Positions 1 through 64,000 of a stretch of DNA of 64,000 bases are shown here, one piece after another; position 1 is the first letter of the stretch; every line of letters starts with the position of its first letter. Where the stretch lies: assembly GCA_963663765.2 (NCBI GenBank), contig CAXXUA010000005.1:800001-864000 (forward strand), written 5' to 3'. The position numbers and the translations under genes were made by a program. Below the pieces are notes generated by a model, which saw only the letters and a program-made list of their open reading frames with translations, searched no databases and was not told the origin of the DNA. This DNA is from Candidatus Poribacteria bacterium. GTDB taxonomy: Bacteria; Poribacteria; WGA-4E; WGA-3G.

Positions 1-841
1 GCGAATCCCATCAATTTTGCCAAAATTGTCTACAGAAGAATCCTTGGAAACAACGAAGATACAGAGTATCATCGGCATTTTACCCAGCGATACACCATTG
101 GTAACGAAACGTCCTTTCCGTTCTCCACATCACACTATTTCTGACGCAGGATTGATTGGCGGTGGCAATGTACCAAAACCCGGTGAGGTGAGTTTGTCAC
201 ATAACGGTGTACTTTTTCTTGATGAACTGCCAGAATTCCGTAGAAACGTGCTTGAAGTCATGCGGCAACCATTGGAAGATGGACATGTGACAATTTCGCG
301 GGCCGCTGCATCACTAACCTATCCTGCCAATTTCATGCTCGTAGCAGCCATGAACCCTTGTCCATGCGGCTTCTTCAGCGACCCAAACCGTGAGTGCAAA
401 TGTTCTTCTAAGCAAATTCAGACCTATGTTTCACGCATTTCTGGACCGCTGTTAGACAGAATTGATATCCAAGCTGAAGTGCCTGCGGTGAAGTATGCTG
501 AACTATCTGCAGACGTTACAGGTGAAACTTCAACGATCGTACGCAAACGGGTGGAGGCAGCCCGAAGAATACAACATCAACGCTTTTGCGATACAAATAT
601 ACATGCAAACGCGAGCATGGAATCCAAGCAGATACGAGAATACTGTAAGATCGAATCTTCCGCACAAGACCTACTTCGAGTTGCAATCAACCAATTAGGT
701 TTGAGTGCAAGAGCTTATGATCGGATCTTGAAGGTCTCTCGGACTATCGCAGATTTAGACATCAGTTCCAATATAGAAGCAGGACATGTCTCCGAGGCAA
801 TACAATATCGGAGTTTAGATCGAAGTTTCTGGAAAAAATAG
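1..841 (+). CDS. comM: YifB/ComM Mg-chelatase-like AAA+ ATPase, 5' end outside window
   Basis: Motifs [67 protein letters not shown]. Confidence 0.93.
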
Positions 842-935
842 CATCTAAAACTTTACAATCCACATAAATTGAAATGTCATTAACTCTGGTAATGCTGTTC
901 ACACAATAGATATGAGTCAGGAGGAAACTGAACAA

Positions 936-2564
936 ATGTCTCATCGTATCTTACACATTATAATCGTTGTATTCCTTTTCTGCTATTTGACATTTGCTGA
1001 AGCGGCATCTCTCATCAATGTCCCGCTCAACCCCAACATTTCCGATTTCAATACTGAAACCTACCGCTTTATTCATCGTTTACTTAATAAACGTGTAGTG
1101 TCGGGTGTTACGCGCGGTTCTCTACCTTTCACACGAAAACAGATTGTATCTATCCTATTAGATGTCTCTAAAAGACAGGAAAATGGTGATATCTCACTGA
1201 GTATCAACGACCAGAAGCGACTGAGAGAATTGTTAGCGTTTTATTCAGAGGCTGGCACCCAAACACCACCTGACCGTAGATTACACCTGATGACACTCAC
1301 CGATAATGCATCCTATCGGTTCTCCTTTGATTTACGAGCTGGACACCGAGAAATCACACGTCTGGTTGATAACATGTCAGAAATACCTGCGGAGGAAGGG
1401 AATATGCATACCACTGCACTGTTCCCGCATGTGTATGGACAGGTGGAGGAAGGTTTCGCTTTCTCAGCCGATATGGCATACAGATTCCTATATGGAGACA
1501 TCTTTGACGATGTCTATCAAGACGAGTCAAAATATAGACAATTGGAGGGACAACTAAAAAATAGAACTACCATCAATAGTTATCTCAAGTTTAATATGCC
1601 ATGGTTTGAATTGCAGTTTGGGCAAGACAATCTGCAATGGGGACCCGGTTATCACGGCAATCTACTGGTTTCCTCAAACCCCATTGCTATGGACATGGTG
1701 AAGTTTCAAGCCACATTCAAAACGATAACTTTTACCGGATTCACTGGTGTTTTAGAAGACATGTCCGAAGACATCAATGACAAGTATATTTCTGGGCATA
1801 GAATCGAAGGATATTTCTGGAACAGGTTCGGGTTAGGGATATCTGAAGTCGTTGTTTATGGAAACCGTTTTGAACCCGGTTATCTAAACCCAGTCAATAT
1901 TTACCTTATTAATGAGCAAACTATATCCCGTGCTGACAGTCGCGCACCTGGGAGTGGAGATAATGTGTTTGCAAGTGTTGATATGCGACTCCGTCTTATG
2001 GATAATTTTGAAATATACAGTGAGTTAATAATGGACGATGGGAATCCTGCTGCCAGTTTTAAACATTGGGATACAAAATTCGGCATACTTGGCGGTATCT
2101 ATATTACTGACCCATTCGGACTTACAGATACCGACTTTCACGCAGAATATGCATTTGTTAACCAATACACATATACACATGTCAATCCAGTAAACGTCTA
2201 CAAACATTTTACGTCTGTTATAGGGCATCACATTGGAACTGACGCTGATAATTTATGGATTGAACTCAGAAGACGTTTTACGGATAAACTTGAAACCGTT
2301 TTTGGTTATGAACTTGAACGGCACGGTGAAGGTGACATAGAGAAAAATCATCCTGTTGATGCCCCAAAAGATGACGTATGGACACCGCTTTCCGGAATAA
2401 CTGAAAGTGAACACCGATTACGAATCGGATTTAACTGGGTTAATATCGGAGATTATTCAGTATATGGTGAATGGAATCGGATTTGGCGGCGAAACTATGG
2501 AAATCAATACGGGGTCCACGAAACAGGAAATGAAATTCAAGCAAAGGCACTTTATAGATTTTAA
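936..2564 (+). CDS. Capsule assembly Wzi-like outer-membrane beta-barrel protein
   Basis: N-terminal signal peptide, GQDNLQWGPGYHGNLLVS motif, C-terminal YRF. ATG 936 follows GAGGA; the ORF track starts at 912. Confidence 0.75.
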   Translation: MSHRILHIIIVVFLFCYLTFAEAASLINVPLNPNISDFNTETYRFIHRLLNKRVVSGVTRGSLPFTRKQIVSILLDVSKRQENGDISLSINDQKRLRELLAFYSEAGTQTPPDRRLHLMTLTDNASYRFSFDLRAGHREITRLVDNMSEIPAEEGNMHTTALFPHVYGQVEEGFAFSADMAYRFLYGDIFDDVYQDESKYRQLEGQLKNRTTINSYLKFNMPWFELQFGQDNLQWGPGYHGNLLVSSNPIAMDMVKFQATFKTITFTGFTGVLEDMSEDINDKYISGHRIEGYFWNRFGLGISEVVVYGNRFEPGYLNPVNIYLINEQTISRADSRAPGSGDNVFASVDMRLRLMDNFEIYSELIMDDGNPAASFKHWDTKFGILGGIYITDPFGLTDTDFHAEYAFVNQYTYTHVNPVNVYKHFTSVIGHHIGTDADNLWIELRRRFTDKLETVFGYELERHGEGDIEKNHPVDAPKDDVWTPLSGITESEHRLRIGFNWVNIGDYSVYGEWNRIWRRNYGNQYGVHETGNEIQAKALYRF

Positions 2565-2715
2565 TAAAACCTTAACTTTTCGCTGTTTTTTCTTGATTTT
2601 TAAGGGGCATTGCGAATTTCAATCGTAACAATATTTTAAATGAAGATTCATTTCGGTCTACGCAACAAAAAAATTGATTTTTAGGTAATCTTGGTATCAT
2701 TCAGAAGGACAAAAA

Positions 2716-3846
2716 ATGAAAATTCGCGTATTAGGTATTCGCGGACTACCGGGAACCTATAGTGGCTTGGAAACCATTATGGGTGAACTTGCACCACGTT
2801 GGGTAGAAGCAGGACATGAGGTTACTGTATATTGCAGAAAAGCAGCATACAAAGAAAGACCCCCCGAATGGAAAGGAATCAAATTAATCTATTTACCCAG
2901 TATTGAACACAAAGTCTTTAGTACCCTTAGTCATAGTTTTTTGGCAACTGTACATGCATCATTTTCACCCTCTGATGCCATACTTGTTTGGAATGCGGGT
3001 AACGGTCCATTTGGTTGGTTTTTCCGCTTCGCTGGAAAAAACGCTGTTATCAACGTTGATGGCATGGAGTGGCTGCGTCCAAAGTGGAAAGGTATCGGAG
3101 CAGTCTATTTCAAATGGGCAGCAAAGATGGCAACATCAGCATTTCCCCTTGTGATTACCGATGCCGAAGAAATGAAAAGACTCTATCTTCAAGAATTAGG
3201 AGCTGAAACTACATATATCGCTTACGGTGCAAACATTGAACCTTCTGAACATCCTGAAATACTCAAGGACTATGGACTTGAATCAAGAGAATACTATCTG
3301 ATCGCAAGTCGTCTTGTTCCCGATAACAATGCTGACCTGATTTTAGAAGCGTTCGTTAATTCAAATAGCACGAAAAAACTCGCAATAGCCGGTGGTGCAG
3401 ACTACAAAGGCAACAAACTTGAAAACCAATTTTTGGATAAATTAAAAAGTATCGCAAATGAGAATGTCATGTTCCTCGGACACATTGACAATTCTGAGCA
3501 TATAAAAGAACTACATCACCATTGTTTCGCGTACATACACGGACATCAGTTCGGTGGCATTAATCCTTCAATATTGAAAGCGTTGGGTTTTTCTAACTGC
3601 ATTCTGGCTCTGAATACCCCTTTCAACCATGAAGTGTTAGAAGGAGGAACCTACGGTGTGCTCTTTGAGAAAAATTCTGAATCTCTCAAAACCAAAATTG
3701 ATGAATTAGAACAAAATCCCGATACAGTAGAGAACTTTCGCGAACGAGCACCAGAACAGATACGTAAACGATTCAATTGGGATCATATCGCGGCACAATA
3801 CATTGACGCATTCCAAAAACTGCAAAAAAAAAAAAGTAAACATTAA
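2716..3846 (+). CDS. GT4-family glycosyltransferase with DUF1972-type N-terminus
   Basis: LGIRGLPGTYSGLET, INVDGMEW, SRLVPDNN, HGHQFGGINPSILKAL. Confidence 0.88.
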   Translation: MKIRVLGIRGLPGTYSGLETIMGELAPRWVEAGHEVTVYCRKAAYKERPPEWKGIKLIYLPSIEHKVFSTLSHSFLATVHASFSPSDAILVWNAGNGPFGWFFRFAGKNAVINVDGMEWLRPKWKGIGAVYFKWAAKMATSAFPLVITDAEEMKRLYLQELGAETTYIAYGANIEPSEHPEILKDYGLESREYYLIASRLVPDNNADLILEAFVNSNSTKKLAIAGGADYKGNKLENQFLDKLKSIANENVMFLGHIDNSEHIKELHHHCFAYIHGHQFGGINPSILKALGFSNCILALNTPFNHEVLEGGTYGVLFEKNSESLKTKIDELEQNPDTVENFRERAPEQIRKRFNWDHIAAQYIDAFQKLQKKKSKH

Positions 3847-3881
3847 CCCTAACTTATTAATTTAGCACAAGGTAAAGCACA

Positions 3882-4544
3882 ATGGCACATTTGCCAATAA
3901 ATTACGGGGTAACCAAAACTGATTTTTCATATATGAACGATCCAGCAGCACCTACTTCAGTTGAAAAACTTACCTCATTCTATGCAAGACGGGGAAAATA
4001 TCTACTTGACTTTGTCGCATCATTTTTCTTGATTCTGATATTTGCTCCTTTGATGATACTGTTAGCGATAGTAATAAAACTCACTTCGCGCGGTCCAATC
4101 TTTTTCTCTCACAAGAGGGTAGGTTTAAACAACAAACTCTTTGTCATACATAAGTTTAGAAGCCTTCATATTGATACGCCTTCCTATTCTGAAAAGCCTG
4201 ATTCAACGCAAGATGTTCGCATCACGCCGATTGGGAAATGGATTCGAAAAACAAGCTTAGACGAATTACCGCAACTGTTTAACGTTATAAAAGGGGAGAT
4301 GAGTCTGGTCGGACCGCGTCCTGAAATGCCCTTCCTTGCAGATGATTATGAACCTTGGGAAAATCAACGGCATCTGGTACGTCCCGGTATGACTGGTTTG
4401 TGGCAGCTAAGTTTCCGCAGAAAAGGCTCCATACGTGAAGGTATTCCTGTGGATTTGGAATACATTGAAAATCTATCATTGTGGAATGATTTCAAAATAC
4501 TACTCCGCACCTTCAAAGTATTTTGGGATGACAACACATACTAA
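3882..4544 (+). CDS. Bacterial sugar transferase (polyprenyl-phosphate phosphoglycosyl transferase)
   Basis: KFRS, RITPIGKWIRKTSLDELPQLFNVIKGEMSLVGPRP, PGMTGLWQ. Confidence 0.93.
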   Translation: MAHLPINYGVTKTDFSYMNDPAAPTSVEKLTSFYARRGKYLLDFVASFFLILIFAPLMILLAIVIKLTSRGPIFFSHKRVGLNNKLFVIHKFRSLHIDTPSYSEKPDSTQDVRITPIGKWIRKTSLDELPQLFNVIKGEMSLVGPRPEMPFLADDYEPWENQRHLVRPGMTGLWQLSFRRKGSIREGIPVDLEYIENLSLWNDFKILLRTFKVFWDDNTY

Positions 4545-4784
4545 AACCATTCCGTAATCCTACACGCTATATTCAATAGCAATCAATTATGGTGAAATTT
4601 AAAAATAAGTTTACATTTCTACAATTTACCATATTGGCTGTCATCTAATACCATTTCTATTAATTATTATCGCATTATCGATTGTTAGAAATGAAACGGA
4701 ATATGGCACAAACTAACAGTTTATGCTACAAAAAAGAGACATTATTTATTAGAAATGGTATAACAATACCTTCGCCAATAATAG

Positions 4785-4960
4785 ACATTCTGCCAGATTG
4801 TGCGAGCAGTTGTAGCACATTCTGCCAGATTGTGCGGACAGTTGTAGCACATTCTGCCAGATTGTGCGGACAGTTGTAGCACATTCTGCCAGATTGTGCG
4901 GGCAGTTGTAGCACATTCTGCCAGATTGTGCGAGCAGTTGTAGCACATTCTGCCAGATTG
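4785..4960. repeat. 32-bp tandem repeat, about 5.5 units
   Basis: ACATTCTGCCAGATTGTGCGNNCAGTTGTAGC units start at 4785, 4817, 4849, 4881, 4913, 4945. Confidence 0.97.
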
Positions 4961-5002
4961 CTGATATAGTCATTTCTATTGTCAAATTAGAGGCTATGAT
5001 AA

Positions 5003-5379
5003 CAAGGTTATTCAGTTTTCAATACTTTTGATAATATTTTGCTATGTCGTTAATTTTATGTGTTGCCATCTTGTCCATGTCTTTAGTCCCGTAGGGACGA
5101 TATGTTTATAGAAAAATGTTATCTATCCCTCTTGAGTTCCGTAGGAACGACATAGAAAAATAAACATATCGTCCCTACCAAATCAACGCCAAATGCGCCA
5201 AATCAACGTTATGAATGCCATTAAGGCATTCCCCGTATGGCATTTGTCGGGACTAAAGAGCGATGTTCATTTTTCAATAATCTAAAACTGATGCAGAAAG
5301 TTCGGTTAGGAAACCAAACCTGGGTATTAACTTTCAGTAAATCTCAATAACAGAAAACTCTTAAAACTAAATAACCCTG
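5003..5379. mobile_element. MITE family B with internal REP hairpins
   Basis: TIR CAAGGTTATTCAGTTTT / AAAACTAAATAACCCTG; 9-bp TSD CTATGATAA at 4994-5002 and 5380-5388. Confidence 0.92.
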
Positions 5380-5538
5380 CTATGATAAAAAAATACTTCA
5401 ACGAAAACCTGAAGTTATTTTTATTTATATAATCCTAACAATATCACAGAGCAATAGTAGATCAACACTATATACTCATTCAACTGAAGTACTCAAAAAT
5501 GGCGAAGGTATTCGTATAAGTATCCTATTCTTTTCTTT

Positions 5539-5676
5539 GGTAGGAGCGACCTCCTGGTCATGACTGTTTTGATACATGCTCTCCATACGGTCGCAACCAG
5601 TAAATCAACGGTATGAATGTCATTATGAAGATTATATTATTAATCTTCATAATGACATTCCCCGGGCCGCTCCTAT
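5539..5676. repeat. Inverted GTAG-type REP pair with an inserted 20-bp perfect hairpin
   Basis: GTAGGAGCGACCTCCTGGTC and its inverted partner ending CCGCTCCTAT; stem 5615-5634 / 5641-5660. Confidence 0.8.
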
Positions 5677-5715
5677 CTGTGTGAGTGTGTAATTAATTCC
5701 ATAATTTACCATAGT

Positions 5716-6468
5716 TTATCTTGTAGAAATCGTTCCGCGCACATAAGAACCCTCATCTGATGCAAGAAAGGTCAGTACTCTTGCGACACCAGCCGGATCA
5801 CCAAGGGATTTCGCAGCGTTTGCAACCGCTGCATCAGGGTCCTTTCCTTCACGTTTAGCAGACTGTGCAATTTGTCCGAGCTTAAGCGGCGTTGCTAAAC
5901 CACCGGGACAGATCGTATGCATACGGATATTGAGTGATGCCACTTGGTTGACAACTGTCATTACCAAACCGTTCACACCCCCTTTGCTTGAAGCATAGGC
6001 GACTGAAGAACTACCACCCCGAACTCCAGCCCCAGATGCAATACAGAGGATAACACCTTCATCACTCTTACCCATAATTGGAACAGCATGTTTTACTGCA
6101 TAGAAAGTGCCTTTCAGATTAACATCAATGACTGTATCAAAGGTTGCAGCATCAAAATCTTCAATACGGACGTTTGCCCCCTGCAAGACACCAGCACAAG
6201 TCACTAATGTATCAATCCGACCATACACATCTGTTATAGTTTGCATCAAAGTAGCGACATCAGATTCGGAGGTAACATCGGTATGGTAGTATTTCGCTTC
6301 TCCACCGTTTTTCAGAATCAGTTTCAACGTTTCTTGCCCATCAAGATCATTGATATCTGCCATGACAACATTTGCGCCTGCATCTGCATAGGTAAGTGCC
6401 GTTGCTGCACCGATACCTGTTGAGGCACCCGTAATCACCGCAACCTTGTCTGTGAGTTGTATATTCAC
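5716..6468 (-). CDS. SDR-family NAD(P)-dependent oxidoreductase
   Basis: TGASTGIG Rossmann motif, YASSK catalytic motif. Confidence 0.95.
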   Translation of the reverse strand: MNIQLTDKVAVITGASTGIGAATALTYADAGANVVMADINDLDGQETLKLILKNGGEAKYYHTDVTSESDVATLMQTITDVYGRIDTLVTCAGVLQGANVRIEDFDAATFDTVIDVNLKGTFYAVKHAVPIMGKSDEGVILCIASGAGVRGGSSSVAYASSKGGVNGLVMTVVNQVASLNIRMHTICPGGLATPLKLGQIAQSAKREGKDPDAAVANAAKSLGDPAGVARVLTFLASDEGSYVRGTISTR

Positions 6469-6557
6469 GTGTTTTCTCCATCATCAAAAGGGAATTGTAA
6501 ACATAAAGAAAAACTCTTCGTATAAACATCCGTTTTATGCAGTCCTACTGGATGCTG

Positions 6558-7397
6558 CTATTTCTCGTTCCAACAACCCTCTGTATACCCATCCCGTGTA
6601 AATAGTTTCTTACGTTCTGGTGTGGTGCGTTCCATCCATTCAGTGGGAATCTCTTGTGTATAAAGATGTGGCGGACCTGCCTGCTTGAAAATGTCAATGC
6701 AGAAGATTCGGTAAGGTTGTGGTGAATCCAAAGGTTTTGCTTCTACGCCGTGAAAGATGCGTGCGTCAATATAAACCATGCTTCCCGGTGGGAGTTCAAG
6801 CCTTTTTTCTTCCAGTTTGCGTCCAACCTTATCATCAAACTCACCTGCTAAAATTCTTTCAGGTGTTACACCTTCAATTGGTTCAACTTTGTGGCTTCCA
6901 GGGATGACCTTTAGATTTCGGTCTCCGCGTTTAAACCCATTAGGATAATAAAGTATCTGGATGTAGTATTTATCACGTTCAGCGAGATTGATTGGGTTTT
7001 CATAACGCCAATGGTGATGGTCAAAATGATATTGTATTGGACCTATACCTCTTGGTGCAAGGTTTAGCGCGGAATGACAGAAATGATACGCATCACGAAT
7101 AGTTGCACTTAGTAGGTTCGTGATGAAAGGATCGTCAATAAGTCGGTCACTATACTCCTTACGTTCGTTCCAAGGACGTATGAAAAAAGCTCGTGTGTTG
7201 TCTGGATTGCGTTCCAATTCTGCAATGTAGTTTCGTGTAGGTTCAAAATGTTGCGTAATCTCTTGAATCAAACCTTCTCGTCCATCGTCCGTGAATACAT
7301 CAGGATAAGCGATATACCCATCGTTATGAAACGAATCAATATCTTCCTGTGAGGGACCTGATAAACGGAAGAGTGAATCAAGATTAGTTTTTTCCAT
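6558..7397 (-). CDS. Phytanoyl-CoA dioxygenase (PhyH)-like 2OG-Fe(II) oxygenase
   Basis: HxD (HFD), LKVIPGSHK, distal His in IFHG. Confidence 0.82.
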   Translation of the reverse strand: MEKTNLDSLFRLSGPSQEDIDSFHNDGYIAYPDVFTDDGREGLIQEITQHFEPTRNYIAELERNPDNTRAFFIRPWNERKEYSDRLIDDPFITNLLSATIRDAYHFCHSALNLAPRGIGPIQYHFDHHHWRYENPINLAERDKYYIQILYYPNGFKRGDRNLKVIPGSHKVEPIEGVTPERILAGEFDDKVGRKLEEKRLELPPGSMVYIDARIFHGVEAKPLDSPQPYRIFCIDIFKQAGPPHLYTQEIPTEWMERTTPERKKLFTRDGYTEGCWNEK

Positions 7398-7522
7398 AGT
7401 GTTATCCTACCATGAGTATTGAATGTGATAGTTTCTGCTAATTTGTTTGACTTTTATTTTTTTTAAGAGTACAATTTAATTATCCATTGATAATGTGCGT
7501 TATGTTAGACTTTTGTACACAC

Positions 7523-7680
7523 TAGGACTTACGCAAAAACGGTAGGCGGTGAATGCCTAAATGGCATTCATACCGTTGATTTGGTGCTTTGTAAGCGCGC
7601 TGGAAACCCATAGAAACGCTGATAATTACATCATTTTCATCATAATATTTGATTAAAACAAGAAAACTGCGTAAGTCCTG
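7523..7680. mobile_element. MITE family D carrying a REP and a micro-insert
   Basis: TIR TAGGACTTACGCA / TGCGTAAGTCCTG; 5-bp TSD CACAC. Confidence 0.92.
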
Positions 7681-7708
7681 CACACAATCTGATAGTAGGA
7701 GAAGTCCA

Positions 7709-7951
7709 TTGAAAAAAATAGATCGCATTACGTTTAATCCAAATGTAATGGGTGGTAAAGCGTGTATACGTGGCATGAGAGTTACCGTTGGAACAGTTGT
7801 TGGTTTGGTTACTTCTGGTTATTCTAATGCTGACATTCTTAAAGCCTACCCTTATTTGGAAGAAGAAGATATTCATCAATCTCTATCTTATGCCGCATGG
7901 CGTGTTGAAGAAATAGAGGTACCACTGAACAACTATGAAGTTGCTGATTGA
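7709..7951 (+). CDS. DUF433 antitoxin-like protein
   Basis: RITFNPNVMGGKACIRGMRVTV...ILKAYPYLEEEDI; TTG start after AGGAG. The longer ORF call runs into the MITE. Confidence 0.9.
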   Translation: MKKIDRITFNPNVMGGKACIRGMRVTVGTVVGLVTSGYSNADILKAYPYLEEEDIHQSLSYAAWRVEEIEVPLNNYEVAD

Positions 7952-8297
7952 TATGAATCTCCCACCCGATTGGGTAAATATATTTCAACAGCACGGATGG
8001 TATGCTATTCATTGGCGAGAAATTGGTGATCCACGTGCATCAGATAGTACTATCATGGCATGCGCGCGTGACAACGGTTATGTTGTCTTCAAAAGGGATC
8101 TTGACTTTGGAACGTTGCTTGCAACTACTAATGCGAAAGGTCCAAGCGTGATTCAGATTCGTGCAAAAGACGTTATTCCTCAGACTATGGGAAATTTGCT
8201 TGTTGAAGTTATTCATCAACACCATTCAACTTTAGATCAGGGTGTTTTGATTACCGTGACCGAAGATCGAGTTCGTTTACGGACTTTGCCTTTATAG
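7935..8297 (+). CDS. DUF5615 PIN-like toxin
   Basis: MKLLIDMNL, ASDSTIM, DLDFGTLL; overlaps the DUF433 gene. Confidence 0.88.
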   Translation: MKLLIDMNLPPDWVNIFQQHGWYAIHWREIGDPRASDSTIMACARDNGYVVFKRDLDFGTLLATTNAKGPSVIQIRAKDVIPQTMGNLLVEVIHQHHSTLDQGVLITVTEDRVRLRTLPL

Positions 8298-8314
8298 ACG
8301 AGGATACATAAGTC

Positions 8315-9787
8315 TTACATTCTGCTATGTCCTTCCGCTTCAAACTTCTCTAACAGTGTTGTCAACCGTTCCACAATTTCTGGACAACTGTCCCAGTGAT
8401 TGTCTGTTTCATAAGGATCGTCGTAAATATGATATAGTTGCCCAGGAGAGTCCGGTTTGGGACCGCCGTCACTGGGTGGAGGCCATCCACCTGATCCTTG
8501 AGTGCCTATAATCAGTTTCCACTCTTCGTGCCGTATAGAAAAGACACCGTTGCTGGAATGGTGTACGATCGCTTCACGTAAAGGATGTTCTGTTTCTTCA
8601 CCTAACAAAGCAGGTAAGATGTTGCAACTATCTTCTCCTGCGTTGTCTGGTACTTGCTTTCCAACAATCGCAGCAGATGTTTCCATCAAATCGGTTAAGC
8701 ACACCAACTCATCCGATGTTGTATTCGGTTGAATTACACCGTTCCATCTTGCAATGAAAGGTTCACGATGTCCACCTTCCCAGATATGTGCCTTATATCC
8801 ACGCCAGTCGCCACAAGATTTGTGATCGTATAGGTTATATGGCATTGGACCTTTTCCACCGCGAACTCGGTCACCAGGTAGGGCTCCGTTATCACTGGTA
8901 ACAAAGATCAATGTATCATCCGTTTTCCCCGTGCGGTCTAAAGCATCCATCACCTCACCGACCATCCAATCAACTAACCAGACGAGATCACCTCTGGGAC
9001 CCGCATCGCTTTTTCCACGTGCAAATTCTGGTACGACCTCTTCCACACACGGTTCATGCGGAGCTGAAGGTGTCATATACAGAAAGAACGGATCATCCGA
9101 ATCTGCTTGTGTTTCAATGTATTCAACAGCCTTCTGTGCGATCATTGGGTCTGCATCCTTATGTTGCCAACTTGGTGCGGTCATTCCACGTCGTCCGGTA
9201 AAGTCTGGCACCCCACGGTATTCACTTGGAATTTCAACAAAAGCGTCATTTTCAATAAAGCCATACGGGGGTTGGCATGTCGGGCAGCCTGCTGTTCCGT
9301 AGAAATAGTCAAACCCAATATCGTTTGGTCCGCCTGTTATTGGTGCGTGAAAATCAATATGTTCTTCTAACTCGCGTTTCGCATTGCCCCATGGCAGCGG
9401 TGCATCAAAATCGTAATCGTAGTCCGGCACCGTCGAAAACCCCATCCCTAAGTGCCATTTACCGACACAGGCAGTATTGTATCCCGCATCTTTCAACATA
9501 CTGGCAACTGTCAAACGTTCAGGCTCAATCAAAGCGGGTTCATACCCATATAGCACACCTCGCTTAAGACGACTCCGCCAGCAATATCTGCCTGTTAGGA
9601 CACCGTATCGGGTGGGTGTGCAAACAGCAGATGGAGAATGCGCATCAGTAAAGCGAATTCCTTCCTGTGCAAGTTGATCCATATTTGGGGTAGGAATTTT
9701 TGAATCTGGGTTATAACAACCGACATCCCCGTACCCCATGTCATCAGCCATAATGAAAATAATATTTGGTTGTTTTTGAAAATCCAT
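8315..9787 (-). CDS. Arylsulfatase (formylglycine-dependent)
   Basis: PNIIFIMADDMGYGD, CTPTR sulfatase motif, GKWHLG. Confidence 0.95.
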   Translation of the reverse strand: MDFQKQPNIIFIMADDMGYGDVGCYNPDSKIPTPNMDQLAQEGIRFTDAHSPSAVCTPTRYGVLTGRYCWRSRLKRGVLYGYEPALIEPERLTVASMLKDAGYNTACVGKWHLGMGFSTVPDYDYDFDAPLPWGNAKRELEEHIDFHAPITGGPNDIGFDYFYGTAGCPTCQPPYGFIENDAFVEIPSEYRGVPDFTGRRGMTAPSWQHKDADPMIAQKAVEYIETQADSDDPFFLYMTPSAPHEPCVEEVVPEFARGKSDAGPRGDLVWLVDWMVGEVMDALDRTGKTDDTLIFVTSDNGALPGDRVRGGKGPMPYNLYDHKSCGDWRGYKAHIWEGGHREPFIARWNGVIQPNTTSDELVCLTDLMETSAAIVGKQVPDNAGEDSCNILPALLGEETEHPLREAIVHHSSNGVFSIRHEEWKLIIGTQGSGGWPPPSDGGPKPDSPGQLYHIYDDPYETDNHWDSCPEIVERLTTLLEKFEAEGHSRM

Positions 9788-9821
9788 ATTACTCCAATAG
9801 AGAACAGTAGGTATAACGCAT

Positions 9822-11042
9822 CTACTGTAATTTCTTCTTTAATTCCGCGAGTTCTTTGTCAATTGATGCTTCTTCAGCATACCCCGCAAACTCACGTTCT
9901 AATTTCGTATCTTGATATACGACATCTACTTCAGCTGCGGCTTTCGCCAAAGTAGCCGACTCGGACGCGTCCTGCTCTATCTTTACCAGCGTTCCAAACG
10001 CTTTAGTGTCTTGTAATTCATTGAGCATCTCACGGAGATGGTTTTCGGCATCAATGTTTCTGTGTTGTGCGACGACTGCTGTCTTTTTCCCTTCAGCTTC
10101 CATCATCTTCTGTTGAAGATGTTCAAAAAGGTCGCTGAGTGCTTGAACAACCTCTTTCTGTTCATCCCATTGTGCATTGTATTGATTGGCAAGTTGGCGG
10201 TATTCGTTGCGCTGGGTAAGGTCTTCCCGTGCCAAATCTTCACGTCCAGCTTTGATTGCAATAGTTGCCCGTTCTTCACACCGTTTGGCTTGAGCGAGAG
10301 CACCTTCATAAGCGTCCTGAAATTGTTTTTCAACGCCGATGGAAGCGTCAACCTTCTCGCGTGCTTCTGAAAGTCTATTTGTCATCTCAGCGATGGTGTT
10401 CTCTAAAACCATTTCCGGGTCTTTGGTCTCAGTCTCAATCTGTTCCAATTCTGGCTCATATTTCACAACAACTGTCTCTGCTAACTTATCCCCCATCCGC
10501 TGCCGTCTTTTTCCGAATGTCCAGAAGAAATCCAACGGCTGCAAGATTGATGTGAGTCGGCGAATGAATGAGTCCTTGAGAGTGGCAGGTTTGCCATCTT
10601 TCAATCGAAGTACTTGTAATGATAGCAACTTTTTACCAATCCCTTGTCCATTTTTGAAACCGTCCATGAAAAATAGACCGGCTGCCCACAAGGCAATCCC
10701 TCTCCAAGTTAGGACCTGGAAATCGTCACCTATCCACAATCCAAAAAGAAAAACTATAAACAGTTGTGCGGCAACCAGTACTATTATTGGATGTTTGGTT
10801 TTCGGTCCGAATATCCACAGTAATGCGCTGAACAATCCAATCAGAATAGTAGAAAAACCCACTGCTATCAAGAGAAAGAACGCAATCAATAGGATACTCG
10901 CGAGGAACATTCCATCTATGAAAAACGCAGACAACCGCGCCCTTCGGGAGCCTAATGTAAATTCTTTGCCTGCAATTTTAATAGTCTTCACTTTCAACCC
11001 TATAAATTCTTTTGTGTTTGTGCTATAGATGTTCTGATGCAC
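9822..11042 (-). CDS. RDD membrane domain fused to PspA/IM30 coiled coil
   Basis: RRARLSAFFID, GQGIGKKLLSLQV, RQRMGDKLAETVVV (RDD), then DPEMVLE...AGREDLARE...IDKELAELKKKL (PspA). Confidence 0.82.
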   Translation of the reverse strand: MHQNIYSTNTKEFIGLKVKTIKIAGKEFTLGSRRARLSAFFIDGMFLASILLIAFFLLIAVGFSTILIGLFSALLWIFGPKTKHPIIVLVAAQLFIVFLFGLWIGDDFQVLTWRGIALWAAGLFFMDGFKNGQGIGKKLLSLQVLRLKDGKPATLKDSFIRRLTSILQPLDFFWTFGKRRQRMGDKLAETVVVKYEPELEQIETETKDPEMVLENTIAEMTNRLSEAREKVDASIGVEKQFQDAYEGALAQAKRCEERATIAIKAGREDLAREDLTQRNEYRQLANQYNAQWDEQKEVVQALSDLFEHLQQKMMEAEGKKTAVVAQHRNIDAENHLREMLNELQDTKAFGTLVKIEQDASESATLAKAAAEVDVVYQDTKLEREFAGYAEEASIDKELAELKKKLQ

Positions 11043-11091
11043 ATTTATTTCTGTAGTTTACCTTTAATTCTGCTAACAGCGTATCTCATAT

Positions 11092-12210
11092 CTATTGTAG
11101 TTTTGCTTTTAGTTCTGTGAGTTCTCTGTCAATTGATTCGTCATCTGCATACTTCTCAAATTCGCGTTGTAAGTTTATGTCCTTGAATTCAATATCTACT
11201 TCGGATGCAGCCTTTGCTAAGGCAGCAGCCTCAGTTACGTTTTGCCCCATTTTCTTGAGTATTTCAAAAGCTTTATTATCACGGAGTTCTGTCAATGTTT
11301 GTTGTAGATGTTCTTGGGCATCCACATTTCTGTGTTTGGCTATTACAACGTCCCTTTCTCTCTGTGTTTGCTGTGTTTTTTGTTGTAAGGCATCAAGTAA
11401 CGTTGTGAGATGTTCTACAGTCTGTTTCTGTTCCTCCCACTGCTGTTTGTATTGGGTTGCAAGTTGTTGGTATTCATTTCGTTGTGCGAGGTCTTCCCGT
11501 GCCAAGTCTTCTCGTTCAGCTTTCAGTGCAATGAGTGCGCGTTCTTCACATTTTTTGGCTTGTGCAACAGCACCATCGTGAGCATTTTGAAACTGTTTTT
11601 CTATCCCAATAGAAGCATCTACCTTTTGCTTCGCTTCTGAAAACCGATTTGTGATTTCCAGGATAACATCTTCTAATACCTTTTCAAGGTCCTTTTCTTC
11701 GTTTTCTGCTTCACGTTCAACTTCTATATCAGACACAATTTCTACAATTGGTGAATCTAATTGTACTACAACCGTTTTCGCGAGCTTATCTCCCATTCGT
11801 TGCCTTACTTTTCCAGATAGAAATAACCAGTCAATAGGTTGAAATATACCTGAAAAACGTCGCACGAAAGCGTCCCATAAGTTTGCTGGTTTTCCATCTT
11901 TCAATCGGACAATTTGTAGAGATAAGAGCCTTTTTCCAAACCCACCCCCTTTTATGACACCGTCCATACAAAATATGCCAAAGAACCACAAGACAACAGA
12001 TAATAGAATCATAGATCTTAATGTTAGTTGATTTGCATCATAGATGTCCAGAAAGAAAAATTTTTCAAGAACCCAAATTTCCAAGTATCCTCCAAGAAAC
12101 ACAATACATTGGAGGAAAACACAGAGAACTATGTCCAGCAAAAACGCGCAGAACCGCTTCCATCGAGATGCTAATTTAAACTTTTCCCCTATGATCTTTA
12201 CAAAAGACAT
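11092..12210 (-). CDS. RDD-PspA/IM30 fusion, tandem paralog
   Basis: ASRWKRFCAFLLD, GKRLLSLQIV, QRMGDKLAKTVVV, AEREDLARE; clearly similar to 9822-11042. Confidence 0.82.
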   Translation of the reverse strand: MSFVKIIGEKFKLASRWKRFCAFLLDIVLCVFLQCIVFLGGYLEIWVLEKFFFLDIYDANQLTLRSMILLSVVLWFFGIFCMDGVIKGGGFGKRLLSLQIVRLKDGKPANLWDAFVRRFSGIFQPIDWLFLSGKVRQRMGDKLAKTVVVQLDSPIVEIVSDIEVEREAENEEKDLEKVLEDVILEITNRFSEAKQKVDASIGIEKQFQNAHDGAVAQAKKCEERALIALKAEREDLAREDLAQRNEYQQLATQYKQQWEEQKQTVEHLTTLLDALQQKTQQTQRERDVVIAKHRNVDAQEHLQQTLTELRDNKAFEILKKMGQNVTEAAALAKAASEVDIEFKDINLQREFEKYADDESIDRELTELKAKLQ

Positions 12211-12456
12211 TCTTACAATTCCTCTATAGCGTATCTCATAAATGCAATTTTGTCCAAATTCATCAAATCACGCGTCTGGTAAATCGGGGTTTCTAACCTC
12301 GATTGTTTGAGCCAAAACCTGCAAATCGGGGTTAGAAACACCTCCAACAACTCTAATAGTAAACGTTTCAACAATAGGTCACATCACTAAATTGACACCC
12401 GGGGAATGCTATAGAGAATTCAGACCTTTGATTAATGGGTAAAACTATGCAAAATC

Positions 12457-12685
12457 CATAGGCGTCAATTTAAGCGACAAATCCCGCCACACATTGTAGG
12501 GCGGGGTCTCTGTGCCCCGCCATGTATTCAAAAAGGAAACAATGGGCGGGCACAGAGACCCGGGGAATGCCTAAATGGCATTCATACCGTTGATTTCTTG
12601 ATTTGGTCCCTACAATCAAGATGACAACGTTGGTTGTGCTAAACTGAACAATACCTTGAAATAAATCCCTAAATTGACGCCTATG
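12457..12685. mobile_element. MITE family C with internal inverted REP pair
   Basis: TIR CATAGGCGTCAATTTA / TAAATTGACGCCTATG; internal GTAGGGCGGGGTCTCTGTGCCC pair. Confidence 0.85.
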
Positions 12686-12704
12686 GGTATAACTATGCAA
12701 AACC

Positions 12705-13080
12705 TATAGGTGTCAACTTAAGGATATTAACCTCTTGTGGGAGGGGTTTTCAACCCCGACAGAAGCCAAACGCGCTTCTGACGTTGATTTGGATTTATTA
12801 GGGCATTTCCGCTCAAATCGGGGTTAAAAACCCCTCCCACAAGAGAAAATGCAAACAATATTTTCTTAAGTTGACACCTATAGGGTATAACTATGCAAAA
12901 CCCATAGGTGTCAACTTAAGGATATTAACCTCTTGTGGGAGGGGTTTTCAACCCCGTCAGAAGCCAAACGCGCTTCTGACGTTGATTTGGATTTATTAGG
13001 GCATTTCCGCTCAAATCGGGGTTAAAAACCCCTCCCACAAGAGAAAATGCAAACAATATTTTCTTAAGTTGACACCTATG
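12705..13080. mobile_element. Two tandem near-identical MITE family C copies (12705-12882, 12903-13080)
   Basis: 198-bp period; TIR ATAGGTGTCAACTTAAG; internal inverted pair CTTGTGGGAGGGGTTTT / AAAACCCCTCCCACAAG. Confidence 0.92.
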
Positions 13081-13192
13081 GGTATAACTATGCAAAACCC
13101 AACCTACGAAAAGTCTTTCCTACATCAAACTATTACACATATCTCTTAATAATAGAGCCAGTAAGAATGAAAAAGATAGCCAAATTACGTGG

Positions 13193-14257
13193 TTACAATG
13201 TGGGGACTGTTACCTCCACTTCACGTCCATCAGATTCAGAGGAATCAATGACTCCCTGAATGATGACGTTAGTTAGCAGGACACCGTAAGGATCAATCGG
13301 TGAGGGTTTGCCTTCTCTAACAGCATCAATAAACGCACTATCTTCCTCGTGAAACACATTTACCGACTTAAATTCCGTGTATGTTTCATCATGGATCTCA
13401 CCGTTCTTGTCACCATAGACACGTACACCATTCTGAGGACCGCGCACTTCACCGACTCCGACGCGTAAACCTGCTTTCTTACCGAGAAAAATAGTACCAC
13501 CAAGGGAATCCATATTCATACACCAACATGTCTTGAAAACCATGCGTGCACCGTTGTCAAATACCACCCAACCGACACCGAAATCTTCTACCTCTGTTTC
13601 TCTGAGTGCGGGATTCCAATTGTTGTGTAGACTTAAGTAGTTTGAGGTAATGCCTGAGACAGCAACAGGTTTGGGGTGTTCCATCAGATAGAGTGCAGTA
13701 TCCAATGCGTAGACACCGATGTCTGCGGACGCGCCTAAACCGGCTGTCGCTTTACGTATGAAACTGCCACCAGGATTGCCGCGACGTCTGTCTGCTACAG
13801 TCTCAACGTAATAGATGTCACCCAGTGTACCAGCGTCTACAATCTCTTTCGCCTTGATGACTTGGGAGGAATAGCGAAGTTTTAATCCAATCATGAGTAT
13901 TTTGTCGTTTTCCACGGATGCACGCCACATTGCAGCTGCTGCGTCCAACGTTGCTTCCATGGGTTTTTCGCAGAAGACGTGTTTGCCCGCGTTGAGTGCA
14001 GCAACGGTTGGAGCAGAATGTACACCTGTCGGGGTGCATACGTAGACCGCTTCAATCTCATCCATTTTGAGCATTTCGTTATAATCGGTGAATGTATTTT
14101 TGATTCCCCATCTTTCTTTTGCGCGTTCTAAGTTACCCGATACCAAGTCTGCAGCTGCGATAATTTCCGCGCCTTCTATGTTAGCAAGCGTTCCGCAATG
14201 TGACTGTGCAATGCCACCTGCCCCAATTAAACCTAATTTGACTGTTCTCATAGCCAT
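13193..14257 (-). CDS. Gfo/Idh/MocA oxidoreductase
   Basis: GLIGAGGIA, GKHVFCEKP, ADIGVYALD. Confidence 0.93.
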   Translation of the reverse strand: MAMRTVKLGLIGAGGIAQSHCGTLANIEGAEIIAAADLVSGNLERAKERWGIKNTFTDYNEMLKMDEIEAVYVCTPTGVHSAPTVAALNAGKHVFCEKPMEATLDAAAAMWRASVENDKILMIGLKLRYSSQVIKAKEIVDAGTLGDIYYVETVADRRRGNPGGSFIRKATAGLGASADIGVYALDTALYLMEHPKPVAVSGITSNYLSLHNNWNPALRETEVEDFGVGWVVFDNGARMVFKTCWCMNMDSLGGTIFLGKKAGLRVGVGEVRGPQNGVRVYGDKNGEIHDETYTEFKSVNVFHEEDSAFIDAVREGKPSPIDPYGVLLTNVIIQGVIDSSESDGREVEVTVPTL

Positions 14258-14395
14258 CTCCTCGTTACAGATATATTTTATTGATTTTATCCTTTTTCAT
14301 TTTCATAGTCAAGTTAATTTATGGTGCGGGGTGTGTAATGTTTTGGCACAAACTGCTCATTCTCCATGGTAGGGCGGGGTCTCTGTGCCCCGCCG

Positions 14396-15071
14396 CATAG
14401 GTGTCAACTTAGCGATTCATATTATTGTTGGAGGAAAATCTTGAAATCACGATTTTCTCACTCAAGGTAGACGTGCTTTGTAAGCGCACCCCCCCAACTG
14501 CACTCCCTCGCACTCACCCGCACTCACCTGCAGGCGTGCTTTGTAAGCGCACCAAGCACTCACCCGCACTCACCCACACTCCCCTGCAGGCGTGCTTTGT
14601 AAGCGCACCCCGAACTCACCCGCACTCAACCGCAGGCGTGCTTTGTAAGCGCACCCCTCAACTGCAGGCGTGCTTTGTAAGCGCACCCAACACTCACCCG
14701 CACTCAACTGCAGACGTGCTTTGTAAGCGCACCCCTCAACTGCAGGCGTGCTTTGTAAGCGCACCCAACACTCACCCGCACTCAACTGCAGACGTGCTTT
14801 GTAAGCGCACTCCTCAACTGCAGGCGTGCTTTGTAAGCGCGCCTGCACTCACCCGCACCCCCCAACTGCAGGCGTGCTTTGTAAGCGCACCTACCAACTG
14901 CACTCCCCTGCAGGCGTGCTTTGTAAGCGCGCCAAGCACTCACCCGCACTCCCCTGCAGGCGTGCTTTGTAAGCGCACCGTTGCCAATCCTGTGTTTATC
15001 GGCGCACTTACAAAGCACACCTACCGGGATGGGGTATTTAGCACTTGACTTTTTCTTAAGTTGACACCTAA
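14396..15071. mobile_element. MITE family C carrying an amplified REP array
   Basis: TIR CATAGGTGTCAACTTA / TAAGTTGACACCTA. Confidence 0.85.
14467..15024. repeat. Array of 12 direct REP-like hairpins plus one inverted copy
   Basis: G(T/C)AG(G/A)CGTGCTTTGTAAGCGCACC repeats with C/A-rich linkers; terminal inverted GGCGCACTTACAAAGCACACCTAC. Confidence 0.95.
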
Positions 15072-15175
15072 GGGGTCTCTGTGTCCCGTCACAACTGATT
15101 AAATAAGAGATTACGGGAACAGCACCCATAGGTGTTGTCAACATAAGGAAATATTGTTAATATCAACCATACTCT

Positions 15176-15605
15176 TCAGTCCCGACAAATGCCATACGCG
15201 CATTTGGCGTTGATTTGGTAGCGACGATATGTTTATAGAAAACGAGTTCACACGCCTTTTTAGTCCCGACAAATGCCATACGCGCATTTGGCGTTGATTT
15301 GGTAGGGACGATATGTTTATTCTTCTATGCCGTTCCTACGGAACTCAAGAGGGGTAGATAACATTTTTCTATAAACATATCGTCCCTACGGGACTAAATG
15401 GTTTTCTTGCTAAGTATTTGTTATATGTTCCCATTGACGATCTTCTACTTAAACAGATGACGACTGGGTTCTTCAGCATTGAAATTTTATTTTATGCTAA
15501 AATTAATTGCCGAAAGAACCACTAAAGACATGGACAAGATGGCAACGCATAAAATTAACGGCATAGCAAAAAATCATCAAAAATGCCTAAAACTAAATAA
15601 TCCTA
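15176..15605. mobile_element. Partial MITE family B / REP cluster with two micro-inserts and a nested family F element
   Basis: AGTCCCG...TAGGGACGATATGTTTAT repeats; one family B terminus AAAACTAAATAATCCT near 15590-15605. Confidence 0.75.
15399..15521. mobile_element. MITE family F
   Basis: TGG...CCA ends, CTAAA on both sides; inverted homolog at 43769-44089. Confidence 0.75.
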
Positions 15606-15714
15606 CCATTTCCAATAATTTGTTGATATTGAAGTTAAAGTCTGCTAAAATACTTGTGGATAGGTATTAAACCACTACATCTTACACCTGAAATAGAACT
15701 GGAGAAAAAGCAGC

Positions 15715-16323
15715 ATGACAGCAAACGCAATAACACTTTATAGACTTTTTATGACTCTTATTGTTATCATCATTTTCGGACAACATCTATACATCAATAT
15801 AGCGTGTGTTGTAACAATTGTCCTAATTTATATACTTGATGCGGTGGATGGTATCGTTGCTCGTAGGCAGGATAAGGCAACAACATTCGGTGCTGTCTTT
15901 GATATTGCAGCGGATAGAGTGATTGAAAACGTATTCTGGATATACTTTGCTGCTAACAGTTCTATTCACGTCTGGATGCCGATTGCCGTGGTGACGCGTG
16001 GGTTTCTCACAGATGGTGTCCGTGGCCTTGCACTTACAGATGGAAAAACACCTTTTGAGATGATGGCTATACCTTGGACGCGCGCATTGACAAGTTCTCG
16101 TATCTCTCGCTTTTTCTCCGGTTTTTCTAAAGCACTCGCCTTCACTTGCCTCTCAGCTATTCCTGTCGTTGAAGAGATTTTTTCCCATAACGACACTGTT
16201 ATAAGTGCCTTTAAGACTGCATCTGTTGTAATAGCAATTTTTGCTGTTGGTATCTGTTTGATCCGCGGTTTCCCTGTGCTTATTGATGGGTGGAAGTATA
16301 TTAAAGAAAGTAGTCAAAAATGA
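15715..16323 (+). CDS. CDP-alcohol phosphatidyltransferase
   Basis: DAVDGIVARRQDKATTFGAVFDIAADR signature. Confidence 0.93.
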   Translation: MTANAITLYRLFMTLIVIIIFGQHLYINIACVVTIVLIYILDAVDGIVARRQDKATTFGAVFDIAADRVIENVFWIYFAANSSIHVWMPIAVVTRGFLTDGVRGLALTDGKTPFEMMAIPWTRALTSSRISRFFSGFSKALAFTCLSAIPVVEEIFSHNDTVISAFKTASVVIAIFAVGICLIRGFPVLIDGWKYIKESSQK

Positions 16324-17084
16324 AAAAAAGGCTTTTTACAACTGGTGAATTGATATTCGGTGGCATTGCCTGCCTATTAATCCTATTGATTGGGGCGGGT
16401 GCCTGCTATTATTGGTATAAACATAGTATTGCTCCTTACGAAAAAGAAGCAGCCCAAACAGCCAAACCTGTCAGCGAATGGGAAAAATCACAGAAAGTGA
16501 ATACCAACAACGTGACGGAAGAAGTAAATACCACACCTGCGGAAAAACATAACGCAACAACAGAGAAACCTATAACCGAAACAATAGATGTTTCCGATAA
16601 TGTATTGCAAAACGCTAACACAAAAAATGTTGAAGCTGAGAACTATGTTGAAGCAGGGACTTCACCAACAGAAACTGTAGAAGATGTACCCGTCTCTCCG
16701 CACGGATTTGGTCCCTATCCGAAAATACCAAAGGGTGCGCCAATTGCAAAATTTGACGACAGTGACGATATAGACATGGAATTATTGATTCGTGTTGCTG
16801 TCAAGGCTTGGAACGAAGGTGAAAGATTCGAAAGTGCTTTCACTGATGGGAATACAGGTAGGGTCTACCTAAATTATCCTGGAATAGTTTATGTCGAATA
16901 TTCAGAAAAGAGAGATACCGCAACTGGTGAAGTAAAATTAGTTGTTAGTAATGTTACTGGACCTGCTTCATTAAGTCAGAGTGTTATCAGTTCAGTTTTC
17001 GATGGTAACACACCTGCAGGATACACAACTATAGATATTAAAGAATCTGGGATAGACCCTTATGAGTATTTAGAATTACCTTAA
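16320..17084 (+). CDS. Hypothetical membrane-anchored protein
   Basis: N-terminal TM helix, T/E/N-rich linker, VSPHGFGPYPKIP and GIDPYEYL motifs; ATGA overlap with the upstream gene. Confidence 0.7.
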   Translation: MKKRLFTTGELIFGGIACLLILLIGAGACYYWYKHSIAPYEKEAAQTAKPVSEWEKSQKVNTNNVTEEVNTTPAEKHNATTEKPITETIDVSDNVLQNANTKNVEAENYVEAGTSPTETVEDVPVSPHGFGPYPKIPKGAPIAKFDDSDDIDMELLIRVAVKAWNEGERFESAFTDGNTGRVYLNYPGIVYVEYSEKRDTATGEVKLVVSNVTGPASLSQSVISSVFDGNTPAGYTTIDIKESGIDPYEYLELP

Positions 17085-17174
17085 TTTAACGAGTTGTGCT
17101 AAATAACTATACGTTAATCATTGTTTCACATAAGCATGGCGTTTTGCAGGTGTCCTTCATAGTTTGAAACTATC

Positions 17175-17285
17175 TTTAGTCCCGTAGGGACGATATGTTT
17201 ATAGAAAAACGTCATAGTACATCCTCTTTAGTCCCGACAAATGCCATACGCGCATTTGGCGTTGATTTGGTAGGGACGATATGTG
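17175..17285. repeat. Two direct REP units, the second carrying a 34-nt micro-insert
   Basis: CTTTAGTCCCGTAGGGACGATATG versus CTTTAGTCCCG[insert 17237-17270]TAGGGACGATATG. Confidence 0.88.
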
Positions 17286-17329
17286 TGCATTATAAACCTA
17301 ATATATGTAAAAACTTTGAAAACAATGGG

Positions 17330-18601
17330 TTAACTGGCACAAGTCGTTAATTTACCTTCTGACGTATCAACAAGTGAATTTAGAATGGGCAGCAACGAAT
17401 TCATTGTTGGCACATCGCGGAAGGTAAAGCCGAATTGTGAGAAATAGTCTGACTCCGACAACGCATCCGCGATAATCTGTTGCTTCTCCAACTCCTTTGA
17501 TACACCGAGAATAAGGGGTGTGTCGGTATGTTCCGCAAGTGTATTGAGACGGGCAAGTAGATGTCCTTGGTGCCACGGATGGAACAGCTCAATTGCGATT
17601 TTCACACCACTGCTATGGATCAGTTGATAATCTGGGAAGCAGTAGAAATCACCGGGTAAAGGTAGAAACTGACTTCCAGGGTGTATCTGCCATGTATCGG
17701 TTTTGTTGCGGAGCATCTCTTGAAAGAGATGAATGTCTTCAGGAATGTAGGCGAGGAATTGTTGCGATATGGGTTTGATACCGCACGAATCATCAAGAAT
17801 CAACCGACAACTCTGTTTATTGCGAAACTGAATTTCCGCGGTGAGTTCCCATTTCGGTTGATGTAGTATAGCGACAAAAAAATTGGCTAAGTTCATGCCA
17901 TATCGTTTGGTTTTGTAAAAGAGGTTTAGCGGTCCGTCTACAGTAATGTGGAATAGATCCTCGTTTGTGGTTTTCTCCTTCCGAATAGTGGAGAGGAGTT
18001 GGTTAAATCTAAGATACTTGAACAACTGCCGGAGTTCTGCTGTCATGGATTCAGTGAGAACTAATGTGAGTGTGTTGCAATGTAGGAGCAATCCTTGCAC
18101 CTGCGCAGTGTTGTAGCGGTGGAGTAGATGTTCGGCAGATATTCTTCTGAAAGACAGCACGGGTTGGCAATTCGGCAGATCCGCATAGAGTTTATCACCC
18201 AACCCGTTCCCCTCTAATACCCCTTCGTTTCCAACAATCTGCGAAACTTTCTGCTGATAGTCGGCATAATCCTGAAACCTTTCTTGTGAAAGCATGCGGC
18301 TTGTTTCTGTAAACAGTTTATGCCGAAATGCAATAAGTTCTTCATTAGGAGCAGTGTCAAACTCAGTGCGGTCTAATAGCAGTTTTTCAAAGCCACGTTT
18401 GATGATAAGTTGCCCTGATGTCGTATCAATGACATGTTTACTCGCTTCTAATATCGTTGCCCTCGGCTTGTCCTGTGATTCTTCAAACACGGATATTAGC
18501 TGGTCAGCAATTGCCAGTAATTTGCTGTCTGTAGGATCAACAAATTGGGGAAAAATCTTCCCTTTTTGAATTCTGTAGCGGAGTAGGTCTTTGGTAAGCA
18601 T
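17330..18601 (-). CDS. DUF790 (Bax1-like) nuclease
   Basis: MLTKDLL start, LLHRYNTAQVQGLL, VDGPLNLFYKTKRYG, C-terminal PDY...IEL nuclease-like motif. Confidence 0.82.
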   Translation of the reverse strand: MLTKDLLRYRIQKGKIFPQFVDPTDSKLLAIADQLISVFEESQDKPRATILEASKHVIDTTSGQLIIKRGFEKLLLDRTEFDTAPNEELIAFRHKLFTETSRMLSQERFQDYADYQQKVSQIVGNEGVLEGNGLGDKLYADLPNCQPVLSFRRISAEHLLHRYNTAQVQGLLLHCNTLTLVLTESMTAELRQLFKYLRFNQLLSTIRKEKTTNEDLFHITVDGPLNLFYKTKRYGMNLANFFVAILHQPKWELTAEIQFRNKQSCRLILDDSCGIKPISQQFLAYIPEDIHLFQEMLRNKTDTWQIHPGSQFLPLPGDFYCFPDYQLIHSSGVKIAIELFHPWHQGHLLARLNTLAEHTDTPLILGVSKELEKQQIIADALSESDYFSQFGFTFRDVPTMNSLLPILNSLVDTSEGKLTTCAS

Positions 18602-18628
18602 AACGGTTTGATAGCACAGAGGATGTGC

Positions 18629-20008
18629 CTACGACTTTGTTTGGTAGGCGTGGTGTTGTCGTCTTCGTTTGTTGACATAATGTTCGCTGGTCTGTTTTGA
18701 AATGAGTTCGTAAAGTACAGCCTGTTTCCCCTCTCTTTTTCTTAGAATGCGTCCTAACCGCTGCACATGTTCACGCACACTACCACTACCGGAAACAATA
18801 ATAGCGACATTCGCTTCTGGCACATCTATACCTTCATTTAGCACTTTTGAGGTAACCAGTATAGAATAGGTACCGTCGCGAAATCCGTTCAAAAATGCAT
18901 TTCGTTCTTTGAGTTTCGTTTGATGCGTTAGTACAGGTAGGAAGAAGCGAGTGCCGATTTGATATGCGGTATCGTTGTCCTGCGTAAAGATGATGATGCG
19001 ATCCCCACTATGCCGTTGGATGAGTTTCCACACCCACTCCTGCTTCGTTGTGGAAGCAAAACTAAGCTGCTTCTGTGTGAGATATGCTTTGAATGCGGTG
19101 CGCCCCGCTTCGGATTGTGATGACTTCCACAAAAATGTTTTCCATCCGGATGATGTTCCCATGTTTATCCTTTCGCGCTTAAGGAAGTCCAAATAGGTCT
19201 TGCGTGCTGTTTCATACTGAACCCGTTCTGTGTCCTTCATGTCTACTGCGATTGTAACAACACGATAGGGTGAAAGCGTTTTACCAGAGAGTTCCTGCAC
19301 TTTTGCTTCATAACAACATTCTCCCACAAGTGCGTAGAGTCTGCTCTCTTTGCCATCAACGCGTTCGGGGGTCGCGGTCAATCCTAACCGAAATGGTGCA
19401 ATGCTGCTAATCGCACCATATTGATATTGTTCTCCCGGTAGGTGATGGCACTCGTCAAAGATGGCGAAACCGAAACGGTTCCCGTAATGCGGCGCATGCA
19501 TCACAGCAGATTGATAAGTGGTTACAGTCAGGTCGCATAGTTCGTGTTGTCCACCGCCATATAATCCTACCTCCTGCCCAAAATGTTCCTTGAGGACTTC
19601 GTACCATTGGTGCATCAAATCTATTGTCGGCACATGCACAAGCGTTGGACGTTGTGTTTCTGCAATGAGCAGAACTGCGATGAAGGTCTTGCCAGCACCT
19701 GTTGGTAGACTTACGACACCGCGCTGACCGTTGGCATGCCACGCGTCAATTGCTTCGCTTTGATACGGATACGGGGAGACATGTTTTTGATTGGTGAAGG
19801 TTTTGACTGTGAATTGTCGTGCCGTATCTTCATAAGGGATGTTGTTGGCACGTAGCTGCGAGACAATGCTACGATAGCGATAGGCTGGTGCACGGAAGGT
19901 AAGTGTACGTTCGTCCCACTGGATGTCCGGTAATTGTAGTTGGAGTACATCTGGGACGTTCTGTAGGATGAGCGTGCCTTTGTCAAAGTTTAGTTTGAGT
20001 GGTGCCAT
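18629..20008 (-). CDS. XPB/Rad25-like SF2 helicase
   Basis: PYPYQSEA, LPTGAGKT, DECHH, LGLTATPER, VLNEGIDVP, QRLGRILR. Confidence 0.9.
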   Translation of the reverse strand: MAPLKLNFDKGTLILQNVPDVLQLQLPDIQWDERTLTFRAPAYRYRSIVSQLRANNIPYEDTARQFTVKTFTNQKHVSPYPYQSEAIDAWHANGQRGVVSLPTGAGKTFIAVLLIAETQRPTLVHVPTIDLMHQWYEVLKEHFGQEVGLYGGGQHELCDLTVTTYQSAVMHAPHYGNRFGFAIFDECHHLPGEQYQYGAISSIAPFRLGLTATPERVDGKESRLYALVGECCYEAKVQELSGKTLSPYRVVTIAVDMKDTERVQYETARKTYLDFLKRERINMGTSSGWKTFLWKSSQSEAGRTAFKAYLTQKQLSFASTTKQEWVWKLIQRHSGDRIIIFTQDNDTAYQIGTRFFLPVLTHQTKLKERNAFLNGFRDGTYSILVTSKVLNEGIDVPEANVAIIVSGSGSVREHVQRLGRILRKREGKQAVLYELISKQTSEHYVNKRRRQHHAYQTKS

Positions 20009-20062
20009 GATTGGGTCTCAGGTGGAAACGGTATAATGGTGCGATTTTCAACAATTATGATG

Positions 20063-20704
20063 TTAACCGTTATCTGTTTTAGAGTAGGGTTGTGCTCCGA
20101 GTTGTAACAGTGGTTTGTTGTATGATGAATCAAAGGTGTAGACTGGTTTATTCCATTTCAAGAGTGTTTGTGCAAAATCTAAGGTCTTACTACCTTCTGC
20201 GGCATGCGCGATTAAAATTTTACTTGCCAATGCTGCGACAAAGTGATTGCGTTTACCCGCCATTGCGCTATTCTGCTGAGGTTCCTTATGGAATATGGAT
20301 AAGATCAGGAGTCTATCTTGAGATAACGGTTCTTTCCATTCTGGTTTAATTCGCATACTCTCAATACTCCGCGCTGGACTTATAATAATCGGTTGTGAAC
20401 CGCGTAGCAGCACACGCAAGCATTCCCTTTCAATAGGTGAATGAAACCCGCCAACTGTTGAAACCCCTTTATTTTTTAAATCGTGTGCTAAATCGTGTGC
20501 TTTTAAAATGATCTCACCGGGACATTTGTTAGAGCAGAATATTGCCCATACATCTTCTTTTTTAGCGTTGTTTGTTCTGTTAGGTAGTAAATCTATATTT
20601 CCACGCGCCCAAATCGTTTCTGGTGTATCATTCTTCAAGTATACCTGTATAGATGATGGAAAGTTCTTGTCTGTTTGGGTAATGCGTTGAATTGGTTGTG
20701 TCAC
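20063..20704 (-). CDS. DprA/Smf-like (SLOG-fold) single-domain protein
   Basis: AIFCSNKCPG, GGFHSPIERECL, RNHFVAALA. Confidence 0.75.
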   Translation of the reverse strand: MTQPIQRITQTDKNFPSSIQVYLKNDTPETIWARGNIDLLPNRTNNAKKEDVWAIFCSNKCPGEIILKAHDLAHDLKNKGVSTVGGFHSPIERECLRVLLRGSQPIIISPARSIESMRIKPEWKEPLSQDRLLILSIFHKEPQQNSAMAGKRNHFVAALASKILIAHAAEGSKTLDFAQTLLKWNKPVYTFDSSYNKPLLQLGAQPYSKTDNG

Positions 20705-20758
20705 TTTTGAATGCTGATGATATATCTGTTGAATTTTAATGATGTGTTAATCGTTTAC

Positions 20759-20890
20759 CTAATCGTTTAATTCTCGGATGTATTTAGTTCCTCTACCTTT
20801 TCCCACCACGGTCAATAAACCCTTATCTGTCAAATCCCTTAATTCCACATAAGCATAACGAAATGAAATCTTGTTAATTTCTACATATTC
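20759..20890 (-). pseudogene. 3' remnant of a winged-HTH gene
   Basis: ELRDLTDKGLLTVVGKGRGTKY; a paralogous remnant lies at about 33133-33245. Confidence 0.6.
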
Positions 20891-20927
20891 CTTGCAAAAG
20901 TAGTGAATTTGGTTGACATGGTCTCTT

Positions 20928-21387
20928 TTATGGACTAACAATACGTCCCTGTTTGAGTGTTTCTATCTCATTTAGCAAGTTCTCTATCTGGTTCTGTTGG
21001 GATTCTATTTTCTCGTCTTGGGAATCTTATGTCTTTTTGTTGCATCGCGACGATGATTTGTGGTACTCCAACGACTACTGCTATGAAAGCGACTAAAGTT
21101 ATTACCAAAGCAAAGATTTGGTTTAAACGTTTATCCATTTCCACAATTGTAATATTCACCGGACGAATCTCACTTGCAATCTCTTGAGAAATATGTTCTT
21201 TCATTCGCTTCTCAGTGGTATCTACATATTCTTTCATACGCTTTTCAGATGTTTCAATTTCCTCTTTCACAACTAACCGGATCTTATTCAGGTCCGCATC
21301 TGTTAATTGACAGTAAGCGGTTGTGGTAAAGAGCATAAGTCCACTGATCAAAGTCATCATTAATTTCAATTGTGTCTCCTTCAACAT
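20928..21387 (-). CDS. Secreted or membrane coiled-coil hypothetical protein, probable frameshift near 21023
   Basis: Signal peptide, repeated EKRMKE, TM helix; the shifted frame continues as SQDEKIESQQNQIENLLNEIETLKQGRIVSP. Confidence 0.6.
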
Positions 21388-21401
21388 GGTACTCGTTTAC
21401 T

Positions 21402-21605
21402 TTATTCTTCCCAAAAGTTTTCTACAGGAAACGGTTTGCTGCGTCCTTTTTATATCAACTTAACCCGAATTGTACCCGATCGGCGCGGCGGTGGCATGGT
21501 TATGGCAACATCCCAGTTAAGGATGTCTTCCTCATTGTCCGATGGAAAGGCGCGGCGTTGCGTCTGTTTGTCGTTAGTCGTGTTTGTGCGTTGTGGTGTT
21601 TTCAA
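21402..21605 (-). pseudogene. Copy 1 of a conserved 67-codon ORF, with internal TAA
   Basis: Same length as and highly similar to 22673-22876. Confidence 0.75.
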
Positions 21606-21632
21606 GATATTTTGTTCTCCTTTTACATAACA

Positions 21633-21661
21633 ATTTTAACAGGAGCCTAGTGCTTAGTCAA
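21633..21661 (-). promoter_or_regulatory. Hybrid sigma70 promoter with MITE-supplied -35
   Basis: TTGACT-17 bp-TAAAAT. Confidence 0.55.
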
Positions 21662-21780
21662 CATATTTTCGTAGGTCATGAATCGGAGATTGCTCCTACA
21701 GAAATCTTGGTATTGTAGGAGGGAACTCCGATTCCCGACTTCTTTTTAGCCCCATCAATAAACACTTGACTAAGCACTAG
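21647..21780. mobile_element. MITE family E with internal REP pair
   Basis: CTAGTGCTTAGTCAA / TTGACTAAGCACTAG (the CTAG may be the TSD); internal GTAGGAGGGAACTCCGATTC pair. Confidence 0.82.
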
Positions 21781-21853
21781 ATTAGAATCGTTCACTTTTC
21801 CGACAGATCAACTTCCTATTCTTCCAAATTACAAGAACGTGAAAAACGATTAT

Positions 21854-22156
21854 CTAATCAAAGTCGTGATTGTGAGTTCGTTGAATATTACCATTTTTAT
21901 GGCAGACAACAAACTCAGTTTTCTGATTTCGACTCACCTGCCGTCCATACGCCACAGCACCCTTTTTGGTATCAAAGTGTTTCAATGCTCTCAAAGCGTT
22001 GCCGCGTACTACATCCCAACCTCCATCAGGATTGGAAACGACGTAATGTTCTTTCTCAGTACGACTGTAAACAACAGCCTCTACTGAACGCCGAACTTCA
22101 ACTCTTGAGAGTTTCCCGCGTTTCGGAGTGCTTTTGACAATTCTTTTTCTTCCCAT
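21854..22156 (-). CDS. DUF2188-domain protein
   Basis: HYVVSNPDGGWDV...HFDTKKGAVAYGR...HKNGNIQ; ATG after AGAGAGGTG. Confidence 0.8.
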   Translation of the reverse strand: MGRKRIVKSTPKRGKLSRVEVRRSVEAVVYSRTEKEHYVVSNPDGGWDVVRGNALRALKHFDTKKGAVAYGRQVSRNQKTEFVVCHKNGNIQRTHNHDFD

Positions 22157-22261
22157 TGTAATCACCTCTCTTAGTCGTAATTCAAGAACTTAATCACTCG
22201 TAATCTTTAACCATTCCTCAATCACCAAAGTATAATCATTAAAAACCATCTCTTCAACTAT

Positions 22262-22637
22262 CAATACCTTCGCCAATAAATTACATTCTGTCAGATTGTG
22301 CGGGCAGTTGTAGCACATTCTTCCAGATTGTGTGGTCCGTTGTAGCACATTCTTCCAGATTGTGTGGTCCGTTGTAGCACATTCTTCCAGATTGTGTGGT
22401 CCGTTGTAGCACATTCTTCCAGATTGTGCGGTCAGTTGTAGCACATTCTTCCAGATTGTGCATATAAATTATTCTGTCAGATTCTATCGTCAAATTAGAC
22501 GCTATGATAAATAAAAATACTTCAACGAAAACCTGAAGTTATTTTTATTTATGTAATCCTAACAATATCACAGAGCAATGGTAGATCAACACTATATACT
22601 CATTCAACTGAAGCACTCAAAAATGGCGAAGGTATTG
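22262..22637. mobile_element. MITE family A, copy 2 (uninterrupted), with a 32-bp array at 22283-22461
   Basis: TIR CAATACCTTCGCCA / TGGCGAAGGTATTG. Confidence 0.88.
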
Positions 22638-22672
22638 ATTATAGTGAGGTGATTTCATGAATTGTCAATTGC

Positions 22673-22876
22673 CTATTCTTCCCAAGGATTTTCTACCGGA
22701 ATTGGTTTGCTGCGTCCTTTATATATCAACTTAACCCGGATTGTCCCCGATCGGCGCGGCGGTGGCATGGTTATAGCAGCATCCCAGTCAAGGATGTCTT
22801 CCTCATTGTAAGTTGGAAAAGCGAGACGTTGCGTCTGTTTGTCATTAGATGTGTTTGTGTGTTTTGGTGTTTTCAT
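22673..22876 (-). CDS. Conserved 67-aa hypothetical protein, intact copy
   Basis: AAAGGAG RBS and TTGCCA-17-TAAAAT upstream; three copies in the window. Confidence 0.65.
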   Translation of the reverse strand: MKTPKHTNTSNDKQTQRLAFPTYNEEDILDWDAAITMPPPRRSGTIRVKLIYKGRSKPIPVENPWEE

Positions 22877-22944
22877 GAGATGTATAGTTGCTCCTTTGCG
22901 AACAATTTTAACAGAAACTGATGATAATGGCAAATGATTTACTC

Positions 22945-24498
22945 TCATTCTGTATCTTTTTGAAAATGCCTACGTATAAACTCTGTTACCTCAATACCTA
23001 ATAATTTCTTTTTGCCTCCTTCAGTTTTGACGTGAAGTTCCCCCTTACCTGTATAAAAAATGTCCCTTCTTTGCGGAGGTGAGACTAAAAGTTCAACAAC
23101 CCATAAATCTTCTATAGTTTCTCCTGGCAAGTCATAGACATTATGAAATTCAAGGTGCCAGTCATCAACGCTAATTGGGGGACGTATTGCCCCAAGTTTT
23201 TCAGAGACTATACGACGAACTTCATCTCTCTGTTCTTCGTCAAGCTTTACACCTACTGTGATTCTATCGTTATTCCTTACACCCCAGAAAATTCGTCCAC
23301 CTTCGCGATTAAGAAAGGCAACAGCGTATATATCAGAAGTATCCGTGATGGAGCGAGAGGCATTTCCACCCACGATTTCCTTAAACTCGTAGAAGCGTGT
23401 TTCCTCAAAAGGGAGAGGTTGATCCAAAACAAAACGAATATGTGTCGGTTCAGTAAGGTTGTCAGCGTCTGTGGCACGCGCTAAGTATTCTTCAGCTAAC
23501 TGTTTGTTTGCACGTAATTCGGGAATTTCATCTTCCACATCGAGGACAATACCTTCTTCAAAACAATCAATCGCTTTTTGAAATTGTTCTGATCTGAGAA
23601 AAGCCAAGCCTTTATTATTCAATACGATTGCTTTACTAATCGGATCTATTACTGCGCTTAATGCTTTATCAAACATTTCATGTGCAAATTGAAACTCCCC
23701 AAGATGCATCAATGCTATTCCATCTTGCGAGAAAACCATTGGATTAACAGCCGAAGTCAATTCTCCAGCACGTAAATCCTCTGCTGCTTTAAATAAGGAA
23801 TAGTTTCCCCCTCCAATTGCCTCAACGTACTTTTCTTGCGCAGTTGCTAACCTCACTTGCGTACGAACTAGTGCTACCCGAACTCCGAGTTTAGCGTAGA
23901 GAAAACAGTAAGAAAGAACTTTCATATCGGCAATAAGGTTTTCTAATAATGGTGTTATGAACTGTGAATTAAGGATTTGAGTTAACCATTCTCGTGTTTC
24001 ATCCGAGGAATCCAACTGATCTGAACTTGACATCATTTGACGAAATATCTCCGTGTCACTATACAAAGCGAAAAGCAAAGCTGAAGGTGATGCAAGTAAT
24101 ATTCTCCCAATTGGCAGTTTATCTTCATCAGTTTGATATGCAGAATCAAGATAAAAGCGACTAAGCACATAATCAATTAATTCAAAGTCAATTCTTGCAA
24201 AGTAATACTCTGAAGTAATAAACTGTTCAATCTGTTCTTTATGCTCTTCCTTATTTGATAGAAATTCTTTAACCAATTGTGCAAAAGTTTCAATATCTTT
24301 TCTGATAACATACTGGTCTACTTGATCTTGATTTACTTTTTCACAGATATTGTCTGAGACAAGCGTTGTAAGTTGTTCCTCTAAATCTTCCAACGATTCG
24401 CCAATCTTATTACAAATTGCATCAGAATCTTTAGGATCGCTATCAAGTAGACTCAATACAATCTTTTTACGAATTAAATCGTCCATAACCTCTTCCAT
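22945..24498 (-). CDS. TPR-containing protein with C-terminal Schlafen/AlbA_2 domain
   Basis: TPR-like VLNNKGLAFLRSEQFQKAIDCFEEG; EETRFYEFKE and AVAFLNREGGRIFWGV. Confidence 0.82.
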   Translation of the reverse strand: MEEVMDDLIRKKIVLSLLDSDPKDSDAICNKIGESLEDLEEQLTTLVSDNICEKVNQDQVDQYVIRKDIETFAQLVKEFLSNKEEHKEQIEQFITSEYYFARIDFELIDYVLSRFYLDSAYQTDEDKLPIGRILLASPSALLFALYSDTEIFRQMMSSSDQLDSSDETREWLTQILNSQFITPLLENLIADMKVLSYCFLYAKLGVRVALVRTQVRLATAQEKYVEAIGGGNYSLFKAAEDLRAGELTSAVNPMVFSQDGIALMHLGEFQFAHEMFDKALSAVIDPISKAIVLNNKGLAFLRSEQFQKAIDCFEEGIVLDVEDEIPELRANKQLAEEYLARATDADNLTEPTHIRFVLDQPLPFEETRFYEFKEIVGGNASRSITDTSDIYAVAFLNREGGRIFWGVRNNDRITVGVKLDEEQRDEVRRIVSEKLGAIRPPISVDDWHLEFHNVYDLPGETIEDLWVVELLVSPPQRRDIFYTGKGELHVKTEGGKKKLLGIEVTEFIRRHFQKDTE

Positions 24499-24520
24499 GT
24501 TTGAGTAATTGCTCTAGACT

Positions 24521-27500
24521 TCAACCGGATGTAAAATATTTTAAACCCATACGATATTTGAAATCGTAGTTGATGATAAAATCCAATTCTTCCTCTGTGA
24601 AGCAGTAATGTTGAGCTAACTCACGGTCTATATCATCAATAATGTGTTTGGACAGTGCGGGATAAAAGGAATCAAACTGTGTCAAAACACCTCTGACAAC
24701 TCGTTTATATATTTTGGAATTCTTCCTAAGGTCCGTCATTAAGGAATCTGAAAGTTGACGAAAAGTTTCAATTGATTCATGTGAGAATCCAGACAGATCA
24801 ACCCTTGAACGATCAATGTCAGTAAATGTTAAATCTCTACAATTAGTAAAATGCCAATTCCACCAATAAAACAAATTGCTATTAAGAAAACATAAAACAA
24901 CTTTGGATATATCCTTATCAAAATACAAAGATTTAATGTGTGATGATTTTTTTGGTCTTTCATTACCAACTTGGTAGAATGGAATGAAATCAAGAACCTT
25001 TCCCCAGTGGACTGGCGCATTATGATAATATATCGCTGAATCCTCGATTCCTCTTTTGTGTCGCCACTTTCCTAAAGTTGGTTTTTCAAAAACTTTCTTC
25101 AGAACTGATTCTTCTAAAGAACTAGACAGCTTTGAATTTGCTGGTAAATAGACTAAATCCTCAATAGAATGGCTTTGGAGAATTGCATTAAAAAGGAATT
25201 CTCTTTCTGAATTGAACCACTTGAGAAATCGAGTTGTTGAAATAACTTTTGAACATGAACGACGATTAACAAATATCATCAGACGATACCTAACACCAGT
25301 AAACAATGATGCTGGTTGATCTGATGCTGAAAAATAACTCAAATGGTTTTCTGAATAAGATTTCAAAAGTAAGGTTCTAAGACTGCACATTTTTTCTGTA
25401 GAATATCCGTTCAATGGTATAATCATAGAAAAACTTCCAGACTTATTGTTGAGAAAAGATGACCTCTCACAGCACAATGCAAACAAGTCCCTACACTCAA
25501 TGGTATTATAATTGACAGGGGAGTAGTTGATTTTGTTTATTGACCTATAAGGCGGATTACCGATAATCACATCAAAACCACCATCTTGAAGGATACCGTA
25601 AAACGCAATAAACCAGTGAAAAGGATTGTGTGATTTTTTCCATTCTTGATATTTTGATTGATCGTTTTTGTCTATTGCGTATACAAAAGCAAGGTATTCA
25701 TTGAGTTCGTCCTCTAATTCCATTAGTCTACCCTGCAAATTCTGTTTGTCTTCAGGTGTTACAACACCACCATGGGTTGTCTGCTGATCGCGAAATTCGT
25801 CATATAGCTTTTTTATGTCCTTCGCTTTATCTTCAATCCGTTGCATTGTGTCGTCAAAGTGAGAGTCAAGTCTTTCCGTCACTGCTTTTTCTACTTCTTC
25901 ATAAGTTGCGAAACCGACGAGGGTATTACCTGCTTGAATGTTAAAGTCAATATCTGGTAGCGGTTCAATATCCTTGACATTGTCAATCTGTGCGACCATT
26001 TTGAGGAAGAGTCTAAGTTTGCAAATTTCAATTGCCTCGTCCATGATGTCTACGCCGTATAGGTTATGGATGATGATAGATTTCAGGACAAAGTACTTGT
26101 GGTTGGGATGTTGGTTTATTTTTTTAAGAACTTCGTGGAAATCACTGTATTTTTTGGGATGCGGTTTTTCATCAGATAGTTTTAACTCATCAACGAAAAC
26201 CTGCATGCGATTGAGGCATGCCTCATAAAGCGGTTCAAGTATGTTGAGAGCGGCGAATAGGAACGCCCCGGAGCCACAGGTTGGGTCAAGTACTGTTACT
26301 TTTGTGATGGCTTTCCAAAAGGCACGGAGTAGTTCCGGTCCCTCACAGTTTTCTATGACATCCTGTGCAAATTGACGGATGTTGAGATTATAGGTAATCA
26401 GGTCGTTGATGTTTTTAATCTCTCCGTTTGCAAGTTTGGAGCGGACGGTTTCATAACGTTGCCTACGTGCGACAACCTCTCGCCAAATTTCTGTCGGCAG
26501 TGCGATCTCATCAACGCCATCAGGGGCACGTTCATTCCACTTTGTACGTTCAGACACTTTATCAATGCCGATAGCGATATCCTCTGGTAAATCTAAATCA
26601 GTGCCTTTTTTGACTGCATCGTATATATACTTATCAGGGTTTTCTTGTAGAAGTTTCCAAACGAAAGTGTTCCCATCAAAAGCAATTTTACACTTCTCGC
26701 GTGCTTTATCAAAGAGGAATGGAATGATGGTGTTTTTGCTGATGTATTCTGTGATGTCCTCTTTGGTGTAGTATGCCCCCATCTGTTTCTGGTTGATGTA
26801 TTTTTCGAAGATGTAGCCAAGCACATCGGGGTTAATTTCGTTATCGTTTCGCAGTGGACGGTCATCAAGGTGCCAGTCGTATTGCTCAAAAAAGTTAAAA
26901 ATCTGTTCAAATGCAGTATCAGGGATTTCAATGTTTTCACCGTGAAGTGTCTCAAGTTGGTGTTTTTGGAATATGCCGCCGTTGAGGTAAGGGATTTTTC
27001 CGAGCAGTCTACTCATTTCAGGAGTGCGTTCGTCTTCTGGTTTGGCAAATCCTTCAAAGAAAAGTGGACACAGGAATTCTTTGTAATAAAGATCCGTACC
27101 TTTTTCTTGTGTTTCTCTTAGCTTCGTTTGCAGATAGTTTATATCACTATTCAGAAAACCTTTCTTTTGTATGAAGTAGATAAACATGAGGCGGTTGAGC
27201 ATCACAGAGACATACCACTTTTGCATCTCTTCATCGGGAATCCCGCTGAGGAATTCGAGAAATGCATCGTGTTCCTTCTTGAAACGGTCATAAAACTTTT
27301 TGGTGACCTTTTCAACGTCAAAACTTGCATGAACACGTCCAGTTACATCAAAAAGCGTTAGTCCCTCTTCTTCTTCAAGGGGAATGACAATGTTTTGCAG
27401 TTTTTGTATGAGCGATTCTCCGGATTGCCAATTTTCGTACCGGTGTTCACGACATGCGTCCGGTTTGCCTTGTTCCTTTTTTACCCACTGCCATATTTGT

Positions 27501-27796
27501 ATAGATTTATCGGTGTTTGCATATATGATTAAGTTCTCGTAAGAAGTTTTTGCGACCTGTTTTTGTATCTTGCGGCGGGTGGCATAATCTGGAATGTTTT
27601 CCTGAGATATAGGTTGTGGACATTCGTAGACTGCCATACCGCGTTTCTGTGCAATTGCGGTAAGTATGTATTCGGTTTCATCTACTACTATTGGCAGGGT
27701 TTGCGTATGATTCTCCCAACCGAGAGTTTGCGTAAAGAGATCTTCAAATTCGGATTCCCTAAGGTATTGGCGTGTTTCGTTGAGGTTAATTTGCAT
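24521..27796 (-). CDS. Large Eco57I/type IIG-like N6-adenine DNA methyltransferase
   Basis: PYLNGGIF, GAYYT, VLDPTCGSGAFL, GVDI, FDVIIGNPPY. Confidence 0.92.
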   Translation of the reverse strand: MQINLNETRQYLRESEFEDLFTQTLGWENHTQTLPIVVDETEYILTAIAQKRGMAVYECPQPISQENIPDYATRRKIQKQVAKTSYENLIIYANTDKSIQIWQWVKKEQGKPDACREHRYENWQSGESLIQKLQNIVIPLEEEEGLTLFDVTGRVHASFDVEKVTKKFYDRFKKEHDAFLEFLSGIPDEEMQKWYVSVMLNRLMFIYFIQKKGFLNSDINYLQTKLRETQEKGTDLYYKEFLCPLFFEGFAKPEDERTPEMSRLLGKIPYLNGGIFQKHQLETLHGENIEIPDTAFEQIFNFFEQYDWHLDDRPLRNDNEINPDVLGYIFEKYINQKQMGAYYTKEDITEYISKNTIIPFLFDKAREKCKIAFDGNTFVWKLLQENPDKYIYDAVKKGTDLDLPEDIAIGIDKVSERTKWNERAPDGVDEIALPTEIWREVVARRQRYETVRSKLANGEIKNINDLITYNLNIRQFAQDVIENCEGPELLRAFWKAITKVTVLDPTCGSGAFLFAALNILEPLYEACLNRMQVFVDELKLSDEKPHPKKYSDFHEVLKKINQHPNHKYFVLKSIIIHNLYGVDIMDEAIEICKLRLFLKMVAQIDNVKDIEPLPDIDFNIQAGNTLVGFATYEEVEKAVTERLDSHFDDTMQRIEDKAKDIKKLYDEFRDQQTTHGGVVTPEDKQNLQGRLMELEDELNEYLAFVYAIDKNDQSKYQEWKKSHNPFHWFIAFYGILQDGGFDVIIGNPPYRSINKINYSPVNYNTIECRDLFALCCERSSFLNNKSGSFSMIIPLNGYSTEKMCSLRTLLLKSYSENHLSYFSASDQPASLFTGVRYRLMIFVNRRSCSKVISTTRFLKWFNSEREFLFNAILQSHSIEDLVYLPANSKLSSSLEESVLKKVFEKPTLGKWRHKRGIEDSAIYYHNAPVHWGKVLDFIPFYQVGNERPKKSSHIKSLYFDKDISKVVLCFLNSNLFYWWNWHFTNCRDLTFTDIDRSRVDLSGFSHESIETFRQLSDSLMTDLRKNSKIYKRVVRGVLTQFDSFYPALSKHIIDDIDRELAQHYCFTEEELDFIINYDFKYRMGLKYFTSG

Positions 27797-27825
27797 AGGT
27801 TTAAAATGGGATTAGGGCAGTATAG

Positions 27826-28107
27826 TTAATAAATATCACCACGATTGTCAATTTGTATAATACGGATTGTTCTATTCTCTCTATCGACTCGGTAAATGAA
27901 ACGAATGTCCCCTATCCGATAGCGATAACTTTCTCTCTTTGCTCCACGTAATCGTTTAATTATCGTTGAATTTTCGTGTTGAAATGGGGATCTGACGATG
28001 TATTCAAAAGCACCATTAATTCGTTCCTGCGTCACCCGGTCTCGTTTTCTGATAAAATTCACGACTTTTCCTGGAAGGGATTCAAGTCTATATGACTGTT
28101 GATTCAC
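27826..28107 (-). CDS. relE: RelE/ParE-family toxin
   Basis: IKRLRG, YRYRIGDIRFIYRV, RGDIY C-terminus. Confidence 0.88.
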   Translation of the reverse strand: MNQQSYRLESLPGKVVNFIRKRDRVTQERINGAFEYIVRSPFQHENSTIIKRLRGAKRESYRYRIGDIRFIYRVDRENRTIRIIQIDNRGDIY

Positions 28108-28433
28108 AGACCGATCTCCTCCTTAATCTGTGCCCATGGTATTCCACCGCCAGCATCCAATTCCTGTTCTGCCTGTGCCATATCAGCCAAGACGTTCGGT
28201 TCTGAGTTGATTAAAGCGGTTTCACGCCATTCGGAGAGAAAAATAGAGAGTGTATCTGCGTTTTTTTTGCCTTCCGAGATTTGTGTTAGCATCTTAAATA
28301 ATTCAGCAAAAAATTCAACAAGTTCTTCTGAATCTAACCATTTTATCCAATCAAAGGTTTTTAATAGTGTAACAGATTTGACAGATAATTCATCGTTTAT
28401 GAGGTGTCCAACGACAAGTTTTGATTTTTTCAT
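28104..28433 (-). CDS. Putative antitoxin
   Basis: 4-bp overlap with the toxin gene; EWRETA and GIPWAQIKEEIGL. Confidence 0.75.
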   Translation of the reverse strand: MKKSKLVVGHLINDELSVKSVTLLKTFDWIKWLDSEELVEFFAELFKMLTQISEGKKNADTLSIFLSEWRETALINSEPNVLADMAQAEQELDAGGGIPWAQIKEEIGL

Positions 28434-28468
28434 CTGATACCTCCAAAGATAAAGTTATGTTAATATCT

Positions 28469-28497
28469 ATTATACAGGTTTTTGCTTTGAGATTCAA
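28469..28497 (-). promoter_or_regulatory. Sigma70 promoter of the TA operon
   Basis: TTGAAT-17 bp-TATAAT, with GGAGG RBS downstream. Confidence 0.6.
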
Positions 28498-28506
28498 CAC
28501 TTGTAT

Positions 28507-28845
28507 TAGGGTTATTCAGTTTTAGGTATTTTTGATAAGTATTTACTATAACGTTAATATTATATGTTGCCATCTTGTCCAGTTCTTTAGTCCCGTAGGG
28601 ACGATATGTTTATAGATAAATGTTATCTACCCCTCTTGAGTTCCGTAGGAACGGCATAGAAGAATAAACATATCGTCCCTACCAAATCAACGCCAAATGC
28701 GCGTGTGGCATTTGGCAGGACTAAAGACCGATGTTCATGTTTCAATTTTCTAAAATTGATGTGTAAGGTGCAGTTAGGACCTCATTTGGGTATTAACTTT
28801 CAGTAAATCTCAATAACAGAAAACTTTTAAAACTGAATAACCCTG
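28507..28845. mobile_element. MITE family B
   Basis: Family B TIRs; TSD CACTTGTAT / TACTTGTAT. Confidence 0.9.
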
Positions 28846-28864
28846 TACTTGTATAGATTACTTC

Positions 28865-28985
28865 CAGGGTTATTCAGTTTTCCTAAGTTTCAGATATATT
28901 TAAAAAGACAGCCCCCGGTAGGAGCGACCTCCCGGTCGCGATTTTCTCACAAAATGTGAAAAATGGTTAAAACTGAATAACCCTG
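28865..28985. mobile_element. Short MITE with family B termini and a different internal REP
   Basis: TIR CAGGGTTATTCAGTTTT / AAAACTGAATAACCCTG; perfect 9-bp TSD GATTACTTC; internal GTAGGAGCGACCTCCCGGTCGCG. Confidence 0.92.
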
Positions 28986-29001
28986 GATTACTTCTAAAAG
29001 T

Positions 29002-32000
29002 TTAATCATTTTTGGTGAGTCCTAATGAACAGACAATTATAGGTTCTTGCATTTGGTGTTCTTCCTCAACAATGCAGAGTTTGCCATCGTTCCATAAATC
29101 GATCACAAGGTCAGCGAGTTGTTGTTTAGATACTCCGACGCGGAGTTGCCTGTTAAGAGTATCTCTTGCCACTGGACGCAGTGGATAACGGTATATATTT
29201 TCTATGACCTGTTTGAGTTCTGGTGTATCAAAGAGTCCACCTTCAACTTCTGATGCATAGTCTTTTAGTTGTTCATAAGTTCGGAAACGTGCGCCTGATT
29301 TTCGACCAAGTTGCCCACCGATTCTCCTGTCTTCAGAAATGATTAATCTTGCTGCTTCATGGACAAGGTGATGGTGTTTCTCTAATGGTTGTAATGCGTC
29401 AGTATCTGGTTCACAGGCGGCAGCTTGCAGAATAGTGAACTGTGATTCTGTCACACTTTCTCCATTTTTGTCTACCCATGCAAGAGCGTCATTGTCGTCC
29501 CCCGTTCTGATATAGACTAAAGCTCCTTCAGGTTGCATGTCTGTTGGTGAATGGGGTTTTGTTGAATAAACAACTGATGGGAGTTTAGTGATAATTTTCT
29601 CTAAGATTGGGTCTTCAGTGATTGCGTTTTTCCAGATTTGGTAAGCGTGAGAGGCGAGATCAACGTCGTTATCCATATCATCGTCGAGTAATCCTGAATG
29701 TTCATTATACAAGTCAACGAATATTTGGTTGCCTTCTTCACCGTCATCTTCAAAAAATGCCTCATCAGTACCGACAACTTCAGCGTTTTCTTGTAAACGT
29801 GTACGTACACGTCCTCGTAGATTGATAATCCGCTCAACCCCATCTGCTGGCAAAAAGGAGTAGCATAATATGTCTTCAGCTGTTTGTCCGATTCTGTCAA
29901 CACGTCCTGCGCGTTGAACTAACCTTATAATTGCCCACGGGAGGTCGTAGTTGACTACGATTGCGCAATCCTGTAAGTTCTGACCTTCACTCAGAACATC
30001 AGTGCTGATGAGTACACGCAACTCGTCTTCTGGTCTGATAGTGCCTTTTCTATTGTTGCTAATTGGACTGAATCGGGTTGCCAATTGTGTAGGGTTAGCG
30101 GAACCACCTGTAGCTGCTGCTAATTGTGTCACACCGCGTTCTTCTAAAACATCCTTTAAATAATGCACGGTGTCTGCAAATTGTGTGAAAACCAAAACCT
30201 TGGTATCTGGATGTGTTTGTGTTATTAGGTCTTCAAGTGCGTTGAGTTTTGCATCCCTTGTTTCATCCCAATCACCGTATTGTTGCAAAACCTGAATGAG
30301 AGCAGTCGCGTCTTCAGTTAACCGCTGCTTCAGGATAGGTATAAATAGGTTAGAACGTATCCATTTGAACCGTTTTTTATGCTTGGTCAAGTAGAGACTA
30401 TAGAATAATGCAGCGCGTTCTTGATAGTGTTCATGAGTATAGATAGTATCTTGTATATCTTCTGAATCTATCATTTCTGTGTCTTCATCATCAGTGTTTG
30501 CTGTGAGTAAATTTGGATCATCAGTATCCTCGTCGCTCAAACGTGTATCTAACATGGTAGCATCAAGTCCACCGATTGGAAAATGTTGCCCGTTCTCAAT
30601 TGCATAAAGAAAAATGTAGTTTCGTAAGATGTGTCTGTCAACGGATTGTATGAATGCTTTACCGCTACTTTCCAGCCGTTTAAACAGATTTGTGCGACAG
30701 AAACCCATGAGACGTTGTCCCGCTCGCGACAAATCCTGTAACTGCAATTTTTCTTTATCAGTTGCTGAAGCCATTGCGTCTTCATCTATATAATTCGCCA
30801 GTCCATATCGCGACAGATTGAGTTTGTTTATGGTATTCACCACATTTTCAGAATATAGCTGCGCGTAAGTATCCTCTGGGTCTTTTTCATCAATGGAGAA
30901 TTTGGCTGACTTTGGAATGCGTGTGGGAAAGTAGGATCGTGATCCATCAGGAAATAGCAGATATTTTCTTTTTGAATCGGTATCTTCTTCAGCATAGTTC
31001 TGCATGATGAAGCTGCGTGTTCTCCTGACAAGGTAGCGCCGCATGAGTTCTCTCCAGTCGTCAATTTCCTCACTGTGTTCAAATGCTGCGAGTGTCCGTA
31101 TTCCGCTTTGATGTTTCGTCATAAACATCAGTTTACCACCAATTTTATTGATGTAATGGTCTGGTCGAATGCCGATGTCTTCGGATTCATCAACAAATAG
31201 GCGGAGTTGATTTGAGAGATCGAGGAAGGTCTTGTTATATGGTGTTGCAGTGAGTAAAATTACTTTACTCTCATTTTTCTGAATATAGTCTTGAATTACA
31301 CTATAACGTTTACCTTCACGGTTTCTGAGATTATGGCTTTCGTCAATCATTACCAATCTATAACGTCTGAGATCGGGGAGTTTGTTTAATACCTGACTGA
31401 TTGAAAGCACCATGCCGCGTAAGCCGTATTCTTCTCGATAATGCTCCCACATGCTGACAAGATTTCTTGGGCAGATGATAAGTGTTTCAAGACCGAAATC
31501 GTCTTCCATTATCCGTGCAAGTGCTGTTCCCATAAGTGTTTTACCCAAACCGACAACATCCCCGATAAGTACACCGTCACGCTTGTTTAGGTGATGTGCG
31601 GCGATTTTTACAGCAGCTGTTTGGAACTCAAAAAGAATGTCTTCAAATTCGCGTGGAATCTTAAATTCATTTAATCCTGTCCGCGCTTCATGGGAAAGGT
31701 GATAAGCCATTTTTATGTAGATATGGTAAGGAGGAATCAGTTCTTCACGTGCCCAACTTTCCTCTATTATCTCAGCTAATGCTTTAGATATATCAATACA
31801 CCATTTTTCAGTCCATCTATCTTCGAACCAAGCTTCTAATTTCTGACATGCGTCAGAGTCAAGCACATCAATGTTGAGTTCTCCCTGTTGTGATAGTCCT
31901 GCAAGTGTCAGATTACTACTACCGAGATAGCCGACTGTTGGTGATACAATATCTTGTCGGTAAAGCAGGTATAGTTTAGCATGGAGTGGGTGTTTTAGAA

Positions 32001-32397
32001 ACAGTTTTACCTTTACCTTTTCGTGCCGAAGTTGATGTGCTAATTTTCTTAAACCGATTTCGTCCTCACGTGTGGGAATTCCAATGGTCAATTGCTCTCG
32101 AAATTCTTCTGCTAATTTCTTTTTTAGACGAAGTGCAGTTTGATTGTCGATACTATCTGTCTCTTTAATGACTCTCATAGCATGGCGTAGTTCTTCTTCA
32201 GGTTTTTGATGCATCCCGACGAGTAAACGGCAGCATGCTTCATCTCCACCGTGCCAGTTGTCTATATATTCAGCAATTCGGCGCCACCCTCTGAGGTTAA
32301 AATAGCCGACACAGAAGTCGGCATGAGTGGAGGATTCAAGGGTTTGTTTTAGTGCTTGAAGGAGGGGTTGGTTGATATTATCAAAGATTCTAGGCAT
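29002..32397 (-). CDS. PLD-nuclease-domain SNF2-type helicase, restriction-like
   Basis: LHAKLY and GSSNLT (PLD), GDVVGLGKT, DESH, SEGQNLQD, QRAGRVDR; start MPRIFDN placed downstream of the predicted promoter. Confidence 0.9.
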   Translation of the reverse strand: MPRIFDNINQPLLQALKQTLESSTHADFCVGYFNLRGWRRIAEYIDNWHGGDEACCRLLVGMHQKPEEELRHAMRVIKETDSIDNQTALRLKKKLAEEFREQLTIGIPTREDEIGLRKLAHQLRHEKVKVKLFLKHPLHAKLYLLYRQDIVSPTVGYLGSSNLTLAGLSQQGELNIDVLDSDACQKLEAWFEDRWTEKWCIDISKALAEIIEESWAREELIPPYHIYIKMAYHLSHEARTGLNEFKIPREFEDILFEFQTAAVKIAAHHLNKRDGVLIGDVVGLGKTLMGTALARIMEDDFGLETLIICPRNLVSMWEHYREEYGLRGMVLSISQVLNKLPDLRRYRLVMIDESHNLRNREGKRYSVIQDYIQKNESKVILLTATPYNKTFLDLSNQLRLFVDESEDIGIRPDHYINKIGGKLMFMTKHQSGIRTLAAFEHSEEIDDWRELMRRYLVRRTRSFIMQNYAEEDTDSKRKYLLFPDGSRSYFPTRIPKSAKFSIDEKDPEDTYAQLYSENVVNTINKLNLSRYGLANYIDEDAMASATDKEKLQLQDLSRAGQRLMGFCRTNLFKRLESSGKAFIQSVDRHILRNYIFLYAIENGQHFPIGGLDATMLDTRLSDEDTDDPNLLTANTDDEDTEMIDSEDIQDTIYTHEHYQERAALFYSLYLTKHKKRFKWIRSNLFIPILKQRLTEDATALIQVLQQYGDWDETRDAKLNALEDLITQTHPDTKVLVFTQFADTVHYLKDVLEERGVTQLAAATGGSANPTQLATRFSPISNNRKGTIRPEDELRVLISTDVLSEGQNLQDCAIVVNYDLPWAIIRLVQRAGRVDRIGQTAEDILCYSFLPADGVERIINLRGRVRTRLQENAEVVGTDEAFFEDDGEEGNQIFVDLYNEHSGLLDDDMDNDVDLASHAYQIWKNAITEDPILEKIITKLPSVVYSTKPHSPTDMQPEGALVYIRTGDDNDALAWVDKNGESVTESQFTILQAAACEPDTDALQPLEKHHHLVHEAARLIISEDRRIGGQLGRKSGARFRTYEQLKDYASEVEGGLFDTPELKQVIENIYRYPLRPVARDTLNRQLRVGVSKQQLADLVIDLWNDGKLCIVEEEHQMQEPIIVCSLGLTKND

Positions 32398-32435
32398 ACG
32401 AAGGTATTCCTTACTTTCGTAGATTTTCTTATGGT

Positions 32436-32464
32436 ATTTTAACAAACGCTTCTAATTTCTGCAA
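32436..32464 (-). promoter_or_regulatory. Sigma70 promoter of the helicase gene
   Basis: TTGCAG-17 bp-TAAAAT with TG extension; conserved in the duplicate at 35717-35745. Confidence 0.6.
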
Positions 32465-32481
32465 GCGTATAACCTGAAATC

Positions 32482-32910
32482 CAGGGTTATTTAGTTTTAG
32501 GTTTTTTTGATGATTATTTGCTATAACGTTAATTTTATATGTTGCCATCTTGTCCATGTCTTTAGTCCCGCCAAATGCCATACGGGGAATGCCTTAATGG
32601 CATTCATACCGTTGATTTGGCGCATTTGGCGTTGATTTGGTAGGGACGATATGTTTATAGAAAATGTTTTCAACCCCAATTGAGTTCCGTAGGAACGACA
32701 TAGAAGAATAAACATATCGTCCCTACGGGACTAAAGAACTGTGGAGGGTATTCGTTTTCTATAAACATATCGTCCCTACGGGACTAAAGAGCGATGTTCA
32801 TGTTTCAATAACCTAAAACTGATGCAGAAAGTTCGGTTAGGAAATCGAACCTTGGTATTAACTTTTAGTAAATCTCAATAACAGAAAACTCTTAAAACTA
32901 AATAACCCTG
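32482..32910. mobile_element. MITE family B with doubly nested micro-inserts
   Basis: Both TIRs present, no TSD; abuts a lone family A terminus at 32914-32930. Confidence 0.88.
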
Positions 32911-33032
32911 TATTATTGGCGAAGGTATTGCTAATCGTTTACCTAATCGTTTACTTTTGCAATAGATCGGTTTCTATTCTTCGTATTACGAGCAAAAAAC
33001 GGCTATTTAGCACGCGTTTCAGGGAAAATCGC

Positions 33033-33144
33033 TTACCTAATCAGTTACCTAATCAGTTACCTAATCGTTTACCTAATCGTTTACCTAATCGTTTACCTAA
33101 TCGTTTACCTAATCGTTTACCTAATCGTTTACCTAATCGTTTAC
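33033..33144. repeat. 12-bp tandem repeat, about 9 units
   Basis: TTACCTAATCGT; two more units at 32931-32954 and at about 20748-20769. Confidence 0.97.
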
Positions 33145-33196
33145 TTTTTGGAGGTATTTAGTGCTTCTTCCCTTTCCTACTACAGTTAATATTCCT

Positions 33197-33514
33197 TTAT
33201 CTACCATATCCCTTAATTCCACATGCTCCTTTCTGAACGATCTTGCATGTGTTAAGTTGAGTATGACGCTCAAGTTTTTCTAACAGAGAATCCAAATCGT
33301 CAACAGTAAAACTATTTAATCGTCCGGTTCTCAGTTGCGTCATTTTGTCAGTCGTGATTCCCAAGCAATGCGCAACTTCTTTTTGAGTCATTCCTTGTTC
33401 AGCAATTAAAGTATTGATCTCATAAGCCAATTTTGCTTTTGCCAATCTTTCATTAGGTGAAGGAAGTCCTAAATCTTTAAATACATTGCCTGAACTTAGC
33501 GTATAATTTGCCAT
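33197..33514 (-). CDS. XRE-family HTH protein
   Basis: SSGNVFKDLGL, GMTQKEVAHCLGIT; 3' end runs into the wHTH remnant. Confidence 0.82.
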   Translation of the reverse strand: MANYTLSSGNVFKDLGLPSPNERLAKAKLAYEINTLIAEQGMTQKEVAHCLGITTDKMTQLRTGRLNSFTVDDLDSLLEKLERHTQLNTCKIVQKGACGIKGYGR

Positions 33515-33524
33515 AATCTAATAT

Positions 33525-33728
33525 CTATTCTTCCCAAAAGTTTTCCACCGGAAACGGTTTACTGCGTCCTTTGTATATCAACTAAACCCGGATTGTCCCC
33601 GATCGACGCGGCGGTGGCATGGTTATAGCAGCATCCCAGTCAAGAAGATCTTCTTCGTTGTCCGATAGAATGGTGAAGCGTGTCTCCTGTTTTTTCTTAG
33701 TCGTGTTTGTGCATTGTGGTGTTTTCAT
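33525..33728 (-). pseudogene. Copy 3 of the 67-codon ORF, with internal TAG
   Basis: Colinear with 22673-22876; TTGCAA-17-TAAAAT upstream. Confidence 0.75.
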
Positions 33729-33789
33729 AATCTTTTGTTCTCCTTTTACATAACAATTTTAACAGGAATTGGCAGTGATTGCAACCGTA

Positions 33790-35415
33790 TTACAAAGGAA
33801 AAAACTCACCCTTATTCAGCAGTTGAATGCTATACCATTTTACCTTCCATTTACCGACTGTGGAAGTAGTATTGTGTACCTTAAAATGTTCTCCTTCCTT
33901 CGGTAAATACTTTCTGTTTTTCAACCACTCCGTAGTTGACCGAAGACTGTTTGTCGTTTTTAACTTTGCTATTAGATGGTTAGACCTGATAACAGGAACG
34001 TCAGGAGATTGGACATTAGCATTCCCAATCCAATTCTCCGACACAACTACCCCTTCAAGTTTATAATTTGAATCAATGTTAAGTTTTTCCAATAATTGCT
34101 GGTTGTTGTCGGCATACGCTTGTTTAGATTTTTGGATTTGAGAGATACCCTTTTCAACCTCTTCAGATTTCTCAATAATTTCACGTGCTTCTGCAGGATG
34201 AATGAACCATTTGAGTTCTAACAGTAGACACACTTTTTCGGAATCACTTACAATTGCAAGATCAACATCTGGTAGGTTTGCTACACTTCCCAAAACGAAT
34301 CTAAAATCTTTATTGGACAAATCAGAGGTGATACTTTCTCTCATAAGAGTTTCTTTATTAGTAACTAATTTTTGATAAATATCTTTTTCAGATGGTAACT
34401 TGTTTAGAAGTATGGTTAAATTCCGTTCTGCTGCGGAACATATCCATAAATTCGGCATAATCGCATAGTCATTTGAATTTAGTTTTATTAAAGGTTGTAA
34501 TGCAGGATCAGGATGGCGTATTCCCTTATTTCCATAAGTTAAATCATCAAAGACACTTTGCACCTTTGCTTCTGACAACTTTGAATATCTGACTGTACGT
34601 CTTAATAGATCCTCATAGGCAAATACATAAATACTATCAGGGTAACCCAAACGAACCCGTCCTTGATCTGAAGCAAACTTCCGTGCGGTGAGATGAATAC
34701 CTGCTAACGCTGCAATAACTTCAAAAACTGCTCGAAAATCTTTCAACGTATAGCGACTAAACTCCCAATCTCCAGGTAGTGAAAACACCATGTCTTGGGT
34801 AGGTCTAATTATTGCGGATATCATATCAGAAACCATCCGTGGGTTCAGCTTATAACGGAATCTATCACCTTTTATCCTTAAGGTGTGCCTGATTGCATCG
34901 TTTGGTGATTTATCAAAATTTGCCAAAGACAAAGTTTGTTGCGATGATTCTATTTTATTCAAACGGTTATATGCTTCGTACCCAACGCCACCACAAAGGT
35001 CGTTCTTTGATTGAATAGTAGTTCCTTTAAGTTCTAATTCAATCCAATTGTTGCTGGCGAATGTGTATGCTGTAACAAAATCTGTATATTTTTGTCCTAA
35101 TTTGTACAAATCCTGAGATGCTTTGTGCCGTCTGTCATTATAAGCAAAAGGAACTTTACCACCTCGCTGGCACCCACGGTATAACCAGTTCATTGGATCC
35201 TTAAGTTCATAAACAAAATTATCAACAATCATAGCGCGTTCTTGAAGTGTTGAAGAGCCAATAATATCTTTGAACATCATATCCTCAGCATACGCCAGCA
35301 AATACCACGCAGCAGCTGCAAAAGGGAGTTTGAGAAGTGGATTAGATTTATAGTAGCTATCTATCTCTTTTTCCACTTTTCGCAATTCGGGTGAAACGCT
35401 ATCTGCACTACTCAT
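33790..35415 (-). CDS. Hypothetical protein with C-terminal PD-(D/E)XK-like nuclease domain
   Basis: LPDVDLAIV...LLLELKW. Confidence 0.6.
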   Translation of the reverse strand: MSSADSVSPELRKVEKEIDSYYKSNPLLKLPFAAAAWYLLAYAEDMMFKDIIGSSTLQERAMIVDNFVYELKDPMNWLYRGCQRGGKVPFAYNDRRHKASQDLYKLGQKYTDFVTAYTFASNNWIELELKGTTIQSKNDLCGGVGYEAYNRLNKIESSQQTLSLANFDKSPNDAIRHTLRIKGDRFRYKLNPRMVSDMISAIIRPTQDMVFSLPGDWEFSRYTLKDFRAVFEVIAALAGIHLTARKFASDQGRVRLGYPDSIYVFAYEDLLRRTVRYSKLSEAKVQSVFDDLTYGNKGIRHPDPALQPLIKLNSNDYAIMPNLWICSAAERNLTILLNKLPSEKDIYQKLVTNKETLMRESITSDLSNKDFRFVLGSVANLPDVDLAIVSDSEKVCLLLELKWFIHPAEAREIIEKSEEVEKGISQIQKSKQAYADNNQQLLEKLNIDSNYKLEGVVVSENWIGNANVQSPDVPVIRSNHLIAKLKTTNSLRSTTEWLKNRKYLPKEGEHFKVHNTTSTVGKWKVKWYSIQLLNKGEFFPL

Positions 35416-35439
35416 AATAAACCTTCTTTACATCAATTC

Positions 35440-35755
35440 CCAAAACCCATACGATACTTGATGTCGTAGTTGATGATGAAGTCTAATTCCTCGTCTGTGA
35501 AGTTGTAGTGTTCGGCAAAGATACGGTAAATTTTATCAATGATGTGTTTACATTCTGTGAGTCTCCGCCATCCTCTGAGGTTAAAATAACCCACACATCT
35601 GCATGGGTGGAGGATTCAAGGGTTTGTTTTAGTGCTTGAAGGAGCGGTTGGTCAATATTGTCAAAGATTCTGGGCATACGAAGGTATTCCTTATTTTGTG
35701 TAGATTTTCTTATGGTATTTTAACAGACGCTTCCAATTTGTGCAAGTGTATAACC
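35440..35755 (-). pseudogene. Deletion scar joining the helicase 5' end to the methyltransferase 3' end
   Basis: About 35565-35755 matches 32282-32475; about 35443-35549 matches 24543-24649. Confidence 0.88.
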
Positions 35756-35763
35756 CAGGGACC

Positions 35764-36278
35764 CAGAGTTATTCAGTTTTAAGAGTTTTCTGTTCTTGAG
35801 ATTTACTGAAAGTTAATACCCAGGTTCGGTTTCCTAACCGAATTTTACGCATCATTTTAATTTATTGAAAACTGAATATCGCTCTTTAGTCCCGACAAAT
35901 GCCATACGGGGAATGCCTTAATGGCATTCATACCGTTGATTTGGCGCATTTGGCGTTGATTTGGTAGGGACGATATGTGTATAGATAACGAATACCCTCC
36001 ACAGTTCTTTAGTCCCGACAAATGCCACACGCGCATTTGGCGTTGATTTGGTAGGGACGATATGTGTATAGATAACGAATACCCTCCACAGTTCTTTAGT
36101 CCCGTAGGGACGATATGTTTATTCTTCTATGTCGTTCCTACGGAACTCAATTGGGGTGGAAAACATTTTCTATAAACATATCGTTCCTACGGAACTAAAG
36201 ACATGGACACGAGGGTATTACAAAATATTAACGGTATAACAAAATACTATCAAAAATATTGAAAACTGAATAACCTTG
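35764..36278. mobile_element. MITE family B, inverted, with an internally duplicated REP unit
   Basis: TIRs present; TGTATAACC at 35747-35755 and 36279-36287. Confidence 0.88.
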
Positions 36279-36308
36279 TGTATAACCTGAAATGTTAACA
36301 CACTACAT

Positions 36309-36337
36309 TTGACTATTTTACCATGTTGGGATATAAT
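36309..36337 (+). promoter_or_regulatory. Sigma70 promoter
   Basis: TTGACT-17 bp-TATAAT upstream of 36459. Confidence 0.55.
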
Positions 36338-36458
36338 AATAACCCGTTGTTGAGAAGAACTCAAATAGAAAATAGAAACTGTGCCGAAATTCATGATGAT
36401 GCCGCCGCAAAGTTCAGAATCGCATACGTGGTCAGTATATCTAACATAAGGAAACCTG

Positions 36459-37961
36459 ATGAAAACGCTATTATTAGTAAATATGTCGACTCTTGCAGAG
36501 ACTTTTCCCGATGATGTCGTGGAAATAGAAAAATCGGTTGAGACGTTTGTACACACCCATAATGCTGAAGTGCTTGATATTGGTGATGTCTACAAGGAAA
36601 AGACAGGGAAGCCAATTGCAATTCCTACTTATCCCGACCCAGAATTAACTGCATTGGCGCGGGACATCAAATCTGAGATTATCTCAAAAACGGATGGAGA
36701 ATTGGATTGTCTCATTCTGGTAGGAGATGAAACCGTAATTCCGATGTGGGAAATTCAGTTGGGTAGACTGCGTATTCACACTGATTCCTTCTATTCAGAC
36801 TTAGATGGAGATGGTCTGCCTGAAGTCGTGACGACGCGTGTCCTTGGAAATCCTGAAGCGATGCAGCTGCAACTTAGTGAAGAATTTGAGACCGCAGGAC
36901 AGAACGCAACGATTTTGTGTTCGGAGGATACCCGTATACATTTAGAAACGCAGCGATTTCTTGATGTGTTGTCACAACAAGGACATGAGGTTGAAGTTCT
37001 CGGTAGGGGTGGGGCAGAATGCTTATCACAGTCGGATTTGATCATTCACTTTGGACATGGAAGTCCTCAAAGTCTAAACAATCGATTTGGTGAAATATTT
37101 GTAAGTGCGAAAGATATGCCAACTTTTCCACAACATCCAATTGCGATCATTAATGGATGTGCTACCACGCCTCCTGGGTCAACGTTGTTACGGGGGTTTT
37201 TGAATAACGGTTGCCGCACTTATCTTGGTAATACTGCAGTCGTTGCAGGAATGATTCCCGCGAGATATACAAACCAACTCATCATGAATTTTCTTACTGC
37301 CTATAAATCACATCCAGATTGGTCGGTTGTGAAATTATTTACAGAAGCTCGAGCAGAATATGCAAGTGTTGCTAAGATTACCAAGACATTATTGAAACTT
37401 GAAAAAACTGGTAGATTAAAGAGATTTAAGGGAGATTTGCAAACGCATCTGCTAACGTTCTTAGAGTGGAATGCCTACGGATCTCCATTATCTCTTCTAC
37501 ATCAAGGTGAAGCGAATCCTGTATTTGTTAAGCATCCACTGGTCAAATCCAAGGAAATTCTTAAAGCAGAAGGACAAAATACAATTGAGACCACTATTGA
37601 CATTACGGAGCAGGATGGCGAACCAATTCTTTATATTCAAGCAGATTGGCTGACTTCCGATTCTTCTTCACTTGTGCTTCGGATCCAACAAAATGGAAAG
37701 GCAATCCATGAATTAAAAGGAGATACACACATTGTTTTTCAACACATTGAAGACATTTGTGTCGGTGGTTATGTTGATGGTGATGTGTATCACGCTTATT
37801 GGTTGTTGCCACTGCAGAGAGTCGTTGGTGTAAACAGATTACGAATTGAACTTGTGACTCAATCGGCAGCGTTAACGATTTTGCCAGAATCAGCAGTCGA
37901 GATTTGGCCTGAATGGAAAACCATTTCTGCACCAGAGAGAAATTCACCAGATGTGTTGTGA
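36459..37961 (+). CDS. C25/gingipain-like (clan CD) cysteine peptidase
   Basis: LILVGD, TDSFYSDLDGDGLPEV, HFGHGS and INGC candidate His-Cys dyad. Confidence 0.72.
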   Translation: MKTLLLVNMSTLAETFPDDVVEIEKSVETFVHTHNAEVLDIGDVYKEKTGKPIAIPTYPDPELTALARDIKSEIISKTDGELDCLILVGDETVIPMWEIQLGRLRIHTDSFYSDLDGDGLPEVVTTRVLGNPEAMQLQLSEEFETAGQNATILCSEDTRIHLETQRFLDVLSQQGHEVEVLGRGGAECLSQSDLIIHFGHGSPQSLNNRFGEIFVSAKDMPTFPQHPIAIINGCATTPPGSTLLRGFLNNGCRTYLGNTAVVAGMIPARYTNQLIMNFLTAYKSHPDWSVVKLFTEARAEYASVAKITKTLLKLEKTGRLKRFKGDLQTHLLTFLEWNAYGSPLSLLHQGEANPVFVKHPLVKSKEILKAEGQNTIETTIDITEQDGEPILYIQADWLTSDSSSLVLRIQQNGKAIHELKGDTHIVFQHIEDICVGGYVDGDVYHAYWLLPLQRVVGVNRLRIELVTQSAALTILPESAVEIWPEWKTISAPERNSPDVL

Positions 37962-37987
37962 TCTCCTAAGAATAGGCGTTGTTTCTG

Positions 37988-39184
37988 CTATAGTTCCTCA
38001 CTGTATTCGGGTTCTTTTGCTGGTCGGATAACCCATTTTTCAAAAATGGATCTGAAGGATTTTGCGTGTTCACCAAAATGGAGATACTGGATACTTTTCG
38101 TTGGGATTGACACCTCTCCGTAGATTGGTGAACGTCCAAACAGTTTTTCGCCTTTAACTTCAATCGGTTCAAAAATAAGGATTGGATTGTGAATCAACGC
38201 AAAACGAACAACGGTTTGTGACTCTTCTGTTTGTGGTTTGTCAGAATCTGTTTGTTGTATTTGGTTTATTTCAGTATTATCCTCACCTATTGCCAATGCC
38301 TCAAAATTCTCCTCACTAATATCTATGATCCGTGCAACCCTCTCTATGGGTATCCTCATCTTCTTCAACCTTGAATCAAACAGAATTGTTTCTTCATTGA
38401 AACTGAGTAGTTTACCTCGTTTTATATCCCCATTGCTTGCTACGAGTATGTGACTCGGTGGATCGTCGCGATTGAATCGTGGTACTGTAAGTGCGCGTTC
38501 AATTTTTTCATCCAAATTCTCAGTTTTGGTTTCAAGAGGGTCAACGTGCAGTTCAACTGCGCGCTTTAGAGCTAATGCATCATTTGCGGCAAAGTTTCCA
38601 CTGACAGCAATGTCTGTCGGTTTTTCCTTAGGGTCTCCAGGTGTGATTTTTATTTCTAAAGTGCCATCTTTGGGTCTACGCACTGTAGCTTCCAAAATAC
38701 GTCCATCTTCTAAAATGATACGGTTTTTATTTCCACCAGTAATAACAATAGGATTTCTGTTTTCCTTTCGTGTTTGTGTTTTTCCCCGAGAGAACTCAAT
38801 ACCTTTGATATGTGTTGCATCCATCCGCGTTGCACTGATAAATGGGGAACGAAAATGAATGTTGATCGCGTCGTAGGATATGACTTGGCATGGTATAACT
38901 TCACCGTTTTTTAAATGCACGAGATGTGGAAACGTATTTACACTAAAAGGTCGTAATCTTGAGATTTGTTTACTATTGCGCTGTATACGAATGGGCTCAT
39001 TTTTTGAAATGTTTACTGGTTCTGACATTCCTATTGGTTGCCATTTTACATTGGATTTGTCGTTAGTATCATATATCACATGTCCTCGGAGACTACCCAT
39101 TGGAAAAAATAATTGGTCATAATCTATGAGTTTACCTCTTGGCTGTTTTTTTTGAACCGAGTTGGAAGAGTGATAGTCCATCAA
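37988..39184 (-). CDS. Hypothetical protein, probably the C-terminal half of 39132-40472
   Basis: Same repeated beta motif (HLKNGEVI, VASNGDIKRGKLL); 53-bp overlap at an A8 tract. Confidence 0.65.
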   Translation of the reverse strand: MMDYHSSNSVQKKQPRGKLIDYDQLFFPMGSLRGHVIYDTNDKSNVKWQPIGMSEPVNISKNEPIRIQRNSKQISRLRPFSVNTFPHLVHLKNGEVIPCQVISYDAINIHFRSPFISATRMDATHIKGIEFSRGKTQTRKENRNPIVITGGNKNRIILEDGRILEATVRRPKDGTLEIKITPGDPKEKPTDIAVSGNFAANDALALKRAVELHVDPLETKTENLDEKIERALTVPRFNRDDPPSHILVASNGDIKRGKLLSFNEETILFDSRLKKMRIPIERVARIIDISEENFEALAIGEDNTEINQIQQTDSDKPQTEESQTVVRFALIHNPILIFEPIEVKGEKLFGRSPIYGEVSIPTKSIQYLHFGEHAKSFRSIFEKWVIRPAKEPEYSEEL

Positions 39185-40427
39185 GGGAACAAGTCATGGG
39201 TTCTTCTGTGAAGTTTGTCTGTATTACAACACTATCTTGTTCCATCTGCAGAACTTGACCTTTTATGACAGAACCGTCTAAATATGTTAATGTCATACCT
39301 TGTTTTATCGATGCCAATTCTTGGTCAGGTTGTATGAGTTGATCAATCTGTTGAAGATTGATGTTTGTGCGAGTACCATCCGTACCGAGAACGTAACTGT
39401 TATCATTTTCGACATATAATTTACCGTGATGAACATCACCATTCATCATGTTGACTCTCGGTTTAGTAAAATCAACTTCTTGGTTATTAAATTCCCCTGC
39501 TTGTTTGTAGACTTTTAACCGTTTGATCGTCAGGTCTTGTCCTCGGTTGTAGATATAGGGACCTGAAATCGCGGTAGTGGGACTAACAGTATCAAGTTTC
39601 AACAGCAAATTACCGTTCAGTTCAAAGATTTTCAACGTACTTGAGTTTTGGTCATAAGCAAGTCGCAAACGGAAGTTACGTCGGTCTGGTTCTATTGACA
39701 TGATAGGTTCAAATAGGGTTCCTTGAACGACAACAAGTTCGTTCACCCAGGTTTCTATTCGCAATGCTTCATATAGATTTTTTCCGAGAGCGAAAACAAA
39801 TTCTGGGGGTCGAGTTGTTGATTCAAATTCAAGGTCAATGACAAACTGTGCTGGCCATTTGAGAGGATAGTATAGGTTCGTTTTACCTATATCTGTTCGT
39901 GCCTGTCCGCCTTGGTCGGCATACCAACCGATCTGATGATTGTTTTTGTTGGATTGAATCTGCTGATTGTCTTTACCGTTTCCAACAGTTTCCCAGAAAG
40001 AGAGTTGCGATCCGTCAAAAACGAGATTTGAATGCTCACGACTTTCAAGTGAGTAAATTGAGGAACGGTTCACACGAAATGTGCCGAAGCTTTTACTCTT
40101 AAAAAGCAATGTGTTCTCGTCTGAACCAATTATGTCCGCAGTCCAACTATCCCCCGTCACCGTGGCAATCCGAAATGTCTCAATGTTTTTTGCAGAGGGT
40201 TTGGAGAAGACGATTGAATCCAACACAGACAAGTCAACATTGAGATCGTCTGTAAAGTGCGATGATTCCCATCGAATTTTGCCGGACTTACTGTCTATCA
40301 GTTTGCCGGTAAGGGTATCCCCATTTTTCCAGCGTAAAAGAGTTTCCTGTGCCAGTATTGTAGTAGGAAGCCACAGAACAGCAAGTGTAACGGCAACGAT
40401 GTATATTTTCTTTAGACATTTTCGCAT
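39132..40427 (-). CDS. Secreted hypothetical protein
   Basis: Signal peptide from MRKCLKK (AAGGAA upstream); repeated motifs WKNGDTLTG, MMNGDVHHG, YLDGSVIKG. Confidence 0.7.
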   Translation of the reverse strand: MRKCLKKIYIVAVTLAVLWLPTTILAQETLLRWKNGDTLTGKLIDSKSGKIRWESSHFTDDLNVDLSVLDSIVFSKPSAKNIETFRIATVTGDSWTADIIGSDENTLLFKSKSFGTFRVNRSSIYSLESREHSNLVFDGSQLSFWETVGNGKDNQQIQSNKNNHQIGWYADQGGQARTDIGKTNLYYPLKWPAQFVIDLEFESTTRPPEFVFALGKNLYEALRIETWVNELVVVQGTLFEPIMSIEPDRRNFRLRLAYDQNSSTLKIFELNGNLLLKLDTVSPTTAISGPYIYNRGQDLTIKRLKVYKQAGEFNNQEVDFTKPRVNMMNGDVHHGKLYVENDNSYVLGTDGTRTNINLQQIDQLIQPDQELASIKQGMTLTYLDGSVIKGQVLQMEQDSVVIQTNFTEEPMTCSLDGLSLFQLGSKKTAKR

Positions 40428-40505
40428 TGGACTTTCCTTTTCTGTAAAATTCACATCATATTTTGGATTCACTTTGGTCTATCTAATTTTCTCGGTTGAT
40501 AGTAT

Positions 40506-41609
40506 CTATCTTTCATAGATGGGTAGCAAACGATAGTTCAAAGCTAAGGTAAGAACTGCCATTCCAGTACCATAGGCTTTGCCATAAGAACTGTTGAAAC
40601 TTCCATCTTGTTGTTGCATTTTTTGTAACCGGGTTATTGTGCGTTCATTCCAAGATTGCCATGCCTCGAAATCAGTTTGAAACAGTGCCTGCGCCATATA
40701 ATATAATGTATAGAACTGATAATGACTACCTATGCTGTGATTTATCCTGCGTTTTATATATTCTGAAGTTGATTTATATTCTGGAGTATCTTTTCTCTTG
40801 CCAATAGCATATACGAGTGTTGCAATAGCAGACCTTGTGAGACCATCACCGTGGCTGCTTGATGGCATATATGAAACGCCCCCTCCTCGTTTTGTGCATG
40901 TTTGGAAAAAGTTGAGTGCTTTGTCAATGGTTTCATTTGAGATTTCAATCCCCGCATTTCGTGCACCGAAGATTCCCATTAGAACGGTTCCAGCGACGGT
41001 TGTATCTGCATCTCTTGCTGTGGGAGAATAACGCCATGCCCCCCAAGGATTCTTTTTTTGTGCAGTCAAAGCGCATCTGACCCCGAGTTCTAATGCTTCA
41101 CTGATTGTGCGTCTACGGCTTTGAGGTATATCACTTTCTTGCCAGAGCAGATCTTCCCTGACTGCACCATACGCTTCTGATAGAGCTAATGTTGCGAAAC
41201 CGTGTTGGTACATTGAGGCGTGTCCCCTCGTTCCCATGTATCCTGTTTTTGGGTTTTGGCTGGCGATCATATTTTGTAAAGCCTTACGTATATGTGTTGC
41301 ATAAGGTCCATAGTCAGGGTCTTCTCCACTTGCCATCAATGCCATCACGCAAATACCTGTTACACCAGGTCCTTTTTGAGATCCTTTCCAACTTCCATCT
41401 TGTAACTGGGTGTTAGCGAGGTATCGTAGACATCGATCATTGATACTCCTTACCGTAGGTGAGACACCAGTTCCGTAACGTAGGGTAGGGTCTTGTGCGT
41501 AGGTTGAATTGCTAAAAGATGTGATTAGCAGGATAAGGAAACCAAGGACACTGAAAATCAATAAGTGATAATGTTTCAGTAAACCTGTAACTTTGTTGTA
41601 TTTTGTCAT
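40506..41609 (-). CDS. Secreted prenyltransferase/squalene-cyclase-repeat (QW-repeat alpha-barrel) protein
   Basis: QLQDGSW, MYQHGFATLALSEAYG, GAWRYSP, QQQDGSF. Confidence 0.85.
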   Translation of the reverse strand: MTKYNKVTGLLKHYHLLIFSVLGFLILLITSFSNSTYAQDPTLRYGTGVSPTVRSINDRCLRYLANTQLQDGSWKGSQKGPGVTGICVMALMASGEDPDYGPYATHIRKALQNMIASQNPKTGYMGTRGHASMYQHGFATLALSEAYGAVREDLLWQESDIPQSRRRTISEALELGVRCALTAQKKNPWGAWRYSPTARDADTTVAGTVLMGIFGARNAGIEISNETIDKALNFFQTCTKRGGGVSYMPSSSHGDGLTRSAIATLVYAIGKRKDTPEYKSTSEYIKRRINHSIGSHYQFYTLYYMAQALFQTDFEAWQSWNERTITRLQKMQQQDGSFNSSYGKAYGTGMAVLTLALNYRLLPIYER

Positions 41610-41611
41610 AA

Positions 41612-43273
41612 TTATCTTCCACCTTTCAATGCACTTTTCTGCCAAGGATTCAATATCTGGTCGTCCATCCAAATGAGATATTCAAGAAACATCACTTGAA
41701 GTCCTTCATTGCTCAACGAGGGTAAAGTCAAATGTGTTGTTATCCTTTTTAGTTTGTTAAGTTGCAAATCGTTAAATAGGAAAATTATATCCCAATAAGC
41801 CACAAGAAAATTTTGTAATGTATTGGCTCTAAATTTCTCTCGTTCCGTTTGTCGTGCTTTATATAGGAAATAAGCATTTTCAGATAGGACGTCTTTGATT
41901 GCTTGTTGGAATAGGGGGTGACTTGTAATCATGTTAAGTTCCGTTGCTTTCCATTGTTCATTTTTGTCACTTTCACCCCATAATTCTTTCTTCAAGGACT
42001 CAAGATTCTCTAAAGCCTGTTCGTGGGAAATATTTTGCAACATGAATTTCTGCGCAAAAAATCCTATTTTTGAAAGGAATTCGGAATTGTCATCAAAGTC
42101 CGGTAATTCCAATTCAATATATTGTTGGCTCACGCCTTTGATAACTATTTCCAAACGTTTTGATGCTTTTTCGTTGAACGTGCCTAACTGCTCAATATGT
42201 GATTTAAGTATTGCTTCAGCCAAAATCCATGTTTGAGAATTGTATGGACTTTCATTTGTCCAATCTTTCTCTGTTGTATTTTCCGATGGCACTTCAGAAA
42301 ATTCAATAGCAAGTAATTCCTTATGATCATCTTGCATATCAACTAATATTTGCCAAATTCTATACTGGGTTTGGTTCAATATAGTATCCATTGGAATTTT
42401 CAATTCATTTTGTAGAAGATTTACCACTCGCTTGCGAAATGATACCCCCATTAACATTCCAATAAAAGAGACACCGTACTTTCCACTTGGGGAGTCAAGC
42501 ATTAATTTTGCAAAGTTTTCGCGCTGACTGACTGTTAGGTTTAGTTTTTGATCAACGAACGCTATTATTAATTGAATATTGGCTTTCTGAAGGTTACGTT
42601 TCCGCGCATTGGTGTAATTGATATAATCTTGAAGTTGTTTTTCTGTGAGGTACTTGGTAAACGTTACCTTGAAATCAGGTTTTGACAACATTGCGACAAT
42701 AAAAGCTGCGCTGACATAATCATTTATCGGTCCGAAGTCTTTCAGTTCTTGGTCTCCCTGTTCCATCACTGTATTGAATGCTTCAAGAATTGACTCTTGT
42801 AGTGTTTCAACAATAGTCTCGTCCAATTTGTAACGTTTACCGATATCTTCTGCGACATGTTGTAATATGCATTGATACACACGGTTCTCAAAATCACCTT
42901 TTTTTAACATTTTGAACCGGTCAAAGATTTCACCCCCAGGAACAACGATCTTCTGTTTTCCACTTCGAGGATGATACCCTTTCTTGGATATACTGATAGT
43001 ATATCGTCCTGCTGTAAGACCTGTAAATTCATATTTACCTTTGGCATCAGTTTTTACTGTCCACTCTTTTCCATCTGAACTAACAATCTTAACTGTAACA
43101 CCTTCAATTGGGTTTAGGTCTTTCGTTGCTTCAATAACTTCGCCTCGGATGGTGCCTCCCTTTGCAGCATTGTCTTCTGCAAGTGCAACGCATGCGGATA
43201 TACCGATACAAATGATTGCTATAAGCACAATACTACAACGGTTCATTTTCTTCATCATCTTCCTCTCATTCAT
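41612..43273 (-). CDS. Secreted protein with N-terminal carboxypeptidase-regulatory-like domain
   Basis: GTIRGEV...TDAKGKYEFTGLTAGRYTISISKKGY, followed by a helical region. Confidence 0.75.
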   Translation of the reverse strand: MNERKMMKKMNRCSIVLIAIICIGISACVALAEDNAAKGGTIRGEVIEATKDLNPIEGVTVKIVSSDGKEWTVKTDAKGKYEFTGLTAGRYTISISKKGYHPRSGKQKIVVPGGEIFDRFKMLKKGDFENRVYQCILQHVAEDIGKRYKLDETIVETLQESILEAFNTVMEQGDQELKDFGPINDYVSAAFIVAMLSKPDFKVTFTKYLTEKQLQDYINYTNARKRNLQKANIQLIIAFVDQKLNLTVSQRENFAKLMLDSPSGKYGVSFIGMLMGVSFRKRVVNLLQNELKIPMDTILNQTQYRIWQILVDMQDDHKELLAIEFSEVPSENTTEKDWTNESPYNSQTWILAEAILKSHIEQLGTFNEKASKRLEIVIKGVSQQYIELELPDFDDNSEFLSKIGFFAQKFMLQNISHEQALENLESLKKELWGESDKNEQWKATELNMITSHPLFQQAIKDVLSENAYFLYKARQTEREKFRANTLQNFLVAYWDIIFLFNDLQLNKLKRITTHLTLPSLSNEGLQVMFLEYLIWMDDQILNPWQKSALKGGR

Positions 43274-43291
43274 CTTATACCATAAAATAAG

Positions 43292-43413
43292 CGGGGCTTA
43301 CGCACCCAACGGTAGGCGCGCTTTGTAAGCGCGCTGGAAACCGAAAAAATGCTGAAAATTACACCATTTTCGTCATAATTCTTCATCAAATCATGAAAAC
43401 TGCGTAAGTCCTG
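43292..43413. mobile_element. MITE family D, no micro-insert
   Basis: TIRs; TSD ATAAG. Confidence 0.92.
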
Positions 43414-43768
43414 ATAAGATACCATTTGTTGACGTGTTCTTGTAGGAGGGACCTCCCGGTCACTCCTACCTTAGGAAACCTATGTTAGCATGTGTGATTA
43501 ATCAGCAATTGAATGTCTCTGGATAAGGATTATCAACTTATGTATAAAACTGTCCAAACTTTGGTATCAATCAGACATTTTTCTTGTATGTAGGTATTTT
43601 CAATAAGGGTGAATATTAAAAGTTACGTTCAGCGTATAATTGGATTTGTAAAGTTTAGTTGTTTTTTTCGTGTTTTTTATAATTTTTTCAAAAGTCTTTT
43701 CGATCCTGTCGTGGCATGGGTTTATATTGATTTTTTATTTTAACGAAATTTTGAAAAAAACAACTAAA

Positions 43769-44089
43769 TGGCTCATTCGGCAATTAATTTTAGCATAAAA
43801 TAAAAGTCCAATGCTGAAGAACCCAGTAGTCATATGTTTAAGTAGTAGATCGTCAATGGAAACATATCAGGACTTACGCACCCAACGGTAGGCGGTGAAT
43901 GCCTAAATGGCATTCATACCCGGGGAATGCCAAAAGGCATTCATACCGTTGATTTCTTGATTTGGTGCTTTGTAAGCGCGCCGGAAACCTAAAAAATGCT
44001 GAAAATTACATCATTTTCGTCTTAATTCTTGATTGGATCATGAAAACTGCGTAAGTCCTGCATATAATAAATACTAAGCAAGAAAACAA
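43769..44089. mobile_element. MITE family F containing a family D element (43868-44060)
   Basis: Outer CTAAA duplication; inner TSD CATAT. Confidence 0.85.
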
Positions 44090-44181
44090 CTAAATGGATT
44101 TTTTATCGTTTTTTTGTTGTGTCTTTTGTTTTGGATTTGTCAACTGTTAATGAATTGTATAATCTACCAAAATTAAAGAAT

Positions 44182-45126
44182 TTAGTCTTGAATATTAGCC
44201 AAACCTGTTTGCCATTCCTTGCCTTTCTTACCCGCATAAAGCATCACGTAGGAATCGTCGATTTTAAGGATTTGACCTGTTAACACACCATCACAATCAA
44301 ATGCATTGGGATCTTCCGAAGGTGTAAATATAGGGTTATATGGGTTCGGTTCAAAGGTATGAAAATCGCGAGTTCTGATATGTCCCATCCGCCACACTTC
44401 TCCATCGAATCCACCGTAGATTACATGGTAATACTGCGGTCCTTTGAACACTTCAGTTTCACGAACACCCTTACTATCCCATGCCTGTCCACTTCCTGTG
44501 AAAACAGGATTGGCAGGATTTTTTGTCACCCACGCAGGATTGTTTGTCGGTGCAGTCGCATGACACATTGTGAGACCATCCTTAAAAGATTGTGTTGCCT
44601 TTCCAGTGTACAAGATGTGTATCGTGTCACCATCTATAGCGACTGAGGGATGGGTTGATCCGTGTCGTTCGTGTTCAGTATCTGCAGGAATGACAGGTGT
44701 GTGTTGGACGCGTCGCCATTCACCCATATCACCATCACTCACAAGTAAGCCAGTCTGTTCAGGAGTAATTTTTCCTTTACCCCGATAATACATATAGTAT
44801 TTATTATCTACAGGATTTAGAAAGGGAAAAGGATATTCAACAGCGGAATTGTCAAAACCGTCCGCTGAAGGTTCAAAAATAGGATTACGCGGATCCTGTG
44901 TGATGTTAGTGATGTCGTTGATAGGAGCAGTTGCGTGCATCATCAACCAACGAATATCTGCTTCACGTTTACACCATAAGTAGTGTAACGTGTCATCAAT
45001 AATTATGGCATGCGTTGCTGCTGCCCAGAGAGGCGGTGCAAGAGAGATGATTGGATTCCTTTCTTTGATCCTCTTGAAATTAGCAAACAACTCAAACGGA
45101 AGAACATCACTATGCAAATCAGTCAT
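44182..45126 (-). CDS. Five-bladed beta-propeller glycoside-hydrolase-like protein
   Basis: Repeated NPIF/NPVF blades with YYMYYRG and YVMLYAG strands. Confidence 0.7.
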   Translation of the reverse strand: MTDLHSDVLPFELFANFKRIKERNPIISLAPPLWAAATHAIIIDDTLHYLWCKREADIRWLMMHATAPINDITNITQDPRNPIFEPSADGFDNSAVEYPFPFLNPVDNKYYMYYRGKGKITPEQTGLLVSDGDMGEWRRVQHTPVIPADTEHERHGSTHPSVAIDGDTIHILYTGKATQSFKDGLTMCHATAPTNNPAWVTKNPANPVFTGSGQAWDSKGVRETEVFKGPQYYHVIYGGFDGEVWRMGHIRTRDFHTFEPNPYNPIFTPSEDPNAFDCDGVLTGQILKIDDSYVMLYAGKKGKEWQTGLANIQD

Positions 45127-45156
45127 CGTTTTCCCTCTTTTCAGACTGTCGTATGC

Positions 45157-46383
45157 TTATTGTGTTCCTTCCAATACATTGAAATAAGCATCTAAACCTT
45201 GTCGAAATTCTTCGGGCAATACGCGTCCAGCTTTACCTGTTGCTTGTCTTGGTGAACGTTTTTCAATGAAAGCGGTTCCTGTGTCATCACCTGTGCCGAG
45301 GAGTCTGAGTGCTGACATTAATGAAGCAAGTGCTTTTCCTGATGCGCCGCCACCTGGTGTCTCTCCGCCTCCGCCTCCGCCTCCGCTGCTTGGTGTATTC
45401 GGTTCGCGTTGGGTTTGAAGGAGTATTTCAATCACTTCTGAAATCGCAGCGATTGCTTCAGGTCCCGTGTTAGGTTCTGCGAGAATAGATTCTGCTTCCT
45501 CCATTACTTCAGCTGCCATTCTCACTTTCTGGTATTGTCCTTGGATCTTAGGAGTATTCATGGTTGGCAGCAAACTTATTTCTCTTGCGACTTCACGAGT
45601 ATCCTCTGCGATTTCGTATTGTGTATCACTTAACGCTTCGCTCCGTTCTAAATATATGTCGTTGTTGAGAGCGTTTTTCGCTTGCTCGATCTCGCGCGTC
45701 TCTTCACGCAATTGAATTTCACGATTGATGATACGCAACACATCCAAGATGATTTCCGGTGGCAAGTTTGGCACCTCTCCCTGGCCACCCTCTTCTCCAG
45801 GTGGCGGAGGCTCGTCCATTGGATCAACCAATTGTTCTGCCCACCGATCCAGTGTATCTGCCCAATATTCCGCCTCAATGGTAGATTGTCCTATAAAATT
45901 CATACTGATCGCTCGGACAAGATCGCGCATCTGATTTTCTAAGGAAGCGTCTTCCATTTCTGCCAACACACGCAAGTAATTTGCTGAGGGACGTCGATCC
46001 GTATATGCTGCCATATCCTGTATGATAGTCGCAACATCTTTTGATGCAGTTCCTTCAAGGGTTGCTAAACGTTTGAGTTCCCTTTGATTATCCGCTTCCC
46101 TGTTAGGCACACCAAAACTGTCCAGATTATTCAGGTCAGATGCGATGTCTATTTGCTTCCGTGATGCTGCTTTCAGACGTTTCACAAACGTACTGTTTTC
46201 AAAAGCAACAAGTAGTTTCTTCATTTCATCAGATAATTTGTCAAAAGCGTCCAGCAATTCCTCCTGTTCTTCAAATGCTTGCAAAACTAAGTCTGATGCC
46301 TCTGGCGCAGGTGTGTTTTCTTCTTGAGTTTGGTCTTGATTGTTTCTACCGCTACCCTTTAGTGTCGTGTTAGGAATGCCCAT
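45157..46383 (-). CDS. C-terminal part of a large coiled-coil membrane protein
   Basis: In frame with 46399-48768 across a single TGA; ends LPEEFRQGLDAYF. Confidence 0.75.
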   Translation of the reverse strand: MGIPNTTLKGSGRNNQDQTQEENTPAPEASDLVLQAFEEQEELLDAFDKLSDEMKKLLVAFENSTFVKRLKAASRKQIDIASDLNNLDSFGVPNREADNQRELKRLATLEGTASKDVATIIQDMAAYTDRRPSANYLRVLAEMEDASLENQMRDLVRAISMNFIGQSTIEAEYWADTLDRWAEQLVDPMDEPPPPGEEGGQGEVPNLPPEIILDVLRIINREIQLREETREIEQAKNALNNDIYLERSEALSDTQYEIAEDTREVAREISLLPTMNTPKIQGQYQKVRMAAEVMEEAESILAEPNTGPEAIAAISEVIEILLQTQREPNTPSSGGGGGGGETPGGGASGKALASLMSALRLLGTGDDTGTAFIEKRSPRQATGKAGRVLPEEFRQGLDAYFNVLEGTQ

Positions 46384-46398
46384 TCCTCCAGCCCCTTG

Positions 46399-48768
46399 TC
46401 AGGTAGGACCTTCTCGTGGGTCGTCAAGTGGGTTGAATCCTGATTCAACATCTGATAGGCCGGGGGTTGGATTCGCTGGTGAAAATGTTGGCTTACCGCC
46501 TTGGGGGGGTTTACTGCGGTCAGTACTAACTGAATCACCTTGTTTATTAGGATCGTCAGGCATTTCTTCGTCTGCTTTTTCAGCAGGCACCTTGATATCC
46601 GGTCCATACTTCTCAAGTTCGTCATCAGACTTTTTGGTTTCGCTATCTGATGGTGAGGATTGTCCATCTGCTGCTTGGTTTTGCTGTTGTGATGGGTCAG
46701 TAGCTTTACCATTTTGATCAGATGGACTTGATTGTCCATTTTCTGATTGATTTTGTTGCTGTGATGGATCCGTAGGTTTACCGCTCTGTTCAGAAGGATT
46801 TGATTGTCCATCTGCTGCTTGGTTTTGCTGTTGTGATGGGTCAGTCGGTTTACCATTTTGATCAGATGGACTTGATTGTCCTGGTGCTTCAGCTGCTTGT
46901 GCAAGTAAATCAGCAACAGATGGCATTTGCTTTCCAGCGATCTCTTCTAACTGATTTAGCATTTTAGCCCATGATTCAAGTTGTTTACCATCAAACTCAC
47001 TGTTTTTTGATGCTTCCTGAAGCAATTCTTCCCCAGATCCGATGAGGCTATCAAGTTTTGCTGCGTTAGCGCGTTCCAATGCGGCTTGATTCTGGAGTGT
47101 TTTCCGCTGTGCTGGGTCATCAAGTTCCTCTGGAGACATATCGCGAAGTTCGCTATTGGTTTGGTGTAGCATTAGTTCTTTATCGTGAACATCCTTTGCT
47201 GCACCTGTCCAAAGTTGCATCTGCCCGATGAGCCATTTGTAGTGATCTGCAGGTGAAAGTACGTGCATCACTATCTGCGGAGAATAGATGCGTTCTCGAT
47301 TTGGATAATAATCTTCCACGAAAGCACGCAAACGTAGACTCTGGGGTTTCACATTTTCGCGTTCAACGGAGAATGTTGCGGGGACGATAAGTTCGTCAGA
47401 AGTTGGAGAACCTGCGGACACAGTTTTCTCGCCTATTGCTGGATCAGGATTTTGAATGGGGTTCTTGATACCTTCCCATGCTAAACCGATATGTTTGACA
47501 CCGAAGTCATCTCCCGCTTGAATCTCAAATGTGAGTACGTCTGTAGAGAGATAAACTTGGTTATTTTTTAGTTTGGTGATTGCGACTGTCGGTTCAGCAT
47601 CTTCTTGCGCTTCAAACTGCAGTACTTGTGGTTCACTTGCAGCGAGTCCATAGCGGTCACGCCATGTTAAATGCATCTCCGTAGTGGTATCCACCGAAAT
47701 TGCTTCGGTTATTACACGTTCACCATCTACCTTTTGGGGACGGTTATTTAAGGTTGCTTCTGATAATTCACGCGTCGTCGTTGCTTCCAAAGTTGCGGTG
47801 CTACCTTTGACTAAGTTCACGATACCGCCACGGACATCATCTATTCGTGGTTCTTCGTGCTGCAAGTAGTCGGGGAGTTGGACTTTGGCAATAAGTTCTT
47901 TTAATGCAGGACGCAATTTCGGTTCAATCGGGATTGAACGGCGTGCATCTCCAACTCGTAGTTTGATCTCTCCATCCTCAGTTTGCGGCGGTAATTGGAA
48001 TTTGTAAGTTTCTCCATCTCGTTTTGTGGTTATGGGTTCTTGTTTCGCGTAGCGAGCTTCACCTGCTTCAGGTTTCCATGGGGAATCGTCTTTGAGTTGT
48101 GCTTCAACGTCAAATGGTTCTGCATACGCCACAACGCGCAAGTCAGGTTTTCCATCTAACTGCGCAAAAGTAAGTCGATCCACATCTCGCCAGGGTGTCA
48201 TCCAACGTGCAAGCGCATTCCGCGTCGTAGCAGGAATTACAAGTACGCCGATAAGTACCAACACTAACGGTATACCAGCTGCCAATACCCAACGTCTGTG
48301 CTGTGGATTCGGTACAGCTTCAGAAAGGTTGTGTTTTGCGACCTCTTCATCAACTTGTCGCATAGCTGCTGCAACCAGTGCGGGACTTGCGGATTGATCA
48401 GTCCTTTCCGATGCCAGTTCTATGATGCCAAGGACGTGATCACCAAACCGGGGAAACTTGTGCTGTAACAACCGTGCAATTCCTTCAAGTTGTCTATTTT
48501 GCCACACCCATTTGTGGTATTTCATCGGAAGAAAAACCACCATGCCTACCATGCCTATTACCAAGATGAGTGCGCGTAGAAGTGCTGGCGTATCAATCAG
48601 TCGGTCTAAACCAAACACAATGAGATACGAAATTATGAGTCCGAAGAGTGCTGCTAACGTGCCTTCTGCAAGTTTGATTATCCATACACGTTTTCTGTAT
48701 TTTTCTAATGCGTTTTTCATACGCGGGGGTAGATTGACCCCGCTATTTTGTTGGTGTGTTTGGTTCAT
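46399..48768 (-). CDS. N-terminal part of a DUF4175-like membrane/coiled-coil protein
   Basis: Three TM segments, AGDDFGV motif, coiled coil, Q/S/D-rich repeats. Confidence 0.75.
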   Translation of the reverse strand: MNQTHQQNSGVNLPPRMKNALEKYRKRVWIIKLAEGTLAALFGLIISYLIVFGLDRLIDTPALLRALILVIGMVGMVVFLPMKYHKWVWQNRQLEGIARLLQHKFPRFGDHVLGIIELASERTDQSASPALVAAAMRQVDEEVAKHNLSEAVPNPQHRRWVLAAGIPLVLVLIGVLVIPATTRNALARWMTPWRDVDRLTFAQLDGKPDLRVVAYAEPFDVEAQLKDDSPWKPEAGEARYAKQEPITTKRDGETYKFQLPPQTEDGEIKLRVGDARRSIPIEPKLRPALKELIAKVQLPDYLQHEEPRIDDVRGGIVNLVKGSTATLEATTTRELSEATLNNRPQKVDGERVITEAISVDTTTEMHLTWRDRYGLAASEPQVLQFEAQEDAEPTVAITKLKNNQVYLSTDVLTFEIQAGDDFGVKHIGLAWEGIKNPIQNPDPAIGEKTVSAGSPTSDELIVPATFSVERENVKPQSLRLRAFVEDYYPNRERIYSPQIVMHVLSPADHYKWLIGQMQLWTGAAKDVHDKELMLHQTNSELRDMSPEELDDPAQRKTLQNQAALERANAAKLDSLIGSGEELLQEASKNSEFDGKQLESWAKMLNQLEEIAGKQMPSVADLLAQAAEAPGQSSPSDQNGKPTDPSQQQNQAADGQSNPSEQSGKPTDPSQQQNQSENGQSSPSDQNGKATDPSQQQNQAADGQSSPSDSETKKSDDELEKYGPDIKVPAEKADEEMPDDPNKQGDSVSTDRSKPPQGGKPTFSPANPTPGLSDVESGFNPLDDPREGPT
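46658..46881. repeat. 72-bp coding tandem repeat, about 3 units
   Basis: GQSSPSDQNGKPTDPSQQQNQAAD-like units. Confidence 0.9.
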
Positions 48769-48845
48769 TGAAGTTCTCCTTTGGTGTGCCTATTTGTTTT
48801 CTATTTCAATGTAAATTCTGATAATGTTTTATGAATACTTAAACT

Positions 48846-48932
48846 ATATCGTACCTGCCATCTTTCGTGCAACCCAAAATAACGCAAGCAGTAAGATAAT
48901 CAGTCCGCCCGAAAGCGGGTGCGACCAGATAC
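48846..48932. repeat. 87-bp duplicate of the 3' end of the 51756-53963 gene (att-like)
   Basis: Matches 51758-51844 with 3 mismatches. Confidence 0.93.
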
Positions 48933-48945
48933 ATGTTTGATTTGG

Positions 48946-50124
48946 TTAACGTGACAGGAGATACGACTCTGACTTATAATGTGTATCAATTCGGTGTTCC
49001 CTCGGCAGATAAATTGCAACTGGAATATTGAATCCATGTAGATTCTGACACATTAAGGGACCAACATGTTTCCAATCTAACCCACCCAAACCGCAACCGA
49101 GGGCAGGTATTGCAAGCGACTGTATTCCTTCTTTGCGATAATTGTTTTGAATCCATTTAAGACCACCTTCAATATCATCTAAACGTGAGTTGTCTTTCCA
49201 ATGTCGTTTCGTTGCAAAAAGCAGGAACCACTTCACAGAATTAGGAGTAACAAGTGGTGTCCCAAGGTCAGCTAATTCCTCATCTAATGAACTTTCACGT
49301 TTGTAGAGATAAGGTTTTGTGGCTGTGATGCGCTTTGCACGGCAAACATCTTGGTATGCTACATAGACATCGGGAAACTGATATTTGGCACGTGAGGCTA
49401 ATCCTTTACCCATAATTCCTTGTAGATTAACACTAATTGTTAGTGTTTGTAGGTTTGAGAAGAACATATCTCCATCAATCAGTGAAATGTTGTCTCCTAT
49501 TTTTGTTCGGCTGTAAGGTTGAAAAAACATGTCAGGTTCAGAGCTTACGGCAATATTAGCATCTCCAATATTTTTCTGAATAACTTCTCGCACTGAATTG
49601 TTTGCAACATAGATATTTTGAATATATTCAGGTTTGACATGCTTGGGAATCAGACATTCTGCCATAATTTTACGTTTTGATCCATCATCTCTATTCCACC
49701 AATCGTTCCGAATTATAGACCACTGTTTCCTAATGATTTCTAATCCTTTGGAAGGATAATAAAACTGCGTTGCCTCATGCGCTGCATTTCCATCCGTGAT
49801 AAATACTTCTTGTTCATTCAACACTCTTTTATTGATACCGACAACAGCAAGATTTTTGGAGTCTTTTTCATGGACAACACGGTACATCATTGCATTGCGA
49901 GGTTGGAAGTAAAGGTTAGCATAAGACCAAAGTCTCCTTTTATTAGGTGCCATTATTTGACTACGCCGACTGACGATATCTGCATCATAGATAGGGGTTG
50001 TGTGTACTCCTTCTGTTTCAATTTTTTCGTGTGAGAAAACCCCTCGTGCAAGGATAGAAGGGAGATTGTCTAAGTGCGTGATGTAGTAGAGTTCGTGTAT
50101 GTCTAATTTTGGCATAATATTCAC
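48946..50124 (-). CDS. darT: DarT (DUF4433) DNA ADP-ribosyltransferase fused to a DarG-type macrodomain
   Basis: YYITHLDNLPSIL, YANLYFQPRNAMMY, TDGNAA, MAEC; then GDMF, VNLQGIMGKGLA, FATKRHW, SLAIPALGCGLGGL. Confidence 0.88.
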   Translation of the reverse strand: MNIMPKLDIHELYYITHLDNLPSILARGVFSHEKIETEGVHTTPIYDADIVSRRSQIMAPNKRRLWSYANLYFQPRNAMMYRVVHEKDSKNLAVVGINKRVLNEQEVFITDGNAAHEATQFYYPSKGLEIIRKQWSIIRNDWWNRDDGSKRKIMAECLIPKHVKPEYIQNIYVANNSVREVIQKNIGDANIAVSSEPDMFFQPYSRTKIGDNISLIDGDMFFSNLQTLTISVNLQGIMGKGLASRAKYQFPDVYVAYQDVCRAKRITATKPYLYKRESSLDEELADLGTPLVTPNSVKWFLLFATKRHWKDNSRLDDIEGGLKWIQNNYRKEGIQSLAIPALGCGLGGLDWKHVGPLMCQNLHGFNIPVAIYLPREHRIDTHYKSESYLLSR

Positions 50125-50140
50125 CTAATACCAGAAACAC

Positions 50141-51267
50141 TTACTCTATTTCCTTAGGATTATTATACAATTCCCAGTAACCTGAGCCTTTCTCAACATT
50201 TTTTGCAGATCCTTGTTTTGCAAGAGCTTGCAATGCGCTATTGAAAAGCTGATCTATAGCCGATTTTGCATCCAGTCCACCCCGAACTTGATGAATTTTA
50301 GTTACTTCATCAGAACTTACGCAAAAACGGTAGGCGTGCTTTGTAAGCGCGCTGGAAACCTATAAAAATACTGATTAATTACATCATTTTCAACATAATT
50401 CTTGATTAAATCAAGAAAACTGCGTAAGTCCTGTTCATTTATAATATCTTGTTTTTTAGTTTTCCCTTTATCTCCGAATAATTCTATAATAAGAGGTCTT
50501 GCCATCTTACCTGTAAGATACTTGCCTGCGTAATCGTACTTGTAACTTGACTGTTTATCAGAAATTACATCCATATTTGGGGTAGGTGTTGGTTCCACTG
50601 GTGGTGCATATAAGTTTTGCAGAAATGTTATCACGTGTTCTGGGGTAGGACGCTTGCCACATAGTTCTGATGTCTTTTCAACAATGATTTTCAGTAGAAG
50701 TTCATTCTGTTCTTTTACTAAAAGGTTCCATGCTTCTGGTACCCCTTTTTGAATCTGTCTTTCATAAACCACGTTCTGATAGTCTTCAGCAATGACTTTC
50801 ACCATCTTTCCTGTCTTTACACTTTCATAATTCAGGTACCTGTTTAGGCGTTCGGCGATTTCATCGCTTTTTCCACCGATAAGATCCAATTCGTGTACCA
50901 GCCGGTCTTTGTAATTCCCGGTACCTGCGGGGTAAAAAAAACGCCATTTCTGCCCATCAGTAAGAACAACAATCGGAACCCCTTCAATAAAAGCATATTC
51001 AAACAGCTGCTTTTCTGCTCCTTGAATTTTTCCCACCTGCTTAACTTCAATAAAAATGATGGGCTTTTCTGGTGGATGACAAAGTGCAAAGTCAACTCTC
51101 CTTCCCTCAACTGAGTATTCAGAGATGATAATTTGAGGACTGAACATTGGCCATTGCAATACCTGAAGCAGTCTATTCACAATATGATTAGAAACAGCAG
51201 ACTCATCTTTATATGCGTTTTTTTCTAAATTATTACGAATATCATCAATATGTTCTATAAGTGTCAT
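50141..51267 (-). pseudogene. HsdR-N-terminal-like PD-(D/E)XK protein interrupted by a MITE near its 3' end
   Basis: EYSVEGRRVDFAL, FIEVK, QLFEYA, LTDG; removing 50311-50438 restores an open frame to TAA at 50141. Confidence 0.8.
50311..50433. mobile_element. MITE family D
   Basis: TIR CAGAACTTACGCA / TGCGTAAGTCCTG; TSD TTCAT. Confidence 0.92.
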
Positions 51268-51414
51268 TCGTATTCAATGCCTCTAATAAAAGTAAAGGTT
51301 TTGAGCATTTAATGGTACGGCATGAGTGTAAGATTACCTTCAATAACGCGACACATTCAATTGGTAAAATGATAGCATATTGTAGGAAATATTGCCATGA
51401 AATAACAAACCGAC

Positions 51415-51697
51415 CAGGGATATTCAGTTTTCAATATTTTTGATAGTATTTTGCTATGTCGTTAATTTTATGTGTTGCCATCTTGTCCGTGTCTTTAGTC
51501 CCGTAGGGACAATATGTTTATAGAAAAATGGTATATAACACTCTTGAGTTCCGTAGGAACGGCATAGAAGAATAAACATATCGTCCCTGCGGGACTAAAG
51601 AGCGATGTTCATGTTTCAATAATCTAAAATTGATGTATTGGGTATTAACTTTCAGTAAATCTCAATAACAGAAAACTTTTAAAACTGAATAACCCTA
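51415..51697. mobile_element. MITE family B
   Basis: TIRs; perfect 9-bp TSD CAAACCGAC. Confidence 0.92.
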
Positions 51698-51755
51698 CAA
51701 ACCGACCAAGAACACACATTGCAAGACTACAACGATTAATGTACTGCGTTTGGCA

Positions 51756-53963
51756 TCATATCGTACCTGCCATCTTGCGTGCAACCCAAAATAACGCAAG
51801 CAGTAAGATAATCAGTCCGCCCCAAAGCGGGTGTGACCAGATACGTGTGCGTTTATCAATCGGTTCAGGTTCTGGGATCGCTGCCAGATGATCTAACAAC
51901 GTTCCTACTTCATCAACTTTTACTAACTTTCCTTTAGTGATTTGTGATATTTCGTCAAGGACATCAAAACGTGCCAATCGTCCTTGCTGCTCTCTGTTCA
52001 ATCCTTGTACTGAAAGTTCTGTTTGCACAGCAGCACCTGTTTCACTGCTTGTCGCGACAAGACGGTAATTTCCAGATTCTTTCGGTTCAAATGTTCCAAC
52101 AAACAATCCTAAAGCATCCTCTATCCCTGGTTGTAACCGAATTGTCTCAGTTTTTCCAGTAGGAGAAATCGCTTGGACAGTGACTGTACCTCTATCCAAA
52201 GGACCACCGACATTGTCCATCACGTTAGCATTCAATGTTAGGATATCATCCACATGGGGTCGATCAGGTGAGTAGAATAGTCGTATGGCTTCTCCTTGTG
52301 CCATCTGTCTGCGATATGCCATCCAACGTGCGACTTGACTCCAGAAACGGTAGTGATACTTGTCTTCTACACCGTGTCGCCACCGCCATGCACTGTCCGT
52401 TCCCATAAACAACACTTTACCTGTGCCGTAAGTTTTTGTAACGATAAGCGGTACTCTCCCAGAAATTGTGGAAGCTTGGTCGTGCACTGCCAATATCTCT
52501 GTGCCTACTTTTGCACGTTCAATACCCGCGTACCAGTAAAACCCTGGCAGTGTGCGCCACACATCGCTATTGTCAAGGTCAGTATCACCGAGACGTGTTA
52601 ACAAACTACGTTGTCCGGGTTCAGTGAGAGTGAAATATCCTTGAACACTTGAACCGAATCCATTCGGTTTTGCGGCGTCTATAACAACTGGATAAAGATC
52701 CGCAAGTGGACCGGTCATCAATGAACTTTGTCCCCCAGTGCGACCCGGAATGAAGACGATACCCGAGGCTTGTGCACTAACGAGTTGTCGTAAGTCTTGT
52801 GCTTGTTCAGCAGTGAGTTGTTCGGGCGATATACCCACATCTCCAAGAAACACAACGTCAAATTCGCTGAGTTCTCTTGCATCGGGGAAATGTTTGATGT
52901 AACTGCGACCTCCTCCGACCTGCGGTAATTTCGGATGATATAATAGACAAGTTAATTCAACACCTGCATCCCGTTCTAAAGCATTGCGTAAGTATCGGTA
53001 CTCCCACCGTGGGTAGGATTCAATGACAAGAACTTTCAACTGCTCTTTACGAATAGATATAGGTGCGGAAAGCTCATTATTTTCCGGGATCAACTCTCTT
53101 ATATCTGGTGTAACACGCAGATTGAGGGTATACTCTCCTGTTTCCTGCGGTGTCCACGCGATATTGTCTTGGGCTTGTCCCATAGCAGGCACAGTGATAA
53201 CTTTGGTAACCGTTGATTTATCATCAATACTTAATGTAAGGTTGACATCTCTGTCTTGTCCAATAGTGTTTCGGACGACAAATGGGATACGCAATTGCTT
53301 TTTTGTTACGCCATACGTTGGTGCGTCTATACTGACTAACTCAATATCGGGTAAGGGAACTTCACTGCCAACACTAACCGTGAAAACCGGCACCCCTTGC
53401 ATGAGAAACCGTCTTGCAGCCTTCTCAGGTGAGTCACCGATATTCCAATCCCCATCAGATAGAAGGACTACGCCTCGAAGGTTAGAATAGTTATCTAAAA
53501 TGTGCGACAGTCCAGCGTTTATGTCTGTGGCTTCTTCTGCGGGGTCTATCAATGAAGAAAATGACTCAAATACTACGGTGAGATCAGTATCTTCTTCTGT
53601 TTTCCAAACTTCCTCGGACAGCAGTGGTTGTATTATTTCTTCGCGACTTCTGCGTTTGGCAGCGGTGTCTTTTTCGTCAATTATATCTTGCGTTTTCATA
53701 CTGTTTGATTTATCCCATAGCACAGCAAGTGTTGAACGGAGTTCAGGAGGTTGGGATTCAATCCATTCGGGTTGATTTAGTGTTGCAACCACGAGACAAA
53801 CGAGTGCAAACCGAAGAAATTCAAGCAATGCGATACGTTTTCGGTAGCCGCTGCGGTGCCATGCAAATACGCACAGCGCAGCGGTTATGATGACAACGAT
53901 CAATCCTAAAATGAGGATGGAGTTGTTTGTGAAGAATTCTATGTGTCCTTGTGGGTCTTGCAT
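51756..53963 (-). CDS. Membrane protein with vWA and glutamine-amidotransferase-like domains
   Basis: DKSNSM MIDAS-like motif, LLSDG, PRWEYRYLRNAL, GTGKVLFMGTDSAWRWR. Confidence 0.82.
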   Translation of the reverse strand: MQDPQGHIEFFTNNSILILGLIVVIITAALCVFAWHRSGYRKRIALLEFLRFALVCLVVATLNQPEWIESQPPELRSTLAVLWDKSNSMKTQDIIDEKDTAAKRRSREEIIQPLLSEEVWKTEEDTDLTVVFESFSSLIDPAEEATDINAGLSHILDNYSNLRGVVLLSDGDWNIGDSPEKAARRFLMQGVPVFTVSVGSEVPLPDIELVSIDAPTYGVTKKQLRIPFVVRNTIGQDRDVNLTLSIDDKSTVTKVITVPAMGQAQDNIAWTPQETGEYTLNLRVTPDIRELIPENNELSAPISIRKEQLKVLVIESYPRWEYRYLRNALERDAGVELTCLLYHPKLPQVGGGRSYIKHFPDARELSEFDVVFLGDVGISPEQLTAEQAQDLRQLVSAQASGIVFIPGRTGGQSSLMTGPLADLYPVVIDAAKPNGFGSSVQGYFTLTEPGQRSLLTRLGDTDLDNSDVWRTLPGFYWYAGIERAKVGTEILAVHDQASTISGRVPLIVTKTYGTGKVLFMGTDSAWRWRHGVEDKYHYRFWSQVARWMAYRRQMAQGEAIRLFYSPDRPHVDDILTLNANVMDNVGGPLDRGTVTVQAISPTGKTETIRLQPGIEDALGLFVGTFEPKESGNYRLVATSSETGAAVQTELSVQGLNREQQGRLARFDVLDEISQITKGKLVKVDEVGTLLDHLAAIPEPEPIDKRTRIWSHPLWGGLIILLLALFWVARKMAGTI

Positions 53964-53987
53964 GTTTGTTGTGTATCTCCGAATATG

Positions 53988-56900
53988 TTAAAACATTCTT
54001 TCTTCGCGGATTTTTGAATGTTCAATTTGCTCTTTGAGAAAAGGTACAAATTCGTTAATCCAACGATTGACTCTATCATCATTATCGTTGTTTTGAATGT
54101 CAACTAATTTTTGAACTTTCTCTTCGTAGTGTAGACTAGCAGGTCCCCAGAATGCTTCTGATGAATAATTTGATATCAATGTATTTCTAACATCTTCTCT
54201 ATCTCCATATCTTACAAGAAGATCGCGTGCCAGCGAATCATTCCATTCTTCAATCAATAGAGTTTTTGGGACAAATTCACTTGCAAGATACCACGCGCGG
54301 TTTTCCACGTCTTTGTTAATCCATTCCCAGATATATTCGCGTGGGATTAAGGTTAATGCTCCTTTTTCTTTATCTTCTTCTTTATCCGATAGATCTGCTT
54401 CTCTAAGCCAATTTCCTATGGATATGGTTCTTGAAAAATTGTCATATTTCCCCAAGTATTTACTAACGTAATTCCATACTTCAGCGGGATGTTGTTTAGT
54501 TGCCTCTGTGAGGAATGTGCAACTCTGTGAGAAAGAATCAAACATTGTTTTATCGTTTCCAAAGGAAACTAGCATGAGTTTTGCTAATTCTAAAGCTTTC
54601 TGTGGATTGAGGGATAGAAATGTTTTTGCAATTTCTGTCCAATAGAAATCTGTCATTGTACTATAATGATAATTGTCGGAATCATTATATAATTCTGAGT
54701 GTGAAAGGAGGCAATATGTAGTTTCATCCGGTAAAGTAGGTTCTGGTTTTTGAGAAATGTAGTAATTGTAGAACAACTTTAATGCGATTTCTACGGCTGA
54801 TCTGTCTGATTTTTTCAATAGAAATTCTATCCAAGTCTTAAACACATTTTCAGATAAACTGGTTATTGCATTTCGGAATATGAAAATTTCAAAATCATAG
54901 ATATTAATAATACCGCTTTTTGCAAGGTTAAGAATGCGAAGTCCAGCTTGATCAGTAAGACCTGAATAATGTGTGAGTGATGGAACGATTGTATTCAGTG
55001 TAGTATCCTTACGGAGATTGTCAAGTTGTGCTTCCCATTGTTTCATGTCTTTATCAAATATTGCATGGAAATAACCACCCAGAAAATAAGTGCTCGCATT
55101 GTCTACCGCGCTTCGTTGAGCATCAAGAAGCGTTGGTAAAAGTGATAGTTCCTCATCTTGCTGTCCGAGTTCATTCCCAAATCTATTTCCATTCTTTGCG
55201 TCTGTAGTAACAAGCCATGATAATTCTGATTTTAAAAGGTCCGGATTATCAATAGATTGCTTAGCAAGTGTTTCAAGATACAGTTGTGTAGGATTAACTC
55301 CCTCCTCGTGTTCAAGCAGTTCGTCTTCAAGGAGATCCATCCCAACATAACGTTGCATTTGCGAATGATAGTCGGAACCAATCAATCCATCTCTTATTTC
55401 CTCAAAACGTTGACGAACTACAGAAGGTAGTCCCTTATTGTCAATATAAGAATCATCATGAAACAAGATACGACTAATAGTTTCAATGATTTGTTTTCCA
55501 CTTGCATATTTCTTTTCGGTTATTGTTTCAACCGTATTCACAATCATATCACCTAATGCAGGAATTCTTCCAAGCGATCCTGCACGCCCAAGAAGAATTC
55601 CTACTGCTTCTTTACGTTCTCCTTCAGGTAAATGTTCTAATTGTTCGGATAAAAGTTGCCATATTTGACTGTACGCATCCCACCATTCACCGTAAGTCTT
55701 AGGTTCCCAAAGTTTAGGTATTCCGCGTAATCCTTGATATTCTGCTCCGGAAGTCCGTGAGAAATGATCGGATATTAAACCTTTATTACAAGCTTTAATC
55801 GCAAGGGTTTGACGTTCTTTTGAACCAGACTCAAATGCTTCCTTTAAAATTGGCAAACGTTCTATTGGGGATGCTTCTGTGGGTGCTACTCCACCTGGTC
55901 CTAATGAGAAAAGATCAGCAAAAACTCCGCTTGCATTGTTTGATATTCTTTCATTCTCCGCTTCGCCGAGTGCAAGGAGTAATCTTGCTGCATCAGGAAA
56001 CAACTTTTGCCATATAGCAATCTTTTCAAGTGCCCAAATCACCAATCTCCGTCCATCAGTGAATTTCAAAAGGGTTTCTTTATCCCAAGTACCGATTGTT
56101 CGCATTAAACACTTTAAAGCAGATTCTGGATCTGCCTCACTCAAAGCGAGAAAAAAACGACTACCCATCCTTGTCTTCAAATATTTATTATCCTGAAATG
56201 GCCCATTTGGTCCAAGCAGTTTCTTGACAACATTTAATGCCGCTTCTGACTCAGCTGCATAGACAAACATATCATAGAAATATTCTACCAATTCTGGTTC
56301 TAAATCTTGAGTAAAGGTTTCAAGATTGAAGGTCAGGCGGCGAATTTCCCACCACTGCGTCCATAGTTTAATGTGAAGTGCTTTTGGAGTAATATAAAGT
56401 GTAAACTCACCTTGAAGGATCTTTCGATCTCTCAGCTGATGGATTATTGAGTGAAACTTATCCAAAGTGATCCGATTGTCAGCCTCTATAACTTTTTTGG
56501 CAATTGCTTCAGCCTCTGAAGCAACAGTCCTTTCAAATCCGAATCGCTTAAAAAGTGATAGATATTGAAGTACCAATCTCCGTTGTTCTGTCTGTTCTCT
56601 GTTTGGCTCATCTCCAGCAACAATATAGCGTTCCCAGATATCAACTGTTCCGGGAGGTTTAAGCAAATCTTCTGGATGATTTACTAAGTTCTCACCGATG
56701 ACGTGTGCAACTCTTGGTGAACCACTACAGAGTTCAGCCCATCTATTAGCATCAGCATTGGATATATTAGTATAACTCTGAACAATACTACAAATCTGTT
56801 CATTATCCAGCGGTGGGGCATCATAGTAGTTAATATCTCCAGATTTTTCCTCATAGTCATTATAGATAGTGATCAATTTTATCTTTGAACCACGATGTTT

Positions 56901-57806
56901 AAGTTTATTCCAGAAATATGATCTATTGTCGGGATTACACTCATCTATTATTAGCACAACTGAGAAAGAGTTATCGTCTCGGAGAATTTCATTCAGTAAA
57001 ACACTATCTAAGAATTGAGAGGCGGTACAGTAAACAACAAGTGGAGATAAATCATCAACCTTCGTTGCTTCTAAGACAAGTTTAGTTTTTCCGATGCCAG
57101 GTTCACCCAACACCCGCAGGTGAACTGTGTCGTTGTTTCGTCTTAATTCATCTTGGATTTCTAATATCTGATCGTTCTGTGATTCTCCTGAGACAAATGA
57201 GAGCTGCATAGTTGCATCTTCAGACCAACTCTGATGGGTTTGGAAAAATCCTCTATCATTTCCATTGACCCACAATGCTAATGATGGAAACATCTCAAGG
57301 AAGGTTATAAGAGTATTCTGACTCCACACTTCAACCTTCGGAGTTTGATAACCACATTGCTCTAAATACCCTTTAATTTTATTCAAAATTTCTCTATATT
57401 CGCTATCAACAAGATCGATTCCGGTGCAGACTAATACGTAGGTTCCTCCCGATTCATCTTCAAGACATGCTCGAATGCCATCTTTAAGATTTTGTTCATT
57501 AGCCTCATTTTCGCTGCCGAAGAGTTCATCCTTAATATTTGGCTTTGTTTTCCCAGACTTTATCTGGTAACTGGTTTTTCCTTGCTGAATTAATCCGCTT
57601 CCTATTGGCATCTGAGTATCACTAACAGATGCATCGATACCACCGTCTCGGACATTAACACGGTGTGAGATATTAATCTTGCTTAGTTCTATTCCGAGTT
57701 TGCGCGCTTCTGCCCAAAGCAGCTTCCGGCAAAATTCGACAGATGTTTTTTGATCAAGTTGGTTTAGATGATGATTGTTTACGGTAAAAATAGTATCAAT
57801 ATTCAT
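53988..57806 (-). CDS. Nuclease-STAND NTPase-helical repeat protein (Avs/NLR-like candidate)
   Basis: DGGIDA...YQIK, GEPGIGKT, VLIIDE, GSPR, long helical C-terminus. Confidence 0.7.
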   Translation of the reverse strand: MNIDTIFTVNNHHLNQLDQKTSVEFCRKLLWAEARKLGIELSKINISHRVNVRDGGIDASVSDTQMPIGSGLIQQGKTSYQIKSGKTKPNIKDELFGSENEANEQNLKDGIRACLEDESGGTYVLVCTGIDLVDSEYREILNKIKGYLEQCGYQTPKVEVWSQNTLITFLEMFPSLALWVNGNDRGFFQTHQSWSEDATMQLSFVSGESQNDQILEIQDELRRNNDTVHLRVLGEPGIGKTKLVLEATKVDDLSPLVVYCTASQFLDSVLLNEILRDDNSFSVVLIIDECNPDNRSYFWNKLKHRGSKIKLITIYNDYEEKSGDINYYDAPPLDNEQICSIVQSYTNISNADANRWAELCSGSPRVAHVIGENLVNHPEDLLKPPGTVDIWERYIVAGDEPNREQTEQRRLVLQYLSLFKRFGFERTVASEAEAIAKKVIEADNRITLDKFHSIIHQLRDRKILQGEFTLYITPKALHIKLWTQWWEIRRLTFNLETFTQDLEPELVEYFYDMFVYAAESEAALNVVKKLLGPNGPFQDNKYLKTRMGSRFFLALSEADPESALKCLMRTIGTWDKETLLKFTDGRRLVIWALEKIAIWQKLFPDAARLLLALGEAENERISNNASGVFADLFSLGPGGVAPTEASPIERLPILKEAFESGSKERQTLAIKACNKGLISDHFSRTSGAEYQGLRGIPKLWEPKTYGEWWDAYSQIWQLLSEQLEHLPEGERKEAVGILLGRAGSLGRIPALGDMIVNTVETITEKKYASGKQIIETISRILFHDDSYIDNKGLPSVVRQRFEEIRDGLIGSDYHSQMQRYVGMDLLEDELLEHEEGVNPTQLYLETLAKQSIDNPDLLKSELSWLVTTDAKNGNRFGNELGQQDEELSLLPTLLDAQRSAVDNASTYFLGGYFHAIFDKDMKQWEAQLDNLRKDTTLNTIVPSLTHYSGLTDQAGLRILNLAKSGIINIYDFEIFIFRNAITSLSENVFKTWIEFLLKKSDRSAVEIALKLFYNYYISQKPEPTLPDETTYCLLSHSELYNDSDNYHYSTMTDFYWTEIAKTFLSLNPQKALELAKLMLVSFGNDKTMFDSFSQSCTFLTEATKQHPAEVWNYVSKYLGKYDNFSRTISIGNWLREADLSDKEEDKEKGALTLIPREYIWEWINKDVENRAWYLASEFVPKTLLIEEWNDSLARDLLVRYGDREDVRNTLISNYSSEAFWGPASLHYEEKVQKLVDIQNNDNDDRVNRWINEFVPFLKEQIEHSKIREERMF

Positions 57807-57832
57807 TGTTTTCTCCTACAATCTTTTAAAGT

Positions 57833-59854
57833 TCAATCAGCCTCACTGCCAGCAGGGGCAAATTCAACTGCAGGATTACTCTCAACTCGCTTACTTGGCA
57901 GACTTAACACCGCTTCCACAATGAGTGCTACCAACATTGCAATAAGAAAAATACGCCAGAGTTCATTCGCTAACGAGGAGGTATCTCCAACCTCAACATC
58001 TATACGTCGGTAGGACAAATCACCAAAGAGGGCATCAACCTTCTCAACGGGTGCTGCGTTAGCAATATCTTCCGCATGACTTCGATTTACTGCCACCCAA
58101 TACGCTTCATCTTGATAGACACCAGCGTGCAATCCACGTTGTGAAAGCGATGCAGCATTTTCTTTGGGGGCAACCACTTCCCATTGTTCTCGGTCTGCAA
58201 GTGCATCAGAAGCAGCATCGCGTTGGGAGGCATCTGTCAATGCACGACATCCTTCCGCTAAAGCACGTTGCAACATCACATAAAACACCACCCCATCACG
58301 TTCAAAAGACGAAAACTGAGCGGTTGGAAGGGTGCTACAAAAATACACTGCCCCAGAGTCAGTATTGACACGGGTTAACAGCGGTGAATCGTCACCAAAC
58401 CGTGCTAATGTTGTTCCTATGCTATCGTGAGAACGATATTGGTAGGTGCGTAGGTCGTTTAACGGCAAAGGATCACCACTGTCTGTATGTGATAGTAAGT
58501 CTGTATCACTACGCCACCATGAAACTTCAGAACTTTGCTCATCCTCAGGTTTTTGCCAGTCACTCCAACGTGTTTCAAACATCTGTCCACCAGCATTCTG
58601 ATGTGGCGGAAAGAAGATAACAACACGGCCACTGTTGACAAAACTCTGTATCTGTTCAGCAACCAATTCATTGGGTAATGCTGCCTGCCAAATCAATAAG
58701 CCTGAGTTTTCCCAATCAATCTCACCGATGCGTTTCGTTTGATACACCTCTGCCTGATGTTGAAGTCGTGCGTCTGGTGGAATAGTAAGTGCTCGCCGAA
58801 AGGTCTCCCCTGTTCTGGCATCATCAGTGACAATTACTGTTTTTCGCACTGGTGGTTCAGAAAAGACAAAGAAAAACCGGTTGTCCAATGGGTTTGCATC
58901 CCCCGGTAACCCGACTGAACCCCATCCAGATGTTAACGAACCATCAATAGGAATACTGTGTCCCTGTATAGATCCACCAAGCAGGTCAAGTTCTATTTCC
59001 ACGACTGATCGAACATTATTTACTTCAAACTCAATCGGTACTTTTCGCGTTGCAGTATTATTACCATCACTGCGAACCATGACATCAAGTATCAATTCCC
59101 CCTCATTTGCTCTGTGCCAACGCTGCACGTTTTCCACCCTAACCGATAAGTTGTTAGAAGATGGTGCTGAGTATGCAAGTAGGAAATGATGTACATTGTC
59201 TAATTGGGCAAATTCCTCACGTATGGCATCCCAACGTCCACTGCCCACAGTCCAATCGTTTTCGTGCAGGTCGGAACAGAGCCATATTTCAGCGCGTCCA
59301 GAATTGTTTGCCTTTAGATAAGTTAATGCTGACTCATACATGCCCGGTATATTGGCACTCGTGGCACTTGCTTCGGTCATAGGAAGGCTTAGTAATGCTT
59401 GAGGAGAGTCTACTTCTTGTAGTTCTCCGGTCGCACTATCAATTAGGATCAACTGTGTCCCATAATCCCCTTGTTCCAGTAAGTCTACCAACCTTTTAAG
59501 TGCCGTGGATCTTTTTGACTCTCCTGCCTGTAGGTCTTGTGTCTCCATACTTGCAGATCGGTCAAGGAGCACCATCGTAATATCAGGTTTTGCAAATCCT
59601 ATACTCCCTAACCATCCACCAGAAAGGGGTCTACTGATGGCAAAAATAAGTGCTGCAATGGCAAGGACACGCATCAACAAAATGAGTATATGACGTATGC
59701 GTGCCATACCCTTGCTCATGCGTTTCGCGGTCATGAGAAACATCATTGCTGCCCACGCCACAGTACGGTGTCGTTGTTGATTGATAAGATGAATGATAAC
59801 TGGTAGCAACACTAAAGGAAGTGCTATTAATGTAAGTGGTTGTAAGAAATTCAT
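57833..59854 (-). CDS. BatA-domain vWA membrane protein
   Basis: LPVIIHLIN, WAAMMFL, AISRP, DRSASM. Confidence 0.88.
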   Translation of the reverse strand: MNFLQPLTLIALPLVLLPVIIHLINQQRHRTVAWAAMMFLMTAKRMSKGMARIRHILILLMRVLAIAALIFAISRPLSGGWLGSIGFAKPDITMVLLDRSASMETQDLQAGESKRSTALKRLVDLLEQGDYGTQLILIDSATGELQEVDSPQALLSLPMTEASATSANIPGMYESALTYLKANNSGRAEIWLCSDLHENDWTVGSGRWDAIREEFAQLDNVHHFLLAYSAPSSNNLSVRVENVQRWHRANEGELILDVMVRSDGNNTATRKVPIEFEVNNVRSVVEIELDLLGGSIQGHSIPIDGSLTSGWGSVGLPGDANPLDNRFFFVFSEPPVRKTVIVTDDARTGETFRRALTIPPDARLQHQAEVYQTKRIGEIDWENSGLLIWQAALPNELVAEQIQSFVNSGRVVIFFPPHQNAGGQMFETRWSDWQKPEDEQSSEVSWWRSDTDLLSHTDSGDPLPLNDLRTYQYRSHDSIGTTLARFGDDSPLLTRVNTDSGAVYFCSTLPTAQFSSFERDGVVFYVMLQRALAEGCRALTDASQRDAASDALADREQWEVVAPKENAASLSQRGLHAGVYQDEAYWVAVNRSHAEDIANAAPVEKVDALFGDLSYRRIDVEVGDTSSLANELWRIFLIAMLVALIVEAVLSLPSKRVESNPAVEFAPAGSEAD

Positions 59855-59938
59855 AGTTTTTTGGCTTTTAATTATCGGTTGTCAACTATCAGTTCTCAGT
59901 CTTTTTTGAAAGCCGATAGCCGATTGCTGATTGTCATA

Positions 59939-60844
59939 TTACGCTCGTTTCTTGGGTGTTCGTCCTAAAAGAAATTTTGCTAAAACATCCCCATAGTCAT
60001 CATTGATACAGATGCGATGATAATCAATTTCGGTGTCTTGGATTACCTCATTCATGCTTTCAAGGTAAACATCAAGTGCACGTCGGTACTGCTCACCGAT
60101 AATGATAGGATCCGCTAAGATAGCTTCACCACCCTCCATGTCAACAAAACGTACCGGACGATCAAAATCAAAATCAAGTTCGTTTTGCTCCATAAGATGG
60201 AACACTGCCACATCATGCTTACGGAAACGCAAATGCTCAAAACAGTTTCTGACGACTTCAGGATCAATGAACAGATCAGATATGATAATGATGAGAGCTC
60301 TTTGCGGGACACGTTCAGCAGCTTCGTGAAGAGCTTCTGCGAACCCTGTTTCTCCGGACGGTTCTACCGTTCCGAGTTCATCAAGGACAGCACTGAGATG
60401 TGTGGCACTTCGTTTTGGTGGGATTTCTTTGTGGAATTGTGTCCCCGCGCAGTAGAGTCCAACAGCATCGCCTTGAAGCGCAGCAATATAGGCTAAAGTG
60501 CCACCAATACGGCGTGCATAATCAAGTTTGCTCATACCGTTGTACGCATACCCCATGGAACCGCTGGTATCAACCATTAAGCACATACGAAGGTTTGTAT
60601 CTGCTTCAAACTCTTTGATATAGTAGCGGTCATTACGGGCATAAGCACGCCAGTCCAGACGGCGAGTATCATCACCCGGTACATATTTGCGGTACTCAGC
60701 AAACTCAAGACTTGAACCCCGAATCGGACTGCGATGTTTGCCAGATACATTCCCTATCATAGGTAGACGGGCATGCAGTTGCAACGTAGACAGACGTTCA
60801 AGCACTTTCTGGTCGAGATAATCCCGTTTGAGTTGTAGTGCCAT
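59939..60844 (-). CDS. DUF58 vWA-like protein
   Basis: GSSLEFAEYRKYVPGDDTRRLDW, DTSGSM. Confidence 0.93.
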   Translation of the reverse strand: MALQLKRDYLDQKVLERLSTLQLHARLPMIGNVSGKHRSPIRGSSLEFAEYRKYVPGDDTRRLDWRAYARNDRYYIKEFEADTNLRMCLMVDTSGSMGYAYNGMSKLDYARRIGGTLAYIAALQGDAVGLYCAGTQFHKEIPPKRSATHLSAVLDELGTVEPSGETGFAEALHEAAERVPQRALIIIISDLFIDPEVVRNCFEHLRFRKHDVAVFHLMEQNELDFDFDRPVRFVDMEGGEAILADPIIIGEQYRRALDVYLESMNEVIQDTEIDYHRICINDDYGDVLAKFLLGRTPKKRA

Positions 60845-60846
60845 AA

Positions 60847-61866
60847 CTAACCTTGCTCAGACAATTCTTCAACGAGACGTTCAACGATGTCCTGACTGGT
60901 AATGTTTTCTGATTCAGCGGCAAAGGATGTAATAACACGGTGGGATAACACCGGATTTGCAACAGCAGCAACATCTTCCAGTCGTGCCATATAACTACCG
61001 CTGAGTGCTGCGCGGGCTTTAGCACCTAAAATCAGGTATTGAACAGCTCGCGGACCAGCACCCCAAGCAACAAGCGGTTTTAGCCAGTCAGGGGACGCAT
61101 CCGTTTTTGGACGCGTACTACGTGACAAGTCAACGGCAAATTCATAGATATGTTCGGGGACAGGAACTCGTCTAACAAGATTTTGGAAGGCTATTACACG
61201 TTCACCTGTTAGCACGTGTTCTAATGTCGGTAGCGACATACCTGTGGTTGTTCTGGCAATTTCAATCTCTTCAGACCTTGATGGATAGTCCACCTCAATC
61301 CTGAACATAAAGCGGTCTAACTGAGCTTCAGGCAACGGGTACGTGCCTTCCTGCTCAATGGGATTTTGTGTTGCTAACACAAAGAATGGTGGTTCTAACT
61401 GGTAGGTTCTGCCGATGACAGTAATCTTATACTCCTGCATCGCTTCAAGCATTGCTGCTTGCGTTTTGGAAGGTGCACGGTTAATCTCGTCTGCAAGAAT
61501 TAGGTTCGCAAATAGAGGTCCCTTTGCAAACTCAAACTCGCGTCGTCCCCCTGGTGCCTCTTGAAGAATGTCAGTACCAGTGATGTCCATCGGCATAAGG
61601 TCAGGTGTGAATTGGATACGACTAAACTCCAAAGCCATTGTCTCTGCAAACTCTTTTACCAAAAGTGTTTTCGCCAATCCAGGAACACCCATTAGCAAGG
61701 CATGTCCTTGGGCAAAAAGACAAATTGACAAGTTTTCAATGACCTGTTCCTGACCGATAATTATCTTAGCAAGTGTTTGTTTTAGTTGAGCATAGACATC
61801 CCGCAACTCATCTATCGCGGTAACGTCATCAGCATCCATTTGGTCAATATGTTGTGTGTCTTGCAT
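60847..61866 (-). CDS. moxR: MoxR-family AAA+ ATPase
   Basis: GVPGLAKT, RIQFTPDLMP, DEINRA, ATQNPIEQEGTYPLPEAQLDRF. Confidence 0.96.
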   Translation of the reverse strand: MQDTQHIDQMDADDVTAIDELRDVYAQLKQTLAKIIIGQEQVIENLSICLFAQGHALLMGVPGLAKTLLVKEFAETMALEFSRIQFTPDLMPMDITGTDILQEAPGGRREFEFAKGPLFANLILADEINRAPSKTQAAMLEAMQEYKITVIGRTYQLEPPFFVLATQNPIEQEGTYPLPEAQLDRFMFRIEVDYPSRSEEIEIARTTTGMSLPTLEHVLTGERVIAFQNLVRRVPVPEHIYEFAVDLSRSTRPKTDASPDWLKPLVAWGAGPRAVQYLILGAKARAALSGSYMARLEDVAAVANPVLSHRVITSFAAESENITSQDIVERLVEELSEQG

Positions 61867-61909
61867 TTTATTCCTTTATGTTTAAGTGTTATTAGTTTAG
61901 TTTTCAATA

Positions 61910-62067
61910 CAGGACTTACGCACCAAACGGTAGGCGGGGAATGCCTAAATGGCATTCATACCGTTGATTTGGCGCTTTGTAAGCGCGCTGGAAACCGAAA
62001 AAATGCTGAAAATTACACCATTTTCGTCATAATTCTTCATCAAATCATGAAAACTGCGTAAGTCCTG
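61910..62067. mobile_element. MITE family D with micro-insert
   Basis: Perfect TIR CAGGACTTACGCA; no clean TSD. Confidence 0.88.
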
Positions 62068-62094
62068 AAACAAAATATGTGAAATTGTATCGGA

Positions 62095-62766
62095 TTATGA
62101 GGAATCTTGATTAACAACGTCAATATCTGATGTGCATTTTTCTTGTAACACAAGCGAGTGATGTCCATTGCAGTTCGCTTTAAAAACTGCATCAACTGCT
62201 CCGAAGAGACGTGGCAAATTATCCATCGTTACACTTGTTCTGTTTCGGGTGAAGGCATCGTCAACGAGTAATCCAAATTCCCACCATTTTCCATCGCTGA
62301 CAATGCCGTAGATAGGAATATCAGGATCTCCCTTTATTTTTTGTGCTGCAAGCATCTCTGCTATGCATTGTCCCCAACCTTGATCAAAATCATTCTTCTT
62401 TGCTTCGACGAGGATGATCAACGGTATTCCAACAACAGGAATACCCAATTCAGACCGTGTAGAGATAAGGTAATCAGGTGTGCCACTCAATGTTTCATCG
62501 TAGGTGATGGTTTTCTTAATCCAGAGTGCGTAATCATTCGCGTACGCTTTATAGACCTCCTTCAAAATCGGAAAAATGATAGCCTCACAACGTGCTGCTT
62601 CTGATGCAAAAACATCAATGTATTGTGTACAAAACTCAAATTCTTCTAAAAATTGTTCTGAAGGGACGCATGCAGTTTCCTCAATTTGGACGAAATCTTT
62701 TACTGCGTATGTAATTCTAAATTTTTCCAGCACTTCTGGTACTGTTTTAAAATCACTAAAAGACTT
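62095..62766 (-). CDS. PD-(D/E)XK-like (HsdR-N-related) protein; start codon appears to be AAG
   Basis: LSGTPDYL, LVEAKK, GWGQC, YGIVSDG; AGGAGG lies 7 nt before AAG-TCT-TTT. Confidence 0.65.
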   Translation of the reverse strand, partial: KSFSDFKTVPEVLEKFRITYAVKDFVQIEETACVPSEQFLEEFEFCTQYIDVFASEAARCEAIIFPILKEVYKAYANDYALWIKKTITYDETLSGTPDYLISTRSELGIPVVGIPLIILVEAKKNDFDQGWGQCIAEMLAAQKIKGDPDIPIYGIVSDGKWWEFGLLVDDAFTRNRTSVTMDNLPRLFGAVDAVFKANCNGHHSLVLQEKCTSDIDVVNQDSS

Positions 62767-62786
62767 GTGTCTACCTCCTGCAAAAT

Positions 62787-62815
62787 AGTGTAGCATATTC
62801 TGGGGAATATGTCAA
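62787..62815 (-). promoter_or_regulatory. Sigma70 promoter
   Basis: TTGACA-17 bp-TACACT. Confidence 0.6.
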
Positions 62816-62818
62816 GTG

Positions 62819-62990
62819 GTGATACTCACGACGACAAAAGTCGTGTGCTTCTTTGAAACACATAACTCTCCTGTGTGTGATTCCTGCTTCCGTCTCTCGT
62901 GCCTCTATCCTGAACTGCGTGAGGTCTTATTCGGACTCCACAAGCGTTTATGCTCTCTGTCTATCCGACAGCGAGGGTTCTTAGGTTGAT
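62819..62990 (-). ncRNA. Predicted TnpB omegaRNA scaffold and IS right end
   Basis: Follows tnpB; ends GAAGCACACGACTTTTGTCGTCGTGAGTATCAC (hairpin plus TCAC). The 5' boundary is approximate. Confidence 0.7.
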
Positions 62991-64000
62991 TGCAGCATTT
63001 ATGTCTCTATCTATTTGATAGTCGCATTGACTGCAATGATAAGTTCTCTCTGATAACGTCAAATCATCTTTCTTGTGTCTACAACGACTACAAGTTTTGC
63101 TTGAAGCATAGAATTTTGGTGCTTGTAATACAGGTATTCCGAAAGCATCTGCTTTCGTTTTTAGCTTATTGAGAAACCCACCTAACGCTGAATCCGATAA
63201 TGCCTTTGCGAGTTTTCTTTTCTTTAGCATGTTCGTTATTTTTAGTGTCTCAATGCTGATAGTAGATGCAAGGTTGACGATCTCTGTAGTTGCTTTGTGG
63301 TGTGCATCATTTCGGATACAAGCGATACGATAGTGGATACGTTCTAACTTGCGTTTCTGCTTGAACCAGTTTTTTGACTTGAAAACACGCCGACTCAACT
63401 TGCGTTGTTCCCTCTTTAGTTTTCTCTCATAGCGTTTCAGAGGTCTTGGATTATCATATTTCATACCATTACTCAAGGTGGCAAGGGTGTTGATGCCTAC
63501 ATCTATACCGATAACAGGGTGCGTTGAATTGTCAACGACTTCGGTGTCCTCTGTTTCTACAGTGATAGATATAAACCAACGATGTGCTGTCCTTGAAATC
63601 GTCACGCTGATAATCTTCCCTACAAAACGCAATGCTTGACGCATTTTGACCCAACCAACCTTAGGCAACCGGACCTTCTTGCCTTCAACTTTCACAGATT
63701 GTTCGTCTGTTGTCCATGCGTCCCTAATCCCACGCTTTTTGAATCGAGGAAACCTCGCACGTTTGCTAACCCAATTCGTAATCGCTTGACCCAAATTCTT
63801 GATCGCATATAACGCTGCACCTTGATCTTGGGAACGTGTCCAATCATACTCTTTCTTCGTTTTATTGAAGTTAACGTTTAATGTCCGCCATGATTGGAAG
63901 GTGTCCTGATCTAAACTCGCCTTAAAATCTGATAACGCTTGATTGTAGGCAAACCTCACATAACCACATTGCTGAGCAAACCATGTGCGTTGTTTGTTGT
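62961..64000 (-). CDS. tnpB: IS200/IS605-family RNA-guided endonuclease TnpB, 5' end outside window
   Basis: GIDVG, SIETL, SSKTCSRC...CSQC zinc finger, DRDINAAINL; the frame is open to the window edge. Confidence 0.95.
   Translation of the reverse strand, partial: NKQRTWFAQQCGYVRFAYNQALSDFKASLDQDTFQSWRTLNVNFNKTKKEYDWTRSQDQGAALYAIKNLGQAITNWVSKRARFPRFKKRGIRDAWTTDEQSVKVEGKKVRLPKVGWVKMRQALRFVGKIISVTISRTAHRWFISITVETEDTEVVDNSTHPVIGIDVGINTLATLSNGMKYDNPRPLKRYERKLKREQRKLSRRVFKSKNWFKQKRKLERIHYRIACIRNDAHHKATTEIVNLASTISIETLKITNMLKKRKLAKALSDSALGGFLNKLKTKADAFGIPVLQAPKFYASSKTCSRCRHKKDDLTLSERTYHCSQCDYQIDRDINAAINLRTLAVG

Follow-up and report, generated by a model that had tools for sequence, protein, structure and literature searches.

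X and Y units in the 64-kb window

The window, by which we mean the whole 64-kb stretch of DNA analysed here, comes from the genome of a sponge symbiont (Poribacteria) and carries copies of two short hairpin units, X (36 nt) and Y (34 nt). Both are built as an imperfect hairpin whose base directly abuts a common 3' tail, GTTGATTT(GG); the X copy at 7549–7584 reads GGTGAATGCC-TAAAT-GGCATTC-ATACC-GTTGATTTGG. All the copies listed in an earlier note on this DNA were found again, offset by at most 1–2 nt, and its description of X and Y as discrete units with an AATGC-type hairpin and a common tail is confirmed. Allowing up to one mismatch, the tail CGTTGATTTGG matches the window 16 times compared to 1.44 expected, a number reached in none of 100 shuffles.

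Several Y units lie in the palindrome that we call host A (GTCCCG^TAGGGAC). The one at 5178–5247 (minus strand) carries an X (5198–5233) in its own loop after CATACG, and the same nesting of X in the Y loop, as had been noted earlier, is seen at 32571–32640 (plus strand; X at 32585–32620) and in its twin at 35895–35964 (X at 35909–35944). A further Y unit occupies host A at 15185–15218 (plus strand), and Y-only copies are found at 15269–15302, 17237–17270 and 36018–36051 and, on the minus strand, at 28682–28715. A composite MITE of 266 nt (17081–17346, plus strand) holds both the Y-filled site at 17237 and an empty host-A target (GTCCCGTAGGGAC; 17179–17191, plus strand), and seven more empty host-A sites start at 5086, 28590, 36099 and 51498 on the plus strand and at 15394, 32731 and 32784 on the minus strand. 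Two Y variants with a compensated stem (CAGAAGC/GCTTCTG), at 12759–12792 (plus strand, after CAACCCCG in the host C MITE) and 12957–12990, are additions to the earlier list.

X also occurs by itself. In MITE-B (7525–7678, plus strand; 118 nt without X, with inverted ends GGACTTACGCA / TGCGTAAGTCC) the X at 7549–7584 (plus strand) follows GGTAGGCG, and a second MITE-B copy contains X at 61937–61972 (plus strand). The corresponding empty target GTAGGCG^TGCTTTG (GTAGGCGTGCTTTG) lies at 50330–50343 (plus strand), so that empty and filled sites do coexist in the window, for MITE-B as for host A. In host D an X with a doubled tail (GTTGATTT CTTGATTT GG) follows GAGACCCG at about 12563–12606 (plus strand), and a degenerate X copy is present near 12401. 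A block with two heads and two tails, head(TAAAT)-CG-head(AAAA)-GTTGATTT-CTTGATTT-GG, sits in MITE-B at 43895–43965 (plus strand). The earlier reading of X inside another X does not hold as a clean insertion: an extra C is present at the junction (CATACC-CG-GGGAATGCC), and the tail that follows reads CTTGATTT in place of GTTGATTT.

Junctions, hosts and anatomy across the genome

The genome of 6.35 Mb contains 454 copies of GTTGATTTGG, and the genome-wide tail search and tabulation of junctions proposed in the earlier note yields hundreds of copies with a dominant CG junction. Across the whole genome, CG directly precedes 314 of the 369 X blocks and 87 of the 91 Y units (background 3.9%), with the units in one orientation, while 33 more X blocks adjoin the tail of another unit instead. 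The hosts are many: there are 24 distinct 12-nt upstream contexts for X and five for Y, and with dozens more in other genomes the earlier claim of at least four unrelated hairpin hosts is supported. Among the hosts, A, B and E belong to the GTAG-type REPs; host D matches only a rare empty variant, and in hosts E and F 1–3 nt are replaced at the junction. The earlier note had also held that insertion after CG leaves no target duplication, and this holds at clean sites, except that the clean pairs fit a duplication of 0 or 1 nt (G) alike. The surroundings of 87 X copies that follow CG in other Poribacteria are REP loops, palindromes like host A, AATCCG repeats and unique DNA, and the main host is species-specific (AATCCG^CG repeats in genome G001, GTAGG-CG^ and GGGAACTCCG^ REPs in genome G024).

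The stem of Y covaries, with pairing of 80–93% at eight of nine positions (0.56 at position 2) compared to 26–32% when the partner is shifted, and compensatory pairs of the types AT/GC, TA/AT and GC/AT are present. Folded as DNA, X has an energy of -9.6 kcal/mol (z = -4.65), and for the nested unit of Y with X the value is -18.7 (z = -4.07). On the reverse strand of X the hairpin is preceded by GTAT, one letter off the REP tag GTAG; Y has no such tag and carries GTATG in its loop. Heads and tails are coupled in number, in that 54 of 57 two-head blocks have at least two tails and 190 of 293 one-head blocks have a single one. Tandem X arrays reach 10 units with a 36-nt period and contain mixed loop variants, and therefore are not simple slippage of one unit. 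Head-CG-head and tail-C-tail junctions contain an extra C and, like those of hosts D, E and F, are not clean, which speaks against the mobility proposed below. A head lies apart from its tail in only one case, where an ordinary MITE, with its 9-bp duplication, has inserted between them. Pairing between tail and target was considered and rejected, as TACCGTT of X pairs with AACGGTA of MITE-B but a complement of at least 6 nt is found only in ACGGTAGG hosts.

Carriage by MITEs and distribution among genomes

In this genome X and Y are carried chiefly by MITEs, and the units spread partly as their passengers. MITE-B at 7525–7678 is missing as a whole from a strain contig about 98% identical to the window, which joins 7517 to 7681, and the 266-nt composite MITE is wholly missing from the related strain contig; the contigs in this comparison are short-read (Logan) assemblies broken at repeats, in which no strain difference in X alone was seen. 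Two window copies thus lie within strain-variable MITEs, and the passive spread of some copies suggested in the earlier note is borne out.

In addition, X and Y seem to be gained or lost independently of the host MITE. Of 125 MITE-B copies, 84 are empty and 41 are filled by X at one fixed site. The filled state requires 32 changes on the MITE-B tree, compared to 31–37 in the ten shuffles listed, and filled copies have a filled nearest neighbour at a frequency of 0.40 against 0.32 expected (p = 0.15). Both states are present in 12 of the 18 clusters at 3% divergence; an empty twin of 100% identity exists for seven filled copies, and 19 of the 41 have an empty partner at no more than one mismatch. 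Host-A sites number 508 empty, 59 with Y and 61 with longer inserts genome-wide, and 17 of 39 host-A clusters are mixed. A Y-only partner, with at most two mismatches in 140 nt, exists for 15 of 61 Y+X sites.

Filled host-A sites are themselves strongly clustered (nearest neighbour filled 0.56, compared to 0.19 expected). This clustering, the presence or absence of whole MITEs between strains, and the slippage-like tandem multiplication of heads (27 nt) and tails (8 nt) would suit a history in which X and Y have no mobility of their own, a few ancient insertions having been multiplied with their hosts and then shuffled by gene conversion, unequal crossing-over and slippage. We consider such a history unlikely, since the same CG junction is found throughout, which is not expected of homology-driven processes, and since the 24 upstream contexts of X are joined by other hosts again in each species; the unclustered filled state of MITE-B and the coupling of head and tail numbers also argue against it. 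One or two ancestral insertions amplified with their hosts, the case that the earlier note had named as fatal to its reading, are countered by the same 24 contexts and by the mixed MITE-B clusters. Gene conversion between near-identical MITE copies could be an alternative cause of the scattered filled state.

The exact X pattern was matched in 21 of the 24 other genomes that represent the genus, with copy numbers of 0 to 53, and in none of 16 that represent three further families of the order. Exact copies number 53 in G001, 15 in G010 and 21 in G024, and an X 20-mer, with 81 copies in G001 and 89 in G024, had no match in viral contigs. We found no account of such units in the literature on Poribacteria repeats, MITEs and transposases. 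Coding DNA of the genus relatives is about 70–82% identical and their intergenic repeats are not alignable. Exact conservation across species whose coding DNA differs by 20–30%, along with a mostly intergenic location (197 of 839 relaxed tail matches fall inside ORFs of at least 150 aa, which cover about 0.81 of the genome), might indicate a selected function, for instance as a hairpin bound by a protein or as an RNA element, the sequence being kept by selection and not by recent copying. This is very improbable given a copy number that varies within one genus between 0 and more than 100 per species, the location within selfish repeats, the nested and tandem arrays and the lack of a fixed relation to genes. 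We conclude instead that X and Y are probably two subfamilies of one family of very small mobile modules of DNA, non-autonomous and specific to the genus.

Candidate mobilising activities and known systems

We propose that a putative trans-acting factor would recognise the folded single strand of a module and join it, one way round, immediately downstream of a CG, in most cases CCG or GCG, located in a different palindromic repeat, either in its loop or in its arm, with a target duplication of at most 1 nt or none. Targets would include GTAG-type REPs, MITE-internal hairpins, AATCCGCG tandem repeats and the Y loop. The site regenerated by joining may be used again, giving tandem 36-nt arrays and nested blocks, and resident copies would then be multiplied passively by their host MITEs. 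The anatomy, the CG junction, the variety of hosts, stem covariation, carriage by MITEs and host-independent gain or loss rest on observation, whereas we infer the single-strand recognition, insertion (not precise excision) as the direction, and a dedicated enzyme.

The right ends of IS200/IS605 elements and of palindrome-associated elements, their derivatives without a gene, consist of a hairpin and a short 3' tail, and the elements insert in a fixed orientation beside a short word without target duplication. X and Y resemble such right ends in having a hairpin with a 9–10-nt 3' tail and in oriented joining, without target duplication, beside a short fixed word in hairpin loops, and the earlier note had linked them to an HUH Y1 enzyme (IS200/IS605 TnpA or RAYT) that would mobilise them as minimal, one-hairpin substrates. 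The genome does hold three to four IS200/IS605 copies and one RAYT gene, hosts A, B and E are of the GTAG type, and the GTAT beside the X hairpin is one letter from GTAG. However the ends of the resident 1.75-kb IS200/IS605 are unrelated to X and Y, and the RAYT gene (G000:C4:621598-622077; NF047646, 122.5 bits) is flanked by arrays of GTAGGAGGGAACTCCGATTCCCGA, a different REP. Nor is there a phyletic link to Y1 genes: X is present in G001, G010 and G024, in which neither PF01797 (Y1_Tnp) nor NF047646 (RAYT) was matched, while G003 and G018 have Y1 genes and no X copies. The target word of X and Y is only CG, and each unit has one hairpin, the two-ended subterminal hairpins of IS200/IS605 being absent. 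IS608 shows a lagging-template insertion bias. The top strand of X lies 274 times on the negative-skew strand against 202 on the other, unlike this bias, although this is a weak skew among copies that are not independent. An HUH enzyme is thus a doubtful candidate, and the earlier link is not upheld.

The earlier note had also left room for a recombinase or an RNA route. The IS110 DEDD recombinase family (PF01548) had no match in the genome, and neither alternative gained support. Least probable of all, in our judgement, is that the units spread as RNA and return to DNA by reverse transcription; the conserved, covarying hairpin is compatible with RNA structure too, but RVT_1 (PF00078) had no match in this 97.8%-complete genome, and no Rfam family was matched in a scan of the window.

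A long enzyme-encoding element ending in the X or Y motif, for which a search had been recommended, was not found in the genome, and no gene recurs beside X or Y in nucleotide comparisons of ORFs. An apparent family of ORFs adjoining X proved to be a false ORF running through REP arrays, and a 2.1-kb, four-copy element was rejected as a parent as its ends lack X. The genes in the densest X clusters are unremarkable: judged by eye on their translations, they encode a deacetylase, a dehydrogenase, a PBP4-like peptidase and a WD40 protein. An X-dense island in G024 has 74 heads in 120 kb along with WD40, TPR and defence genes, and among the 41 of its 63 ORFs that were scanned no transposase or site-specific recombinase family was matched. 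The island scan also recorded one methylase-HNH protein and one with an SNase nuclease domain. An origin from CRISPR repeats was rejected, the three repeat types beside four cas1 genes being unrelated to X and Y, and the X arrays spacer-free.

Units of 34–36 nt that change place on their own would approach the lower size limit of mobile DNA. To our knowledge the small dispersed repeats (SDRs) of cyanobacteria are the only described precedent, and a mechanism for these has been lacking since 2008. The genus studied here is a cleaner system, with an exact CG junction, sister sites that number in the hundreds and are either empty or filled, and covarying stems; there are about 40 species genomes with 0 to more than 100 copies, and the responsible gene is therefore open to phyletic profiling. 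The units also bear on the restructuring of repeat-rich symbiont genomes, and call for caution in their assembly.

MITEs are likewise small, non-autonomous and abundant, but have terminal inverted repeats and a target duplication, both absent from X and Y, and a 9-bp-duplicating MITE was itself found inserted in an X. Two accounts deal with REPs and REPINs, which are short extragenic palindromes that RAYT transposases probably move, in trans and as single strands (PMC3116915, PMC3733652). X and Y are short palindromic repeats too, and the REP/RAYT system is present in the genome, where its REPs are targets of X. Unlike REPs, however, X and Y are absent from the flanks of the RAYT gene, their insertion sites are CGs within other repeats, and X is present in genomes without a RAYT match.

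The closest precedent remains the SDRs, which the earlier note had also named. SDR1–8 of Nostoc punctiforme and its relatives were reportedly described by Elhai et al. in 2008 as units of 21–27 nt, for which an RNA intermediate and reverse transcriptase are said to have been proposed. Like X and Y, SDRs are very small dispersed hairpin units that are self-nested and found inside minitransposons or MITEs and short tandem repeats. They differ in size from the 34–36 nt of X and Y, the likeness considered here being one of description, and X and Y further have a common 8-nt tail that itself multiplies, belong to the phylum Poribacteria, and lie in a genome without a reverse transcriptase match. 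According to a passage in one account, SDR5 sits precisely between bases 3 and 4 of GCGATCGC, that is after GCG (PMC4390886), much as X and Y follow CG; a passage in another reports SDR-like repeats only from Nostocaceae (PMC5861425). We read X and Y as a new variant of this poorly understood kind in a new phylum. More tentatively, it is possible that a DNA-joining activity so far undescribed (not a Y1 enzyme of the PF01797 or RAYT type, a reverse transcriptase or IS110) moves 35-nt modules into the CG of folded repeats, and that the Poribacteria units and cyanobacterial SDRs may together form one widespread, overlooked class of minimal mobile DNA.

Structure of the two units

Site-by-site reading of the window bears out the two units described in an earlier note: X, with the layout GG(G/T)GAATGCC, a loop of 4-5 nt, GGCATTC, ATACC and GTTGATTTGG, and Y, with (A/C)CAAATGC, CATACGC, GCATTTG, GC and GTTGATTTGG. 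The tail CGTTGATTTGG occurs 16 times in the window with at most one mismatch, compared to 1.44 occurrences expected, and a Y variant whose stem is compensated (CAGAAGC/GCTTCTG), present twice, at 12759-12792 and 12957-12990, had been overlooked. The genome holding the window (G000; window at G000:C5:800001-864000) comprises 6.35 Mb in 15 contigs with about 41% G+C, and contains 454 copies of GTTGATTTGG; X forms 369 blocks there and Y 91 uninterrupted units. Most copies lie between genes, since 197 of 839 relaxed tail matches lie inside ORFs of at least 150 aa, which make up about 0.81 of the genome. In 274 cases versus 202, the top strand of X or Y coincides with the negative-skew strand (weak skew, non-independent copies).

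The hairpins of both units are real, as judged by folding and stem pairing. DNA folding energies are -9.6 kcal/mol for X (z = -4.65), -8.0 kcal/mol for Y (z = -2.61) and -18.7 kcal/mol for Y with X (z = -4.07). Among Y units gathered solely through a loop and a tail set at fixed spacing (121 copies, 41 distinct), stem pairing is 80-93% at eight of nine positions and 0.56 at position 2, compared to 26-32% in a shifted-partner control, with compensatory pair types such as AT/GC and TA/AT; paired variation is also found in X stems (GAATACC/GGTATTC, GAATGCT/AGCATTC). In both units the stem is extended and imperfect, and the tail begins exactly at its base. At window 7533-7584, TACCGTTGATTTG of X could pair with CAAAAACGGTA a short way upstream of the insertion site in its host MITE-B, giving a long composite hairpin (-19.2 kcal/mol); such tail-to-host pairing is restricted to ACGGTAGG-type hosts.

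Junctions, hosts and nesting

CG immediately precedes 314 of 369 X blocks and 87 of 91 Y units but represents 3.9% of dinucleotides, in agreement with the proposal that insertion follows CG at clean sites; another 33 X blocks directly follow the tail of another unit. Empty targets stand alongside filled ones in the window as previously stated. Clean pairs are GTCCCG^TAGGGAC for Y (the palindrome of host A), CAACCCCG^ATTT for a Y variant, GGTAGGCG^TGC for X and CCATACG^CGC for X within the Y loop, and those in other genomes include GGGAACTCCG^ATTCCC, GAGTTCCG^TAGGAAC and AATCCG^CG. Clean sites show no target duplication, as had been claimed, but each unit begins and ends with G, so that a 36-nt insert after CG is indistinguishable from a 35-nt insert with a 1-nt G duplication. 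The dinucleotide following GTTGATTT is GG in 270 of 358 blocks and host-dependent in the rest, and insertions into three further repeat hosts (D, E and F) are not clean when set against their commonest empty forms. Host preference differs between the units: host A never holds X by itself, and MITE-B never holds Y. In G000, 24 unrelated upstream contexts precede X, whose main hosts are particular to each species.

At 61 of 120 filled host-A sites the insert exceeds Y in length, in most cases because it consists of Y with X, and the reported insertion of X inside the Y loop is thus common there. The reported insertion of X inside another X reads differently: the actual order is head-CG-head-tail-tail with an extra C, hence not a clean insertion, and the internal CG of these blocks also precedes a Y variant. 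Head and tail numbers are coupled, with at least two tails in 54 of 57 two-head blocks, while 190 of 293 one-head blocks have one tail only; later tails read CTTGATTT instead of GTTGATTT in 187 of 212 cases. Tandem 36-nt arrays reach 10 units; because they mix loop variants, repeated use of one regenerated site fits them better than slippage of a single unit. One X unit (G000:C4 near 101,200, minus strand, outside the window) is interrupted by a roughly 360-nt composite MITE whose inverted ends are GGGTGTGTAAAGTTTTTGCAC, with a 9-bp duplication, ATACCGTTG.

Passive carriage and probable gain or loss of single units

Some copies were carried passively within whole MITEs, as the earlier note had suspected. 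A related-strain contig (41 differing letters in 2948) connects window 7517 straight to 7681, and lacks the entire X-bearing MITE-B at 7525-7678 (118 nt, inverted ends GGACTTACGCA); another connects 17080 straight to 17347, and lacks a 266-nt composite MITE at 17081-17346 that carries host-A palindromes and Y. As both MITEs are missing whole from contigs of a strain with about 98% identity, MITE transposition in this species has been recent.

Filled host-A sites are clustered (filled nearest neighbour 0.56 versus 0.19 ± 0.04 expected), which also points to passive spread. Carriage probably does not account for all copies, however. In host A, 17 of 39 tight clusters are mixed, eight holding all three states. 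For MITE-B, 41 of 125 oriented copies are filled, and this state requires 32 changes on the host tree, where the ten shuffles shown gave 31-37; the nearest neighbour of a filled copy is itself filled at a rate of 0.40 versus 0.32 expected (p = 0.15), both states occur together in 12 of 18 clusters at 3% divergence, and an empty partner exists at no more than one mismatch for 19 of the 41 filled copies and is identical for seven. Taken together, the MITE-B scatter, the mixed host-A clusters, the 24 unrelated X contexts and the species-specific main hosts argue for gain or loss at the level of the unit, and speak against amplification of all copies with host MITEs only. Gene conversion among copies could add to this scatter, but a single CG junction common to unrelated hosts is beyond its reach.

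Distribution, candidate enzymes and known systems

An exact X 20-mer scanned against one genome per species (185,579 species) matched at least 91 stretches; among the 80 matches listed, 79 carry a Poribacteria title and the other reads 'uncultured bacterium'. The 20-mer was not found in viral contigs. The exact X pattern occurs 135 times in G000 and is shared by 21 of 24 further genomes from the genus (0 to 53 copies); three other families of the order, represented by 16 genomes, lack it. Found in more than 20 independent assemblies, it cannot be an assembly artefact.

The earlier note proposed that a Y1 enzyme of the HUH type, IS200/IS605 TnpA or RAYT, may move X and Y. A PF01797 search of G000 identified 3-4 near-identical copies of a 1.75-kb IS200/IS605 element with tnpA and tnpB (C3:287718, C5:550867, C5:688634, C5:353059), one split by about 1.3 kb, whose ends are unrelated to either unit; about 27 tnpB-like ORFs occur genome-wide. 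The single RAYT gene (G000:C4:620500-623500, L098, outside the window; NF047646 122.5 bits against a cut-off of 80, PF01797 41.9 bits) has on either side long arrays of a REP, GTAGGAGGGAACTCCGATTCCCGA, distinct from X and Y. This REP also serves as an X target in other genomes. RAYT scores above cut-off in 25 of 40 genus genomes and is absent from G001, G010, G024 and four others, and these three named genomes have no PF01797 match at all. Nevertheless G001 and G024 carry 81 and 89 X 20-mers dispersed over their chromosomes, while G003 and G018, which do have Y1 genes, lack X. As X could persist intact after loss of the enzyme through passive MITE amplification, this mismatch weakens the Y1 proposal without overturning it. 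The suggested IS110 or reverse transcriptase routes fare no better, with no IS110 DEDD or RVT_1 match in the 97.8%-complete G000.

No gene recurs next to X in the neighbourhoods of G000 or in an X-dense island of G024, where 41 of 63 ORFs were scanned. This 120-kb island (G024:C1:4350001-4470000, L136-L141) holds 74 X heads, occupying nearly every intergenic gap, and 35 of that genome's 89 exact 20-mers; WD40 and TPR proteins abound in it, as do genes of defence type (Type ISP restriction, AAA_21/DUF4435, methylase-HNH, SNase). Separately, a 2.1-kb element present in four copies at about 93% identity (G000:C3:608699-610830, C2, and twice on C13) carries neither X nor Y at its ends; the protein it encodes, 279 aa long, is of unknown family.

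A CRISPR-repeat origin was rejected, the repeats next to four cas1 genes being unrelated to X and Y. These loci (L132-L135) lie at G000:C4:124500-144499, C4:1015000-1034999, C6:199500-219499 and C6:402000-421999, with arrays of about 100, 56, 60 and 114 repeats respectively; they share three repeat types, and one cas1 lies within a 604-aa open frame. On tests of membership, X and Y belong to none of IS200/IS605 derivatives, REP/RAYT, MITEs, IS110 or CRISPR.

The core observation of the earlier note stands, but its proposed enzyme is not supported. X and Y behave like structure-guided single-strand insertion. We found no published account of such repeats in Poribacteria; their nearest described counterpart is the family of small dispersed repeats of Nostocaceae. 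According to citing papers, one of these, SDR5, is located after the third base of GCGATCGC (PMC4390886), and repeats of this type have been reported from Nostocaceae only (PMC5861425). This places X and Y beside a kind of repeat already known yet unexplained, as a further variant.
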